NCBI GenBank assembly: GCA_048886185.1
Contig: JBHLKY010000001.1
Location: 1-32,000, forward strand
Length of the DNA: 32,000 nt
Reading direction: 5' to 3'
Origin: Candidatus Hermodarchaeota archaeon
GTDB taxonomy: Archaea > Asgardarchaeota > Heimdallarchaeia > Hodarchaeales > Hodarchaeaceae
Shown here: piece by piece, positions 1-32,000 of the stretch
How the letters are laid out: each line of letters begins with the position of its first letter
How positions within the stretch are numbered: the stretch's first letter is position 1
Made by a program: the position numbers and the translations under genes
Notes under the pieces: model-generated
What the model was told of the DNA's origin: nothing
Seen by the model: the letters and a program-made list of their open reading frames with translations, nothing else
Database searches by the model: none

Positions 1-88
1 CGATCTTCATTGTTATTATTTCTCTATTCATAAAAGATAATTATAGGATAACCAAGAACTAGTTCAAAATCATTTTCTGTGATTAGGA

Positions 89-202
89 ATGGAATATTGT
101 TGTTTGAATTGTGGGTGTACCTTTGAAGACGAAGCTGCTACGAAAAACCATTATCTCCCAATATGTCCAGAATGTGGGGAAGTAGTGGAAGCAGTAAAAT
201 AG
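89..202 (+). CDS. 37-aa zinc-ribbon/rubredoxin-like microprotein (not in ORF track)
   Basis: Hand translation MEYCCLNCGCTFEDEAATKNHYLPICPECGEVVEAVK*; CxxCG...CPxCG pairs; GTGATTAGGA SD-like sequence upstream. Confidence 0.75.
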   Translation: MEYCCLNCGCTFEDEAATKNHYLPICPECGEVVEAVK

Positions 203-293
203 ATAGTCCTATTGTTCTCCCCCTATACACATTTTAAGGTAAATATATCGTGGTAAATTTTTGTGGTTTTTATGATAAAGGTTTTCAAACCAT

Positions 294-1247
294 TTAGAAA
301 GAAGTTAATAGAGTGGTCAAAATTATGCCCACAAATAGCCATAAGAATGCAAACGCCATGTAGATCGAAGCTAGTTTAAAGATTTTGAAAGTAAGTTCAT
401 TTGAAGGCTGTATGAGGTTAACCAAAGATCTGTAGACAATGAGAGTACTGAATCCTAGCAGTGGAAACATAGCGACAAAATGAATTTGGAGAAAAATTCC
501 TGTTAGTACAATTAGGAGAGCTGATAACAAAGCTGAAATAGTGATGACTTGAATAGTTTGAGATTTACTGCTAACAGCTGGCCACATGGGAACTTTTGCC
601 TTTTTATAACCATCCAAGTTTTTAGGTATCAAAGCAAGGGTAAGAATGTGTAAAGGAATCCAACACAAGACAAATAAACCCATTAGTAACGCAACAAGAT
701 CGATTGATCCAATGACTGCTGTCCTACCTGCAATGGCGGGAAGCCCCCCTGCAATACCACCAAAAATAATAGATACTCGTGTTCGTCTTTTTAACAGCAA
801 TGAATAAATTACGACATCAAAAAAGAATCCCAAAAAAACGATGATCATCGTAATAATATTGATGAATATCCCGATTGTTAAGATTCCAGCAGTAGTGAAG
901 AGAATACCATGTTTTAACACAGTCGCGGGAGGTACCCGACCACTTGGCAATGGACGATTCTTTGTTCTTTCCATGAGTGCGTCTATATCCCGATCCACAT
1001 ACATGTTGAGAAGTGTGGAACCAGAAACTGCAAAGAAAAGTCCTACAACTAGCCATATAAAGTGTAGTAGAACGAATCCTACATTCCAAGCACTAATAAG
1101 ATAAGAAAATATCGCTGTATAGAGAAGAAGAAAAGTTTGTTTGCTCTTAATCAACTCACCATAGGTGGAAAAGGAGAAAGGGGGGTAAGATGAGGGTGTT
1201 ATATGCTTATATTCTTGAGGAGATTTAGGAATTCCCATTTCATTCAC
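294..1247 (-). CDS. ctaB: Protoheme IX farnesyltransferase (heme O synthase, UbiA family), paralog 1
   Basis: NMYVDRDIDALMERTKNRPLPSGR motif, LKRRT, GGIAGGLP, WIPLH...YKKAKVPM; polytopic membrane protein. Confidence 0.92.
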   Translation of the reverse strand: MNEMGIPKSPQEYKHITPSSYPPFSFSTYGELIKSKQTFLLLYTAIFSYLISAWNVGFVLLHFIWLVVGLFFAVSGSTLLNMYVDRDIDALMERTKNRPLPSGRVPPATVLKHGILFTTAGILTIGIFINIITMIIVFLGFFFDVVIYSLLLKRRTRVSIIFGGIAGGLPAIAGRTAVIGSIDLVALLMGLFVLCWIPLHILTLALIPKNLDGYKKAKVPMWPAVSSKSQTIQVITISALLSALLIVLTGIFLQIHFVAMFPLLGFSTLIVYRSLVNLIQPSNELTFKIFKLASIYMAFAFLWLFVGIILTTLLTSF

Positions 1248-1365
1248 TACAATTAGTCATTTCATCATTTTAACAATTGATGAAGCATCCATTTGTTTCA
1301 ATTGAATTCAGGAACCTCGCTTTTAACAAACTTTTTCTAATTATTTTCCTATTTGGTGGGAAAAA

Positions 1366-1380
1366 AGTAACCTGATTACT
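1366..1380. promoter_or_regulatory. Palindromic operator AGTAA-CCTGA-TTACT
   Basis: Perfect 5-N5-5 inverted repeat just downstream (minus-strand sense) of a TTATAAAT box at 1392-1399; near-identical copies at 2265 and 18729. Confidence 0.65.
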
Positions 1381-1433
1381 CCCTGAATATCATTTATAAT
1401 TGATAAGATTCGTTGAGGTATAGGTTTTAGTAG

Positions 1434-1473
1434 AAAAAAAGAGAAAGTTAAGAAAGGGACTTGTATCCCTTTC
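1434..1473 (-). terminator. Hairpin plus T-tract terminator of the 7-TM gene
   Basis: GAAAGGGA-CTTGTA-TCCCTTTC stem at 1452-1473, followed on the minus strand by T-rich runs. Confidence 0.6.
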
Positions 1474-1497
1474 CTTACAGATGTCAATGTGAATTAC

Positions 1498-2169
1498 CTA
1501 TTTAAACAGAGGATTTTCAGGTCTCCACTTTTCTGGGAGTAGAATACCAAGAACGAACAATACTCCAACAATTACCAGTAGAAGTGGTAATACATCAAAA
1601 ATCTGATCTGCAGTTAATATTGGGGCGTCAAGCTTCAAAAAAGCTAGTAAAACTCCCCCAAATGATATCAAGAACCCACCAATTGAGTAGAAAATACTCG
1701 TTATTTCTGTTTTTTTAGTGAAAGCGGTATATAGAGGAATGCCAACTATCGAAAGTCCACTAGGAATATGAAGCCCCATTAATACAGGGGTAGAAAAAGC
1801 ATCAAAACCCGAAAGAAGCTCAAGTCTGACAACTGCTAAAGCGGCGACCATAACAACTGTATAGACGGTATAAAGTAATCCGTATGGTTTATCATCCCAA
1901 ACAACAAAGAAAAGCCCGATTGCTAAGCAGGCAGGTATGAAAGCTGCTACAACTGGAACTAATGGTTCTTCTAGTATAGTAAAACCATTTATTATGATTA
2001 AAACACCAGATACGAACAAAACAAGAAAACTAATGGCCCATGCTAAATGATAGACTTTTCTATTCTTCAGAAAGTCTAGTAATAGGAAAACGGCCATAAC
2101 TAGTGCTACCAAACCAGTAATCAAGAGTAATGTGATTGGAATTAGGTTTGCTGCAATATCATCTAACAT
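1498..2169 (-). CDS. Hypothetical membrane protein, about 7 TM
   Basis: About 7 hydrophobic segments; start moved from 2202 to the ATG at 2169, which follows a GGAGGT SD; two His (KVYH, GLHIP). Confidence 0.8.
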   Translation of the reverse strand: MLDDIAANLIPITLLLITGLVALVMAVFLLLDFLKNRKVYHLAWAISFLVLFVSGVLIIINGFTILEEPLVPVVAAFIPACLAIGLFFVVWDDKPYGLLYTVYTVVMVAALAVVRLELLSGFDAFSTPVLMGLHIPSGLSIVGIPLYTAFTKKTEITSIFYSIGGFLISFGGVLLAFLKLDAPILTADQIFDVLPLLLVIVGVLFVLGILLPEKWRPENPLFK

Positions 2170-2264
2170 TGTTAAACCTCCAAAAAACAAGTGAACATAC
2201 AATCTGCTTTCTATGTGAAAATTAATAATATTTGGTGAGTTTTTTTCGTAATAAGTACCCTCAA

Positions 2265-2279
2265 TGTAAGCTGATTACT
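2265..2279. promoter_or_regulatory. Operator copy TGTAA-GCTGA-TTACT
   Basis: 13/15 match to the 1366 site; lies in the divergent region between the 7-TM gene and the HxlR regulator. Confidence 0.5.
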
Positions 2280-2688
2280 TCCAAATCTCTCGCTCTTTAA
2301 TGCCTCGTTCATCGAATTTCAGCCTCAAAATTGATGTTTAATCTAAGAATTCCTGCTATCATTATTAAAAAAGCCATGTTTAACGTAATAGTTGTATGAT
2401 AGAGCATGGGAGAAAAAAGAAGGGCATTAGGATAGTTTGTGTATAATAAATATCTTGAAGAAACGGTTATCATATGAGCAAGACTTTTTTAATTTTATTT
2501 TATTTAGAAGTTACTAGATTACTTTGCAGTTATGATACTGTAAATTTATGGTATTTCCATAATGGAGATTTTAATCCCCATTCTTTGCAAATACTTCATG
2601 AATCTGTGCGTGTATTTTCTTTGAATGTAATAATAATATCCTTTTATGTGAAACGTAAACAATTATATTAATAAATGGAGTAAAACTA

Positions 2689-3156
2689 ATGAGTGATGAG
2701 TTAGAAGAAGAATGTTCGGCTCTCTTAGCGATTAAAATTCTTGGTCGGAAGTGGATTCCATGGATACTGTGCGAGCTCTTGTCTCAAAGAGAAGCATACT
2801 TCTCGGATCTCCTGAAAAGAATTGAGGGAAATTATGGAGAAAAAATATCTGCAAGAGTTCTCTCAGAATCATTAAGTACCCTTGAAGAGAACGATTTACT
2901 TGAACGTATTGTGGAAAGCGAAACAATGCCTATTAGAGTGAAATATTCTTTAACAGAGAAAGGAGCTGACCTCGAGATAATCCTAGGAGCTTTAAAAGGA
3001 TGGGGAATCAAATGGGGCACTATTCGACAAAAAAAATGTAAGTCTTTCAGCTGTATTCACAATTGTGTTCCAATGATAAATATTAATAAAGCCAGAGAGC
3101 TATTGGAATTAGGTTTACCAATACCCTCCTCTGAAGAAGCTAAGGATACTGGTTAA
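2689..3156 (+). CDS. HxlR/DUF24 family winged-helix transcriptional regulator
   Basis: CSALLAIKILGRKW, FSDLLKRIEG, ISARVLSESLSTLEE, PIRVKYSLTEKG; extra C-terminal CxxxxCxxxC. Confidence 0.92.
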   Translation: MSDELEEECSALLAIKILGRKWIPWILCELLSQREAYFSDLLKRIEGNYGEKISARVLSESLSTLEENDLLERIVESETMPIRVKYSLTEKGADLEIILGALKGWGIKWGTIRQKKCKSFSCIHNCVPMININKARELLELGLPIPSSEEAKDTG

Positions 3157-3199
3157 AACTATAACTTATTTTCTAAAAAACAAAGTGAAGAGAATTACA

Positions 3200-3589
3200 A
3201 TGACTGAGAAATTTCCTGTTAAAACAGATTCGCTCTATTTTCAATATAGTGTGAAGGATATCAACCGCGCTAAGCAGTTTTATAATGATATTTTTGGATT
3301 TGAAATCACTTGGGATGGTGGATCGGAAGTAGGCTGGTGTGAACTGGCTCTTCCTGTGAAAGGAGCAAAACTTGGACTAAGTTTAAAACAGGAAGGTGAG
3401 ATCACTCCTGGTTCAGGAGTTCTTACCTTTGATGTCACTGATCTTGTTGCAGCTAAAATTTATCTCGAAAATAAAGAAGTAAAAACAACTGACATTACTG
3501 ATATTCCTGATATGGTTTCTTTTTTTGACATGTATGACTCTGAAGGGAATAGAATTCAGATTGTAGCTGAACCTCGAGTTAAGTCCTAA
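3200..3589 (+). CDS. VOC/glyoxalase family protein
   Basis: YSVKDINRAKQFYNDIFGF, LTFDVTD, FFDMYDSEGNRIQI; ATG at 3200 (track start 3185 is GTG). Confidence 0.9.
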   Translation: MTEKFPVKTDSLYFQYSVKDINRAKQFYNDIFGFEITWDGGSEVGWCELALPVKGAKLGLSLKQEGEITPGSGVLTFDVTDLVAAKIYLENKEVKTTDITDIPDMVSFFDMYDSEGNRIQIVAEPRVKS

Positions 3590-3607
3590 TTTCTAATTCT
3601 TTAGCAT

Positions 3608-5005
3608 TCAATCCTGCCAATTGAGGAGGCGTTGCTCTCCTTCTAGTTCACGTATTTCAGTAATGTCTTGGGTTACTTCTAATGTTCCTTGGTAATTACC
3701 ATCCTGATCTCTAACTGCAAAATAGCGAATGAGGATAGTTTTTTCTTGTAATTTTATCCAAAATTCTGCAGCATCTTTCTTTCCTTTCTTGAATGCTTCA
3801 AGGATTCGATTAACAATATGAACACTTTTTCTCGGATGACAGTTCTGAACCTTCCTCCCGATTACACCAGGACTTCGAGGAAATATACGATCTGGAGTAT
3901 CCGAATAAAAACGAACAGTATCTGTCTCATCGATAAAGGATATTTCAATTGGTAGATGAGTTAATATTAAGGTGAGCTGTGATTGATTTAAATTCCCTGT
4001 TTTTAAGTTTAATACTTCTTTCTCTTCACTACTTTTCTTTTTATGAATCATTTCGGGGGTGATTGGTTTCCACTCTGTTCCTGGTGTTATCCACGCGTAT
4101 CCTATCTCTTCCTCTCCATTTCTAACTTCTGCCCATTCTTTGGTACCTAATAAATCAAGTGCAGTTGGAAACAGAATTGTTTCTTCTTTGAAAATTAAAT
4201 CTTCAATTTGTTTTGTCACTTCTTTAATATTTAGCTCTTTTTCTTTGAATAATCCTCTTATTTCATCATGTTTTGCCCACATAACCTGGGAGGGTCCAGT
4301 GAATCCTGCTTCCTCTAGTCTTGGAAAGAGTTGATTCTCTAATCTGGTATAATGGATTTCGATTTGTCTAAGTTTATCCACTAACTCTGGATTAAATGAT
4401 TGACGGATCTCTGTGATCAATGATCTCGCCATTTTATTCTCTTCCATGTAAGTGTGAACAGGGTGCCCTGGAATAGCTTCAGGACGGTCATGTTGATCCA
4501 AGGAATGCTCAAAAATCCCGACATGGAGATCACATAACTTTGTGATTTGATCTGCTGTCAACGATCCTTCATCAATCAGGGTTTGTTCCATTGATGCAAT
4601 TTCAGTCGCATCAACATCGCCTAAAAGCTCACGAAAACGCTTTTGAAGATCCTTTAGATCTCCGCCTTCATGTAACTCTAATATTAAGGCTTTTAACATT
4701 TCTTGTCTTCGTGCGTGTTCACTCTGCCAACCACTTTTGCCTTCATCAGCTAGTTCAATTATTACTTTTTTTGAGACATTCTTTTCAATACTTGCAGCTA
4801 AGACTTGAAGAAGTTCTGGTAATGCTGTTCCACTCATTTGAGAGACATCAGTTAGCGTAGCCTTTCTCCCAATAGTCTTGCGGAGGAAAGGGTTATTTAA
4901 ACGCCGTAACTTAGGATCTAAACTTATTAAAGTGTTGATAATGAACGGGAATTCTTCAATCAAATCTTTAATTTTAGTTGATTCCGTTAGTTTTATTTGT
5001 GACAT
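3608..5005 (-). CDS. DUF438 protein (DUF1858 + DUF438 + hemerythrin-like + PAS_10)
   Basis: LCDLH, GHPVHTYMEEN, HYTRLENQLFP, MWAKHDEIR, IGRKVQNCHP; ATG at 5005 after GAGGATGA (track start 5023 is TTG). Confidence 0.9.
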   Translation of the reverse strand: MSQIKLTESTKIKDLIEEFPFIINTLISLDPKLRRLNNPFLRKTIGRKATLTDVSQMSGTALPELLQVLAASIEKNVSKKVIIELADEGKSGWQSEHARRQEMLKALILELHEGGDLKDLQKRFRELLGDVDATEIASMEQTLIDEGSLTADQITKLCDLHVGIFEHSLDQHDRPEAIPGHPVHTYMEENKMARSLITEIRQSFNPELVDKLRQIEIHYTRLENQLFPRLEEAGFTGPSQVMWAKHDEIRGLFKEKELNIKEVTKQIEDLIFKEETILFPTALDLLGTKEWAEVRNGEEEIGYAWITPGTEWKPITPEMIHKKKSSEEKEVLNLKTGNLNQSQLTLILTHLPIEISFIDETDTVRFYSDTPDRIFPRSPGVIGRKVQNCHPRKSVHIVNRILEAFKKGKKDAAEFWIKLQEKTILIRYFAVRDQDGNYQGTLEVTQDITEIRELEGEQRLLNWQD

Positions 5006-5170
5006 ATACTCATCCTCTTTCAAGATATCTCAAAAACCATCTTGTACCTATTTCGAAATTCCCTCATTTCTGATGTTACCTAGCTAGATTGTGTGTTTAA
5101 AATATTAGTTTCTTATGGATGTACAAATTCATTTAACATTGATTTTTAGTTTATATAACTAATTCATTTC

Positions 5171-5605
5171 CTAGGTTAGAATCTTCATCATACATGTTGC
5201 TGAAGCAGGACATGCAGAAGTAAATTCAATTGACTTTTTTATTCTATCATCGGCTTTATCTCTTGGAATTATCATATAATCGAGTTTAGAGAAGAAGTCT
5301 GCAGCAGTTTCAGTCAGTAAATAAATTGCTTTCAGTTTTTTCTCTTTTCCAAACTTCTGAATTGCATCAACGAGTATATTACCTATTCCACGGCCTTGAA
5401 AACTAGGATCAACAGCAACAGAACGAATGAGGCCTACATTCTCATAAAGTTCGATTCCAATGCATCCAACGAGCTGATCTTCTTCTTGAGCAATGAAAAA
5501 ATTGTCAAAATGGTCTGCAACTCCCTCTAAAGGAAGATTTACTTTCCTAAGTAACCTGAAAACGCTTTTTAATTCTTGATGATTAGCTGTACGGATCTTA
5601 ATCAT
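5171..5605 (-). CDS. arsN2: GNAT acetyltransferase, ArsN2-like
   Basis: LIRSVAVDPSFQGRGIG acetyl-CoA motif, YLLTETAADFF, C-terminal EFTSACPASA. Confidence 0.8.
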   Translation of the reverse strand: MIKIRTANHQELKSVFRLLRKVNLPLEGVADHFDNFFIAQEEDQLVGCIGIELYENVGLIRSVAVDPSFQGRGIGNILVDAIQKFGKEKKLKAIYLLTETAADFFSKLDYMIIPRDKADDRIKKSIEFTSACPASATCMMKILT

Positions 5606-5749
5606 AATATCAGTCCTTAATCAACTTTAAACACAGATTACTTATTGAATGGTTTTAGGAATTGAGTCATCTTTCAGGAAAATCTAATAGGCATTCATTT
5701 AATAAATCGTAGAAAAATCTACTTAACTATAGTTAATAATGTTTCAAAC

Positions 5750-6433
5750 ATGTCATGTCCTCAATGTCTTGGCATAGAAACCACTTTTAACAATGATAGT
5801 GCTGTGAAGGACCTTAAAAAATATCAAGAAAAAGGGCCTAGGAAAACTACACAATTTCTAATAGATTTCTTTCTTAAAAGAGGAGTTAAAGGAAAATCAT
5901 TGTTAGACATCGGTGGTGGAGTTGGTATTATTCAGCATGAGCTCTTAAAGTGTGGACTGGACAGAGCTATCAGCGTTGAAGCTTCTTCAGCCTATTCCGA
6001 AGTTTCAAAAGCTGAAGCAAGAGATCAGGGACATGCAGAGAAAGTCGAGTTTTATCATGGAAATTATGTAGATTTGGCTCCTACTATTTCTAGTGTAGAT
6101 ATTGTCACTTTGGATCGTGTTGTCTGTTGTTATCCTGATATGGAACAACTAGTTCATAGCAGTATTAACCATGCAAAGGAATACTATGCTGTGATTTATC
6201 CACATGATAAGTTATGGATGAGACTAGGTATTGCTATTGTCAATTTTATACAACGAATAAAACGAAGCAATTATCGTGGGTTCATTCATTCAAAAGATGC
6301 TTTTCATAAAATAATCAAAGAGCATAATTTCGAACAATGTCATTTTCAAGAGACATTATTATGGCGGATTGAGATTTTTAAGAAAAAAAATGGACAATTG
6401 CATACTCAAAACACGACCAATAATTCTTTATGA
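5750..6433 (+). CDS. Class I SAM-dependent methyltransferase (BchM-like sequence features; substrate unknown)
   Basis: LLDIGGGVG motif I, DIVTLDRVVCCYPD, N-terminal CPQC. Confidence 0.85.
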   Translation: MSCPQCLGIETTFNNDSAVKDLKKYQEKGPRKTTQFLIDFFLKRGVKGKSLLDIGGGVGIIQHELLKCGLDRAISVEASSAYSEVSKAEARDQGHAEKVEFYHGNYVDLAPTISSVDIVTLDRVVCCYPDMEQLVHSSINHAKEYYAVIYPHDKLWMRLGIAIVNFIQRIKRSNYRGFIHSKDAFHKIIKEHNFEQCHFQETLLWRIEIFKKKNGQLHTQNTTNNSL

Positions 6434-6457
6434 TTTTTTGATTAGTGTGATATTAAA

Positions 6458-7423
6458 ATGGAATACGAAATTTTGGGAAGTATAATTTTTAGTTTTGTAA
6501 CCTCCTTACGGGAGGTTTTAGAAGCAGCTTTAATCATAGGTATTATTGCAAGTTATTTAACAATTATAAATCGTAGAGATTTGTACCGTGATATTGTATA
6601 TGGCGTGAGTGCGGCAATTATCTTCAGTTTTGGAATGGCATGGGTTTTTTTGACCTTTTTTACCGATTTAGCTGAATTCCAAAAATTATTTGAGGGTATT
6701 GCAATGTTTCTGGCTGCAGGCGTTCTCTCATGGATGATTGTATGGATGACACGCCAATCTAAGAATATACGTTCAGACATCGAAGAAAAAGTCAATAAAA
6801 TTATCTCAAATCAAGAGAAAGCAGGTATTACTCTATTAGTTTTCATTTCAGTGGCGAGAGAAGGAGCTGAATTGGTTCTTTTTCTCTATGCGAGTTATAT
6901 AGGTAGTGTTGAAGAAACAGGAATTTTAACAGCACTTTCTGCAATTAGTATTGGATTTCTGTCTGGTTTAGTTTTTGCTTCCATAATGGCGTTCGTTCTT
7001 TTTACTACGACACGAAAATTTGAAATCAAGAAATTTTTTCAGGTAACAAGTGTGATTCTCATTTTTTTCGCGGCTGGATTACTTGCTCATGGAGTTCATG
7101 AGATCTATGAATTTTTAGAAATTTCGGGGTCACCTTTCATCAATAATGTTATTTGGATGGAAGTGTGGAACATTAACAATACCCCATTAGGTGATTTGCT
7201 AACTTTCCTATTTGGGTGGAGTTATGATCCACTTAATCCCTTAAGATTTGAGAAAAGTGCCATAGGTGGCATAGCAGTGGGTTTATTTGGATGGAATGAT
7301 AATCCTGCTTTGCTTGAAGTCATTAGTTATGGATTCTATTTTCTTGTTATTTTTATTCTGATTATGCGAGCTACAAGCTTTCCCGAAAAGAATGAAAGAG
7401 ACATTACTCCTAACACTCCTTAA
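6458..7423 (+). CDS. FTR1/EfeU family high-affinity iron permease
   Basis: Two RExxE motifs (REVLE, REGAE); LLAHGVHE; multiple TM helices. Confidence 0.92.
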   Translation: MEYEILGSIIFSFVTSLREVLEAALIIGIIASYLTIINRRDLYRDIVYGVSAAIIFSFGMAWVFLTFFTDLAEFQKLFEGIAMFLAAGVLSWMIVWMTRQSKNIRSDIEEKVNKIISNQEKAGITLLVFISVAREGAELVLFLYASYIGSVEETGILTALSAISIGFLSGLVFASIMAFVLFTTTRKFEIKKFFQVTSVILIFFAAGLLAHGVHEIYEFLEISGSPFINNVIWMEVWNINNTPLGDLLTFLFGWSYDPLNPLRFEKSAIGGIAVGLFGWNDNPALLEVISYGFYFLVIFILIMRATSFPEKNERDITPNTP

Positions 7424-7432
7424 AGAATGTTA

Positions 7433-8119
7433 TTACTCCCCGATGAGTTCTTCGGTCACAAGAAGAGCGATAGCAAGAAGTATAATTGCATGGATGAAGA
7501 GAAGCAAAATGTTATTGACAACATTCAATGGATCTTCAAAAAGGACAAGGCTGGTTGATGCTTGGGTTGCAAGTATGATTGATGGGAGAATCAATGGAAA
7601 AAATAGGATTGGGATTGCTAAAGTCTTAGATTTCGCATAAATAGTCAAGAAAGAAACAATACATCCTGCAACACAAAGATCTAAGGTTCCTATTGTTAAC
7701 ACCACGCAAAGAAGAAGAAAATCAGCTTGGAAGTCTAATCTTAAAAATACAATAGCTAGAATAACAGTTACTATTTCGATGAAAGCTAGAATAACACCTA
7801 AATAGATAAGTTTAGCGAGGAAAATGGCTTGTGGCTTTATTGAGAGGGAAAGTAGCGAATAGATTGAGTTTTTTCTTATCTCGCGAGAAAATACCGAAGT
7901 TAAACCTAACATTACCGAGAACGTAATGATAAACCATAAACTTGCTACAGAAACAGCCTGTTTAGCTTTTAATGATATATCTATTAGATTAAATAGACTA
8001 GAAAAGATCAGTACAGAGGCAAAGGAGAAAAGACCCATTGAAAAGAGTGTTTCCCTTTTCCTAAACTCTAGCAAAATGTCTTTTTTCGCCAGATGATATG
8101 TAGCACTGATTATTGTCAT
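7433..8119 (-). CDS. ccmB: Heme exporter/cytochrome c maturation protein B
   Basis: KDILLEFR, FSRE, IFLAK, LFFPLILP; 6 TM; follows ccmA. Confidence 0.88.
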   Translation of the reverse strand: MTIISATYHLAKKDILLEFRKRETLFSMGLFSFASVLIFSSLFNLIDISLKAKQAVSVASLWFIITFSVMLGLTSVFSREIRKNSIYSLLSLSIKPQAIFLAKLIYLGVILAFIEIVTVILAIVFLRLDFQADFLLLCVVLTIGTLDLCVAGCIVSFLTIYAKSKTLAIPILFFPLILPSIILATQASTSLVLFEDPLNVVNNILLLFIHAIILLAIALLVTEELIGE

Positions 8120-8135
8120 CCTTCATCCCCTCGTA

Positions 8136-8885
8136 TTAATTCTGCTTCTTAAGGAAGTAATCATATTCTGAAGGTTGCAGAATTTTGTCAATTCGACCTT
8201 TCTCAAGATAATATACTTTACTACAGATGTGTGAAATTGAGTTAAAATCATGAGAACAGATTATAACTGTTATATTAGAATCCCGCTCTGTGATAATACG
8301 TTTGATAAATTGTTTATTCTCCACATCTAAACCACTAAAAGGTTCATCAAGTAATACCAATTTAGGTAATTTAGGTGTTGCAACCCTTAACAGTTCAAGT
8401 TTCTTTGCCATCCCTGTTGAGAGTTCATGGGTTGGTCGATCAATATAAAATTTTAAATTATGCTGCTTAACTATCGTATCGATCATTTTTGAGGGATTTT
8501 CTGTTCTTTTATTCATTCTCAGGTAAAATTCGAGGTTTTCACGACCTGTGAAATCATCATAAAAAAAGGAATGACTCAATAACGTCCCAATATCCTTTTT
8601 ATGGATATGATAGTTTTCTTTAATTTCATTACCAAATAATTCTATTTTTCCAGCTGTTGGTTTAATTAATAGAGAGATGATTTTTAGAAGAGTACTTTTT
8701 CCCGCTCCATTGTTTCCTAGTAATCCTATAGTTTCTCCTTCTTCTATTGTCATGTTTATATTTTTTAATGCATTAATGAAGCCGTATACTTTGGAAACTT
8801 GTGTTAATTTAACAACTGGGGTGTTTTGATGATCTAAACTAGCCATCTTATGCAGCTCTGATGCATTAGACCTTCTAAATAGCAT
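8136..8885 (-). CDS. ccmA: Cytochrome c maturation ABC ATPase
   Basis: Walker A GNNGAGKST, LSTGM signature, LLDEP Walker B, SH switch; ccm operon context. Confidence 0.88.
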   Translation of the reverse strand: MLFRRSNASELHKMASLDHQNTPVVKLTQVSKVYGFINALKNINMTIEEGETIGLLGNNGAGKSTLLKIISLLIKPTAGKIELFGNEIKENYHIHKKDIGTLLSHSFFYDDFTGRENLEFYLRMNKRTENPSKMIDTIVKQHNLKFYIDRPTHELSTGMAKKLELLRVATPKLPKLVLLDEPFSGLDVENKQFIKRIITERDSNITVIICSHDFNSISHICSKVYYLEKGRIDKILQPSEYDYFLKKQN

Positions 8886-8892
8886 ATTACTT

Positions 8893-9042
8893 TTATTTTA
8901 AGATATTCATCTCTTTTTCAAGCTTTTTTAGCTTATTATTTATATAATACAGATATAAGAAGAGTAAAACCCATACTGCTATTGAAATAAAGAGCATTAA
9001 ACTTAATTCAGATCCAAGAAGCTCATCAAAAAAATCTGCCAT
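8893..9042 (-). CDS. ccmD: CcmD-like single-TM protein, 49 aa (not in ORF track)
   Basis: Hand translation MADFFDELLGSELSLMLFISIAVWVLLFLYLYYINNKLKKLEKEMNILK*; GAGGTGA SD; one TM with W/Y, then a charged coiled tail; fills the gap between ccmC and ccmA. Confidence 0.8.
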   Translation of the reverse strand: MADFFDELLGSELSLMLFISIAVWVLLFLYLYYINNKLKKLEKEMNILK

Positions 9043-9070
9043 AATTTTTCACCTCTGATTCAAAAGATTT

Positions 9071-9754
9071 TTACATTTCTTCCATTTTGATTTTTCTTAA
9101 TTGTGCTAATTTTAAATCAATTTTATTAATTCTATATGCCATATACACCAGTACTAATGTTAAAATTCCAATAAATAGAAAATTTAACATTAAATACATT
9201 CCCACTCCTGAGCCAAGTGTCGTTTGTTGAGGAGCTGGATGTAATGCACCGACTACATAGTTAGATAGAGGAACAGAGGGAGAAGTAGCAATTCCAAACA
9301 CTGCGGAAAGCGTGGCTTTCCTCTCATGGTGCCCGTCTTCTAACATTTCTCTGAAAATTAATAATCCAACATAAGCAAACCACATTATTAATGTTGCAGT
9401 CTGCCTAGGTTCCCATTGCCACCAATAACCCCATTCTGGTTTAGACCATATTATTCCGACAATTATTGTTATCGCTCCTACCACAATTCCTGTTTGAGTA
9501 CCTGAAACCAAAAGAAAATCAAATCGTATATCCTTTCTCCACAAATACAAAATACCACTTAGAAGTACAATACCAAAACAGAGATAAGTTGAAAAGGCAA
9601 ATGGAACCATATAAAAAATCGGATGTCCGCTAACAGTGAATCCTTGAAATGGTTTAATCACTATATACACGAAGTAATAGTTAAAAACCATAAAACAAAT
9701 AGCAATAGCGAAAATAATCCAATTGAGGTTATTCCTTACTTTTTCACTTCTCAT
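9071..9754 (-). CDS. ccmC: Cytochrome c maturation protein C
   Basis: WWD domain WSKPEWGYWWQWEPRQT; flanking His (GHP, ALHP). Confidence 0.92.
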   Translation of the reverse strand: MRSEKVRNNLNWIIFAIAICFMVFNYYFVYIVIKPFQGFTVSGHPIFYMVPFAFSTYLCFGIVLLSGILYLWRKDIRFDFLLVSGTQTGIVVGAITIIVGIIWSKPEWGYWWQWEPRQTATLIMWFAYVGLLIFREMLEDGHHERKATLSAVFGIATSPSVPLSNYVVGALHPAPQQTTLGSGVGMYLMLNFLFIGILTLVLVYMAYRINKIDLKLAQLRKIKMEEM

Positions 9755-9784
9755 TTGATAATCACCCTAAGATATTCTGATTTC

Positions 9785-10183
9785 TCAGATCTCACCTTGG
9801 TATTTTGATGGACATTTAGTGCTTATCATAATAGCTTTGAATTTCCATATAATTGTTGTTGAAATGAGTTTTCCTTCAACCAATATGGTCTTACCAGCTT
9901 CAAATCCTGCAGGCTTCTCAACATTAGTTGCGTTAATGTAAATAATCAATGATATGTTATTCACATCATCAGGATCAGTTATAAAGAATCCAGTGTTGTT
10001 AATTTCCTGAACATTACCTATCAGCTGAATCTTGCGATTTATATAGGAATCGGGATTCTTTTGAACCATTAATTCTTTCACAGTGAAAATTGGTACGGAA
10101 GAACTTGTTAATAGATATAAAAATGCGCCTGCGCATATTATGATGATAATTGCAGTAAGTATGACGTTTTTGGATTTAGCCAC
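9785..10183 (-). CDS. ccmE: Heme chaperone CcmE, Cys variant (CxxxY)
   Basis: N-terminal TM, OB-fold-like IQLIGNV...VEGK, terminal TKCPSKY. Confidence 0.92.
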   Translation of the reverse strand: MAKSKNVILTAIIIIICAGAFLYLLTSSSVPIFTVKELMVQKNPDSYINRKIQLIGNVQEINNTGFFITDPDDVNNISLIIYINATNVEKPAGFEAGKTILVEGKLISTTIIWKFKAIMISTKCPSKYQGEI

Positions 10184-12518
10184 TTTTCATACCACCATCA
10201 CTCGTATTTTCGTTCTCTGATAGATCAATTTTAGTATTGTTTTTATCCATTACTTTTTTATCTGGAGAATAACTCTTTTTTAAGAGGATAAATCTACCTA
10301 TTGTTAAGGGTATCATCGCAAAATGAAGGAGAAGACATCCCATCCAGAGAATGTTAATATATGGAATGATTTTTATTTGAAGAGCTGCGGCTTGAAAACT
10401 TCCTAAAGCGTTTTCATAAACACCAATAGTAACAATGTAAATATCGGAAAACAAATCACTTATTATCGTCACTTCATGACCCTGACGATTAACCTTATCA
10501 AAATGAAGGCTACTGATTCCATATCCAATGATCCGTGTTTTTGTCGATAACATGAACTGCGTATTAAATTCGAGACGATGTAGGCCCGAATCAGGAAATT
10601 TTTTTTCCAATTTTATTATAGTAATTGTTAGCGAAGTACCTGGAATTTCTTGGTCACCTATAATAACATCTATATCCTTTGTAATCGTCATGTTTGTACT
10701 CATTAATGCACCAATTAGAATTACTAAGAAAGATAAATGTAGCATTGTTTGGGAAGTTTTACGGAGGAGGTTTTTATTTTCCTTTAATGTAATGTTTATA
10801 AATTCTGCAATCAATCCAATAACTCCTAGAAACAGGAGGGGTAGAACAAAATTTGCTTTGTCGCTGTTGGTCCAGAAGTTATCAAGAAAAGTAAAAATCG
10901 GGTTTTCTTCACCTAACATTTCATACAGTACAGTCCAGAAGATATTAAAAATGGCCATTAATGGATTTTCAGTAAAATCTATCGGGTTTTCAATCAAATT
11001 AGGGTTACGATAGAAAAAACCACTCAATGAAAATGTGACTCCAGCTATTAATCCACTTATCAACAGAGTGAATTTCTTTTTAACGCTTAATCTTGGGTAA
11101 AACGTACAGAAAAACTGCGCAAATAGCAAAACAGCTCCGAAAATTAGAAGAGAATTATTATAGAATAGTTGATCAGTAGGGAAATTAGGAGGGATTGTAA
11201 TATCAAGAACAGGAATAGTTATACCCTGACTAAAACCTTTGGGGTGAAATGTGATTATATATCCTATCACATCATATATTGGAGGAAAAATAAGTCCAAA
11301 AATCATCCAGTAAGTACCTGCAAGGAGAACAATGAAAGATATTTTTAATGCAGTTCTTTGGGATTTTGATGCCTGAAAATCATTTTTATTAAGTGAAAGG
11401 GGGATTTTTGTAATTTCCTTGCTCTTTATTCCATGAAAATGAGGAAGAAGAAAAGTCACTATTATAGCAATAAAAAGAAACAATATCCTTTCTTCCGGGA
11501 TAAATCTTAAAATTATACTCATGAGAAAACTATTTTCAGGAATAAAAAGGATTAAAAATCTTTCTAAGGCGCCATGAGGTACAAATGCGTGAACACTTGA
11601 AATTACACCACTTCGAGTTAGATATGTTACAAATAAGGCACCAATATAGCTCATACTCACAATGTAATTGCTTAAGTATTCTCTTTTGCCAAAGAAAGAT
11701 TTTCCATGAAAATAAAGGGTCATAAAGAGCCAAGGTATCAAGGAACCTGTCTCAACGGGATCCCATGCCCAAAAACCACCCCAACCGAGAGTTATGTAAG
11801 CCCAATAACCACCAATGATAATACCTGTGCTAAGAGCGAGCCAAGCTAATGAAACTGTAAATTCAAAGAAATTATCTAACTTTTCTTTACCTTCAAAGTC
11901 GGGTACTTTACCATCTTCAAGAATAGAAATTCTAGTGATAGCAATGACCATGGGAAGAAAACATAGAGCGTAACTAATGAAAATGATTGGCGGATGGATA
12001 ACATTCCAAATATTCATTAATAATGGATTTAGTCCAAGACCATCTGAAGGTGGAGTTGCATTTATTTTAAAGGGTTCACTTAATAGCGTTAAAAACACAA
12101 TAATTGCTACTTGTGAAGCTGCTAGAACAAAAGAGCGCCAAAAGATGGATTCATGCGCATAATTCCGAAAGAGTGACCTAAAGATTAGATAGAGGATAGC
12201 TATTAGAACTGCCCAAAAGAAATAGCTTCCAGGTTGGCTACTCCAAATGACTGATAATCTCAAGAAAAAATCCATGTCATTGGAGGTATATTCGCTCACA
12301 TAAAAAAAGGTGTAATCAAGGGTAAGAATAGAGTAACTGAAATATAGGAAAGAGATGATAATAGCAATCATCCCAGTAGAAAGACTCATCTCTGAATAAA
12401 GTTCCCATTTTTCAATATATTTTCCCGCTATCAATAGAAAAGCATCGAATAAAAAAGCTATTAATGCGATGACTAGTAATAATACACCTATGTCTATTCC
12501 AAATCCAATGTCAATCAT
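10176..12518 (-). CDS. ccmF: Cytochrome c heme lyase CcmF (single polypeptide)
   Basis: NVIHPP, WAYITLGWGGFWAWDPVETGSLIPWL, TRSG...SVHAF, LHL, PYINILWMG; stop overlaps the ccmE start. Confidence 0.95.
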   Translation of the reverse strand: MIDIGFGIDIGVLLLVIALIAFLFDAFLLIAGKYIEKWELYSEMSLSTGMIAIIISFLYFSYSILTLDYTFFYVSEYTSNDMDFFLRLSVIWSSQPGSYFFWAVLIAILYLIFRSLFRNYAHESIFWRSFVLAASQVAIIVFLTLLSEPFKINATPPSDGLGLNPLLMNIWNVIHPPIIFISYALCFLPMVIAITRISILEDGKVPDFEGKEKLDNFFEFTVSLAWLALSTGIIIGGYWAYITLGWGGFWAWDPVETGSLIPWLFMTLYFHGKSFFGKREYLSNYIVSMSYIGALFVTYLTRSGVISSVHAFVPHGALERFLILFIPENSFLMSIILRFIPEERILFLFIAIIVTFLLPHFHGIKSKEITKIPLSLNKNDFQASKSQRTALKISFIVLLAGTYWMIFGLIFPPIYDVIGYIITFHPKGFSQGITIPVLDITIPPNFPTDQLFYNNSLLIFGAVLLFAQFFCTFYPRLSVKKKFTLLISGLIAGVTFSLSGFFYRNPNLIENPIDFTENPLMAIFNIFWTVLYEMLGEENPIFTFLDNFWTNSDKANFVLPLLFLGVIGLIAEFINITLKENKNLLRKTSQTMLHLSFLVILIGALMSTNMTITKDIDVIIGDQEIPGTSLTITIIKLEKKFPDSGLHRLEFNTQFMLSTKTRIIGYGISSLHFDKVNRQGHEVTIISDLFSDIYIVTIGVYENALGSFQAAALQIKIIPYINILWMGCLLLHFAMIPLTIGRFILLKKSYSPDKKVMDKNNTKIDLSENENTSDGGMKSG

Positions 12519-12537
12519 TTTTATTTCTCCATTTGTT

Positions 12538-14769
12538 TTAAACCCGTTTGGTTCCTCTTTTAGTCAGTTTTCTACCCCGATTCTTGTCTTTTATCCGTGA
12601 TCTAATTTTCAATGTCTTGCGGGCACTCTTTTTCTTATATTCCACATAAGTGTATAGTCCTGCAGGAACAAAAATGCCTATAACGACCATTACTCCGATA
12701 ATTGATGATAGGGGTAGTTGTGGTGATGCTGGTTGTCCTAGGATGAAAAAAAAGTCGGTGTGACCAAAACTAGTCCTTTGGTTAAAATCCGTTGATTCGA
12801 AATAATAAGCATATGTACCCGGTTCAGGGAGCCCGTCAGGAAAAGTTATTTTCCAAATATGTGTATCAATTCGTTCAAAAAGTTGTGATTTTTCGGGCTG
12901 TCCTTCACGGTGATAGCGTAAACGGACATATTTTACCTCTCCTTGGGATGGGACATCGTGAGCACTTACAATAATTGAAAATTCTTCATGAACTTGTATC
13001 TCTATTCCAGGAATAAATCCAATTTCCTGAACTTCAGGAGGCCATTTATCAATCTGCCAGAGGAAAGAGTATTCACCTCGCACAGTTTGAATGTTTAAGG
13101 TGTTGGTAATAATGATATTGAAATCGACTGTTGTACCATTACTATTTGGGGAAATATTACTTAATGTAGTATTGAACATATTCCCAATGAAATGAGGGAT
13201 CATCTCTTTTAAAATATAATCGCCATTATTTATTGAATAGTTAAGAAAAACGTTTGAAATACCATTAGAATCAAACGCAGCTATTAAGATAGTTACTTTG
13301 TCTTGAGGACGGGGGACAGAAGGTGACCAAAGGACATTAAGTGCACCTGGTTTGCTATACATCCATAAATTTGCTAGGGCATAGATAGCTAGTGATTGAG
13401 TGACGGCAAATTTGTTCTTCCAAGAAGGATCATCACTTTGAGTCCCATCCGCGTTTGTTAATTGATAATATCCTCCATTAACTTGATCGTAGAGCTTAGT
13501 ATTGAGAACTTCGACTGTATCAAGTATAAAATTATAAAAAATATTATTATCTGTAAGTTTATACGCTTCATCAAGAGCCCGAATACCATAAAATTGCCTT
13601 TCAGTAAATTTTGTTGTGTCATCTAAATCGGAATCAATGTAAGAATTAGTTGCAATAAATCCCCCGTAAGTATTATCCCAGAAGTGGAGCAATACTGAAT
13701 AAAGTACCTGAAAAAAATCATCAAAATAATTCGGATTCTCTGTGACATTATATAGATTGGCTAGAAATTCTAGAACAAGGGAATTAATGAATAGATCAGT
13801 CGTTTCAGAGTCAGGGTAAACTAATTTACGAGTACTATCTACTCCTGTATAGAAAAGGTAACTGACATTATTTCGACACGTTGTATTAATGATATCATAA
13901 ACTTGAAGAGCTTTTGTTAAATATATTACATTCGAGTCTACTCGATAAAGATCAAGTAAAGCGTTTCCCATTAAAGCGTTATGATCCACTCGGAGGGATC
14001 GTGGTTCATATGGATCTAGGGGATTAGGATTTTCGAGTAAAGGACTTCCAGAGTGAGAGGTCATATAAATGTAATAGTCATTCGTTTCATCCCAAGTCCA
14101 TTTATCTATTAAATTAAAAGTCTCAATTGCCATATTTAAATAAGTAGAACTACCAGTTGCTTTGTAAAGAGCTATTAAGGCTTGAATGGCTTTCGCTTGA
14201 ATTCCTGGCCTTTTATAACGATCTGATGTACTAGTAAAAAATCCACCAAAATCTGGATCCCATAGGTTTGTTAACAATCCATTAATTGTTTTTTCAGCAA
14301 TGTTTAGAGCAAAATCTCTTTCTGTCTGGCTAATTACGGCCTCGGCAAGCTTGATTAAAGCTAAAATCGCTTGAGCATTATCATATGTTCGTTTTTCAGT
14401 ATTAATAGCAATTGTCTCCCATTGTTCATTTGTTGAGAAATAAAACCCGTTAGAATCATTATCATAGAGATTCTTGACAAGTAAGTTCGCAATTTCAATC
14501 GAGTAAAAAAGAAAATTAGGAAAATAAGCTTCAGAATCTGTATCTTGAGTAAATTCCTCTAATTTAAGATCGATAGAATTCTCCTTAATAGGTTCACCAT
14601 TGAGATTCTGAAAAAATTTCTGATTTGTAGACTCATTATCACTTGAAAGAATGTTTAAGGTAGAAAAAGGCAGTATGCTTGATAGAACTGTAATAAGCAA
14701 TAATACTGAGAGAAATGAATATGTTAACCATTTTTTTACTTTTGGACGAATGTTCAAAGTTCTATTCAT
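12538..14769 (-). CDS. Membrane-anchored extracellular (alpha/alpha)6-barrel protein (AGE/GH76/YyaL-like) with C-terminal Ig-like domains
   Basis: Signal/TM at N-terminus; EKRTYDNAQ and repeated LWD/LYD..GG(F/Y) motifs; beta-rich C-terminal region, TM and basic tail. Confidence 0.7.
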   Translation of the reverse strand: MNRTLNIRPKVKKWLTYSFLSVLLLITVLSSILPFSTLNILSSDNESTNQKFFQNLNGEPIKENSIDLKLEEFTQDTDSEAYFPNFLFYSIEIANLLVKNLYDNDSNGFYFSTNEQWETIAINTEKRTYDNAQAILALIKLAEAVISQTERDFALNIAEKTINGLLTNLWDPDFGGFFTSTSDRYKRPGIQAKAIQALIALYKATGSSTYLNMAIETFNLIDKWTWDETNDYYIYMTSHSGSPLLENPNPLDPYEPRSLRVDHNALMGNALLDLYRVDSNVIYLTKALQVYDIINTTCRNNVSYLFYTGVDSTRKLVYPDSETTDLFINSLVLEFLANLYNVTENPNYFDDFFQVLYSVLLHFWDNTYGGFIATNSYIDSDLDDTTKFTERQFYGIRALDEAYKLTDNNIFYNFILDTVEVLNTKLYDQVNGGYYQLTNADGTQSDDPSWKNKFAVTQSLAIYALANLWMYSKPGALNVLWSPSVPRPQDKVTILIAAFDSNGISNVFLNYSINNGDYILKEMIPHFIGNMFNTTLSNISPNSNGTTVDFNIIITNTLNIQTVRGEYSFLWQIDKWPPEVQEIGFIPGIEIQVHEEFSIIVSAHDVPSQGEVKYVRLRYHREGQPEKSQLFERIDTHIWKITFPDGLPEPGTYAYYFESTDFNQRTSFGHTDFFFILGQPASPQLPLSSIIGVMVVIGIFVPAGLYTYVEYKKKSARKTLKIRSRIKDKNRGRKLTKRGTKRV

Positions 14770-14963
14770 AAATTATTCCATCTTTTTGATTATCTAAGGG
14801 CAATTATTTGGTGAAGAGGCACAAAAATCTTGAGTTTATTTATTTAATGCAGTTATTTTGGGTACAGGGGGGATATTAATGGAGATTTTTTCAAGAAACA
14901 CTAATTACGATTGATTAAATCAACACACAATTTGAACCAACACGACCTCAACTCCCGACAATA

Positions 14964-15000
14964 TAAAAAAAACAAGAGAACAGCAGTCATTTGCTGTTCT
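14964..15000 (-). terminator. Hairpin plus T-tract after the multiheme cytochrome gene
   Basis: AGAACAGCA-GTCATT-TGCTGTTCT stem at 14977-15000, followed by a T run on the minus strand. Confidence 0.7.
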
Positions 15001-15031
15001 TGCTTGATGTCTTGGATTAACTACTAACTAC

Positions 15032-16678
15032 TTAGGATCGTCTTTTTCTGATGAAATAAGAGGAAACACCTAAAATACCTAATACAGCTAATAATCCAAT
15101 TGCAGGAGCGGTTTCTGTGGTTGTTATTGTTTCGATAACTGTTTTCTCCACTGTTTTCTCAACAGTGTGGTCAACAGTGTGGTCTACGGTGTGGTCTACG
15201 GTGTGGTCTACGGTGACGTCTACTGTGACTGTTGGGTTGATCGCACTAGCAATAGCAGCATTTGCTTCAACGATGGCTTCATCTAGTTTGACTAATGCCA
15301 AGGATAGCTGTTGTTCAGCAGTAGGGGACAATGGGCTGTGGAAAGTACCTTCGTTTGGGACTAAGGCTTCTGCTTCCTCAATCAATGCTTTTGCGTTTGC
15401 GAGATTGTTGGTATCAACACCAATTGTACTTTTGGCTTCATCATATTTGGCTGTGGCTTCTGCTAATTTGGTATCGTACAATGCTTTCGCATCAGTCAAA
15501 TTACCGAAGTTTGCCATATATGTTTGCATGGTTGCCCAGACTGTAGCGTTGTCGTTTCCATGGCATAAACCACACACTTCTCCTGGGTCACCTCCAGAGA
15601 ATCTCCAATTGTGATTGAGGGTAGAAAATGATCCAGGTGTTTCGACAGTCCCGTTAGGGAAATATTTGGTAGGTGTATATGTGTAACCATGGCAATCGGT
15701 ACAAGCTAACATTGTGTGGTTACTTGGGTCTGTGAAGTATGCTGTGCTAGTGTTAAGGCTGATATCGTGGCAAATTCCACAAAGTTCGTTAACTGTTGCA
15801 GCTCGTAATTGACTTCCACCTGGTCCAAATTCCTGGCCAGTATACGGATTAGTATATGGACTCATTGCATGTGATTCGTCACCAGCGTTAACAGAAGCAT
15901 CGTGAGGATCGTGGCATGTGACGCATGTGATAGTGTACCAATCACTGGAATTCAGCTCTGCGACATTCATGTAAGTACTCTGTCCAATATAGTGCTCCAG
16001 ATTAGTCAGTGAATTTATATCACCGCTAGCAAGCAAACCACTAAGAGAGTTATAGTGTTTACTTTGGATGTAGCCCATCCATTGCATTCCACCAGGCGTG
16101 TGACAGCTTCGACATGTCATATAACTGAGGCTTTTTACTCCTGGTTCTGGATGACATGCTGCACAAGAAACACCAATATCCCAGATGTTGCTAGTCATAT
16201 TTTCATAAGCTGGGTTTGTTGGATCTCCAGTAACGTTATACCACCTTGTAGTCATGCAACATTGTTGCCCTGAAGCATTAAATAGCTCACTATAGTTCCA
16301 ATAATTTATAGGGTTGGCAAGGGTATTTGGGGTTCGCCAATAATGTGTTGAATTGTAGGACACTTTGCTACCATTTTTTGCATTATCAAGTGGATCATAT
16401 TCTCCAACTATTTGAGCATGCCATGTTTCGTTCCAACTAGCAATTATATCGTCATGACAACCAGAGCCTGAGCAATCTTCAGGATGCCAAGGGTCTCCAA
16501 TAGCAGCGTGCCAAGAATCGTCAATTGCTTCAAATCTATATTTTGGATCTAAGATTGTTACACCTAGACCTGCAGCAGCAGCTGTTCCGAGGAAGACGAT
16601 GGCAAACCAATAGAATAAGACAACCCTGCGGCCACTCCAATTGCTTTGACGAACTAGTATTTCGTCTTGTTCATTCAT
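15032..16678 (-). CDS. Surface-anchored multiheme c-type cytochrome (c554-like N-terminus, NrfA/HAO/OcwA-like helical C-terminus)
   Basis: Six CxxCH, one CX4CH, one CCM; signal peptide; helical bundle ending GTFHSP; Thr/Val stalk, TM and RKRRS tail; about 12 N-x-S/T sequons. Confidence 0.92.
   Translation of the reverse strand: MNEQDEILVRQSNWSGRRVVLFYWFAIVFLGTAAAAGLGVTILDPKYRFEAIDDSWHAAIGDPWHPEDCSGSGCHDDIIASWNETWHAQIVGEYDPLDNAKNGSKVSYNSTHYWRTPNTLANPINYWNYSELFNASGQQCCMTTRWYNVTGDPTNPAYENMTSNIWDIGVSCAACHPEPGVKSLSYMTCRSCHTPGGMQWMGYIQSKHYNSLSGLLASGDINSLTNLEHYIGQSTYMNVAELNSSDWYTITCVTCHDPHDASVNAGDESHAMSPYTNPYTGQEFGPGGSQLRAATVNELCGICHDISLNTSTAYFTDPSNHTMLACTDCHGYTYTPTKYFPNGTVETPGSFSTLNHNWRFSGGDPGEVCGLCHGNDNATVWATMQTYMANFGNLTDAKALYDTKLAEATAKYDEAKSTIGVDTNNLANAKALIEEAEALVPNEGTFHSPLSPTAEQQLSLALVKLDEAIVEANAAIASAINPTVTVDVTVDHTVDHTVDHTVDHTVEKTVEKTVIETITTTETAPAIGLLAVLGILGVSSYFIRKRRS
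15138..15233 (-). repeat. In-frame 12-bp tandem repeat, about 8 imperfect units, encoding TVTV-DVTV-(DHTV)4-(EKTV)2
   Basis: Plus-strand units ACTGTTTTCTC(C/A) x2, AC(A/G)GTGTGGTC(A/T) x4, ACGGTGACGTCT, ACTGTGACTGTT. Confidence 0.95.
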
Positions 16679-16717
16679 TAATAAACACCGGAATTTTAGT
16701 TTGTTTTTGTGTTATTT

Positions 16718-16790
16718 GCAGTTAACATTTATTAACTGCGATATCATCGGTCATAAAATCGATGAACACAATATTACGAATTATGTAATA
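16718..16790. promoter_or_regulatory. Three stacked inverted repeats upstream of the cytochrome gene
   Basis: GCAGTTAA-N6-TTAACTGC (16718-16739), TCATCG-N10-CGATGA (16744-16765), TATTAC-N7-GTAATA (16772-16790). Confidence 0.45.
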
Positions 16791-17280
16791 CGACTTCTTG
16801 AAGCCATCTCTGAAAATAAGAACATTTTCTAATTTTCTAATTATCCAGTATCGTACGAGTAAGCTAGTAACTCTGATGTTACCACCCTCTTTTCCAAGAT
16901 TGTGGAAAAATGGTAGAATCTGTTTTGTCCTCTAGTGATTATAGAACGAGTATATGTTGGGGAGATGGTTTCCATAATCCCCAAGTAAGCAATCAATGAC
17001 CTTAAAATGCATCATTTTTGGTTCTCTCCTAGATGTCTTTAAAAAGGGAATGACCCAGTATTTTGTCAGTGAGAAGTTTGTTGTGGGGGTCTTTCTTTTT
17101 ATCGGGACGGGGAGACTCCAACCATTAAGCAAATCAGGACTCACAGTGATAATTATCCAGAAGTTCGTTCGCTTTCACGTTCCCAATGATGAAGACACAC
17201 ATGTTTATTCATGGTATCTATTTTCGAGTTAACCCAGTTACTCCTCTTTTAGGCGGTCTCTGGTTATGAAAATTGGGGAT

Positions 17281-17299
17281 GATGGGAGAATGTCCCATC
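17281..17299 (-). terminator. Hairpin just downstream of the PGF-CTERM gene stop
   Basis: GATGGGA-GAATG-TCCCATC, 5 nt after the stop codon. Confidence 0.45.
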
Positions 17300-17304
17300 T
17301 AATG

Positions 17305-18645
17305 TTATCTATTGCGATGTTGTCGTTTAATCAGGGTGATGATGAGTACCCAGCTAATGAGTCCAATGAGAATAATTTCCATCTCAAATCCTGGGGCTCC
17401 ACCGAAATCTACGCTTGAAGGTTTATCAAGGACATTATCTGTTTCAAGTACCACACGAATATACATCTGATGGGCAATCTCATCTGCATCTTGGATTTCG
17501 AATTCACATAAGTAGTAGCTGTCTATCGATGTGGTACTATCCCATGTATATTCGTAGGTGATCCACTCTTCAATGTTTCCACTGCTACTCAAAGATACAG
17601 ATAATTCTTTTCGTGCTCCATTACTGTCAGGTTCATCTGTGCTTGGATCATAATCGTCTAATGCATAAACTGTGAAAGTAACTGAAGATATCCCGTTATC
17701 ATCTTTTACAGCCACCATAAAGTAAATATCATCTGATTCTGCTTTATAATCTGAGGGTTCCACTTCAGTAAGGTTCTCAGGAAGATCAGAATAACTGAGG
17801 CTCCATTCAGGAGGGTCTTTCTTCTCTACAACTGGTTTTTCTTCTCCTTCTAAAACGAAAAAGTCAATTTTCTCTCTGATTATATGTTGATCATCATCTA
17901 TATCTGTTGCGGTCACATTAAGCCAATGGGTGCCAATAAATAACTTGGAAACATTGTATAAGTAGTAATAATAACCTGATGCATCGTCATAGGTCATGAG
18001 TTGGCTTGCACGACGATCGATTTGCGCTTTCACTTCGAGAAGCCCCAGGTCATCTGTAACGCTAACTTGGAATAAATATAAGCCTTCCAAGGTCTCATTA
18101 CTAGTACTGGGAGTAATAAAATCAATTGTTGGGGGATTAGTAACAGCTCCGATTGCGGTAAATCCAAATACCGCTGAATTCCAATTTCCTGATCTATCAC
18201 CTGCATAAACATATAATAGGTATTTTCCCTCCGTTGTTGGTAGATCCACCTTGTAAATGAAATCCTCGTCTGACTCTTCTAATGTGGTATTACTACTATC
18301 GGTACCCCAATGGTAACGGACGTCAGTTGCTTTGTTATCATCAAAGGGATTATTATCTATTATGCTGATACGAATTGTGGTGCCTCCTGGAGTAAAGGAA
18401 TTATTAGCAGGTGAGGCGAGTTGTATTGAGGGAGGAGTGGTGTCCGTATGACCACAACACGCATCTTGTTGAATATCCTTCACTTTCCCTTGTGATTCTT
18501 CTGTTATAATAAGATCATCATAAATATCTCTATTTCCACCATTCGAAGAATCTGCAGCTATTCCAATGATAAATAATCCTCCGATATAGGCAGAAATGGT
18601 AATTATGGTAATTAATAGCACTGAACGAGTCAATTTTTGGTTCAA
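17305..18645 (-). CDS. Surface protein with three Ig-like domains and a PGF-CTERM-type archaeosortase signal
   Basis: Signal peptide; domains open with DTTPP, TNPPT, KDPPE; ends GAPGFE + TM + KRQHRNR. Confidence 0.8.
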   Translation of the reverse strand: MNQKLTRSVLLITIITISAYIGGLFIIGIAADSSNGGNRDIYDDLIITEESQGKVKDIQQDACCGHTDTTPPSIQLASPANNSFTPGGTTIRISIIDNNPFDDNKATDVRYHWGTDSSNTTLEESDEDFIYKVDLPTTEGKYLLYVYAGDRSGNWNSAVFGFTAIGAVTNPPTIDFITPSTSNETLEGLYLFQVSVTDDLGLLEVKAQIDRRASQLMTYDDASGYYYYLYNVSKLFIGTHWLNVTATDIDDDQHIIREKIDFFVLEGEEKPVVEKKDPPEWSLSYSDLPENLTEVEPSDYKAESDDIYFMVAVKDDNGISSVTFTVYALDDYDPSTDEPDSNGARKELSVSLSSSGNIEEWITYEYTWDSTTSIDSYYLCEFEIQDADEIAHQMYIRVVLETDNVLDKPSSVDFGGAPGFEMEIILIGLISWVLIITLIKRQHRNR

Positions 18646-18728
18646 TTTCGTGTCTCCTTTTTTTTCGGAATGTAAGAGTTCAATTTTTGAGAGATCTGAC
18701 TGGATATTAAAAAAGTCCTTTATCCATT

Positions 18729-18743
18729 AGTAACCCGATTACT
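18729..18743. promoter_or_regulatory. Palindromic operator AGTAA-CCCGA-TTACT
   Basis: 14/15 identical to the 1366 site; degenerate adjacent copy GGTTA-CTTGA-TTATT at 18748-18762; divergent promoter region. Confidence 0.65.
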
Positions 18744-18866
18744 GAAAGGTTACTTGATTATTCTCATCTTAGCAAATGTTCATAATCTCAATTATTGGCC
18801 TTAAACAAGAATTATCTTTAGCTTAATGTACTTTCTTACGATCTACTCTCTGTTCACTTTTCCCTC

Positions 18867-19634
18867 TTGCACTTCTCTATGGAAATGAAGAAAAATAAAA
18901 ACATAAGGTTGGTTATAAATTTGAGTCGGTTTATTAAAATTCTCTATGCATTGACTGGTGCTGCAGCTGCCATTGGTATTGTTAGTGCTATAGGTAGTAC
19001 CTGTGTTTCCCTTGATCCTTATTGGCAAAAAGCCACGTTCGCTATTGCAGGGGAATACTCAGAAGTTTGGTTTGTCACTTATTTTGTGACATGGTTTGCC
19101 GCGATTGTTTGGGGCATACTGTTCTGGGCGTTGCGCGCCCGTAAATCATGGTTCTATCCTCTTGCTATTATAAATAGTATTCTGGGTTTTATTGGCAGAG
19201 GTGTTCCTGCCATTCTCATGTCTATTGGCTTTTTCTCGAAACCTCGGACAGGATTGCTGTTCACTCCTTCGTGGGCTTCAGCTTTACTTAATTTGGCTAT
19301 TCTTATTATTTTGCTAATTCCTGCTTTCAAACAACAAGTTAAAAACCATCTGGAAAGCGTTGGTACTTCTTCTGGTGGTAGTGTTGGTTCTCAGGTGTCT
19401 GAATTTGCTTCAGTGCTCTTTGGTTTTGGGATTGTAATGCTTCTTCAGCCATTAATTATGCCTACTCACATTATTGATGGGGTGAATATTGCCTCTTCTT
19501 ATGGGTATCTTTTAGCCTCTGGACTTCTTCAGTTTTATGGCGGGTTGTCCTGTCTTGTACTGGGAATTCTTACACGAATTGCAGGTCGCTTACTAACTAT
19601 TTATTCCTCTAAACCTTTACCTTTAGAAGCTTAA
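18867..19634 (+). CDS. Hypothetical polytopic membrane protein
   Basis: About 6-7 TM; first gene of the plus-strand run; true start may be the ATG at 18882. Confidence 0.75.
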   Translation: MHFSMEMKKNKNIRLVINLSRFIKILYALTGAAAAIGIVSAIGSTCVSLDPYWQKATFAIAGEYSEVWFVTYFVTWFAAIVWGILFWALRARKSWFYPLAIINSILGFIGRGVPAILMSIGFFSKPRTGLLFTPSWASALLNLAILIILLIPAFKQQVKNHLESVGTSSGGSVGSQVSEFASVLFGFGIVMLLQPLIMPTHIIDGVNIASSYGYLLASGLLQFYGGLSCLVLGILTRIAGRLLTIYSSKPLPLEA

Positions 19635-19685
19635 GAAGGTTCTAATTAGAAAACAACAGTCTATATTCAGTCTATATTAATTGAA

Positions 19686-21284
19686 GTGGTGACTAAAATG
19701 ACAACTGTACAAAAAACAGAAGGAATAATTCCATGGTTAAAGTATAAAATTAATTATGGGTTGACTTTTAAGGGTATGATCACATTTACAATTGTTTGGG
19801 AGTTCTGTATCATACTCTTCTTATCCACTTTTTCCGAACCCATCAAGCTCGTCTTAGGACAACCATTATTTCCCATAACATTAGATCCTGATCCCATTGA
19901 GAAAGCGGGTCGTCTTGTCATGATTTATCATTCGATTGCGGTGCCGTTCATTGCTACTTGTACCTATTTTGTCATGGAAATTATGGATGTAAGAGAGAAA
20001 TTAAAATCCCGTATCAAATTCCCATTATTTTTTGGGAGTATTTTAGCTTCCGCAAATGCTGTATTATTTACGTATATCTTTCCAGAGGCGTGGATCCTCC
20101 ACGGCTTGTACTTGGTTGGATTGTCTCTCTGTTTTTATGCTGGTATCCTACTACTGATTGGGGTTTTTCCAACAAAATCTTTTCCACCTCGTGATTCAGA
20201 AAATAGTCGTAATATTTTATTAGAACAAGTTGCATTAACATTACTTGCTATCTGTATCTTAATAAGCGTTGTTCTTGGAGCATCGGTTGGAGCTTTTTTT
20301 GGTCAAGAAGGTTTATCAGTAATGCTAGCAGAATATTTCCTCAGACATGATATGTATCCTTATGAGGTTGCAGAGCTCTTTATCGATGCCATTAAAGCCC
20401 ATCTGCATGTCATGCTCGCGTTAATCGACGTAATTATTCTGTTAGTGGTCTATCGGTACACTGTGACTAACCAAAAAGGTAGATGGCATCTCATATCTAT
20501 GATTCTTGTTATTCCAGGAATGCTCATCCTATCATTAGGTGCTTGGTTTGTAACTCTCAACTCTGTAGTTGATTGGCCATTTGATATGCATTATCTAATC
20601 TATGTGGGATCTGCGATTCTCGTAACTGTGGGTGTCATACTCGCTTTCACTGGGTGGAGTAAAACAAGCAAAGAAATCCTTGGTGATGCTTATGAATCAG
20701 CTTCTTGGTTCACTCGTACCAAAGCTGTTTTCAAAGCTCCAGTCAAATTTGCTCTGTACTTCCAATTTATCTGGGTAAATTTTGTCATGACTTTTGGTGG
20801 GATATTCCTTGCGCTTAGTCTTCGAGGATCTACTGATCCAGAAGGTGCCTCACCTCTAACAAACGTTTTAGGACTAGTTTCGTTTCGAGATGGCCCACTA
20901 GCGATTGAAACTACAGTAGCACGTGGTCATTGGCACGTTTTAGCTACTTTATCTGCAATTATTTTACTCCTCCTCTGTATTGACATACTGGACATACAAG
21001 GTTTAGCACGAAAGGTAATGGCTTGGTTGTTGTTTGCTGGAAGTATTTTGGCATTTGGATTTGCATTAATTTATTTGTATTTTCCACACCTTGACCAGAC
21101 TTGGGCAACAAATTTAACTAAATATGCAGATGTACAGGAATTCTGGGATGCTACGGCATTTTGGTTACCTCTTGTCATTGATCTTGGAATAATGCTGTTT
21201 GTCATTGCATTAGTCATCTTTTGTTTCTATCAGTTAATCGAAATTATCAAAGGAAGAAAAGATGTTATTAATTTTCCAGAATAA
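19686..21284 (+). CDS. 12-TM heme-copper-oxidase-fold homologue with non-canonical His set
   Basis: 12 hydrophobic helices in three 4-helix units; His in TM2 (H82), TM6 (H239xH241), TM10 (GHWH, H415/H417), TM4 (H139), TM8 (H302). ORF is certain; family is by eye. Confidence 0.6.
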   Translation: MVTKMTTVQKTEGIIPWLKYKINYGLTFKGMITFTIVWEFCIILFLSTFSEPIKLVLGQPLFPITLDPDPIEKAGRLVMIYHSIAVPFIATCTYFVMEIMDVREKLKSRIKFPLFFGSILASANAVLFTYIFPEAWILHGLYLVGLSLCFYAGILLLIGVFPTKSFPPRDSENSRNILLEQVALTLLAICILISVVLGASVGAFFGQEGLSVMLAEYFLRHDMYPYEVAELFIDAIKAHLHVMLALIDVIILLVVYRYTVTNQKGRWHLISMILVIPGMLILSLGAWFVTLNSVVDWPFDMHYLIYVGSAILVTVGVILAFTGWSKTSKEILGDAYESASWFTRTKAVFKAPVKFALYFQFIWVNFVMTFGGIFLALSLRGSTDPEGASPLTNVLGLVSFRDGPLAIETTVARGHWHVLATLSAIILLLLCIDILDIQGLARKVMAWLLFAGSILAFGFALIYLYFPHLDQTWATNLTKYADVQEFWDATAFWLPLVIDLGIMLFVIALVIFCFYQLIEIIKGRKDVINFPE

Positions 21285-21331
21285 GTAACTCTACTTATTC
21301 AACATCTTTTCAATCGTGGAATGACTCCTAC

Positions 21332-22276
21332 ATGAATGAAGCGGATTCCCCTTCGCAGGAATATGAACAACTAGTACCCCCATTATATCCCCCGCTCTCT
21401 ATTTCTACTTATGGTGAACTGATTAAAAGCAAGCAAACATTTCTTCTACTCTATACAGCAATATTTGCTTATTTTATTAGTGCTTGGCAGGCAGGTTTCG
21501 ACTTGTGGGCTTTTCTTTGGTTCACTGTAAGTCTTTTCTTTGCAATTTCTGGGTCAACACTCCTCAATATGTATGTTGATCGTGATATTGATGCTTTAAT
21601 GGAAAGAACAAAGCAACGTCCTTTGCCTAGTAGGCGTATTCCTCCCTCAACTGTATTAAAACATGGAATTCTTTTCACAGTAGCAGGTACAGTTGTAGTA
21701 GGTATATTTACTAATATTATTACGATGATCGTCGTTTTTTTGGGATTCTTCTTTGATGTAGTGGTTTACTCATTGTTGTTAAAACGACGAACTAGAGTAT
21801 CAATTATTTTTGGTGGTATTGCTGGAGGACTCCCAGCTATTGCTGGCCGAACTGCAGTTCTGGGCTATATTGATCTTCCTGCAATATTGATGGGATTCTT
21901 TGTCTTATGTTGGATTCCCTTACATATACTCACGCTTGCTCTGATTCCAAAAAATCTAGAAGGGTATAAGAATGCGAGGGTTCCCATGTGGCCAGTGGTC
22001 AGTAGCCAAACCCAGACAATACGTGTTGTAACATCATCAGCAATTTTAAGTGCTTCCATTGTTGTCTTGACTGGAATAAGCTTACAAATAAATTTTCTCG
22101 TTCTTTTCCCATTAATTTTGTTCTGTGCCTTCATCCTCTTTCAAGCTTTTGCTAATCTTAAACAACCATCTCAACCAAGAACATTTAAGATTTTTAAGTT
22201 AGCATCAATCTTTATGGCTTTTGCATTTCTCTGGTTATATGTAGGAGTGGTTTTAACTTCGTTTTTACCATTATAA
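21332..22276 (+). CDS. ctaB: Protoheme IX farnesyltransferase (heme O synthase), paralog 2
   Basis: Same motifs as 294..1247; roughly three-quarters identical by eye. Confidence 0.92.
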   Translation: MNEADSPSQEYEQLVPPLYPPLSISTYGELIKSKQTFLLLYTAIFAYFISAWQAGFDLWAFLWFTVSLFFAISGSTLLNMYVDRDIDALMERTKQRPLPSRRIPPSTVLKHGILFTVAGTVVVGIFTNIITMIVVFLGFFFDVVVYSLLLKRRTRVSIIFGGIAGGLPAIAGRTAVLGYIDLPAILMGFFVLCWIPLHILTLALIPKNLEGYKNARVPMWPVVSSQTQTIRVVTSSAILSASIVVLTGISLQINFLVLFPLILFCAFILFQAFANLKQPSQPRTFKIFKLASIFMAFAFLWLYVGVVLTSFLPL

Positions 22277-22359
22277 GGGCATTTAAGTCCAGTTTGGAGG
22301 TTTTTTCAGCTAATTATTTGAAGTAATGTTTATCAAAGCGATTTTAGTTGGACTAGTAA

Positions 22360-23586
22360 ATGAATTCAAATGAATATTCGGATACAATGAGGCAGGTCAT
22401 TATCCTCGGGATTATGGTATTAGTAACTATTTTAGCTCCAGCACTTCTCCACACAAATCAATTAGAGTTCATTGTGCTTCGATTCGGTGTTGATCTATTA
22501 GAGGCTTCTTATTTTGATACAGCCCTTTATGCCTCATACTTGGTTGGTGGAATATTAACTGCAATCTTGTCAAATCAGGTTGGAAAGCGAAAAATTTTCA
22601 TTTTAATTGGCAGTTTTGGTTCTTCAGTGTTCTTTCTTGTTATGACATTAACCCTGAATTATCCATTATTGTTGGTATTTCGATTCCTGCAAGGGAGTTT
22701 TACAGTGCTTTGTTGGCAGACTTTGATGACAGTTGTATTGGATTTGTCAACACCCCAAAATCGAGGGAAAAATATGGGAATTTTTGGAATGTTCTTAGCT
22801 TTAGCAATGGGGGCTGGTCCTGTATTAGGAGGCATATTTGCAGGGATTGGAGTTTTTGTCCCGTATTATGTTGCTACAATGTTGAGTCTATTTGTCTTTG
22901 TATTCTCACTTGTTCAATTGAAAGAACCAAAAAACCTTGTATCGAAACCCTCTGTCGTAGAGAATGTTAAGATTGTCTTTCAGAAACCCCGTCTCGTTAT
23001 TCCTGGCATATTCAACTTTGTTGATCGATTTCATATTGGTTTCATCTTAACCATACTTCCTCTCTTCTTACCCCTTGTGCTAGGTGTTGATGAAGAACTC
23101 AGAGGGATGGTTCTAGGTCTTTTTGCATTACCATTCATTATTTTACAGTACCCTGTGGGTAAATGGTCCGACCGAGTGGGTCGATACCGGCCTCTTATTT
23201 TTGGAAGTGTTAGTGTGGGGATAATGTTGACTATCATAGGATTTGTGGGGACTTTCGGGCTTTTTCCTTTAATTATCGGATTTATTATACTAGGAATTGG
23301 GAATGGATTTACAGGTCCACCTGCAATGGCCTTAGTAGGTGATATTGTTGAAGCTGACGATAATCCTACCAGCATGGGTTTTTTTAACCTATTGGGAAAT
23401 ATTGGAATAATAATGGGTCCATTAGTTGGTGGATTTCTGGTTCTTCCAGAAACAGAGTTATCTTTTGTTATTGCTTTTGTTGTTGCGGGTTTTATTGAAT
23501 TTATATCCCTCGCTGGAGTCATCTTGATAATTTTTTTTGTATTCAAGGAAAATCCTTTGATAACCAAACCTTTGAAGGAAAAGTAA
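22360..23586 (+). CDS. MFS transporter (DHA1-like)
   Basis: About 12 TM; motif A LSNQVGKRK and WSDRVGRYR; RFLQG; GPVLGG. Confidence 0.92.
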   Translation: MNSNEYSDTMRQVIILGIMVLVTILAPALLHTNQLEFIVLRFGVDLLEASYFDTALYASYLVGGILTAILSNQVGKRKIFILIGSFGSSVFFLVMTLTLNYPLLLVFRFLQGSFTVLCWQTLMTVVLDLSTPQNRGKNMGIFGMFLALAMGAGPVLGGIFAGIGVFVPYYVATMLSLFVFVFSLVQLKEPKNLVSKPSVVENVKIVFQKPRLVIPGIFNFVDRFHIGFILTILPLFLPLVLGVDEELRGMVLGLFALPFIILQYPVGKWSDRVGRYRPLIFGSVSVGIMLTIIGFVGTFGLFPLIIGFIILGIGNGFTGPPAMALVGDIVEADDNPTSMGFFNLLGNIGIIMGPLVGGFLVLPETELSFVIAFVVAGFIEFISLAGVILIIFFVFKENPLITKPLKEK

Positions 23587-23888
23587 CCAAAAAAAAGGTC
23601 TCTCAAAACAAGATTCTGAAATAAATATTTAGCAAAAATCATTTTTAATTGCTGAATGAAAGCTAAATATATATATTAGAAAGAATAAGATTAATTAAAT
23701 GACGCTAGATAAAGAGTATTCAACTTCTCTACGAAAAAATTAGAAAATGGAATAAAAATTGACTTTTAATTTTTATAGTCAAAACTTATAAACACATTTT
23801 ATCTAGTATTTTATGAAATAAATATAAATACTATAAGAAATATGTTAATCTTAAGGATATATCAGTAAACAAAAAGAAAGTGTAAATT

Positions 23889-24569
23889 TTGGGAATACAA
23901 GAAGAAAGTGGTCAATATTTATCTACTAGAGACAAAATTCTTCAATTCTTATTGCTGAATCGCGCATCCAACAATGCTAATACAATAAAAGAGATTGCAG
24001 ATGAGTTAGATATTAGCATAAACGCAACCAGACAATATCTAATTGTGTTGGAAAAAGAAGGATTTGTAACCAAAACTCAGAAGAAGGGGGAAAGTGGGCG
24101 TCCAGCGATGGAATATACCATCACTGAAGATGCTTTGAGTGTTTTTCCTAAAAATTATGCTGATTTCTCTGTAAAGTTGATCAATGAAATTAAACAGCGT
24201 ATTGGGGTTACAGAGACTGACAACATCCTAAGAGAAGTTGGAAAGCGGATCGCTGATGAAGTACGAGAGGAAGTTGAGGCAGAAATGAGTCCAGATAAAG
24301 ATTTAGATCCTCTACGAAACAAACTGGAAGCAATATCCAGAGTTTATATGAAGTATGGTAAATATCCGGAACTCATTGAGGACGATGATTCATATGCCCT
24401 AAAGAACTTAAACTGTTTAATCTATGATATTGCAAAAGCAGATCCATTAGTTTGTACTGTTGATGAAACTATTGTTACCGAGCTTGTAGGAGAAAAAGCA
24501 ATAAAAGAAAAGTGTTTGAGACAAGGCGATGAGTGTTGTCTCTATAGAATAAAGAAAAAGAAACCTTAG
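23889..24569 (+). CDS. SufR-like HTH regulator with Fe-S-type Cys motif, paralog 1
   Basis: HTH, GRPAMEY, FPKNY, NC-X12-C-x2-DE...C...GDECC; TTG start. Confidence 0.85.
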   Translation: MGIQEESGQYLSTRDKILQFLLLNRASNNANTIKEIADELDISINATRQYLIVLEKEGFVTKTQKKGESGRPAMEYTITEDALSVFPKNYADFSVKLINEIKQRIGVTETDNILREVGKRIADEVREEVEAEMSPDKDLDPLRNKLEAISRVYMKYGKYPELIEDDDSYALKNLNCLIYDIAKADPLVCTVDETIVTELVGEKAIKEKCLRQGDECCLYRIKKKKP

Positions 24570-24886
24570 TTTTTTGTTATTTCTTATGGCGTGAAATTTC
24601 CGAGCTTCAGTTATTTAAAGTTTTTTTGTCTTATTCTCTTTTTTAAATGAATTTTATCTGTTTTTAGTGTAAATTCTTCTTCTTTACTTACTCAATTGAG
24701 CTAAAGTGAGAAAAATTTTTCATCTTTCTTTAAGAAAAAAATGTAAAAAATGTAAAAAGATATATTTATTAATTAAATTGAATTAATTATGATACAGATA
24801 AAATCTTTCACAAAATCAACCCTACAATTTGAAATTCGATTTTATCTGAAGATGGCGCTTTGTGTGCTCTGTATGTGGATGTAAAG

Positions 24887-25849
24887 ATGAAAACCATTAG
24901 AAGGAAAATTAAAATATTTCTCTTTGTAACATTTTTTAGTTTAAGTAGTTTAACAGTTCTGAATGCACTAGGAAAAGTCTCTGCTGATCAGGTAGGCTTT
25001 ATAGCACCGAAAATTACCTTTCAAATCGATCTGAATGATGGACAAATTGCATCTTTCTGGTCCAAAATCAATTCGTATCAAGACATCACCGAATTTGGAG
25101 GAAGTGGTTTTGTGAAATTCGCGAATAATGGAACTCACCTGTTTGCTCTGCTAGTAAGCTCAAGTGATAATGTATGGATTTCAGTTGAATTTGAGCCAGA
25201 TTCCTCTTTGTGTATGAAGAATTTAAATGATGGTTGGTCTTTTTACATTAATAAGGATGAACAGACAGTTTTAGCTAAAGATGTTAAGTTCAGGGGTACT
25301 GTCATTCCAACAGATGATGCGAAAAATGATCTATCTATTGAAAGTATATTTTCAGAGGGTTTGGTCTATATTGAGACAATTCGATCTTTTGATACTTCAG
25401 ACTTAAATGGATATGATATTACTTTTCATAACGCTAGCACTAATTTTCTTAAGTTTGCGTCTGATAGGAATCATTTTGGTAATCATGAAATTTACTATCT
25501 CTATGTTTATATTCCTGCTGATCAACCTAGTAATGAAACAAGTGGTAGTGAAACAATAGAACCCACTGATCCCTATAATACCGAAACAACTGAAACAAGT
25601 GAGGAAATTATCGTCATTCCCACCGATATTCCTGATATTCCAATTCCAGAGGGAGTTGACCTAAATCAGGTGAAGTTTCTATTACTAGGTATCACCCCAT
25701 TTGGCATCTTTGGCTTTGTAAGTATTCATTTGATCCGTCGAGTTTTCTACAGTCCTATAAGTCACGATCACGGTAGGATAGTTTCAAGTTCGTGGAAAGC
25801 TCCTACATTTATCGAAAGATTCAAGGACACCTTTCTTTCTAAAAAATAG
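24887..25849 (+). CDS. Extracellular DOMON-like heme b-binding protein with C-terminal TM anchor
   Basis: Signal peptide; DLNDG..W, CMKNLNDGW (candidate Met ligand), ETIRSFDTSD..YDI, NHFGNH (candidate His ligand); Pro/Thr/Glu linker, TM. Confidence 0.7.
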   Translation: MKTIRRKIKIFLFVTFFSLSSLTVLNALGKVSADQVGFIAPKITFQIDLNDGQIASFWSKINSYQDITEFGGSGFVKFANNGTHLFALLVSSSDNVWISVEFEPDSSLCMKNLNDGWSFYINKDEQTVLAKDVKFRGTVIPTDDAKNDLSIESIFSEGLVYIETIRSFDTSDLNGYDITFHNASTNFLKFASDRNHFGNHEIYYLYVYIPADQPSNETSGSETIEPTDPYNTETTETSEEIIVIPTDIPDIPIPEGVDLNQVKFLLLGITPFGIFGFVSIHLIRRVFYSPISHDHGRIVSSSWKAPTFIERFKDTFLSKK

Positions 25850-25883
25850 GAGATTACACTCTTTTTTTCTTTTAAATAAATCG

Positions 25884-26609
25884 TTGGTAGCAAAAATGAC
25901 AACAGCATACATAAAGGATAATAAAAAAATAGAATCAGCGGATATCAGTGAGGACATTACCGTTGTAAGATATAATAATCTTCAGAGGATTCATCATTGG
26001 ATTCATGTTTTTATCATGATCTTCTTCTTCTTTACTGGATTCGAGTTATTTATTAAAGTGTATTTCGTTGGAGATTATTTCCTAACACGATCTCTTCATT
26101 TCATTTTAGGGATTTTCACTGGGTTTTGGGATATTATCTTTTTCGGTGCAATCCTAATTGGATATGGAAAAATCAATGAAATCATTCCTTATCCTAGAGA
26201 TTTCCTTGATATTGTCATAATTTTCCTTTGTGCAATAAAAATTCTTCCCGATGAGAAGTATCCTGAGTATGATTTTTACGTTAGAGAGAAACAGAAATAT
26301 GTTATGAAATATCACCCCCTTCAAAAGCTTCTAACAGTAAGTAATATTCTTATGATTTTTCTGATGGGAGTTACAGGTATTGTTCTTGCAGAGGAACTCG
26401 TTCCTGGATCTACGGGAATATTAAGTATTATAGGATCATTGGCATTTCCTTTTCAAATGTTTAAAATCGATCTTCGGTTCATCCACTTTGGTATCTATCT
26501 CTACTTTCTCTTTACTACATTAATTCACTTTTATTTTGCACTAATCCCCCAAAATCGACACCGTTTAAGGGGTATGGTGACTGGTAAAGAGAAAATTCCA
26601 ATTAATTAA
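25884..26609 (+). CDS. Di-heme cytochrome b, FdnI/HyaC type
   Basis: RYNNLQRIHHWIH, RSLHF, YHPLQK, and two His 14 residues apart in the last TM (FIHF...LIHF); ATG alternative at 25896. Confidence 0.88.
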   Translation: MVAKMTTAYIKDNKKIESADISEDITVVRYNNLQRIHHWIHVFIMIFFFFTGFELFIKVYFVGDYFLTRSLHFILGIFTGFWDIIFFGAILIGYGKINEIIPYPRDFLDIVIIFLCAIKILPDEKYPEYDFYVREKQKYVMKYHPLQKLLTVSNILMIFLMGVTGIVLAEELVPGSTGILSIIGSLAFPFQMFKIDLRFIHFGIYLYFLFTTLIHFYFALIPQNRHRLRGMVTGKEKIPIN

Positions 26610-26899
26610 ACTAGTTATTTCTTATATCAGTTCGAAACCATTTGATCCTATATTTCTCTTTTTTCTTCTTTCTGAAGTTTGTCGCTGAAATTATTCCCAA
26701 TTCGGTCATAAAATCCTTTTTTTTTTAATTACTGTTATTGGTGATTTTAAATAAATTATTAAAACTAAATTTCATTGCTTTTATAATTTAAGTAATTAAA
26801 AAGTTAAAATAATTTTAAAAGATTTTAATCCGTTTAAAACGAAGTTACATTAATAAATAACTTTTAATACACCTTTAGAATATTCTCTACACGATAAAT

Positions 26900-27577
26900 G
26901 TGCATTCAATCCACAAAAATGGGTTTTTTTCAAAACAGAACTCTAACTTCATGTTTTCTTTCTTCTTTGCTCTTACTTTTCTGTGGATGGTACTGTCTTT
27001 CTCAATATTCAGTTTAATCTATAACTTGCTAATTTTCCCTTTTACCATAATTCATGAATTAAGTCATTGTTTCGCGCTTGGTTGTTTTTTTCCAGGTAAA
27101 GAAGCTCAAATTGAATTCCATTTGTTTGATAATGGAATTACTTATGCTAATGTAAAATTCGAGTCCCTTCCTCTCTGTTTAGGATCTGTGATGTCTCTTA
27201 TTATTGGTCCGTTATCTGTTTTGACACTATGCATACTAGGGATCATTATGCTAAAACAGTATCCTTCATCAAATCTTAGCAAGACTACAAGTAATTTCTT
27301 AAAGTTTGTATTATTGTGTGATTTTCCAAATCTATTTCCAATACATCCTCCTATGATTAACGCAGTTACTGATGGATATGCAGCAAGTGTGTATCTATTC
27401 CAAATGGGTGTTGTCCCTTTCATTTCAACAGAGTTATCTATAATACTCTATATGATTGCTGCTATAATTTCTTTCACTTCGTTCTTCTACCTTGGAACCT
27501 CAGTCTATTTTCTTTTACAGCACTTCAAAGTATTGGTCCTGAAAGATGAACGAAACTTTCATCCCCAATTAGCTTAA
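26900..27577 (+). CDS. M50-family (site-2-like) intramembrane zinc metalloprotease
   Basis: IIHELSH (HExxH) in a TM; NLFPIHPPMINAVTDG (NxxP...DG). Confidence 0.75.
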   Translation: MHSIHKNGFFSKQNSNFMFSFFFALTFLWMVLSFSIFSLIYNLLIFPFTIIHELSHCFALGCFFPGKEAQIEFHLFDNGITYANVKFESLPLCLGSVMSLIIGPLSVLTLCILGIIMLKQYPSSNLSKTTSNFLKFVLLCDFPNLFPIHPPMINAVTDGYAASVYLFQMGVVPFISTELSIILYMIAAIISFTSFFYLGTSVYFLLQHFKVLVLKDERNFHPQLA

Positions 27578-27588
27578 ACTGAAAATTC

Positions 27589-28287
27589 TCATACTTTAGC
27601 TTTCTTTAGTTTATTTATTCTATAAACACAAAGCATGTCTCCCTCGGATAAACACTGGACTTTATCAGCTTTTTTCCCCACTAGTTCAGTAACTAGAGTT
27701 TCATCAACAATACATGCTAAAGGATGATTACGGACAATATCATAAATTAAACAATTGCGATTTGTTATTGTAAATGAATCTTTAGTTTCTTCAATTTCAG
27801 GAAAACTGCCATAATCTTGGAAAACTTCTGCAACTGCATTAATTCTGTCTTTCAAATTATCAGAATTCGTACCACTTTCTTTTAAGGTTGAGTTAAGTTT
27901 TCTTTTCATCTCTTCAGCTTTTTCTTTACCCATTTCCGTTAGAAGATGTCGAGCTTCTTCCTCTCCAAAATTCTTTAAGATACGGTTTAGCAGTCGAATA
28001 GAAAAATCTGCATAAGATTTAGGAAATTTGGTTAGAGCAGCTTGGGCTAAGAAATAAGTCATCGCTGGACGACCTGTTTTCCCCTTCTTTTTCTTACGAA
28101 TTACGAGTTTATCTTTCTCTAGTTCAATCAGATATTGGCGTATCGCATTAGGAGATAAATCAAAAGTCTCCGCCATCTCTTTTATTGAACATCCCTGAGA
28201 TTCATCTTGAATGTTACTATTTACAAGTAAATAGCTTAGGATTTCTAATCGTGTTGATGAAAGATGTTCACTAGCTACCTGAGGCAT
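27589..28287 (-). CDS. SufR-like HTH regulator, paralog 2
   Basis: Collinear with 23889..24569 (GRPAMTY, FPKSYADFS, NC-X12-C-x2-DE, C...GDMLC); start moved to ATG 28287 (MPQV). Confidence 0.85.
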   Translation of the reverse strand: MPQVASEHLSSTRLEILSYLLVNSNIQDESQGCSIKEMAETFDLSPNAIRQYLIELEKDKLVIRKKKKGKTGRPAMTYFLAQAALTKFPKSYADFSIRLLNRILKNFGEEEARHLLTEMGKEKAEEMKRKLNSTLKESGTNSDNLKDRINAVAEVFQDYGSFPEIEETKDSFTITNRNCLIYDIVRNHPLACIVDETLVTELVGKKADKVQCLSEGDMLCVYRINKLKKAKV

Positions 28288-28571
28288 ATTTGCATCGCCT
28301 AATAGAATATTATATCGAACAAATATAATCAAAGAAGTATGTATTTTTTAACTTTTTTAAATGTTTTTACATTAAATTATAATAAACTTTTTAAGAAGAG
28401 ATTTCATTCTAAAAAATGACTAGAATAATGTAGAATGTAATTTATTATTATCAATGTGGATTTTTAAGCTTTAAAACTAATACGATTGTTTGAAAGGTCA
28501 AGCATTAAATACATACTTTTTCTGATACCATTGATCCTCACCTATTTTATGCAAAGAAGTATAAACTGAAT

Positions 28572-29786
28572 GTGATTCCATTGCACGTTGTTATCATTGG
28601 ATCTGGTCATGCAGGTATAACTGCCGCTATCACTCTTCGTCAGAATGCTGAGGATATTGAAATATCTATGATAACGGAAGATAGCTATCCTCATTATCCC
28701 CGTCCATCTGTCTATAAAATCATTTCAGGCAAAAAACCTGAAGAGATACTCCGTTTTCCCAAAGATTGGTATGATAAAAATGAAATATCTCTTTCTCTCA
28801 ATAGTCGTGTAACTAAAATTAATGGAGCAAAAAAGAAGATAAAAATTAAGAATGGAGAAATTATTTCTTTCGATAAACTCCTGATTACCACTGGCTCCGA
28901 ACCATTCATCCCTCCTATACCAGGACTCCTAGATAGTCCTTTTTGCTGTTTACGAGATATAGTTGATGCCCTTACAATCCGTGAACGTGCATTAAGTAGT
29001 TCAACTGGGCAAGCTACAATTTTAGGGGGTGGTTTACTTTCTGTTGAACTAGCAAAAACGCTTTCTGACATTGGAATCATGCCCACAATTATCGATAGAT
29101 CACCTTACTTACTTAGGAAACAACTTGACGAAGAAGGGGGTCGTTTCTTTAATGAAGTGTTAGATAAAATGTTCGACATCAAATTCTTCCATCAAACTTC
29201 TTGTCAAAAGATCAAATACGCTAATAAAAATTTTTTAATTGAAATTAAGGATGCCTCAGGATTACGCACTCATACATGTGACTTTTTACTCAACGCTACA
29301 GGGATTCAAAATGATAACGATCTTCCCCATAGAGCAGGTATCAAAATAGGAAATTATGCTATTATTGTAGATCCTTTTATGCGAACCAATGTTCCAGATA
29401 TTTTTGCAGCTGGAGATGCTGTAGACATTGAATCTTTTCCAGGATCTAAATTTGGTATCATTCCTACTGCTATTGATCAAGCAAAGATTGCTGCTATAAA
29501 TATACTTGGAAGTGAGGTTCCGTACCCAGGGACAATGCCCTGGACTACTCTGAAAGTGGCTGGGATTAGTTTAACATCTTTAGGAGATGTTTCAACTGGC
29601 CCTAGAATTAATGAAGAGGGTGTGATAATTGATCGTGTTCAGGGTATATATCAAAAACTCTTTTTTAAAGATAACACTTTACAAGGAGCCATTCTTATTG
29701 GTACAAAGAGAAACTTATCCGAGCTTAGGAATCTAACTATCCGAAATGCTTCTTTAAGTGAAGTTAAGAATGAGCTTGATATCTGA
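28572..29786 (+). CDS. NAD(P)/FAD-dependent oxidoreductase, NADH:rubredoxin oxidoreductase/NirB-N type
   Basis: IIGSGHAG, LLITTGS, GGGLLSVE, TNVPDIFAAGD, TTLKVAGI. Confidence 0.88.
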   Translation: MIPLHVVIIGSGHAGITAAITLRQNAEDIEISMITEDSYPHYPRPSVYKIISGKKPEEILRFPKDWYDKNEISLSLNSRVTKINGAKKKIKIKNGEIISFDKLLITTGSEPFIPPIPGLLDSPFCCLRDIVDALTIRERALSSSTGQATILGGGLLSVELAKTLSDIGIMPTIIDRSPYLLRKQLDEEGGRFFNEVLDKMFDIKFFHQTSCQKIKYANKNFLIEIKDASGLRTHTCDFLLNATGIQNDNDLPHRAGIKIGNYAIIVDPFMRTNVPDIFAAGDAVDIESFPGSKFGIIPTAIDQAKIAAINILGSEVPYPGTMPWTTLKVAGISLTSLGDVSTGPRINEEGVIIDRVQGIYQKLFFKDNTLQGAILIGTKRNLSELRNLTIRNASLSEVKNELDI

Positions 29787-29791
29787 ATTTC

Positions 29792-30262
29792 TTACTTCCT
29801 AAATAGCATTTTAATTTTTTCCCACAGTCTTCTTCTTGGTTTCATTTTAGGAGAAATATCACCCATTGCTTGGCTCCGTACAACATTAAGGCTTAATAAA
29901 TCCTGCTCAAAATCCTCGAAAGTATCTTCTTTAATAATAGTTCCTATTCTTGAGCCATATTTTTCTAAAAAAATTGCCATCGCCTGATTTAAACGATCCT
30001 CTACCATTTTTGTTCCAAGAGGATTGGCAAAGACCATGATTATTTCTTTCTCTCTGTCAATCTTGAAGTCTAACTTAATGTCGTTGAATATTACAGATTT
30101 TAATTCTTCTTGTCCAAAAGATTCCTCGGCAAAAGAATACATCGCTGCTAAAAATCCAGTTTGAAGTGCATGATCAGGATGTAATTTGCAATAATCTCCT
30201 CCATAACACTTGGCAAAAAGAGGAATTCCAGAAGTCTGAAGAATAAATACATCATCGGCCAT
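29792..30262 (-). CDS. Longin-like domain protein (Asgard type)
   Basis: VFILQTSGIPLF...LQTGFLAAMYSFAEESFG..LKSVIF..LDF pattern. Confidence 0.65.
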   Translation of the reverse strand: MADDVFILQTSGIPLFAKCYGGDYCKLHPDHALQTGFLAAMYSFAEESFGQEELKSVIFNDIKLDFKIDREKEIIMVFANPLGTKMVEDRLNQAMAIFLEKYGSRIGTIIKEDTFEDFEQDLLSLNVVRSQAMGDISPKMKPRRRLWEKIKMLFRK

Positions 30263-30484
30263 TTCATCATTTCCTCTAAGAGAATTTTATGCTGTCATAT
30301 CATTTTTTAACGATATTTTTGATGATAACAATCCTTTTCTTTTTAACTTTTTCAATTTTTGCAATCAGAGGAATTAGATAAACCAATTGAAGATATCTTA
30401 ATGAAGTTATTGAGATTAAGAACCCACGCCTGATTATGAAGGAATTCTGTTTCTAGATTTCCGTCGCTTACTTCATTTCTCTTC

Positions 30485-30958
30485 TTATTCCCATTTAGAG
30501 AGTATGAATGTAGAATCCCATCCTGTTGAACGTTGTTCAATCTTTCCCTTTTGTGATATTAAGCCAAGAACAATTAGATAATTGTTGATTGTTTCTGTAG
30601 ATAGATCAGGAACGACTTTTTTTATCTCTGAGGTAGTTTTATGTCCCTTTAAAAGAGCCTGCAGAATCTCTACAGCATTAGATATTAGAGTAAATCTGTA
30701 TGGCTTTTCTTCTGAAACATCCCCTCTAGGATTAAGATTCCATTCCTCTCCATCTTTAACAACACGACCAAAAGAATTTAAATAGGTTAGGAACCCTAAT
30801 GAATAATAGGTATCGCTTATGCAGAGATCTGTACCTGGAGAAATCTCGTATGGAGATGATTCCTCTTTTAGATATTCCATCTTCTCAATTACCTGTAAAA
30901 ATGTCTTAAATGGAAATTTATCAAAAGGTGGATTACTGAAGTGTGCATTTAAAGCCAT
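30485..30958 (-). CDS. Hypothetical protein, probable tandem winged-helix
   Basis: Two similar halves, each ending L.(F/V)L..(L/I)...G.(V/I)......W. Confidence 0.55.
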   Translation of the reverse strand: MALNAHFSNPPFDKFPFKTFLQVIEKMEYLKEESSPYEISPGTDLCISDTYYSLGFLTYLNSFGRVVKDGEEWNLNPRGDVSEEKPYRFTLISNAVEILQALLKGHKTTSEIKKVVPDLSTETINNYLIVLGLISQKGKIEQRSTGWDSTFILSKWE

Positions 30959-31256
30959 TTTAATTCCTCATTGTAAATAAACATTTATTAGGTTGTTTCT
31001 TCTTCTTGTTGTTTCACGAAATTTGATTCTTAATGTTTATTACCTTTTAATTTTCGTAATTTATCTAAATATAGAAAAAATTCTGGTAATTAGGTGAAAA
31101 ATGCACAATTAATACGAATTGGCCTCTTCTTCCTCTAAAACTAAATTTGAAGTAATTTATTATATTATTAAATAACAATAGTTAACTTTTTATTCACGAG
31201 GTATTTAACATCAAATAGGCAATAAAATCTCATAAAATAATTCGTTGTGATTAAAA

Positions 31257-31757
31257 ATGACTGAAAAGATAATTCAAGGTACATCAAAGTTACATATTGG
31301 AGATAAAGCGCCAGATTTCACACTTCCCGCGCAAGATGGGAAAAAAATCAGGTTATCAGACTATCGTGGTAAGAAAAATGTCATGCTTGCCTTTTACCCT
31401 CAAGACTTTACTCCAGTATGTTCACATCAGCTCCCATCCTATAGTAATCAAATAAACAAATTTGATGAGCTGAATACACAAGTTTTAGCAATTGGAGTTG
31501 CCTCCATTCCTGTTCATATTGCTTGGATAGATAGTCTTGGAGGTCTGAACTATCCTCTTCTTGCTGATTGGGTTCCTTACGCTGAAGTTAGTAAAAAATA
31601 TGACGCTTTTATTCCACGTATTGGCTTTGGAAAGCGTGCGATCTTTATTATTGATAAAAAAGGAATTATTCGCTATATTGACATTCCCCACGAACTTAAT
31701 GAAGGACCTCCAGATGAGGAAAAGATTTTCAAGACTCTCAAAGAGCTTCAAGACTGA
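31257..31757 (+). CDS. Peroxiredoxin (AhpC/TSA, 1-Cys AhpE-like)
   Basis: [34 protein letters not shown]; only one Cys. Confidence 0.92.
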
Positions 31758-31776
31758 CCTGATCTAATTCTTAGCA

Positions 31777-32000
31777 TTATCCTGAATTTAGTATGAAGCT
31801 TGCAACTCTTTCTCCAAACTCTTCTCCTTTTTTCAAATCCTTTTCAGAGGGTCCCCCAATAAAATCAAACACATCTAAGATTTCCCATTTTAATTTTCTT
31901 GTTATCTCCTCAAAGTCTCTCTTTGCGCCATCATTCCATCCATAGGAACCGAAGAAAGCTGATTTCTTTTTAATAATCCTTTTACGTAAAGCCATATCAA
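31777..32000 (-). CDS. fprA: C-terminal flavodoxin domain of an FprA-type flavodiiron protein (5' end outside window)
   Basis: Frame is open to the window edge; FFGSYGWNDGA motif; ends GEEFGERVA. Confidence 0.7.
   Translation of the reverse strand, partial: DMALRKRIIKKKSAFFGSYGWNDGAKRDFEEITRKLKWEILDVFDFIGGPSEKDLKKGEEFGERVASFILNSG

What the first reader, a model, noticed from the sequence alone, without database searches (positions are those of the whole stretch)
294..32000. Integrated heme/iron supercluster: candidate surface electron-transfer and oxygen-handling system in a probable Asgard archaeon
Seen: within 32 kb are heme c attachment (ccmFECDAB), heme prenylation (two ctaB), iron uptake (FTR1), a tethered multiheme cytochrome, a DOMON plus cytochrome b module, an HCO-fold protein, two Fe-S sensors, and O2/ROS/NO detox genes (DUF438, NROR-like, Prx, FprA). 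Inference: a co-regulated route from the membrane quinone pool to outer-surface hemes, switched by O2 or iron status. No dehydrogenase catalytic subunit is present, so electrons would have to come from elsewhere in the genome.
Basis: inference. Interest (0 to 1): 0.78.

Follow-up and report, generated by a model that had tools for sequence, protein, structure and literature searches.

The report
Asgard haem and cytochrome gene island
This stretch of a Hodarchaeales (Asgard) genome really is packed with haem, cytochrome and oxygen-stress genes. It is a mosaic of three separately conserved modules rather than one switchable system, and two of the modules together look like an electron path from the membrane to a cytochrome on the cell surface.

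Summary
The single co-regulated system is only partly supported. Comparison with about 20 genomes of the same genus resolves three modules.

- **Module A:** a variant System I ccm set (CcmABCDE with CxxxY, CcmF), an (alpha/alpha)6-barrel protein and a surface-anchored multihaem cytochrome of the MccA/OcwA/NrfA superfamily.
- **Module B:** a SufR-like regulator, a DOMON-like protein, a di-haem cytochrome b and a small M50-like protein. It lay beside A in 9 of 11 genomes examined and within about 8 kb in the other two, in at least six different arrangements.
- **Module C:** an HxlR regulator, 7-TM and 6-TM proteins, a 12-TM oxidase-fold protein with seven invariant His, and a haem O synthase. 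It also occurs in a Thorarchaeota-labelled contig, an Aminicenantes bacterium and genomes without Cox, and carries a conserved AGTAA-N5-TTACT site.

FTR1, DUF438, NROR, Prx and FprA are linked only in the nearest relatives. The island continues outside the window with ROS genes, a Cox/Cyo operon and cytochrome bd.

A plus B most likely carries electrons from quinol through cytochrome b and DOMON to the surface cytochrome. No expression data were found.

The scan had already reported the oxidase-fold protein and the surface cytochrome on other genomes. New here are the module linkage and the operator.

The parts
294..1247 (-). ctaB copy 1 (haem O synthase-like UbiA prenyltransferase), module C
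   Evidence: PF01040 147.6 bits; TIGR01473 208.6 bits against cut-off 210.3. 73.6% identical to copy 2. An exact AGTAACCTGATTACT lies 119 bp upstream, at 1366.
1498..2202 (-). 7-TM protein of unknown family, conserved partner of the oxidase-fold protein
   Evidence: No Pfam or NCBIfam hit. Homologues lie next to the oxidase-fold gene in the genus, in a Thorarchaeota-labelled contig (56% identity) and, as two copies, in an Aminicenantes operon (31%).
2689..3156 (+). HxlR-family regulator with 5 Cys, candidate redox sensor of module C
   Evidence: PF01638 60 bits. Weak likeness to the redox regulator RrpB. Conserved next to the module in the 9 genus loci that reach it and in the Thorarchaeota-labelled contig.
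3185..3589 (+). Glyoxalase/dioxygenase-superfamily protein paired with HxlR
   Evidence: PF00903. Found near HxlR in G010, G002, G018 and G020.
3608..5023 (-). DUF1858-DUF438-hemerythrin-PAS_10 protein (candidate O2/NO-binding sensor)
   Evidence: Pfam. Syntenic only in G010 and G008. A DUF1858 protein also follows the Aminicenantes oxidase-fold operon.
5171..5605 (-). GNAT acetyltransferase (passenger)
   Evidence: Pfam. Syntenic only in G010 and G008.
5750..6433 (+). Class I methyltransferase, 25 bp upstream of FTR1
   Evidence: Pfam. Found only in G010.
6458..7423 (+). FTR1/EfeU-type iron permease
   Evidence: PF03239 147 bits; NF041756 169 bits, below its cut-off. Beside ccmB only in G000, G010 and G008.
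7433..8885 (-). ccmB and ccmA (haem-export ABC transporter), module A
   Evidence: PF03379 and PF00005. Conserved block.
8893..9042 (-). 49-aa CcmD-like ORF
   Evidence: One TM helix and a charged tail behind GAGGTGA. Identified by architecture only; no family hit was sought.
9071..9754 (-). ccmC
   Evidence: PF01578 67.8 bits. WGYWWQWE motif.
9785..10183 (-). ccmE, CxxxY variant
   Evidence: PF03100 25.8 bits against cut-off 24.6. C-terminal CPSKY.
10176..12518 (-). ccmF/nrfE-family haem lyase
   Evidence: PF01578 92.5 bits; TIGR03145/TIGR00353 hits. WGGFWAWD motif. Found in 16 of 21 genus genomes and in none of 20 other genomes of the class.
12538..14769 (-). Membrane-tethered (alpha/alpha)6-barrel protein, always between the cytochrome gene and ccmF
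   Evidence: GlcNAc_2-epim 47.8 bits, GH76 28.9 bits. PDB alpha-1,6-mannanase 2.6e-5. The order cytochrome - barrel - CcmF is kept in all 12 other genus genomes examined whose loci or contigs reach it, and in a second copy on contig C54.
15032..16678 (-). Surface-tethered multihaem cytochrome c (MccA/OcwA/NrfA superfamily)
   Evidence: 6 CXXCH plus CX4CH plus a CCM site. The family profile hits MccA 4rkm and OcwA 6i5b at 4e-21, and ONR/NrfA at about 1e-12. Most homologues end in PGF-CTERM. It is one of only two ORFs in the genome with 3 or more CXXCH.
15159..15227 (-). 12-bp tandem repeat encoding the (DHTV)n stalk of the cytochrome
   Evidence: TRF: period 12, 5.2 copies.
17305..18645 (-). 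Ig-like (Big_7) surface protein ending in PGF-CTERM
   Evidence: PF17957. C-terminal GAPGF + TM + KRQHRNR. Conserved beside the cytochrome or the 6-TM gene.
18729..18743 (.). Exact AGTAA-N5-TTACT palindrome in the divergent promoter of Big_7 and the 6-TM/oxidase-fold/ctaB operon. One-mismatch copies lie at 2265, 2509 and 16858 in promoter regions, and a second exact copy at 1366.
   Evidence: 10 sites with up to 1 mismatch against 2.2 expected; 0 of 100 shuffles reached 10. The site falls in the equivalent promoters in 9 of 9 genus loci: 12 of 36 sites lie in about 2% of the DNA, binomial 6e-12.
18867..19634 (+). 6-TM protein of unknown family, first gene of the oxidase-fold operon
   Evidence: No family hit. 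Conserved in the genus and in the Thorarchaeota-labelled contig (35% identity).
19686..21284 (+). 12-TM oxidase-fold protein with seven invariant His
   Evidence: AF2 pLDDT 89, pTM 0.90. VIA Z 20.4 to cbb3 CcoN and 19.9 to cNOR NorB, with all ten top hits being HCO subunit I. The Foldseek top 50 are all HCO/NOR. Invariant H78, H135, H235, H237, H298, H411, H413 in P0006 numbering.
21332..22276 (+). ctaB copy 2, always directly downstream of the oxidase-fold gene
   Evidence: TIGR01473 214.8 bits. Adjacent in 10 of 10 loci, in the Thorarchaeota-labelled contig and (one gene removed) in Aminicenantes.
22360..23586 (+). MFS transporter
   Evidence: PF07690 164 bits. Follows ctaB in G010 and G015, and follows the oxidase-fold gene in an Anaerolineae contig.
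23889..24569 (+). SufR-like HTH+MetOD1 regulator a, head of module B
   Evidence: PF18546 42.6 bits. TIGR02702 73.7 bits, full-length alignment, below the 178.8 cut-off. Conserved with DOMON, cytochrome b and P4 in 11 genomes.
24860..25849 (+). DOMON-like exported protein with a C-terminal TM anchor
   Evidence: No Pfam hit. Atlas DOMON/EB_dh neighbours. Invariant M110, H84, H196 and H200 in A3 numbering.
25884..26609 (+). Di-haem cytochrome b (FdnI/HyaC/CybB family)
   Evidence: PF01292 42.9 bits. Invariant TM His. Docking with the DOMON protein has weak support only.
26900..27577 (+). Small 5-TM HExxH protein, M50-like
   Evidence: No Pfam hit. HELSH motif. Atlas neighbours are Peptidase_M50/DUF3267, TM about 0.6. 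It is the fourth gene of module B in G000, G010, G015, G002, G004, G006, G020, G013 and G017; the loci of G008 and G019 end before it.
27589..28332 (-). SufR-like HTH+MetOD1 regulator b (paralogue, 45% identity)
   Evidence: Present in G010 and G015.
28572..29786 (+). NROR-like NAD(P)H:rubredoxin-type oxidoreductase
   Evidence: Pyr_redox_2 168 bits + Rubredoxin_C 57.8 bits. Missing at this place in G010 and kept in G017.
31257..31757 (+). Peroxiredoxin (AhpC/TSA)
   Evidence: PF00578 127 bits.
31777..32000 (-). C-terminal 73 codons of a flavodiiron protein (FprA); the gene runs on to C1:33000
   Evidence: The full gene has ODP + flavodoxin domains and scores 293 bits on NF008887.

Best explanation
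The window is the first 32 kb of a redox island of at least 52 kb in a Hodarchaeales genome. It is a mosaic of modules with separate histories, not one regulon.

**Module A** is a variant System I cytochrome c maturation set: CcmABC, a CcmD-like ORF, CcmE with Cys in place of His, and CcmF. With it travel its client, a cell-surface-anchored multihaem cytochrome of the MccA/OcwA/NrfA superfamily, and an extracellular (alpha/alpha)6-barrel protein.

**Module B** holds a SufR-like regulator, a DOMON-like protein with candidate Met/His haem b ligands on the outer face, a di-haem cytochrome b and a small M50-like membrane protein. It travels with A.

Inferred mechanism for A plus B: quinol is oxidised by the cytochrome b. 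Electrons cross the membrane through its two haems to the DOMON haem and then to the tethered cytochrome. That cytochrome reduces an oxidant outside the membrane. The oxidant is unknown; candidates are nitrite, NO, hydroxylamine, sulfite, peroxide or Fe(III). The SufR-like protein would set expression according to Fe-S, O2 or iron status.

**Module C** (HxlR, 7-TM, 6-TM, 12-TM oxidase-fold protein, haem O synthase) is older and independent. It is most likely an undescribed haem-O-dependent O2- or NO-reducing membrane enzyme under a thiol-based redox regulator that binds AGTAA-N5-TTACT.

FTR1, DUF438-hemerythrin, NROR, Prx and FprA are oxidative-stress and iron genes that have gathered here recently. 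So have the SOR, rubrerythrin, Cox/Cyo and cytochrome bd genes just outside the window.

What is shown: gene identities, folds, synteny and the position of the operator. What is inferred: haem loading, direction of electron flow, the substrate, and what the regulators sense.
For: **Module A**
- The order cytochrome - barrel - CcmF(-E-C-A-B) is kept in G010, G014, G011, G008 (twice), G001, G002, G004, G006, G015, G017, G019 and G020, and a second triple lies on contig C54 of this genome.
- The genome has only two ORFs with 3 or more CXXCH, each next to a CcmF.
- The cytochrome family profile hits MccA and OcwA at 4e-21, and ONR/NrfA at about 1e-12.
- Most homologues end in PGF-CTERM.

**Module B**
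- The four-gene unit recurs in 11 genomes (in G008 and G019 the locus ends before the fourth gene). It lies divergent from ccmCAB in G002, G004, G020 and G013. It lies after ccmECAB in G015. It lies divergent from cytochrome-barrel-CcmF in G006, G017 and G019. It lies within 8 kb in G000, G010 and G008.
- It has an invariant Met and His in the DOMON-like domain, and invariant TM His in the cytochrome b.
- Docking of the DOMON protein on the cytochrome b has weak support. ipSAE is 0.53, with the best of 3 controls at 0.00. This mark was reached by 58 of 80 solved complexes and 2 of 110 mismatched pairs, but scores of 0.60 or under were given by only 7 of those 80 solved complexes and by both mismatches that passed. 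The runs agree in at least 52% of contacts and the partner pLDDT is at least 62.

**Module C**
- The oxidase fold scores Z 20.4 and seven His are invariant.
- ctaB is adjacent in 10 of 10 loci and in the Thorarchaeota-labelled contig, and one gene removed in Aminicenantes.
- ctaB was found in 25 of 41 genomes. The 11 of these without COX1 all have the oxidase-fold gene, and the 13 genomes lacking both have no ctaB.
- The palindrome lies in the module's promoters in 9 of 9 genus loci.

**Island**
- FprA, Grx, NROR2, SOR, ferritin, two rubrerythrins, a Cox/Cyo operon headed by a Pfam-positive DOMON, and cytochrome bd lie at C1:31.8-52.2 kb.
Against: - There are no expression data and no biochemistry.
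- DOMON is assigned by structure likeness only: no Pfam hit, and no sequence likeness to the Pfam-positive DOMON of the cox operon.
- The AF2 model of the cytochrome was poor (pLDDT 59), so its fold class rests on profile hits.
- It has no CXXCK catalytic site, and one expected haem site reads CCM. Whether it has an enzymatic role or acts as a wire is therefore open.
- No quinone pathway was established. MqnA was not found.
- An ArtA-type archaeosortase scored only 30 bits against a cut-off of 75.
- In G015 the cytochrome-barrel-CcmF genes lie more than 2 Mb from the DOMON unit.
- All synteny for A and B comes from one genus, so the genomes are not independent.
- No conserved operator was found for the SufR-like regulators.
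Confidence: 0.5

Rival explanations
1. One reading: all genes of the 32 kb form one co-regulated system that carries electrons from the quinone pool to outer-surface haems and is switched by O2 or iron.
For: In G000, G010/G014 and, in rearranged form, G008, all modules plus FTR1 and DUF438 lie within about 40 kb. The palindrome also occurs upstream of the cytochrome gene in G000 and G008. The oxidase-fold gene lies within 10 kb of CcmF in 9 genomes.
Against: There are three different regulators, both strands and a dozen or more transcription units. The modules are dispersed in closed G015, and lie on separate contigs in G002 and G020 and in G004. Module C occurs in lineages without any ccm genes. 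NROR is missing from G010's copy. FTR1 and DUF438 are syntenic only in G010 and G008.
Confidence: 0.12
2. Modules A and B are neighbours but not a chain. The DOMON / cytochrome b pair works alone, for example as a CybB-like superoxide:quinone oxidoreductase or as a ferric reductase serving iron uptake. It sits by ccm only because both depend on haem and iron and share the SufR-like control. The cytochrome would get its electrons another way.
For: PF01292 includes stand-alone cytochromes b561 (family knowledge). Eukaryotic b561/DOMON proteins act as ferric reductases (own knowledge). FTR1 is nearby in three genomes. In four genomes the unit is divergent from the haem exporter ccmCAB rather than from the cytochrome gene.
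Against: In G006, G017 and G019 the unit is divergent from the cytochrome-barrel-CcmF operon itself. CcmF was not found with this query in G013, which does hold the unit beside ccmCAB. No other candidate donor to the cytochrome is conserved beside it.
Confidence: 0.2
3. The chain runs inward. The surface cytochrome takes electrons from an outside donor, such as Fe(II), reduced humics or a syntrophic partner, and feeds the quinone pool and the oxidases of the island.
For: Terminal oxidases (Cox/Cyo, bd, and the oxidase-fold protein) lie in the same island. A preprint on cultured Hodarchaeales notes that electron donors to Cox are unknown (10.1101/2025.02.26.640444).
Against: Cox is not found in G010, G008, G011 or G015, which keep modules A and B. 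The Hodarchaeales oxidase was reported to use quinol, not cytochrome c (10.1101/2025.11.07.685452). The nearest characterised relatives of the cytochrome (OcwA, MccA, NrfA) are reductases.
Confidence: 0.08
4. A horizontally acquired island of unrelated redox genes with no functional coupling, kept together by descent alone.
For: CcmF and the DOMON-like gene were found only in this genus (16 of 21 and 14 of 21 genomes) and in none of 20 other genomes of the class. GC rises to 0.38-0.41 over 14-22 kb, against about 0.33 in the flanks.
Against: All ORFs are intact. The same partners are found together again after at least six rearrangements. The cytochrome-barrel-CcmF triple was duplicated as a unit.
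Confidence: 0.05

Closest known systems
OcwA, nine-haem cell-surface terminal reductase of Thermincola potens (PDB 6I5B; PMC6703420)
   Same: A profile of the cytochrome family hits it at 4.4e-21 over two stretches, including the C-terminal helical bundle with the G-x-H-N motif. Both are exposed on the surface of a cell without an outer membrane.
   Different: This protein has 6 CXXCH + CX4CH + CCM rather than nine sites. It has an N-terminal TM helix plus a stalk with a PGF-CTERM-type anchor. It is archaeal and sits beside its own CcmF and a barrel protein. The haem that aligns with OcwA's CAGCH site reads CCM here.
MccA, NrfA and octahaem nitrite reductases, with their dedicated CcmF/NrfE-type lyases
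   Same: Profile hits: MccA 4.1e-21, ONR 1.2e-12, NrfA 2-5e-12. Some homologues carry PF02335 and are named NrfA in NCBI records. As with nrfA-nrfE, each cytochrome gene here sits by its own CcmF paralogue, and NrfE models are the best NCBIfam hits of the CcmF.
   Different: There is no CXXCK or CX15CH site. It is membrane-tethered at both ends. No NrfH/NrfBCD partner is present; a cytochrome b plus a DOMON-like protein stand in that place.
Archaeal variant of System I cytochrome c maturation, as studied in Methanosarcina acetivorans (PMC9084895)
   Same: CcmABC, CcmE and CcmF are present. CcmE carries Cys-x3-Tyr. No CcmG, H or I is in the locus.
   Different: CcmF is one 780-aa protein. A CcmD-like ORF is present. 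An (alpha/alpha)6-barrel gene is a fixed member of the operon. The host is an Asgard archaeon.
Cytochrome b561 + DOMON electron conduits of eukaryotes (CYBDOM type), and the prokaryotic FdnI/HyaC/CybB cytochromes b
   Same: A di-haem membrane cytochrome b is paired with an outward-facing DOMON-type domain carrying candidate Met/His ligands.
   Different: There are two separate genes. The cytochrome b belongs to PF01292, not to the eukaryotic b561 family. No hydrogenase or formate dehydrogenase partner is present. The DOMON is too diverged for Pfam.
Subunit I of haem-copper oxidoreductases, nearest cbb3 CcoN (3MK7) and cNOR NorB (4XYD)
   Same: 12-TM fold: Z 20.4 and 19.9, rmsd about 4 A over about 400 residues. 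The His in TM2 and the H-x-H in TM10 fall in register with the haem ligands.
   Different: No COX1 Pfam hit. hhalign probability is 11%. There is no HH pair and no HPEVY motif. Four other invariant His are present (TM4, TM6 HxH, TM8). The family is small: 279 representatives in 1.84 billion. It is tied to haem O synthase and occurs in genomes without Cox.
Cox neighbourhoods of Hodarchaeales described by Appler et al. (bioRxiv 10.1101/2024.07.04.601786)
   Same: That preprint reports coxABC next to DOMON proteins and variably next to oxidative-stress and haem genes. The same is seen here at C1:32-50 kb.
   Different: It does not mention multihaem cytochromes or ccm genes (0 occurrences). The modules described here are kept in genomes where COX1 was not found.

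Membership tests
System I (Ccm) cytochrome c maturation, archaeal variant | CcmA ABC ATPase and CcmB permease | tested here: met
   PF00005 102.8 bits and PF03379 50.9 bits.
System I (Ccm) cytochrome c maturation, archaeal variant | CcmC and CcmF with a Trp-rich WWD motif | tested here: met
   WGYWWQWE in CcmC and WGGFWAWD in CcmF. PF01578 scores above cut-off in both.
System I (Ccm) cytochrome c maturation, archaeal variant | CcmE haem chaperone with Cys-x3-Tyr instead of His-x3-Tyr | tested here: met
   PF03100 25.8 bits against cut-off 24.6. C-terminal CPSKY.
System I (Ccm) cytochrome c maturation, archaeal variant | No CcmG, CcmH or CcmI | not tested
   None is in the window. The rest of the genome was not searched for them.
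Haem-copper oxidoreductase superfamily, subunit I | 12-TM fold with pseudo-threefold arrangement | tested here: met
   VIA Z 20.4 to 14.7 for ten HCO/NOR chains, next unrelated hit 11.9. The Foldseek top 50 are all HCO/NOR.
Haem-copper oxidoreductase superfamily, subunit I | Haem ligands: His in TM2 and H-x-H in TM10 | tested here: inconclusive
   Invariant H78 and H411-W-H413 align with the COX1 ligands in a global hhalign, but the probability is only 11%. No coordinates were available to check the geometry.
Haem-copper oxidoreductase superfamily, subunit I | CuB/FeB ligands: one His in TM6 plus an HH pair in TM7 | tested here: not met
   No HH pair anywhere in the protein. TM6 carries H235-x-H237, and single His stand at 135 and 298.
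Haem-copper oxidoreductase superfamily, subunit I | Sequence membership (Pfam COX1) | tested here: not met
   No Pfam hit at E 0.01 for this protein or for six full-length distant members. The genome's true COX1 scores 449.7 bits.
MccA/OcwA/NrfA/ONR multihaem cytochrome superfamily | Sequence-profile likeness over the haem core and the C-terminal helices | tested here: met
   hmmsearch of alignment A2 against PDB: 4rkm 4.1e-21, 6i5b 4.4e-21, 8rv0 1.2e-12, 2vr0 2.2e-12.
NrfA proper | CXXCK catalytic haem | tested here: not met
   No CXXCK is among the conserved sites of alignment A2.
DOMON (PF03351) / EB_dh clan | Family HMM hit | tested here: not met
   No Pfam or NCBIfam hit. No BLASTP likeness to the Pfam-positive DOMON of the cox operon.
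DOMON (PF03351) / EB_dh clan | Beta-sandwich fold with Met/His (or Met/Lys) haem b ligands | tested here: inconclusive
   Atlas structure neighbours are DOMON/EB_dh clusters (TM 0.43-0.50 by query, up to 0.70 by hit), but the Atlas model has pLDDT 0.57. M110, H84, H196, H200 and K77 are invariant in 10 sequences.
Prokaryotic cytochrome b561 / FdnI / HyaC (PF01292) | HMM hit and four TM His for two haems | tested here: met
   42.9 bits against cut-off 30.1. Invariant H33/H34/H37, H68, H197 and H211.
Haem O synthase (CyoE/CtaB, TIGR01473) | Equivalog score | tested here: inconclusive
   Copy 2 scores 214.8 bits (over 210.3) and copy 1 scores 208.6 (just under). Cox-adjacent ctaB genes of relatives score 257-272 bits; those next to the oxidase-fold gene score 200-225.
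SufR (TIGR02702) Fe-S-sensing repressor | Equivalog score, and control of suf genes | tested here: not met
   73.7 and 77.8 bits against cut-off 178.8, though aligned over the full length. No suf genes are nearby. The likeness is at family level only.
PGF-CTERM / archaeosortase A sorting | PGF motif + TM + basic tail on the client, and ArtA in the genome | tested here: inconclusive
   Big_7 ends in GAPGF...KRQHRNR, and most cytochrome homologues have PGF, but this copy reads PAIGL. TIGR04125 gives only 29.9 and 24 bits against cut-off 75.
Flavodiiron protein (FprA) | Metallo-beta-lactamase-like ODP domain plus flavodoxin domain | tested here: met
   PF19583 88 bits + PF00258 33 bits on the full gene at C1:31777-33000.

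The most novel reading that the evidence does not exclude
[quoted passage not shown] The conduit runs from quinol through a di-haem cytochrome b and a DOMON haem to a lipid-anchored multihaem cytochrome. It would let these syntrophic anaerobes respire extracellular oxidants or pass electrons directly to partner cells. Beside it sits a previously unrecognised branch of the oxidase superfamily that uses haem O.
Probability: 0.25. Interest if true: 0.85.

Novelty: new variant of a known kind. Interest (0 to 1): 0.62.

Why it matters
Current work on Hodarchaeales asks whether the archaeal ancestor of eukaryotes could use oxygen and how its membrane electron transport worked. One preprint on cultured strains states that Heimdallarchaeia lack cytochrome c, and that unknown proteins may fill gaps in electron transport.

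This locus shows that a whole genus carries a cytochrome c maturation system. The system has dedicated multihaem clients on the cell surface and a conserved cytochrome b / DOMON feeder. That points to extracellular or surface redox chemistry in these syntrophs.

The locus also offers an explanation for why haem O synthase occurs in lineages that have no Cox. In those genomes it travels with an oxidase-fold protein of unknown function.

All of these ideas can be tested with standard expression and spectroscopy.

Tried and rejected
- **Expression.** No RNA holder was listed for 15032-24569 or for the oxidase-fold gene alone. The DNA holders are sediment and estuary metagenomes, and read laying was not used.
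- **Cytochrome structure.** The AF2 model was too poor (pLDDT 59, pTM 0.40) and was not sent to fold search. Single-sequence phmmer of the cytochrome against PDB found nothing.
- **Oxidase-fold protein against COX1.** hhalign against 13 COX1 sequences gave only 11% probability. Phmmer against PDB gave only an Mrp antiporter fragment at 9e-4.
- **SufR-like operator.** A search for a conserved palindrome upstream of the SufR-like genes, or between them and the DOMON gene, found only AT-rich low-complexity repeats.
- **RNA genes.** Rfam and tRNA scans of the window found nothing.
- **Other families in this genome.** 16S rRNA, CtaA (PF02628) and MqnA were not found. The genome is 96% complete, so absence is not shown.
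- **Literature.** A search combining Hodarchaeales with multihaem, ccm or nrfA terms returned no paper holding both. The library is partial.
- **Haem A synthase idea.** I considered that the 12-TM protein is a haem A synthase substitute. I rejected this because it is kept in closed genomes without any COX1 (G010, G015, G028).
- **Chimeric contig.** Rejected, because the gene order is collinear with closed G010.

Full report
**1. What is in the window**

The window is the first 32 kb of a 316-kb contig (C1). The genome is 4.84 Mb, 35% GC, 96% complete and 5% contaminated.

In map order the genes are:
- ctaB-1, a 7-TM unknown, HxlR, a glyoxalase-family protein
- DUF1858-DUF438-hemerythrin-PAS, GNAT, a methyltransferase, FTR1
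- ccmB, ccmA, a 49-aa CcmD-like ORF, ccmC, ccmE, ccmF
- a tethered (alpha/alpha)6-barrel protein, a multihaem cytochrome, a Big_7 surface protein
- a 6-TM unknown, a 12-TM unknown, ctaB-2, an MFS transporter
- a SufR-like HTH+MetOD1 regulator, a DOMON-like protein, a PF01292 cytochrome b, a small HExxH membrane protein, a second SufR-like regulator
- an NROR-like flavoprotein, two small unknowns, a peroxiredoxin, and the 3' end of a flavodiiron gene

CcmE ends in CPSKY, the Cys variant of the haem-binding motif. CcmF and CcmC carry WWD-type motifs.

**2. Organism and contig integrity**

The best database hits of the 12-TM protein, the cytochrome and CcmF are named Hodarchaeales or Heimdallarchaeota. 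One genus mate carries contigs whose lengths match those of B3_Heim.

Closed genome G010 (4.94 Mb) has 28 of the 30 window proteins in the same order. A chimeric assembly is therefore excluded.

**3. The island is larger than the window**

Downstream on C1 lie:
- the full FprA gene, glutaredoxin, FTR-beta, a second NROR
- superoxide reductase, ferritin and two rubrerythrins
- a Cox/Cyo operon at 44.9-49.7 kb (COX4, COX1 at 449.7 bits, COX2, a COX3 fusion) headed by a Pfam-positive DOMON protein
- cytochrome bd subunit I at 50.9-52.2 kb

This matches what Appler et al. describe for Hodarchaeales cox neighbourhoods. A later preprint reports that the Hodarchaeales oxidase uses quinol.

**4. Synteny**

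I ran tblastn with all window proteins on 40-kb stretches around the 12-TM homologue in ten relatives. I also ran it on stretches around the DOMON and CcmF homologues in nine genomes. Three modules emerge.

*Module A: cytochrome - barrel - CcmF - CcmE - CcmC - (D) - CcmA - CcmB.*
- The first three genes always stay together. They are duplicated as a unit, both on contig C54 of this genome and in G008.
- The whole genome has only two ORFs with three or more CXXCH, each beside a CcmF.
- CcmF was found in 16 of 21 genomes of the genus and in none of 20 other genomes of the class.

*Module B: SufR-like regulator - DOMON-like - cytochrome b - HExxH protein.*
- It recurs in 11 genomes.
- It lies divergent from ccmCAB in G002, G004, G020 and G013.
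- It lies behind ccmECAB in G015.
- It lies divergent from cytochrome-barrel-CcmF in G006, G017 and G019.
- It lies within 8 kb of module A in G000, G010 and G008.

*Module C: HxlR, 7-TM, 6-TM, 12-TM protein and ctaB.*
- The 12-TM/ctaB pair is adjacent in all ten loci, including a genome of another family (G028).
- The full set recurs in a contig labelled Thorarchaeota (35-66% identity).
- An Aminicenantes bacterium has 12-TM - FGE-sulfatase - UbiA - two 7-TM paralogues - a DUF1858 protein.
- Module C lies within 10 kb of CcmF in nine genomes. It stands alone in G015, G002, G018, G020 and G028.

The remaining genes are less firmly linked. FTR1, GNAT and DUF438 are syntenic only in G010 and G008. 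NROR and Prx are syntenic only in G017, and Prx is displaced in G010.

**5. Regulation**

In the window it occurs 10 times with up to one mismatch, against 2.2 expected; 0 of 100 shuffles reached 10.

Five of these copies lie in promoter regions:
- upstream of ctaB-1
- twice between the 7-TM gene and hxlR
- upstream of the cytochrome gene
- between Big_7 and the 6-TM/12-TM/ctaB-2 operon

In nine genus loci with different gene orders, 12 of 36 such sites fall in the equivalent promoters. Those promoters make up about 2% of the DNA. The expectation is 0.76 and the binomial probability 6e-12, with the caveat that the genomes are kin.

This supports an HxlR regulon for module C. In G000 and G008 it also reaches the cytochrome gene.

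No conserved site was found for the SufR-like regulators. No RNA data could be found.

**6. The proteins**

*The 12-TM protein.*
- The AF2 model has pLDDT 89 and pTM 0.90.
- By VIA-align its ten best PDB matches are all oxidase or NOR subunit I: cbb3 CcoN Z 20.4 with rmsd 3.9 A over 404 residues, cNOR Z 19.9, bo3 Z 18.1. The next unrelated hit scores 11.9. The Foldseek top 50 are all HCO/NOR.
- Seven His are invariant in 34 homologues.
- The TM2 His and the TM10 H-W-H fall in register with the haem ligands of COX1. The HH copper pair is absent.
- The family is small, with 279 representatives in 1.84 billion proteins, and has no Pfam model.

*ctaB distribution.*
- ctaB was found in 25 of 41 genomes.
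- The 11 ctaB-positive genomes without COX1 all have the 12-TM gene.
- The 13 genomes with neither COX1 nor the 12-TM gene have no ctaB.
- ctaB genes next to cox score 257-272 bits on TIGR01473, and those next to the 12-TM gene score 200-225.
- The haem O synthase of these genomes therefore most likely serves the 12-TM protein.

*The cytochrome.*
- The family profile hits MccA and OcwA at 4e-21, and octahaem and pentahaem nitrite reductases at about 1e-12. 6I5B is OcwA according to PMC6703420.
- Conserved sites are C-x2/4-CH, a degenerate C-(C)-M/H site and six CXXCH.
- The protein has many N-glycosylation sequons, a helical bundle and a Thr/Val stalk. In most homologues it ends in PGF-CTERM.

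*The DOMON-like protein and the cytochrome b.*
- The DOMON-like protein has DOMON/EB_dh neighbours in the Atlas, and an invariant Met and His.
- The cytochrome b has invariant TM His sufficient for two haems.
- A complex prediction gave weak support: ipSAE 0.53, with the best of three controls at 0.00. The mark was reached by 58 of 80 solved complexes and 2 of 110 mismatched pairs, but scores of 0.60 or under were given by only 7 of those 80 and by both mismatches that passed. Contact agreement was at least 52% and partner pLDDT at least 62.

*Other proteins.*
- The HExxH protein resembles minimal M50 proteases.
- The barrel resembles GH76 and 2-epimerase folds.

**7. Interpretation**

The best-supported reading has two parts.
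- A and B form an outward chain: quinol, then cytochrome b, then DOMON, then the surface cytochrome. The oxidant is unknown and control is by a SufR-like regulator.
- C is a separate haem-O-dependent oxidase-fold enzyme under HxlR control.

All of this sits in a wider oxidant-handling island.

Still inferred are the direction of flow, the substrate and the sensing signals. The rival readings are: one integrated regulon; a stand-alone DOMON / cytochrome b; inward flow; and mere co-location. The rival sections give each a weight.

**8. Novelty**

Each part belongs to a known kind. The following were not found in the literature searched:
- the conserved association of cytochrome b / DOMON with a ccm-linked surface cytochrome in Hodarchaeales
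- the fixed barrel gene in the ccm operon
- the HxlR operator
- the link between haem O synthase and the oxidase-fold protein

One preprint reports no cytochrome c in Heimdallarchaeia, on the basis of a search with a monohaem domain.

Earlier follow-ups of this scan had reached the same view of the oxidase-fold protein and of an OcwA-like Asgard cytochrome on other genomes. What this report adds is the linkage between modules, the operator, and the distribution of these genes relative to Cox.

Noticed in passing
G000:C1:31777-52241 (outside the window; locus L021 covers 31001-51000): The island continues with FprA, glutaredoxin, FTR-beta, a second NROR, superoxide reductase, ferritin and two rubrerythrins. 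Then come acyl-CoA dehydrogenase, MBL-rhodanese, a CCG protein, a UbiE-like methyltransferase, a weak UbiA hit and a Na/H exchanger. It ends with a Cox/Cyo operon headed by a Pfam-positive DOMON protein, and cytochrome bd subunit I.
   Followed up: partly
G000:C54:415-6487 (L023): A second copy of the cytochrome - barrel - CcmF triple lies on an 8.7-kb contig. Its cytochrome has six CXXCH and precomputed PF02335 (NrfA) hits. In G008 the two triples lie 16 kb apart.
   Followed up: partly
window 12538-14769 (-): The extracellular (alpha/alpha)6-barrel protein (GH76 / 2-epimerase-like, with N- and C-terminal TM helices) is a fixed member of the cytochrome-CcmF unit in every genome examined. Its role is unexplained; it could be an apocytochrome chaperone, or it could handle the glycans of the heavily sequon-rich cytochrome.
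   Followed up: partly
relatives G026, G030, G034 compared with the genus: Haem O synthase genes fall into two score classes on TIGR01473. Those next to cox score 257-272 bits and those next to the oxidase-fold gene score 200-225 bits. G030 has both kinds. This suggests two paralogous lineages with different clients.
   Followed up: partly
L051 (Aminicenantes contig) and proteins P0123, P0189, P0247: In bacteria the oxidase-fold protein is followed by, or fused to, an FGE-sulfatase-type domain. In two other proteins it is fused to PD40 beta-propellers.
   Followed up: no
G001:C4:140441-142003 and G016:C91:11064-12614: The oxidase-fold homologues of two genus genomes each contain one in-frame TGA. 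CcmF hits in G002 and G021 also contain one. This could be selenocysteine, a frameshift or a pseudogene; I did not examine it.
   Followed up: no
window 15159-15227: A 12-bp tandem repeat of about 5 copies encodes the (DHTV)n stalk of the cytochrome. Homologues instead have poly-Thr or Cys-Pro-rich stalks of very different lengths.
   Followed up: partly
window 89-202 (+): A 37-aa ORF with CxxC...CPxC spacing, typical of a zinc ribbon, lies at the contig start. It is below usual gene-calling length.
   Followed up: no
window 29792-30262 (-) and 30485-30958 (-): Two small soluble proteins of unknown function lie here, one with a weak longin-domain hit (Fuz_longin_1, E 0.0047). They are conserved between NROR and Prx in G010 and G017.
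   Followed up: no
window 14000-22000: GC content rises to 0.38-0.41 over the cytochrome, Big_7 and oxidase-fold genes, against about 0.33 in the flanks and 0.351 for the genome.
   Followed up: no

Follow-up and report, generated by a model that had tools for sequence, protein, structure and literature searches.

Can a c-type heme be carried by a motif in which the two cysteines are adjacent and methionine stands in the place of the proximal histidine? The question is raised by a multiheme cytochrome gene, here called P0001, in a 32,000-nucleotide stretch of a Candidatus Hermodarchaeota archaeon contig (JBHLKY010000001.1, positions 1 to 32,000; hereafter the window), where the second of the expected heme sites reads C140-C141-M142 within QQCCMTT. 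A sequence-only reading of the window had offered three explanations for this CCM: an altered heme attachment or ligation motif, a disulfide replacing a lost heme, or a catalytic metal site. The comparative evidence presented here favours altered attachment or ligation of a heme, and the disulfide and metal-site readings still stand.

An intact cytochrome gene with eight cysteine motifs

A regex scan of the translation finds six CxxCH motifs, beginning at C172, C189, C252, C300, C326 and C369, together with two variants, C69-SGSG-C74-H75 (CX4CH) and the vicinal C140-C141-M142; all eight are as the sequence-only reading had described them, and all 16 cysteines of the protein fall within them. 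Sites 1, 3, 4, 6, 7, 8 and 9 carry His-containing motifs, that of site 1 being widened. The same scan places further landmarks at SKH (residues 206-208), TNLEH (225-229) and GTFHSP (444-449). Composition-preserving shuffles lead one to expect 0.015 CxxCH motifs where six are present, and the 14 N-x-S/T sequons compare with 6.4 +/- 2.2 by chance (P ~ 0.002), so that both counts exceed chance. The abundance of sequons had been recognised from the sequence, although as "about 12"; three of them are kept in 42-51 of 62 homologues. The positions of all features are collected in Table 1.

Table 1. Features of the cytochrome gene and of the genes that follow it, in coordinates of the window.
Feature	Position	Strand	Basis
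Multiheme cytochrome c gene (P0001), 548 aa	15032..16678	minus	ORF and translation, no stops
N-terminal cytoplasmic stretch, Arg-Arg and hydrophobic helix (residues 1-43), conserved signal-anchor	16550..16678	minus	alignment
Heme site 1, C69-SGSG-C74-H75 (CX4CH)	16454..16474	minus	C69, C74 and H75 invariant; aligns with OcwA heme-1 CKTCH
Heme site 2, C140-C141-M142 (CCM)	16253..16261	minus	aligns with OcwA heme-2 CAGCH-VT and an MccA CEVCH motif
Heme site 3, C172-AA-C175-H176	16151..16165	minus	invariant CxxCH; aligns with OcwA CEQCH
Heme site 4, C189-RS-C192-H193	16100..16114	minus	regex and alignment
Heme site 5 remnant, residues 219-233 (SLTNLEHYIGQ), no Cys	15980..16024	minus	alignment to relatives and OcwA
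Heme site 6, C252-VT-C255-H256, then D-P-H259	15911..15925	minus	invariant
Heme site 7, C300-GI-C303-H304	15767..15781	minus	invariant
Heme site 8, C326-TD-C329-H330	15689..15703	minus	invariant
Heme site 9, C369-GL-C372-H373	15560..15574	minus	regex and alignment
C-terminal long-helix bundle (residues ~365-480), with invariant F-H447-x-P	15239..15586	minus	AF2 model, alignment
Stalk (DHTV)4(EKTV)2, Thr-rich linker, APAIG, hydrophobic helix, RKRRS tail	15035..15238	minus	translation
AA6, exported (α/α)6-barrel protein of 743 aa; C-terminal part Ig-like, membrane-anchored	12538..14769	minus	Pfam GlcNAc_2-epim 1.6e-12, GH76
CcmF-type heme lyase, 780 aa	10176..12518	minus	Pfam Cytochrom_C_asm 3.8e-26, CcmF_C
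CcmE, archaeal System I* type, C-terminal ...TKCPSKYQ	9785..10183	minus	Pfam CcmE
CcmC	9071-9754	minus	Pfam Cytochrom_C_asm
CcmA	8136-8885	minus	Pfam ABC_tran
CcmB	7433-8119	minus	Pfam CcmB

The frame of the gene is intact and the CCM segment is strongly conserved, both of which speak against CCM being a sequencing or assembly error or the gene a decaying pseudogene. CCM is found in 17 of 62 aligned family sequences, the 17 coming from independent metagenomes. Its codons are identical in Logan contigs from two more independent studies, X5 (an estuary metagenome) and X6, even though elsewhere in the gene these contigs depart from the sequence of the window; in the stalk, run X5 shows strain variation, with six bases deleted at 15121 and substitutions between 15161 and 15188. 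Taken together, the 17 CCM homologues and the unchanged codons in two other studies exclude an assembly error. A sequencing or assembly error and a decaying pseudogene are both refuted by these observations, and we attach a vanishingly small probability to them.

Widened motifs are not peculiar to P0001. The spacing at site 1 is CX2 in 53 homologues, CX4 in 13, CX9 in two and CX1 in two, and the CX4CH noted from the sequence is thus a genuine variant of heme site 1, for which homologues carry CX2CH, CX4CH or CX9CH. Spacing also varies at site 4 (CX2, CX3, CX7 and CX10) and at site 9 (CX2 to CX11).

An Asgard branch of the OcwA/MccA/NrfA superfamily

Homologues of the cytochrome number 39, nearly all of them named as Asgard archaea (Hodarchaeales, Heimdallarchaeota, Thorarchaeota and Hermodarchaeota). 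Against the PDB, the family profile matches MccA (3e-22), OcwA (9e-22), an octaheme nitrite reductase (1e-14) and NrfA (5e-13), and also the S-layer cytochrome 6qvm and cytochrome c554 (E 6.9e-07, profile positions 64-168), the last in the N-terminal part where a c554-like pattern had rightly been seen. An AF2 model of the trimmed protein, made with an 86-sequence alignment, has a pLDDT of 83.7; an earlier model of the full-length protein, made with 35 sequences, was too poor for use (pLDDT 58.6). Among the structural matches of the model in VIA-align, OcwA is the best (Z 12.2 over 313 residues); 6qvm gives Z 11.6, NrfA Z 8.8 (C-terminal module, confined to model residues ~136-436) and MccA Z 7.4. 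Foldseek TM-scores reach at most 0.41 because the model was built without hemes, and the VIA-align Z-scores were used instead. The initial description of a surface-tethered, OcwA-related multiheme cytochrome c is supported.

These comparisons place P0001 in an Asgard-only branch of the OcwA/MccA/NrfA superfamily. The ancestral layout of the superfamily is one of nine hemes, with a c554-like module (hemes 1-4), an NrfA-like module (hemes 5-9) and a helical bundle. Profile matches and the model show the two modules in P0001, followed by a C-terminal bundle of long helices (predicted at 367-391, 395-417, 423-439 and 454-477, in model numbering +45) that corresponds in the alignment to the bundle found in OcwA, MccA and NrfA.

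The module order is that of OcwA from Thermincola potens (PDB 6I5B), a nine-heme cell-surface terminal reductase whose modules end in a bundle of three helices (PMC6703420); all nine motif positions of the two proteins align, although sequence identity is only ~20%, and both are surface-exposed on cells without an outer membrane. Whereas OcwA has CxxCH at nine sites, P0001 has seven His-containing motifs and CCM, with site 5 absent. The two sites concerned are those of hemes 2 and 5, which in OcwA are His-ligated and five-coordinate, have distal His-His pockets and are its two putative active sites (PMC6703420). The distal HH after site 4 occurs in only a few of the homologues (P0024, P0034, P0035). 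Beyond what OcwA has, the Asgard proteins carry a membrane anchor, which is conserved, at the N-terminus and, at the other end, a glycosylated stalk and a tail of the sorting type.

[quoted passage not shown] Each of the two proteins has a non-standard motif: in MccA it is the CX15CH of heme 8, which depends on a dedicated lyase (PMC3601427), heme 2 being His-ligated, whereas in P0001 it lies at site 2. CX15CH is absent from P0001, in which no Cys pair has a 15-residue spacing and all 16 Cys are accounted for. Likewise, with no Cys outside the eight motifs, P0001 lacks the two-Cys copper site found at the distal face of heme 2 in MccA.

NrfA offers a second parallel within the superfamily, since the proximal ligand of its catalytic heme is a non-His residue within the motif (CXXCK), and a neighbouring gene encodes the CcmF paralogue that handles this motif (NrfEFG or NrfI lyase; PMC3601427). 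The catalytic heme of NrfA occupies the position of OcwA heme 5, the site that is deleted in P0001. PF02335 is not among the Pfam matches of P0001 at E up to 1, and no NrfA model of NCBIfam matched. Given a catalytic site without Cys and no match to an NrfA model, the PGAP name "nitrite reductase c552", borne by several homologues, is unsupported for P0001. The N-terminal module matches c554 of Nitrosomonas europaea (PDB 1BVB/1FT5), which is soluble and carries its four hemes on CxxCH motifs; heme 2 is the five-coordinate one (PMC6703420).

Variation at site 2 and loss of site 5

HMMER aligns CCM-TT onto CAGCH-VT, the heme-2 motif of OcwA, and CCM therefore lies at exactly the second heme motif to which it had been assigned. 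What had been taken for an odd site is conserved, and its oddness is one state of a site that is variable throughout the family: CxxCH, CxxCK, CxHCM, CX3-9CH (CX3/7/9CH), CCH and CCM all occur there, and the family tree requires at least 12 changes of the motif and at least nine of the ligand. Around this variation, neither C141 nor T144 changes in the family alignments A1 (35 sequences) and A2 (19 sequences), C141 is present in every aligned family sequence, and W146 also stays fixed. C141 is followed by Met, His or Lys in 59 of 62 sequences (Met or His in 58; CxxCK in one member, P0050), and in three basal members the second Cys is followed by Trp, Arg or Phe. Within the clade of P0001 the 13-residue segment around the site, NASGQQCCMTTRW, has a conservation of 0.97 and ranks second of 422 such segments. 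On the tree the His-containing motifs (CX2CH, CX3/7/9CH and CCH) sit within Met-containing groups, which makes a history of heme-site loss and regain much less parsimonious.

Site 5 reads C-x-H-C-M almost everywhere in the Asgard family outside the P0001-P0010 clade, and the CLHCM of these relatives is aligned by HMMER onto CLKCH, the heme-5 motif of OcwA. Nine bacterial and Methanoperedens outgroups have CxxCH at sites 2 and 5 alike; in a second Asgard lineage (f31, nine loci) site 2 is CxxCH whereas site 5 reads CxHCM. Nothing of the motif, neither Cys nor His nor Met, is left at site 5 in the P0001-P0010 clade, and the segment around the remnant has a conservation of 0.58 against a mean of 0.72. 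The alignments show site 5 to be deleted in P0001. TNLEH had been suspected of being a decayed heme site, and the Cys pair of the relatives and CLKCH of OcwA bear this out, except that the ancestral motif in the family was CxHCM and not an ordinary CxxCH. Five family members have Val, Leu or Gln at the ligand position of site 5.

Heme attachment and ligation at the CCM motif

Site 5 provides an internal control for site 2: it was lost as a whole, with a conservation of 0.58 where site 2 has 0.97, which argues that site 2 is still functional. We lean towards the view that heme 2 is retained, attached via C141 and ligated by Met142, which would make P0001 an octaheme protein. At least one thioether would link the heme to C141, which is invariant; C140 would form a strained second bond or take another role, and Met142 would stand in place of the proximal His. 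By our own geometric estimate, adjacent cysteines can hardly reach both vinyl groups in canonical geometry. A single Cys attaches the heme of euglenozoan cytochrome c, and likewise heme c(n) of the cytochrome b6f complex. As the terminal heme of the chain, heme 2 of P0001 would then have an altered ligand field, with a higher potential or changed reactivity relative to its bacterial relatives.

CCM fits no described heme c motif. Described c-type motifs have two Cys 1-17 residues apart followed by His or Lys, and the 2024 list of known motifs contains none that ends in Met and none with zero spacing (PMC11492766). The non-standard motifs of that list, namely CXC(H/K) of a Kuenenia tetraheme cytochrome, CX3CH, CX4CH, CX11/15/17CH and CX2CK, vary in Cys spacing, and the CX4CH of site 1 in P0001 is of a described type; CCM, CCH and CxHCM of the Asgard family are not in it, CCM combining zero spacing with Met. 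According to Allen et al. 2005 (cited in PMC4158909), engineered CXXCM, CXXCK and CXXCR variants were not matured by the Ccm system of E. coli, and a full-text search for CXXCM returned only the engineered variant that failed to mature. Literature searches for CXXCM, for Asgard or Heimdall multiheme cytochromes and for Hodarchaeales cytochrome c brought up neither the family nor the motif.

The lack of a described counterpart, and the rejection of CXXCM by a general Ccm system, are what would be expected if heme 2 had been lost like heme 5, leaving a seven-heme wire in which CCM, filling or replacing the old heme pocket, serves as a disulfide between neighbouring cysteines, as a redox switch or as a small site for a metal such as Cu. 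Heme 2 lies at an end of the heme chain of OcwA (PMC6703420), so that the wire would stay whole without it. The Trp, Arg or Phe that some family members have in place of a ligand fits such a loss as well. Cys, His and Met are, moreover, a typical copper ligand set. Yet the true loss at site 5 erased every motif residue, whereas at site 2 C141, a ligand-competent following residue, T144 and W146 have stayed fixed; and CX2CH and CX3-9CH recur there in nested clades, which requires a heme pocket throughout. Loops widened to CXnCH are a mark of heme sites and not of disulfides. On balance we hold the loss of heme 2, the main alternative, to be unlikely.

Retention of the heme on C141 does not by itself make Met142 its axial ligand; the iron could be ligated on that face by the thiolate of C140, by a residue from outside the motif such as His57, or by nothing. 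Trp, Arg or Phe at site 2, and Val, Leu or Gln at site 5, are unable to ligate iron, and the residue at this place in the motif is thus not always the ligand. The position before the second Cys is occupied by Cys in every CC motif and by His in all 47 aligned CX2CM motifs of site 5; among the CX2C members at site 2 it is His in 16 of 19 that have Met after the second Cys and in 0 of 13 that have His there, an association that rests on about two independent contrasts (median p 0.5) and is a lead only. His57 is Asgard-specific, being conserved in 98% of the family against 11% of the outgroups. Precedents exist in the octaheme tetrathionate reductase, which takes a Lys ligand from outside the motif, in NrfH, where the Met of CXXCHXM serves as ligand, and in the single-Cys heme c(n), which is ligand-free. 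In canonical motifs, however, the side chain before the second Cys points away from the iron, and the repeated interchange of Met and His after it, which with one Lys accounts for nearly the whole family, is as expected of a ligand position. Ligation that bypasses Met142 seems to us quite improbable.

A maturation system encoded downstream of the cytochrome

The genes for AA6, CcmF, CcmE, CcmC, CcmA and CcmB all lie downstream of P0001 on the same strand. Archaeal System I* is distinguished by a CPSKY variant of CcmE, in which Cys replaces the heme-binding His (PMC3601427), and the downstream genes provide this variant together with CcmA, CcmB, CcmC and CcmF; no CcmH-like gene was noticed within the window. 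The CcmF translation has a WWD-type motif with flanking His, and its best NCBIfam match is NrfE/CcmF, below the cut-off. AA6, which has weak PDB matches to alpha-1,6-mannanase and cellobiose 2-epimerase, sits between cytochrome and CcmF in 22 of 25 loci examined, in both lineages and with the window's own locus included.

Exactly two ORFs of the genome have at least two CxxCH motifs, and both are family paralogues, each with its own AA6 and CcmF; no PF00034 or PF13442 cytochromes were found in the genome. In the CcmF tree the enzyme of the window groups with the CcmFs of other CCM-type cytochromes (97*), and more generally CcmFs cluster by the motif type of the adjoining cytochrome and not by genome (97* and 100* clades). 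CXXCK and CX15CH are known to need dedicated lyases (PMC3601427). We propose that the non-standard CCM motif is probably attached to heme by the System I* encoded directly downstream, that the co-inherited CcmF in particular would install the heme, and that the conserved (α/α)6 protein may assist. Two genomes also hold a CcmF that adjoins no family cytochrome, which weakens the idea of a strictly dedicated CcmF; the word "dedicated" is thus to be read as drawn from gene linkage.

More broadly, we put forward as a tentative proposal, possible though short of probable, that CxHCM, CCH and CCM are heme c attachment motifs of a kind not seen before in nature, with the role of the proximal His taken over by Met or by the residue that precedes the second Cys, and that a co-evolving CcmF and (α/α)6 protein install them. 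If CCM and CxHCM do carry heme, they would be the first natural c-type motifs with Met, or with zero Cys spacing, and the rules for counting hemes in genomes would be extended; the cytochrome and its CcmF would further provide a natural substrate-lyase pair for studies of motif recognition by CcmF.

Anchoring at the cell surface

P0001 is N-glycosylated and tethered to the membrane at both ends. The signal-anchor is near-invariant in its own family (f1) at M1, E6, L8, W14, R18, Y23, W24, G31, A35 and G37, with a predicted helix at residues 16-43; the distant lineage f31 has a different N-terminus that is equally conserved. At the other end, TTTETAPAIG, a hydrophobic helix and RKRRS form a layout like that of a sorting signal, and the tails of the family alternate between PGF(E/D) and (P/S/T)A(I/V)G. 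The sortase-type anchoring that had been proposed from the sequence is only loosely supported. LPXTG is absent from P0001 and TIGR01167 scores 12.8 bits against a cut-off of 15.9; the tail does resemble the Heimdall-CTERM and Loki-CTERM signals of homologues, scoring 13.7 bits with Heimdall-CTERM, below the cut-off of 24 and lacking PGF, where the homologue P0020 reaches 23.9 bits and the paralogue P0032 exceeds the Loki-CTERM cut-off of 19.9 with 25.6 bits. A search of the genome for archaeosortases gave no match to PF09721 and two weak ORFs for TIGR04125 (29.9 and 24 bits against a cut-off of 75). GTFHSP, which the sequence-only reading had placed at the end of the helical C-terminus, is no anchor signal but the invariant (G)FHNP motif of the family, which OcwA and MccA share; it lies within the bundle, ~70 residues before the transmembrane helix.

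Physiological context

The most likely role of the cytochrome is electron transfer between a donor in the membrane and an acceptor that is extracellular or at the surface. A Nuo/Mrp-like antiporter operon was considered as a conserved membrane partner in lineage f31 and rejected, being directly upstream in only two of nine loci. P0001 was also considered as the missing electron donor of the Heimdallarchaeial heme-copper oxidase, a role that we rate lower because one Hodarchaeales oxidase proved to be a quinol oxidase, inactive towards the cytochrome c of a commercial assay kit (10.1101/2025.11.07.685452).

The family is found among the archaea most closely related to eukaryotes, Heimdallarchaeia and Hodarchaeales; a recent culture-based study stated that these lack cytochrome c, on the basis of searches for mono-heme cytochrome c domains (10.1101/2025.02.26.640444). 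In the genomes studied here, a full Ccm system seems to exist only for the present cytochrome family, and the capacity of these archaea for respiratory or extracellular electron transfer is therefore probably under-described. Should heme be carried at the remodelled sites, the Asgard archaea nearest to eukaryotes would have a surface multiheme module for respiration or electron exchange, in which two terminal hemes are chemically re-tuned. Heme counts based on CxxCH alone misjudge this Asgard family, and the PGAP name "nitrite reductase" is unsupported for its members.

An OcwA-type cytochrome family of Asgard archaea

P0001, the cytochrome encoded in the window, is an OcwA/MccA-like cytochrome whose catalytic heme positions show undescribed motif states and which is linked to a lyase of its own. 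On sequence evidence it is an OcwA-type cytochrome carrying seven or eight hemes, exported, glycosylated and tethered to the membrane. The elements listed in a sequence-only reading are all present by motif scan: six CxxCH motifs (C172, C189, C252, C300, C326 and C369; 0.015 expected from shuffles), CX4CH (C69-SGSG-C74-H75), C140-C141-M142 within QQCCMTT, SKH (206-208), TNLEH (225-229) and GTFHSP (444-449). All 16 cysteines lie inside the eight Cys-containing motifs of this list. The protein is also sequon-rich, as had been stated, with 14 sequons rather than about 12 (6.4 +/- 2.2 expected); three of these are kept in 42-51 of 62 homologues. We confirm the observation made in that reading and support its interpretation in part. 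The CCM codons are unchanged in contigs of two further studies that depart from the window elsewhere in the cytochrome gene, so that an assembly error at this site, which had been left to be checked, is excluded.

Coordinates of the features discussed (window positions unless a locus or contig is named)
Feature	Position	Strand	Description
Multiheme cytochrome ORF (P0001), 548 residues	15032-16678	minus	translation
CCM codons	16253-16261	minus	identical in contigs of two further studies (estuary metagenome and another project)
AA6, 743-aa exported (α/α)6-barrel protein	12538-14769	minus	weak similarity to GH76 mannanase and AGE/cellobiose-epimerase
Second module copy	L009 (contig C54), 415-6487		473-aa paralogous cytochrome, 722-aa (α/α)6 protein and 742-aa CcmF
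Weak archaeosortase A matches	L032 (C7:165684-166007); L033 (C8:72080-72403)		253 and 277 aa; 29.9 and 24 bits, cut-off 75

Searching 5.8 billion proteins gave 39 relatives of P0001; 1.84 billion cluster representatives, searched exhaustively, gave only 33. Those with a named source are all Asgard (Hodarchaeales, Heimdallarchaeota, Thorarchaeota or Promethearchaeota), to which a later profile search added Hermodarchaeota. The Asgard family scores at least 313 bits against its profile, versus at most 134 bits for the next matches, the OcwA-like cytochromes of bacteria and Methanoperedens. Family matches occur in 51 of 400 species genomes of the phylum, with 16 of 21 genomes matching in f1, the Asgard group of the window's genome; the remainder belong to a second, distant lineage (f31, plus one f32 genome). 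Among solved structures the family profile matches MccA (3e-22), OcwA (9e-22), the undecaheme S-layer cytochrome 6qvm, octaheme nitrite reductases, NrfA and c554. The AlphaFold2 model, built from an 86-sequence alignment (pLDDT 83.7, pTM 0.77), has OcwA as its top structural match (Z 12.2 across 313 residues), followed by 6qvm (Z 11.6), octaheme nitrite reductase (Z 9.4) and HAO (Z 9.2), and more weakly by NrfA (Z 8.8, C-terminal module only) and MccA (Z 7.4). The nine motif positions of the family align one-to-one with those of OcwA (HMMER).

Remodelling of the two catalytic heme positions

With sites numbered after nine-heme OcwA, HMMER aligns the CCM-TT of P0001 with CAGCH-VT of heme 2 and its Cys-less TNLEH region with CLKCH of heme 5; the two sites flagged in the sequence-only reading therefore coincide exactly with the superfamily's two "catalytic" positions. 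Both are CxxCH in 9/9 outgroup sequences. Site 5 reads C-x-H-C-M in 47 of the 60 Asgard family sequences scored, as it does in 9/9 f31 loci, and its Met is exchanged for Val, Leu or Gln in five family sequences. Loss of the site is limited to the P0001-P0010 clade, where neither Cys remains, His and Met are gone as well, and variable, often aromatic-rich segments take their place. The decay proposed for TNLEH thus stands, relatives having a Cys-containing motif, but the state in these relatives is CxHCM, with CxxCH that of the outgroups. Site 2 is retained as CxxCH in f31; its states in f1 are CX2CH, CX2CK (n = 1), CX2CM (n = 19, of which 16 are CxHCM), CX3/7/9CH, CCH (n = 15), CCM (n = 17) and three single cases in which Trp, Arg or Phe comes after CX2C. 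With the motif columns left out of tree building, the site-2 motif requires at least 12 changes and its ligand residue at least nine. Cys spacing varies at sites 1, 4 and 9 too, from CX1 to CX11, and the CX4CH of P0001 is, judged from the alignments, one ordinary variant among many.

We lean towards retention of heme 2 at CCM, where Met142 would ligate the iron. Neither C141 nor T144 varies across the family alignments, and 59 of 62 sequences place Met, His or Lys directly after C141, which argues for a heme still bound. Expanded CXnCH loops are typical of heme sites. His-containing site-2 motifs, such loops included, are nested among Met-containing ones on the tree, so the pocket must have stayed a heme pocket along it. 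The decayed site 5 provides the family's own control for true loss: its window has a conservation of 0.58 in the P0001 clade (mean 0.72), in contrast to NASGQQCCMTTRW, which at 0.97 ranks second of the clade's 422 13-residue windows, exceeded only by the heme-3 motif, and so favours retention. We also count in favour the six non-motif His common to the family and outgroups (H87, H208, H259, H321, H356 and H447), equal in number to the distal ligands of the bis-His hemes of OcwA, together with the Asgard-specific His57. This residue sits just past the N-terminal membrane helix (codon at 16508-16510) and counts as invariant among the Asgard members, at 98% versus 11% of bacterial relatives; it has a visible equivalent in f31 and is a candidate additional heme ligand.

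Loss of heme 2, leaving a seven-heme wire without both catalytic hemes, is the main rival, although we consider it rather unlikely. Against retention, adjacent Cys are by our estimate badly placed for reaching both vinyls, and a few members have residues incapable of ligating iron at +1, counted from C141. In a 2024 list of known heme c motifs (PMC11492766) none ends in Met or has zero Cys spacing, and an engineered CXXCM was not matured by the E. coli Ccm system, according to the passage of PMC4158909 that cites this result. Weighing against loss, the family treats both catalytic positions as conserved Cys-containing motifs. A last point counted against retention is the pairing of +1 Met with -1 His, a position taken by C140 in CCM; this association, drawn from only about two independent contrasts, means that the -1 residue may be the true ligand. 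Retention of heme 2 with a ligand other than Met142 we regard as improbable. Among the options originally offered for CCM, the comparison accordingly favours altered heme attachment or ligation.

Linkage to the Ccm system

Downstream of the cytochrome, on the same strand, lie AA6, CcmF, CcmE with the archaeal CPSKY motif, CcmC, CcmA and CcmB (archaeal System I* is defined in PMC3601427). Of 25 family loci examined, the window's own counted, 22 keep the order cytochrome-AA6-CcmF, which occurs in both deep Asgard lineages. The C-terminal part of AA6 is Ig-like, and the protein carries a membrane anchor and hardly any Cys; candidate roles are a chaperone or partner function, or the handling of glycans on the heavily glycosylated cytochrome. 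At the locus of P0002, the closest homologue (L001 14208-18877), two tandem CcmF genes follow one cytochrome and one (α/α)6 gene. In four f31 loci the gene after CcmF encodes an FMN reductase.

Exactly two ORFs with at least two CxxCH occur in the window's genome (4.84 Mb, 96% complete), the window cytochrome and its paralogue on contig 54, and a search of this genome found no mono-heme cytochrome c domains; its Ccm system appears to exist for this cytochrome family alone. The paralogue has CX9CH at site 2 and CMHCM at site 5, together with CX4CH and a PGY tail matching Loki-CTERM. CcmF copies equal family-cytochrome copies in 13 of 17 genomes, and two genomes hold an additional CcmF away from the family cytochrome. 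In the CcmF tree the partners of CCM-type cytochromes form one clade (97) and those of CX9CH-type cytochromes another (100); this grouping by cytochrome type, not genome, indicates that the pairs have been co-inherited since an old duplication. As the CXXCK and CX15CH motifs require dedicated lyase paralogues (PMC3601427), a specialised CcmF is the most economical explanation for maturing non-standard motifs, and we infer from the linkage that the cognate CcmF would mature that of its cytochrome.

Termini and anchoring

In f1 the first 45 residues, with Arg-Arg and a hydrophobic helix, are near-invariant, and f31 has a different, equally conserved segment in their place; this conservation suggests a retained signal-anchor that contacts something in the membrane. 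Just upstream of the start codon, positions 16679-16700 and their counterparts in homologous loci are also conserved, with the in-frame translation ...YGGIL-M...; the segment is taken for a putative ribosome-binding site. The C-terminus of P0001 comprises a His/Thr-periodic repeat, a Thr-rich linker, APAIG, a hydrophobic helix and RKRRS. Homologue tails alternate between PGF(E/D) and xA(I/V)G, and homologues score at or near the NCBIfam Heimdall-CTERM and Loki-CTERM cut-offs. The hydrophobic helix and basic tail agree with the "sortase-type" anchoring proposed earlier, but LPXTG is absent from P0001 and its Heimdall-CTERM score is 13.7 bits versus 24. PF09721 found no archaeosortase in the genome and TIGR04125 only two weak ORFs (L032 and L033), which may be divergent sorting enzymes for Heimdall/Loki-CTERM tails. 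GTFHSP, noted earlier at the end of the helical C-terminus, is not a signal for anchoring: it is the family's invariant FHNP motif, inside the helical bundle, with counterparts in OcwA (GVHNY) and MccA (GMHGF).

The stalk repeat (DHTV)4(EKTV)2 varies among strains (15121 and 15161-15188), an independent estuary metagenome contig lacking 6 bases at 15121 and differing by seven substitutions inside the repeat; variation is much lower in the heme-domain sequence. In the homologue P0020, from a complete Heimdallarchaeota genome, a Cys-Pro-rich repeat with several CX2CP/CX5CP units replaces the Thr-rich linker (L002 ~11380-11500).

Proposed function and genomic neighbourhood

Met ligation normally raises heme potential. 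We infer that P0001 would transfer electrons across the cell surface, with its terminal heme 2 re-tuned. The PGAP name "nitrite reductase c552", borne by relatives, is unsupported here, as the site corresponding to the catalytic one of NrfA is deleted. A donor role to the Heimdallarchaeial oxidase is less likely, since evidence on one Hodarchaeales oxidase identifies it as using quinol (10.1101/2025.11.07.685452). A culture-based preprint using mono-heme domain searches reported cytochrome c absent in Heimdallarchaeia (10.1101/2025.02.26.640444), and another mentions cytochrome c biogenesis genes for this group (10.1101/2024.07.04.601786). Our literature search found no description of the Asgard cytochrome family or its motifs, and the family is worth experimental follow-up.

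The window also encodes a 329-aa exported DOMON-like protein and a cytochrome b561-type (Ni_hydr_CYTB) membrane protein (24860-26609, plus strand), a pair found within a few kb of the family cytochrome in L003, L015, L017 and L018 and a candidate for transmembrane electron input. Several f1 loci (L001, L010, L012, L013 and L016) repeat, beside the cytochrome module, what the window encodes at 18867-22276 (plus) and 17305-18645 (minus): a 255-aa membrane protein, a 12-TM protein of 532 aa, a UbiA/heme-O-synthase-like prenyltransferase and a Big_7 surface protein. In two of nine f31 loci (L021 10500-17400 and L024 305-7663) the module directly follows a Nuo/Mrp-like operon with a ferredoxin-type subunit and four antiporter-like subunits.

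Follow-up and report, generated by a model that had tools for sequence, protein, structure and literature searches.

A predicted haem-copper oxidase-fold membrane protein encoded with its own haem O synthase in Asgard archaea and anaerobic bacteria

Genes of the locus

The window analysed here, a stretch of 32,000 nucleotides at the start of contig JBHLKY010000001.1 of a Candidatus Hermodarchaeota archaeon, carries a gene for a multi-pass membrane protein, termed HCOL, directly upstream of a haem O synthase gene. The features under discussion, with the evidence for each in brackets, are the following:

294..1247, minus strand: ctaB2, a second haem O synthase of the HCOL-linked group (TIGR01473, tree)
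1498..2202, minus strand: 7-TM accessory protein with a probable start at 2169 (synteny, conserved motif)
2689..3156, plus strand: HxlR-family regulator, divergent from the 7-TM/ctaB2 pair (homologue survey)
3608..5023, minus strand: DUF1858-DUF438-hemerythrin-PAS_10 protein (relatives near HCOL)
18867..19634, plus strand: P0003-like upstream membrane protein, no family assigned, 51 bp before HCOL (profile searches, synteny)
19686..21284, plus strand: HCOL, a 12-TM protein predicted to have the haem-copper oxidoreductase (HCO) fold (open reading frame, AlphaFold model, alignments)
21332..22276, plus strand: ctaB1, haem O synthase of the HCOL-linked lineage (TIGR01473, conserved adjacency, tree)
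22360..23586, plus strand: MFS transporter, downstream of ctaB1

The HCOL reading frame (19686-21284, plus strand) opens with a GTG codon and encodes 532 amino acids; as the identical database entry is 528 amino acids long, the true start is probably the ATG at position 19698. No Pfam or NCBIfam family was assigned to the protein by profile search. Its AlphaFold model (pLDDT 91, pTM 0.91, built without cofactors) contains 12 long helices, and the loop charges read from the sequence agree with an N-in/C-in topology. An earlier, sequence-only reading of this DNA had described 12 transmembrane helices and a ctaB gene 47 bp downstream, and both observations were confirmed, the ctaB1 frame beginning 47 bp past the HCOL stop codon.

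The HCOL module comprises two to four genes. In most Asgard loci the 7-TM gene lies directly upstream of HCOL, and in bacteria it is found either up- or downstream of the module; in the present genome it is detached from HCOL and adjoins ctaB2. The encoded protein has an invariant His within an HIPSG motif. Fold searches with it returned generic 7-TM/GPCR-like matches at Z values of approximately 14, the level of unrelated helical bundles, and no family assignment was made from them. Prediction of a complex of HCOL, the 7-TM protein and two haems gave a score of 0.00, which counts neither for nor against binding. The P0003-like gene is found ahead of HCOL in Heimdall-like and Thor-like loci as well, and its product has a single invariant His, H201; kinship of this family with the 7-TM accessory proteins was ruled out by comparison. 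In 32 bacterial loci, a gene for an FGE-sulfatase-domain lipoprotein is situated between HCOL and ctaB, and fusions of HCOL to an FGE-sulfatase domain also exist. Inclusion of the MFS transporter in the module is doubtful because its synteny is limited to close relatives. Neither the window nor eight individual HCOL neighbourhoods contained a cupredoxin or cytochrome c second subunit, and no electron-donor subunit for HCOL was evident. The HxlR regulator has homologues, with 40-81% identity, at the flank of the module in 34 archaeal loci. Relatives of the hemerythrin-PAS_10 protein occur near HCOL in nine loci, four of them from Anaerolineae, a loose association. Both kinds of gene were counted as a stress context.

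Predicted fold and conserved histidines

Superposition of the HCOL model on the cbb3 subunit CcoN (3mk7_A) gave a VIA Z of 20.3 with an rmsd of 4.0 A over 417 aligned residues, and that on NorB (4xyd_A) a VIA Z of 19.9 over 405. Eight more oxidase or nitric oxide reductase (NOR) chains matched at Z 13.6-18.2, the best fold from outside the superfamily reached Z 12.1, and all but one of the top 50 Foldseek matches were titled respiratory oxidase, NOR or supercomplex. On the evidence of the model, the HCOL family has the 12-TM fold of haem-copper oxidoreductase subunit I, as had been proposed from the sequence. Pfam does not place it there: PF00115 gave no match to HCOL at E <= 1 or to ten of its distant relatives at E <= 0.1. 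Homology to COX1 at the level of sequence is weak, with hhalign returning E 0.0025-0.004 at a probability of 8-12%; the alignments of two profile-profile runs were colinear over 388-435 columns. Common ancestry with subunit I is nonetheless probable. The sole match in a sequence/profile search of the PDB, to an Mrp antiporter B subunit, was weak, involved one hydrophobic stretch and was taken as composition-driven. Internal repeats in HCOL (units u2-u3, hhalign probability 93.8%) were considered as an ancestral trait and rejected as such, canonical COX1 units being similarly alike (c1-c3, 93.5%).

All seven His residues noted earlier are present in HCOL, viz. H82 (TM2), H139 (start of TM4), H239 and H241 (TM6), H302 (start of TM8), and H415 and H417 (TM10), and their conservation, which had been named as a check, extends across two domains of life. 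Each is invariant in a 35-sequence alignment. Among 94 distinct homologues, which come from Asgard archaea and from numerous phyla of anaerobic bacteria, six are present in all 94 and H82 in 93, with one alignment gap; some of these loci were found with search patterns that included H239, H241, H415 and H417 but not H82, H139 or H302. An unbiased profile search found H82, H239, H415 and H417 in every full-length representative covering them, and the joint loss of H241 and H302, never of one alone, in four of 34. Together with the seven His, E216, E408 and Y130 are 99-100% conserved in the 94 sequences; R76, Y81, R220, R401 and W416 are also conserved. Approximately 39 positions are at least 95% conserved across the two domains at an overall identity of about 30%.

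In oxidases, the low-spin haem is ligated by the TM2 His and the second His of the TM10 HxH motif, and the high-spin haem has the first His of that motif as its proximal ligand. Profile-profile alignment with the COX1 of the same genome (contig C1:45387-46727) places H82 on H94, its TM2 haem His, and H415/H417 on H404/H406, with GHWHV falling on GHFHL, in agreement with the earlier likening of GHWHVL to the helix X haem motif. By position, therefore, TM2 and TM10 of HCOL appear to offer the axial ligands for both haems.

The distal side of the site is constructed differently. TM7 (residues 266-289) has no His, and no HH pair occurs anywhere in the protein, so the CuB/FeB ligand set as known from oxidases is not found. 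Neither TM6 nor TM7 has a conserved Tyr in the 35- or 94-sequence sets, and M243, not Tyr, stands at +4 from H239. Nor was the FeB site of cNOR/qNOR, three His with a Glu at +4, recognized: the +4 residue is M243 or A245 and the His pair is missing. The absence of the helix VII pair and of the HPxVY cross-link, as first described, is thereby upheld. The accompanying claim that HCOL is without CuB/FeB ligands is correct for the TM7 pair and too sweeping as a blanket statement; one of the two TM6 His probably corresponds to the CuB histidine, and H302 may occupy the position of one member of the HH pair. As H302 aligns, with low confidence, with the first His of that pair (hhalign), and as neither H241 nor H302 is ever lost without the other, the distal metal site may have been rebuilt rather than lost. 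With respect to which TM6 residue corresponds to the CuB ligand, conservation favours H239 and symmetry reasoning H241; hhalign is unreliable in this region, and the repeat-to-repeat alignments may be off by two residues. By a rule drawn from other HCO families, the missing Tyr argues against four-electron reduction of O2 (10.1101/2021.10.15.464467).

A dedicated haem O synthase and the reading of oxygen physiology

With 214.8 bits on TIGR01473 (cut-off 210.3), ctaB1 qualifies as a haem O synthase equivalog, while ctaB2, 74% identical to it, falls just below with 208.6. For seven linked UbiA proteins, encoded at five bacterial loci, a Thorarchaeota locus and a locus of a MAG labelled Methanosarcinales, the score was 204-226 bits, above the cut-off in five cases, and other prenyltransferase models gave no more than 71 bits. 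Given that the Asgard scores lie near the cut-off, a variant substrate or prenyl chain is possible for these CtaB proteins. The linkage to HCOL, which the sequence-only reading had recommended checking, is general: of 61 Asgard genomes, approximately 47 have ctaB immediately downstream, as do 61 of 80 species loci, and an adjacent copy is missing from 12 of the 80 with room to spare. HCOL and ctaB occur without COX1 in 46 Asgard genomes, among them the single-contig assemblies G067, G065, G015 and G142. The same holds for an Anaerolineaceae chromosome record. In a tree, the HCOL-linked CtaBs form a group of 72 rows (aLRT 98) separate from the Cox-linked CtaBs. With linkage that is general and holds without COX1, and with linked CtaBs that group separately, the notion of a haem O synthase belonging to HCOL is well supported.

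The host genome does encode oxidases of its own. The HCOL contig carries a canonical COX3-COX2-COX1-COX4 operon and cytochrome bd 24 kb further downstream, so the reported absence of coxA, coxB and ctaA genes is accurate for the window and does not extend to the contig as regards cox. Haem A synthase (CtaA, PF02628) had no match in the whole genome, HCOL included.

The usual reading of a haem O synthase gene is that it accompanies a haem-copper oxidase. Haem o biosynthesis has been listed among O2-dependent enzymes and found in all Heimdallarchaeia lineages (10.1101/2024.07.04.601786), and the phylogeny of COX10 has been used to infer the timing of aerotolerance near the eukaryotic ancestor (10.1101/2025.02.26.640444). 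Approximately 60 of the 72 Asgard genomes with ctaB also carry HCOL, and only 24 of 400 genomes have COX1; most Asgard ctaB genes thus probably serve a different, uncharacterised client. Because the HCOL-ctaB pair occurs even where an ordinary oxidase is lacking, and with HCOL probably an undescribed haem O enzyme, ctaB genes are an unsafe marker of aerobic respiration.

Candidate functions and comparison with known systems

The explanation that we favour, with rather more confidence than doubt, is that HCOL is an undescribed haem O-dependent oxidoreductase of the haem-copper superfamily, which probably detoxifies O2 or NO in anaerobes. The family is spread over Asgard archaea, Chloroflexota (Anaerolineae), Aminicenantes, Symbiobacteriaceae, Calditrichota, Ignavibacteria and others. 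It would retain the TM2 His and TM10 HxH haem ligands of oxidases, and at least one of its haems would be haem O supplied by the presumably co-transcribed and co-evolving CtaB. The TM6 HxH and the His at the start of TM8 are proposed to replace the canonical CuB/FeB site of a TM6 His, the TM7 HH pair and Tyr. H241 and H302 may work as one unit, given that they are lost only together; this joint loss, with H239 always kept where covered, would fit one of two arrangements: a haem together with a His-ligated metal or distal pocket of altered construction, or an additional, third haem on the extra TM6 His. Likely partners are the 7-TM protein, a lineage-specific membrane protein and, in bacteria, the extracytoplasmic FGE-sulfatase-domain lipoprotein. 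In hosts that are mostly strict anaerobes, HCOL would most likely act as a membrane oxidoreductase removing a small oxidant (O2, NO or peroxide), and it may be an O2- or NO-handling enzyme of abundant sediment and digester anaerobes (Anaerolineae, Aminicenantes). The family also presents a natural experiment on the oxidase scaffold without its canonical copper site.

A bolder proposal, which we put forward tentatively, is that HCOL contains three haems and no copper on the oxidase scaffold and functions, with its dedicated haem O synthase, as a terminal reductase of O2 or NO, the extra TM6 His holding a haem within the pore and H241/H302 forming a new distal site. The pore in question is empty in all known oxidases. 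If the proposal were true, a terminal reductase would have gone unrecognised in strict anaerobes among Asgard archaea and at least six bacterial phyla, ctaB/COX10 would be no evidence of aerobic respiration, and the oxygen physiology inferred for the archaeal relatives of eukaryotes would need revision.

The same histidines could instead serve a non-catalytic multi-haem cytochrome that passes electrons through two or three His-ligated haems, either inside the membrane or onward to an outer partner, be it the bacterial FGE-sulfatase-domain lipoprotein or the multihaem cytochromes encoded nearby in the window. Such a relay would account for the TM6 HxH as the repeat-equivalent of the two-haem TM10 HxH (the u2-u3 relationship above) and for an extracytoplasmic lipoprotein that is also found fused to HCOL, and genes for a Ccm system and multihaem cytochrome c are present both in the window and in syntenic relatives. 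However, this Ccm/cytochrome c neighbourhood is confined to close relatives, a plain relay has no obvious need of farnesylated haem, and four invariant polar residues (E216, E408, Y81 and Y130) point to chemistry or to the handling of protons, which leaves the relay unlikely. The tight operon coupling to ctaB invites a further suggestion, that HCOL handles haem O itself, whether as a modifying enzyme on a route to haem A-like or otherwise derivatised haem, as a chaperone or insertase, or as a transporter of the lipophilic CtaB product. The present genome indeed has Cox and no CtaA, and elsewhere the genes for haem A synthases are often found in synteny with haem O synthase (PMC12808453). On the other hand, a pure maturation factor would lack a client in the 46 Asgard genomes that have the module with neither Cox nor any other known haem O/A client, and HCOL has the fold of the client, subunit I, with the haem-axial His kept; with no Pfam match to CtaA either, we regard this role as quite improbable. 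Hardest to credit is a role in sensing gas or redox state, or a structural role for what would be a degenerate oxidase relic. The missing subunit II gene and the nearby HxlR regulator and PAS/hemerythrin genes would suit it, but none of 34 full-length representatives carries an output domain or signalling-module fusion, the fusions seen being only to FGE-sulfatase and PD40 propeller domains, and the strong conservation of some 39 positions across two domains speaks against a relic.

NnrS, which crosses the membrane several times and is reported to bind haem and copper, had been offered as a comparison and was rejected: HCOL gave no PF05940 match at E <= 1 and NnrS was absent from the fold searches, making it a relative by no test run. 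What endures of the original interpretation is thus the fold, the histidines and the dedicated haem O synthase, while the NnrS kinship and the wholesale absence of CuB/FeB ligands were set aside. Identity as a haem A synthase was also rejected, there being no PF02628 (CtaA/Cox15) match.

The closest structural counterparts of HCOL are cbb3 CcoN (3mk7_A) and cNOR NorB (4xyd_A, 3o0r_B), with which the model shares 12 TM helices and no extra ones, an N-in/C-in topology, and a TM2 His and TM10 HxH at equal depth near the outer face. Unlike them, HCOL does not match PF00115 and has neither a His pair at the end of TM7 nor a cytochrome c subunit gene; it lacks both the TM7 Tyr of cbb3 and the FeB Glu of NOR at +4 from the TM6 His, and possesses instead the TM6 HxH and invariant His at the starts of TM4 and TM8. 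Enzymes of the cbb3 and cNOR types contain haem B and are not known to require CtaB, whereas the HCOL family travels with CtaB.

In its predicted dependence on a haem O synthase gene, as in its fold (Z 17-18), HCOL resembles the A- and B-family oxidases (COX1 of its own genome; 1ehk, 1fft). It differs from them in having no counterpart of HPxVY, the HH pair, the Mg-site His or the Arg pair, all invariant or nearly so in 21 Asgard COX1 sequences, and in having no COX2, COX3 or COX4 genes adjoining it. With eNOR, sNOR, gNOR, nNOR and NOD it has in common an oxidase fold, an altered site and the loss of the Tyr cofactor (10.1101/2021.10.15.464467). Of these, eNOR, sNOR, nNOR and NOD keep the three active-site His and gNOR replaces one, and the B-family-related eNOR, sNOR, nNOR and gNOR have CuA-type or cupredoxin-type second subunits (10.1101/2021.10.15.464467); HCOL, in contrast, replaces the whole TM7 pair and has other partners.

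Predicted fold of the HCOL protein

The 12-TM protein considered here, HCOL, and the adjacent haem O synthase are encoded by the following genes:

19686-21284, + strand: HCOL open reading frame, a stop-free translation of 532 aa
21332-22276, + strand: ctaB1, haem O synthase by TIGR01473, starting 47 bp past the HCOL stop

Because the identical database protein is 528 aa in length, translation of HCOL probably starts at the ATG at 19698; residues are numbered according to the 532-aa version with a GTG start. HCOL matched no Pfam or NCBIfam family, COX1 and NnrS included, its named database homologues are all termed 'hypothetical protein', and no published description of the family was found in the literature. 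The product of ctaB1 scored 214.8 bits on TIGR01473, an NCBI curated equivalog model with a cut-off of 210.3, and at most 54 bits on other UbiA models.

The sequence-only reading had assigned HCOL to the haem-copper oxidoreductase (HCO) fold, and this assignment proved right for the structure predicted by AlphaFold2 from a 35-sequence alignment, a model of 12 long helices (mean pLDDT 91, pTM 0.91). The top ten matches in a structural search against representatives were haem-copper oxidase or NO reductase chains. The model aligned with CcoN (3mk7_A) at Z 20.3 (rmsd 4.0 A, 417 residues), NorB (4xyd_A) at Z 19.9, A-family and B-family oxidases at Z 17-18, and qNORs at Z 13.6-15.5; the first unrelated fold, at Z 12.1, involved four helices only. 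Foldseek agreed (E from 2e-3, TM ~0.5). The loop charges of the sequence obey the positive-inside rule for a 12-TM protein with N-in/C-in topology, which is common to HCOL and HCO subunit I.

Conserved histidines and a possible cofactor site

In 94 distinct homologues, spanning Asgard archaea to bacteria at ~30% identity, H139, H239, H241, H302, H415, and H417 were conserved throughout (94/94), and H82 in all but one, where the alignment has a gap. Y130, E216, E408, W416, and several Gly residues were likewise invariant, and R76 and Y81 were 99% conserved. Since some of these loci had been retrieved by patterns holding both HxH motifs, the check was extended to 34 full-length representatives of the 280 hits that a profile search free of this bias drew from 1.84 billion proteins. 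H82, H239, H415, and H417 occurred in every covering sequence; H241 and H302 were lost jointly in 4 of the 34 (homologues P0108, P0192, P0201, and P0206) and never singly, and H139 was lost in seven. The named histidines are conserved across homologues, with these exceptions among the representatives. Four homologues without H139 (P0120, P0134, P0139, and P0149) also lack Y130, R76, R220, and R401. Two distant members, P0149 and P0206, the latter being one of those devoid of H241 and H302, carry a C-terminal PD40/WD40-like beta-propeller fusion.

Two profile-profile runs against canonical COX1, one with the own-genome protein and the other with 20 Asgard COX1 sequences, were colinear over 388-435 columns; this weak alignment (E 0.0025-0.004, probability 8-12%), unreliable in the TM6 region, sets H82 on the TM2 haem ligand, G-H415-W-H417-V opposite G-H-F-H-L of helix X, and H302 opposite the leading His of the HH pair. 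Among these 21 Asgard COX1 sequences, no variation was seen at the TM2 His, the TM6 His, its +4 Tyr, the Arg pair, one His of the HH pair, or one His of helix X; the remaining His of the HH pair, that of helix X, and the Mg-site His each differ in a single sequence. Unlike these proteins, HCOL has neither a TM7 His nor an HH anywhere, and Tyr is missing both from the +4 position of TM6 and from TM7; the reported absence of the helix VII HH pair and the TM6 Tyr was thus confirmed. A divergent COX1 of another Asgard genome (locus L138, G051:C135:4200-6600; PF00115, 163 bits) adjoins a Cox-type ctaB; in its alignment, Tyr occupies both the H315 position, normally that of one CuB His, and the H404 position, normally that of the proximal His of the high-spin haem.

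The four histidines kept in all covering relatives match the canonical pattern without its HH pair: a single His in each of TM2 and TM6, plus the HxH of TM10. H239 is therefore the likeliest counterpart of the CuB/FeB histidine, and H241 and H302 may act as a single functional unit. The proposal that HCOL has no CuB ligands was only partly supported: the HH pair and Tyr are absent, but H239 is probably the equivalent of one CuB ligand, and H302, on the weak alignment, may stand in for an HH-pair His. Repeat units 2 and 3 of HCOL align with each other (hhalign probability 93.8%, E 1.7e-7) which makes the HxH of TM6 the repeat counterpart of that in TM10; canonical COX1 also shows detectable internal repeats, and hence these are not special to the HCOL family. 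The TM10 HxH of oxidases ligates two different haems from opposite faces. HCOL may therefore contain either two haems together with a rebuilt His-based distal or metal site, or a third haem bound through the additional TM6 His within a pore that, to our knowledge, is empty in known oxidases.

Linkage to haem O synthase and other candidate partners

The 32-kb window opens a 316-kb contig in a 4.84-Mb genome (96% complete). Some 24 kb beyond HCOL (contig C1:44900-52000; locus L003, 12903-19989) come a canonical COX3-COX2-COX1-COX4 operon, the gene for a DOMON protein, and those for both cytochrome bd subunits (I and II). No haem A synthase (PF02628) was found anywhere in the genome, and so this normal oxidase presumably uses haem O, haem B, or both. 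Haem O could thus serve it too, and the case for a synthase belonging to HCOL consequently rests on other genomes.

Of 400 Asgard genomes, 61 matched the HCOL profile, 24 encoded COX1, and 72 encoded CtaB (E <= 1e-30). Only 15 had both HCOL and COX1; among the 46 with HCOL but without COX1 are four assemblies in a single contig (G067, of 4.9 Mb, G065, G015, and G142), with loci of three of the four tracing to records titled chromosome or complete genome, and several further genomes with a completeness of 97-100%. Judged by coordinates, ctaB directly follows HCOL on the HCOL strand in ~47 of the 61, most exceptions being contig ends, and ctaB in the absence of HCOL was confined to genomes with COX1, a single small genus, and one further genome. 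In a wider survey of one genome per species across all prokaryotes, which yielded at least 579 HCOL loci, ctaB was adjacent downstream in 61 of the best 80 (18/22 archaeal, 43/58 bacterial) and elsewhere within the locus in one; six were cut by a contig end, and 12 had room but no adjacent ctaB, some of these 12 being second HCOL copies where the other copy in the genome does have ctaB. Beyond the Heimdall group, seven linked UbiA genes (five from bacteria, one from Thorarchaeota, and one from a MAG labelled Methanosarcinales) scored 204-226 bits on TIGR01473, and an Anaerolineaceae chromosome record carries the HCOL module in the absence of COX1. In a quick, midpoint-rooted maximum-likelihood tree, the HCOL-linked CtaBs of archaea and bacteria formed one group (72 rows, aLRT 98), separate from those beside cox operons (99); ctaB1 and ctaB2 of the window both fall within its archaeal part. 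Adjacency, the 46 genomes without COX1, and this separate grouping bear out the view that HCOL has its own haem O synthase.

The locus labelled Methanosarcinales (L117, JAIWHF010000099.1) has an HCOL-FGE-ctaB module close to Anaerolineales sequences and is sister to locus L086 in the ctaB tree, with branches of ~0.03 each; its contig is probably a binning contaminant rather than the source of a methanogen gene. A second, more divergent HCOL paralogue was observed at G247:C18:56499-57848, G236:C149:10644-11897, G045:C96, and G142:C1:642323-643702, in two of these Asgard genomes ~4 kb from the ctaB-linked copy.

Other candidate members of the module are represented in the window by:

294-1247, - strand: ctaB2, the second haem O synthase gene
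1498-2202, - strand: 7-TM protein gene, detached from HCOL and directly upstream of ctaB2
2689-3156: HxlR regulator, divergent from the 7-TM/ctaB2 pair
3608-5023: DUF1858-DUF438-hemerythrin-PAS protein
18867-19634: membrane protein, directly upstream of HCOL

The 7-TM family (~200-230 aa), with a single invariant His, turned up repeatedly in Asgard loci and, with lower similarity, in bacterial ones; its model was confident and matched generic 7-TM bundles only. The 18867-19634 product belongs to a second, unrelated membrane family, also with one invariant His, found in loci of Heimdall-like and Thor-like type. In 34 archaeal loci the module has HxlR homologues at its flanks, and relatives of the hemerythrin-domain protein occur near HCOL in nine loci, with a hemerythrin-type relative directly downstream of HCOL in two Anaerolineae loci. 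In 32 of 43 linked bacterial loci, a gene for an FGE-sulfatase-domain lipoprotein lies between HCOL and ctaB; most of these proteins appear lipoprotein-like, with a signal-peptide-like hydrophobic N-terminal stretch ending in Cys, and HCOL-FGE fusions were found (P0084). Neither the window nor any of eight individually inspected neighbourhoods has a cupredoxin or cytochrome c subunit II gene accompanying HCOL.

Proposed function and relation to known HCOs

The window also encodes a Ccm system I cluster (7433-12518, - strand; CcmA, CcmB, CcmC-like, CcmE, and a 780-aa CcmF-like protein) and a 548-aa multihaem cytochrome c (15032-16678, - strand), a block syntenic with two relatives. A 743-aa GlcNAc-2-epimerase/GH76-like protein weakly resembles, with a score below threshold, the N-terminal domain of sulfocyanin. 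Positions 23889-27577 (+ strand) encode a wHTH-MetOD1 regulator, a 329-aa protein, a cytochrome b561 (Ni_hydr_CYTB), and a 225-aa protein, the first three genes being syntenic in one close relative; a second MetOD1 regulator lies at 27589-28332 (- strand), and a NirB/NADH-oxidase-like FAD oxidoreductase (404 aa) and a peroxiredoxin near the window end (28572-31757). Together, the FAD oxidoreductase, peroxiredoxin, glyoxalase, and hemerythrin genes give the region an oxidative-stress character.

The sequence-only observation was confirmed, and of its interpretation the fold of HCOL, the conserved histidines, and the dedicated haem O synthase are supported. On balance, we favour, with some reserve, a reading of HCOL as a haem O-containing oxidoreductase of the HCO superfamily, probably removing O2, NO, or peroxide in anaerobes; its distal site would be rebuilt relative to canonical HCOs, and it would work with new partner proteins. 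The lack of a Tyr cofactor argues against four-electron O2 reduction, and O2 would therefore be no likelier a substrate than NO or another two-electron compound. Cultured Hodarchaeales are strict anaerobes whose oxidases probably serve aerotolerance only (10.1101/2025.02.26.640444), which a detoxifying role would fit.

Two studies of Asgard archaea count haem O synthase within oxygen metabolism and name no other client (10.1101/2024.07.04.601786; 10.1101/2025.02.26.640444). The neighbouring clusters listed by an atlas search, from Chloroflexota, Thermoproteota, and Nitrososphaerota, are unnamed; one of them is auto-labelled 'cytochrome oxidase subunit I profile', which is taken as a lead only. 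The HCOL family fits none of the new HCO families surveyed, which keep three active-site histidines, one of them replaced in gNOR; second subunits of CuA or cupredoxin type accompany the four families placed close to the B family (10.1101/2021.10.15.464467).

Follow-up and report, generated by a model that had tools for sequence, protein, structure and literature searches.

A conserved DOMON-fold protein and FdnI/HyaC-type cytochrome b of a Hodarchaeales archaeon as a probable split three-haem electron wire

Results

Gene pair and its surroundings

The window was the whole 32,000-nt stretch of contig JBHLKY010000001.1 of Candidatus Hermodarchaeota archaeon, and an ORF check located two adjacent genes, named A and B here, on its forward strand. 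The gap between them was 46 bp with the ATG start of B at 25896 and 34 bp with the TTG start at 25884, as described in an earlier reading of the DNA from sequence only (hereafter the sequence-only reading). The same reading had seen no hydrogenase, formate dehydrogenase or Fe-S subunit nearby, and none was found within the window. The cassette formed around the pair contained the following features:

23889..24569, + strand: SufR-like regulator 1, with a winged helix and a Cys-rich MetOD1 domain, directly 5' of the pair and conserved in the genus
24795..24848, no strand: 11-nt perfect inverted repeat, CAGATAAAATC, 32 nt, GATTTTATCTG, about 40 bp 5' of the start of A
24887..25849, + strand: gene A, ATG start, 320 aa, predicted exported DOMON-fold protein, probably with haem b
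25896..26609, + strand: gene B, 237 aa, cytochrome b of FdnI/HyaC type with four helices and two haems; TTG at 25884 is an alternative start
26900..27577, + strand: conserved third gene, its product a small HExxH-containing polytopic membrane protein, similar to M50/M50B/DUF3267 intramembrane metalloproteases
27589..28332, - strand: SufR-like regulator 2, in convergent orientation, the last gene of the cassette

Regulator 1 matched Pfam MetOD1 (E 8e-11) and reached 73.7 bits with the NCBIfam SufR model, which is under its cut-off; in 10 of the 14 related loci an orthologue preceded A. Regulator 2 also matched MetOD1 (E 1.9e-9) and was kept at the same position in nearer relatives. The third gene followed B in 11 of the 14 loci, its structure matches in the Atlas were Peptidase_M50 and DUF3267 clusters (TM 0.55-0.60), and an orthologue matched Peptidase_M50B (E 0.006). 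The inverted repeat before A is a candidate operator or leader hairpin judged from its sequence, and its words were absent from the related loci. A sigma-70 promoter scan gave nothing above its own shuffles, and the sigma-70 model is not meaningful for an archaeon. Genes for a peroxiredoxin, an NADH-dependent flavoprotein reductase and a haemerythrin-PAS protein were also present near the cassette.

Gene B encodes a di-haem cytochrome b of the PF01292 family

The product of gene B scored 42.9 bits against Pfam PF01292 (Ni_hydr_CYTB; cut-off 30.1) over profile positions 1-179, and B was the sole PF01292 gene of the 96%-complete genome. The structure model of B (pLDDT 84) was matched to FdnI with a Foldseek E of 7e-5 and a Z score of 13.9 (178 residues aligned, rmsd 3.5), and to HyaC and CybB with Z 11.5 and 11.2, respectively. 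The ligand histidines were assigned as follows:

25995: His34 of B
26097: His68 of B
26484: His197 of B
26526: His211 of B

Among 23 sequences, His34/37, His68, His197 and His211 were invariant, and the two histidines of helix 4 were 14 residues apart, as in FdnI. A weak profile alignment (E 0.08) equated His34 with FdnI His18 and His68 with FdnI His57. The pattern of PF01292, with four helices and four histidines for two haems (one His each in helices 1 and 2, two in helix 4), was thus present in B, and the four-His di-haem cytochrome b proposed from the sequence was confirmed. Lys and Arg were abundant in the N-terminus, the 90-140 loop and the C-terminus and sparse in the outer loops, which indicated the topology.

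Assignment of B as FdnI or HyaC proper was rejected: the NCBIfam equivalog scores fell far under their cut-offs (TIGR02125 for hydrogenase, 30.4 vs 121.5; TIGR01583 for formate dehydrogenase, 16.5 vs 115.85), and no periplasmic catalytic or Fe-S partner was encoded alongside. The eukaryotic CYBDOM type was rejected as well, as B belonged to PF01292 and not to the six-helix b561 family (PF03188) and no A-B fusion was found among the 82 family clusters; the Foldseek comparison of B with the plant b561 4o6y gave an E of 1.4 and a probability of 0.09.

Gene A encodes a predicted exported DOMON-fold protein with conserved Met and His

The product of gene A was composed of a signal helix (1-33), a DOMON sandwich (approximately 36-210), a stalk (211-258) rich in Thr, Ser, Glu and Pro of glycosylation type, a membrane helix (259-288) and a basic, conserved cytoplasmic tail (289-320). 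Its structure model was of moderate confidence (pLDDT 70). In Foldseek searches the model was matched to NxrC (E 3e-6) and EbdC (2e-5). VIA-align gave Z 15.5 for EbdC (160 aligned, rmsd 3.1), 13.9 for NxrC and 12.1 for the CDH cytochrome, all three of these top matches being haem b proteins. The DOMON of dopamine beta-hydroxylase followed with Z 11.8, and the Foldseek probability was 1.00 for these four. CBM9 modules and a Bacteroides carbohydrate-binding protein had Z 11.5-11.9, and unrelated rows were below 6. According to this model, A has the DOMON beta-sandwich of the haem-type branch.

At the sequence level the relationship was faint. The Pfam search of A returned no match of its own, DOMON models included, even at E 10, and a profile of A found nothing among PDB sequences at E up to 10. 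PF03351 was matched weakly by 8 of 26 relatives (best E 7e-4), and by a distant family member with E 1.4e-5 within the region covered by the A1 profile. In hhalign the A1 profile was aligned with the canonical DOMON of the cox operon at E 0.25, too weakly for the alignment to fix ligand equivalence, and with an EB_dh protein at E 7e-4 over only 41 columns, again too weak for ligand equivalence; A had no match to the EB_dh model. Three sites of A were of particular interest:

25211..25216, + strand: Cys109-Met110, Met110 being a candidate axial haem ligand in a loop modelled at low confidence
25472..25474, + strand: His196, which may be the other axial haem ligand and is located in the loop joining the last two strands
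25661..25750, + strand: anchor helix, residues 259-288, with conserved K263, F277, H281, R284 and R285

Of 112 family members, 111 kept Met110, the only Met of mature A, 110 kept His196, and 65 kept Cys109, the single Cys of A. The Met110 loop follows a WxxxEF strand and is the same loop as that of the canonical DOMON Met in the weak alignment (E 0.25). The only near-universal polar residues of the pocket loops were this one Met and one His, which, judged by sequence, are a candidate match to the axial ligand pair of DOMON cytochromes. Based on the model, A probably binds haem b. The exported DOMON-like domain with candidate Met/His ligands of the sequence-only reading was in this way upheld. 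Since A and B each have a single Cys, a CxxCH motif is impossible in either.

Predicted complex of A and B

A multimer prediction and a survey of gene-pair conservation and fusions had been suggested as checks in the sequence-only reading. The A-B complex was predicted with ipSAE of 0.65, 0.69 and 0.65 in three runs, compared with 0.00 for the best control, and the prediction passed; partner pLDDT was at least 74 and the contacts of the runs agreed by at least 89%. Among solved complexes the pass mark was attained by 58 of 80, and among mismatched pairs by 2 of 110, counts which are only rough here because own alignments and riding haems were used. Three interfaces were predicted. The anchor helix of A (259-289) was packed on residues 192-217 (helix 4) of B with the lowest predicted errors, 1.1-1.4 A, the tail of A (289-315) on B 99-132, and A residues 108, 111, 137-138 and 197 on B 61 and 167-169. 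The Met/His loops of A were placed over the outer face of B, and A residue 197, beside His196, contacted B. The pass may be due in part to the memory of the model for anchor-helix packing of the FdnH/FdnI type.

Pairing and distribution of the two genes

All 17 other species genomes with downstream sequence had gene B immediately after A, so the adjacency is not due to chance, and 17 of the 19 PF01292 genes over the cut-off in the class adjoined A. The A family comprised 82 clusters among 1.84 billion representatives; the exhaustive profile search with A that gave these clusters found no cytochrome b fusion, and the longer members had Ig-like domains or an additional DOMON. A dedicated search with B for fused relatives of greater length gave none, which is weak evidence. 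The 42 close homologues of A were all from Heimdall-group MAGs, and among 400 Asgard genomes the family was confined to two Heimdallarchaeia families.

Dehydrogenases and quinone users elsewhere in the genome

The sequence-only reading would have been overturned by a dehydrogenase partner of B encoded elsewhere. No cytochrome-b-dependent hydrogenase or formate dehydrogenase, and no group-1 hydrogenase or Fdn-type enzyme, was found in the 96%-complete genome. Its hydrogenases were Vhu-like, sulfhydrogenase-like and NuoD-like, and its sole molybdopterin match was NuoG/HoxU-like. Quinone users in the genome were a cytochrome bd subunit II and a NuoD/FpoD-like subunit, and MqnA (PF02621) was not found. 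The argument for a quinone site in B is based on the HQNO site of FdnI together with the weak alignment (E 0.08). We infer a quinone as the inner partner, quinol as the donor and the direction of flow.

Association with cytochrome c maturation and surface cytochromes

The genes on the other side of the pair that are relevant to its redox partner were:

15032..16678, - strand: multihaem cytochrome c, membrane-anchored and surface-located, with Pfam Cytochrome_C7 and MtrC/MtrF domain matches
7433..12518, - strand: ccmB, A, C, E and F (cytochrome c maturation), with Pfam matches, syntenic with the pair
6458..7423: FTR1, 17.5 kb from the pair, beyond the ccm genes

In the 14 neighbourhoods compared, the ccm genes and the multihaem cytochrome stood beside the cassette in most relatives, the cytochrome being syntenic in 7. 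Within the genus it was found in 14 of 15 pair-bearing genomes; three genomes had it without the pair and one had the pair without it, and its homologues were limited to this one genus. PF01578 (Ccm) was present in 17 of 19 pair-bearing genomes, the two exceptions being 84% and 68% complete, and only 2 of the 60 genomes lacking PF01578 had the pair; these co-occurrence counts overstate the support because related genomes are not independent. In the second family the cassette adjoined an EB_dh protein with one CxxCH and a CcmF-like gene; EB_dh (PF09459) was not found in the source genome. Across genomes the pair goes with genes for cytochrome c maturation and with surface c-type cytochromes rather than with Cox. 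FTR1 was absent within 10 kb in all 14 related neighbourhoods. Two outlets had been offered before, the multihaem cytochrome and reductive iron uptake through FTR1; the former was favoured by these results and the latter was not. The surface multihaem cytochrome is the most likely redox partner of the pair.

Discussion

Proposed model of the A-B complex

A and B very probably form one complex, as suggested by the invariable pairing, the conserved Met and His, the complex prediction and the lack of a suitable dehydrogenase elsewhere in the genome. A split three-haem conduit across the membrane is well supported. On balance we favour the view that A and B together make a two-subunit wire with three b haems that crosses the cytoplasmic membrane and most likely links a quinone site to surface c-type cytochromes. 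The haem near the cytoplasmic face of B would be held by His34 and His211, and that near the outer face by His68 and His197. A would be exported and tethered by its C-terminal helix against helix 4 of B, and its cytoplasmic tail may clamp the conserved cytoplasmic loop of B. The DOMON sandwich would rest on the outer loops of B, with a haem b at Met110/His196 above the outer haem of B. With this placement and the C-terminal tether, A would therefore replace the Fe-S subunits FdnH/HyaA.

At its cytoplasmic end the wire would meet a quinone site of B, and at its outer end c-type cytochromes of the cell surface, the outer partner being the multihaem cytochrome in the source genus and perhaps monohaem c proteins of EB_dh type in the second family. 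Outward flow would serve electron disposal, and inward flow energy conservation as in Fdn-N. Haem binding by A and a surface cytochrome as outer partner are inferred from these data. It is conceivable, though doubtful, that Hodarchaeales-type Asgard archaea have in this complex a lineage-specific oxidoreductase working from quinone to surface or from surface to quinone, as the membrane entry or exit of an extracellular electron-transfer chain made of a b-haem DOMON and surface c cytochromes.

Alternative explanations

The association with ccm genes and surface cytochromes has to be weighed against electron input to the haem-copper oxidase, in which the pair would substitute for complex III, B oxidising quinol and A passing electrons to the DOMON protein of the cox operon. 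An operon of DOMON, CoxIII, CoxII, CoxI and CoxIV lies about 19 kb away on the same contig, with a cytochrome bd subunit, and preprints report DOMON proteins in Hodarchaeales cox operons. The two preprints are at odds over respiration in Heimdall-group archaea, and one states that no electron route to the oxidase is known. However, 8 of 19 genomes had the pair without COX1, including 96% and 99% complete ones, 13 genomes, including two whole families, had COX1 without the pair, and the pair adjoined cox in 0 of 14 neighbourhoods, so this reading is regarded as unlikely. Somewhat less probable still is a device of the outer face against redox stress, either a CybB-like scavenger of superoxide or oxidants or an MsrQ-like supplier of reductant for repair, controlled by the SufR-like Fe-S sensors. 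The two flanking regulators, the nearby peroxiredoxin (which stays close in 3 relatives), flavoprotein reductase and haemerythrin-PAS protein and the resemblance of B to CybB speak for it, but CybB acts alone while B is always paired with A, the strongest genomic ties are those to ccm genes and surface cytochromes, the flavoprotein is not kept nearby in relatives, and no MsrP-like or other repair enzyme is part of the cassette. Supply of reductant for cytochrome c maturation itself would also account for the tight ccm synteny; this was rated below electron exchange with surface cytochromes.

Other readings would separate the two proteins or change the acceptor. A sugar-binding or structural DOMON/CBM9-like role of A on the surface, with B working alone or with another partner, would fit the Z scores of the carbohydrate-binding proteins and the lack of a significant Pfam haem-DOMON match. 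It is improbable given that the three best structure matches are haem b proteins, that the conserved polar residues of the pocket are the Met and His of DOMON cytochromes, and that the partner is itself a haem protein faced by the Met/His loops in the model. Eukaryotic DOMON-b561 proteins reduce ferric chelates, the FTR1 gene is within the window and the SufR-like regulators suggest a tie to iron or Fe-S status; a surface ferric reductase supplying Fe(II) to the FTR1 permease is nevertheless very improbable in view of the distance past ccm and the absence of FTR1 from the related neighbourhoods. An anchor role of B for a hydrogenase or formate dehydrogenase encoded elsewhere, with A an incidental neighbour, is the classical role of PF01292, and NiFe hydrogenase genes are present in the genome; yet these are cytoplasmic or complex-I-like types, the molybdopterin match is NuoG/HoxU-like, the A-B adjacency is complete and the equivalog scores are low, so that we give this role hardly any credence.

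Implications

The three-haem wire from a quinone site to surface cytochromes would be a concrete part of the membrane through which electrons could be exchanged with the surroundings, in syntrophy or in the reduction of metals or oxidants. It would indicate that on a re-used FdnI/HyaC anchor a DOMON haem protein can stand in for an Fe-S subunit, and would represent a prokaryotic convergence on the eukaryotic b561-DOMON design. If true, with inward flow external donors or partner cells would feed a redox loop that conserves energy in the manner of FdnI, and a previously unrecognised respiratory or syntrophic mode would exist in the proposed closest relatives of eukaryotes. The combination of DOMON and FdnI-type cytochrome b in a three-haem wire was not found in the literature; the idea extends known modules and was derived from sequence and models.

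Comparison with known systems

FdnH and HyaA are anchored by a C-terminal helix. The closer structural precedent for the pair is FdnH/FdnI and HyaA/HyaC rather than eukaryotic DOMON-b561: B has the same four-helix di-haem fold and His pattern as the cytochromes of E. coli formate dehydrogenase-N, FdnH/FdnI (PDB 1kqf, 1kqg), and hydrogenase-1, HyaA/HyaC (4gd3, 6g94). The outer partner A is likewise predicted to sit on the cytochrome b by a single C-terminal helix, in the spot that FdnH or HyaA occupies in the known enzymes. It differs in being a DOMON-fold haem b protein and not an Fe-S subunit, and the module is a bare wire because there is no catalytic subunit.

In eukaryotic CYBDOM proteins, electrons pass from cytoplasmic ascorbate through a di-haem membrane cytochrome to a Met/His DOMON haem at the outer face. 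The functional logic is alike, and the sequence-only reading had regarded the pair as a functional analogue of these proteins. The split transmembrane conduit stood up to the pairing, the ligands and the complex prediction, whereas the likeness to b561 is analogy only because the membrane part is FdnI-type and not b561-type: the membrane parts are not homologous, with six b561-type compared with four FdnI-type helices, and DOMON and cytochrome b561 are fused in CYBDOM but A and B are split.

CbsA of Sulfolobus (cytochrome b558/566), a member of the DOMON/EB_dh kind with one haem b, is exported and glycosylated, anchored by a C-terminal helix and encoded beside a polytopic membrane partner, CbsB, which is not known to be a PF01292 di-haem cytochrome. 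The EB_dh model had matches in Sulfolobus acidocaldarius and none in A, and the likeness of the pair to CbsA/CbsB is drawn from the general description of that system.

Within Hodarchaeales, cox operons carry DOMON proteins with a proposed role in electron transfer (Appler et al., bioRxiv 10.1101/2024.07.04.601786). They share lineage and superfamily with A, and one is encoded on the same contig; this one, however, is a canonical PF03351 protein (94.5 bits), accompanies oxidase subunits and not a cytochrome b, and is too distant for A to detect.

In the bacterial CbcL/MtoC/MtrH proteins extracytoplasmic haems are attached to a di-haem b domain that resembles FdnI/HydC but has no dehydrogenase, and a link from the quinone pool to extracellular electron transfer has been proposed, their genes often adjoining those of c-type cytochromes (PMC6295460). 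The CbcL family was found only in Bacteria in that survey and has 3-23 covalent c haems (PMC6295460). Membership of the pair was rejected, as A and B have no CxxCH, though the b domain resembles that of the CbcL family. The outer c haems of CbcL are fused in one polypeptide, whereas the pair would have just one outer haem, a b haem bound non-covalently by the DOMON domain of a separate subunit. The role proposed here for the A-B wire is comparable to that proposed for bacterial CbcL/MtoC.

Organization of the cassette

The pair lies in low-GC DNA (about 33%) from a 4.84 Mb genome, 96% complete, and protein homologues of the window came from MAGs labelled Heimdallarchaeota or Hodarchaeales. The features of the cassette were as follows.

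Features of the cassette
23889-24569 (+): SufR-like regulator, winged helix and Cys-rich MetOD1
24795-24805 and 24838-24848: perfect 11-nt inverted repeat, 32-nt spacer, about 40 bp upstream of the start of A
24887-25849 (+): gene A, ATG start, 320 aa
25896-26609 (+): gene B, ATG start, 237 aa (alternative TTG start at 25884)
26900-27577 (+): small polytopic membrane protein with an HELSH motif
27589-28332 (-): paralogous SufR-like regulator, same domains

The coordinates bore out the close co-directional arrangement described in the sequence-only reading (24887-26609), with both genes on the + strand and a gap of 34 or 46 bp depending on the start of B. In the genus, the conserved cassette comprised a SufR-like regulator, A, B and the small HExxH membrane protein, often with a second, convergent SufR-like regulator. 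The HExxH gene followed the pair in 11 of 14 related loci; its product resembled M50, M50B and DUF3267 intramembrane metalloproteases (predicted structure, TM 0.55-0.60), and an orthologue matched M50B weakly in Pfam (E 0.006). Processing of A and regulation are both possibilities for its role. Bracketing by the two SufR-like paralogues was kept in close relatives, which suggested that the cassette may be controlled by Fe-S or redox status. The words of the inverted repeat were not found in the related loci.

Fold and candidate haem ligands of A

A itself had no match in Pfam or NCBIfam. PF03351 was matched weakly by 8 of 26 relatives, and a distant family member carried a canonical DOMON (53.7 bits) and an A-type domain in tandem; the DOMON sequence signal of the family appeared faint but consistent. 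The AlphaFold2 model, built from 26 homologues (pLDDT 70), predicted a signal-like N-terminal helix, a beta-sandwich (residues 36-210), a disordered Thr/Ser/Glu/Pro-rich stalk, and a membrane helix (259-288) that leads into Arg-Arg and a brief conserved tail. The outer part contains three N-x-S/T sequons. The top ranks in Foldseek were NxrC (E 3e-6), EbdC, CBM9, the cellobiose dehydrogenase (CDH) cytochrome domain and the dopamine beta-hydroxylase DOMON, and a Foldseek-independent scan of 48,161 chains gave EbdC (Z 15.5), NxrC (13.9) and the CDH cytochrome (12.1), with unrelated rows below Z 6. These three top matches are all haem b proteins.

Met110, the sole Met of mature A, was kept in 111 of 112 family members and His196 in 110, while the adjacent Cys109 was kept in only 65. 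The loop that holds Met110 had low model confidence, which is to be expected when a ligand loop is predicted in the absence of haem. Given the fold, the faint sequence signal and this conservation, haem binding by A is a well-motivated prediction, in agreement with the DOMON-like domain and candidate Met/His ligands proposed earlier. By predicted fold and ligand pattern A would belong to the DOMON superfamily as a sequence family of its own. This family is small: a search of 1.84 billion representatives yielded 82 clusters (E up to 1e-3).

B is a four-His cytochrome b

B is a PF01292 member (42.9 bits, cut-off 30.1) but not FdnI or HyaC proper, falling far under the NCBIfam equivalog cut-offs for hydrogenase and formate dehydrogenase cytochromes b. 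Its model (pLDDT 84) had four membrane helices; Foldseek ranked FdnI first (E 7e-5) and HyaC second, and VIA-align gave FdnI Z 13.9, HyaC 11.5 and CybB 11.2. His34/37 (helix 1), His68 (helix 2) and His197 and His211 (helix 4, 14 residues apart) were invariant, and profile alignment placed His34 on FdnI His18 and His68 on FdnI His57, consistent with the di-haem, FdnI/HyaC-type assignment made before. From the charge distribution, both termini and the long 90-140 loop would be cytoplasmic, making His34/His211 candidate ligands of the inner haem and His68/His197 of the outer one. An invariant KYHPxQK motif before helix 3 aligned with FdnI KYNAGQK, a stretch that lines the menaquinone/HQNO site of FdnI; by this sole and weak indication, a quinone site may be retained in B.

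Conservation of the pair and predicted complex

A was present in 20 of the 83 genomes of the class, and tblastn placed B immediately after it, in the same orientation, in every one of the 17 other genomes whose sequence continues downstream. Conversely, 17 of the 19 over-cut-off PF01292 genes of the class adjoined A. Among 400 genomes of the phylum, A orthologues occurred only in two families of the class and were absent from 317 genomes of other classes.

The complex was predicted from both alignments and three riding haems. The ipSAE was 0.65, 0.69 and 0.65, against 0.00 for the best control, with partner pLDDT of at least 74 and contact agreement between runs of at least 89%. Among solved complexes 58 of 80 came up to the mark, as did 2 of 110 mismatched pairs; these counts apply only roughly to A-B. 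In the best run, the A anchor helix (259-289) is predicted to pack on B helix 4 (192-217), the A tail (289-315) on the conserved cytoplasmic loop 99-132 of B, and A residues 108, 111 and 197, flanking Met/His, to contact B outer loops 61 and 167-169. FdnH sits on FdnI, and HyaA on HyaC, in the same arrangement, so this likeness may contribute part of the score. Gene-pair conservation and multimer prediction both favoured the proposed partnership.

Other DOMON-linked loci were also observed.

Other DOMON-linked loci
L050 (G036:C336), 2253-8060, second-family genome, immediately 5' of the pair: 1935-aa surface protein, canonical DOMON (54.9 bits) at the N-terminus, at least 8 fibronectin type III repeats
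L056, own contig, 12.9-18.9 kb past the window end: operon of cytochrome bd subunit II, canonical DOMON (94.5 bits), CoxIII fusion, CoxII, CoxI and CoxIV
L057 (G042:C50), 17307-18212: distant A paralogue (profile E 1.2e-11), about 1.2 kb from the pair, opposite strand
L065 (G042:C47), 12980-16299: canonical DOMON (43 bits), then Tat-signal 4Fe-4S dicluster protein, then NrfD-type membrane subunit
L066 (G048:C340), 1471-4892: cytochrome b paralogue, 45% identical to B, no A-type neighbour gene

The L057 paralogue indicates that some genomes have two A-type DOMON proteins per cytochrome b. The L065 module, from a related genome, had as neighbours a CcmF-like gene, a LanC-like surface protein and two EB_dh/CxxCH proteins. 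The paralogue at L066, one exception to the adjacency of PF01292 genes and A, lay 1 kb from the gene of a 568-aa surface protein in the opposite orientation. That protein has a canonical DOMON at its N-terminus, three repeats and an anchor at its C-terminus. The class seems to join DOMON haem proteins to several types of quinone module.

Association with Ccm and c-type cytochromes

In most relatives the cassette adjoined either ccmCAB or a group made up of a multihaem cytochrome, an (alpha/alpha)6 surface protein and ccmF. That cytochrome had homologues only within the genus, where 14 of the 15 genomes with the pair encoded one. In the second family, the neighbours of the pair were a CcmF-like gene and the gene of an EB_dh-domain protein containing one CxxCH, as at the following locus.

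L064 (G037:C399), 2278-8521, directly after the pair: 320-aa EB_dh protein (single CxxCH), then 657-aa CcmF-like protein

With two LanC-like or GH76-like secreted proteins also encoded at L064, this locus mirrors the order of the window (multihaem cytochrome, (alpha/alpha)6 surface protein, ccmF). Another pair-bearing genome had EB_dh/CxxCH proteins alongside its CcmF-like gene. PF01578 (Ccm) was found in 17 of 19 genomes with a true A orthologue, the other two being 84% and 68% complete; 6 genomes had Ccm without the pair and 58 had neither. Related genomes are non-independent, so these counts are only suggestive. In the two families with readable neighbourhoods, the pair is near surface c-type cytochromes and maturation genes, or the genome encodes them, which speaks suggestively for the multihaem cytochrome outlet put forward earlier.

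Discussion

The pair is best read as a three-haem b wire (inner, outer and DOMON haem) that would connect surface cytochromes with a quinone site on the cytoplasmic side. Quinone-using proteins encoded by the genome included a complex-I-like NuoD as well as cytochrome bd subunit II; MqnA was not found in the genome. With the quinone site on the inner side, electrons moving outward would be disposed of at the cost of membrane potential, and electrons moving inward would allow energy conservation of the Fdn-N kind.

Feeding of electrons by the pair to the oxidase, for which the L056 cox operon served as a test, is unlikely: 11 genomes had both the pair and COX1, but 8 had the pair only (among them genomes 96% and 99% complete) and 13 Cox only, an association weaker than that with Ccm. 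A redox-stress device is slightly less probable. A DOMON without haem is improbable, since the three top structural matches of A all bind haem b. A ferric reductase serving FTR1, the iron-uptake outlet envisaged previously, is very improbable, because FTR1 lies 17.5 kb upstream of the pair and in none of the 14 related neighbourhoods. Least credible is B as the anchor of a dehydrogenase encoded elsewhere. The genome has one PF01292 gene; its NiFe hydrogenase matches were Vhu/Mvh-like, sulfhydrogenase-like and NuoD/FpoD-like, and its single molybdopterin match was NuoG/HoxU-like. These enzyme types all do without a cytochrome b anchor, which speaks against the dehydrogenase partner that the sequence-only reading named as a refutation.

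DOMON proteins next to cox have been described in these archaea (Appler et al., bioRxiv 10.1101/2024.07.04.601786), and no paper describing the A-B pair was found. Our work associated the pair with c-type cytochromes and Ccm in preference to Cox and FTR1, defined its phylum-wide restriction and tested its predicted interface against controls. As the sequence-only reading proposed, the logic is analogous to that of eukaryotic b561-DOMON proteins, but only analogous, the membrane part being FdnI-like by structure. The wire would work like FdnH/FdnI minus the enzyme, and it resembles CbcL/MtoC (PMC6295460), with a b-haem DOMON replacing the fused c haems.
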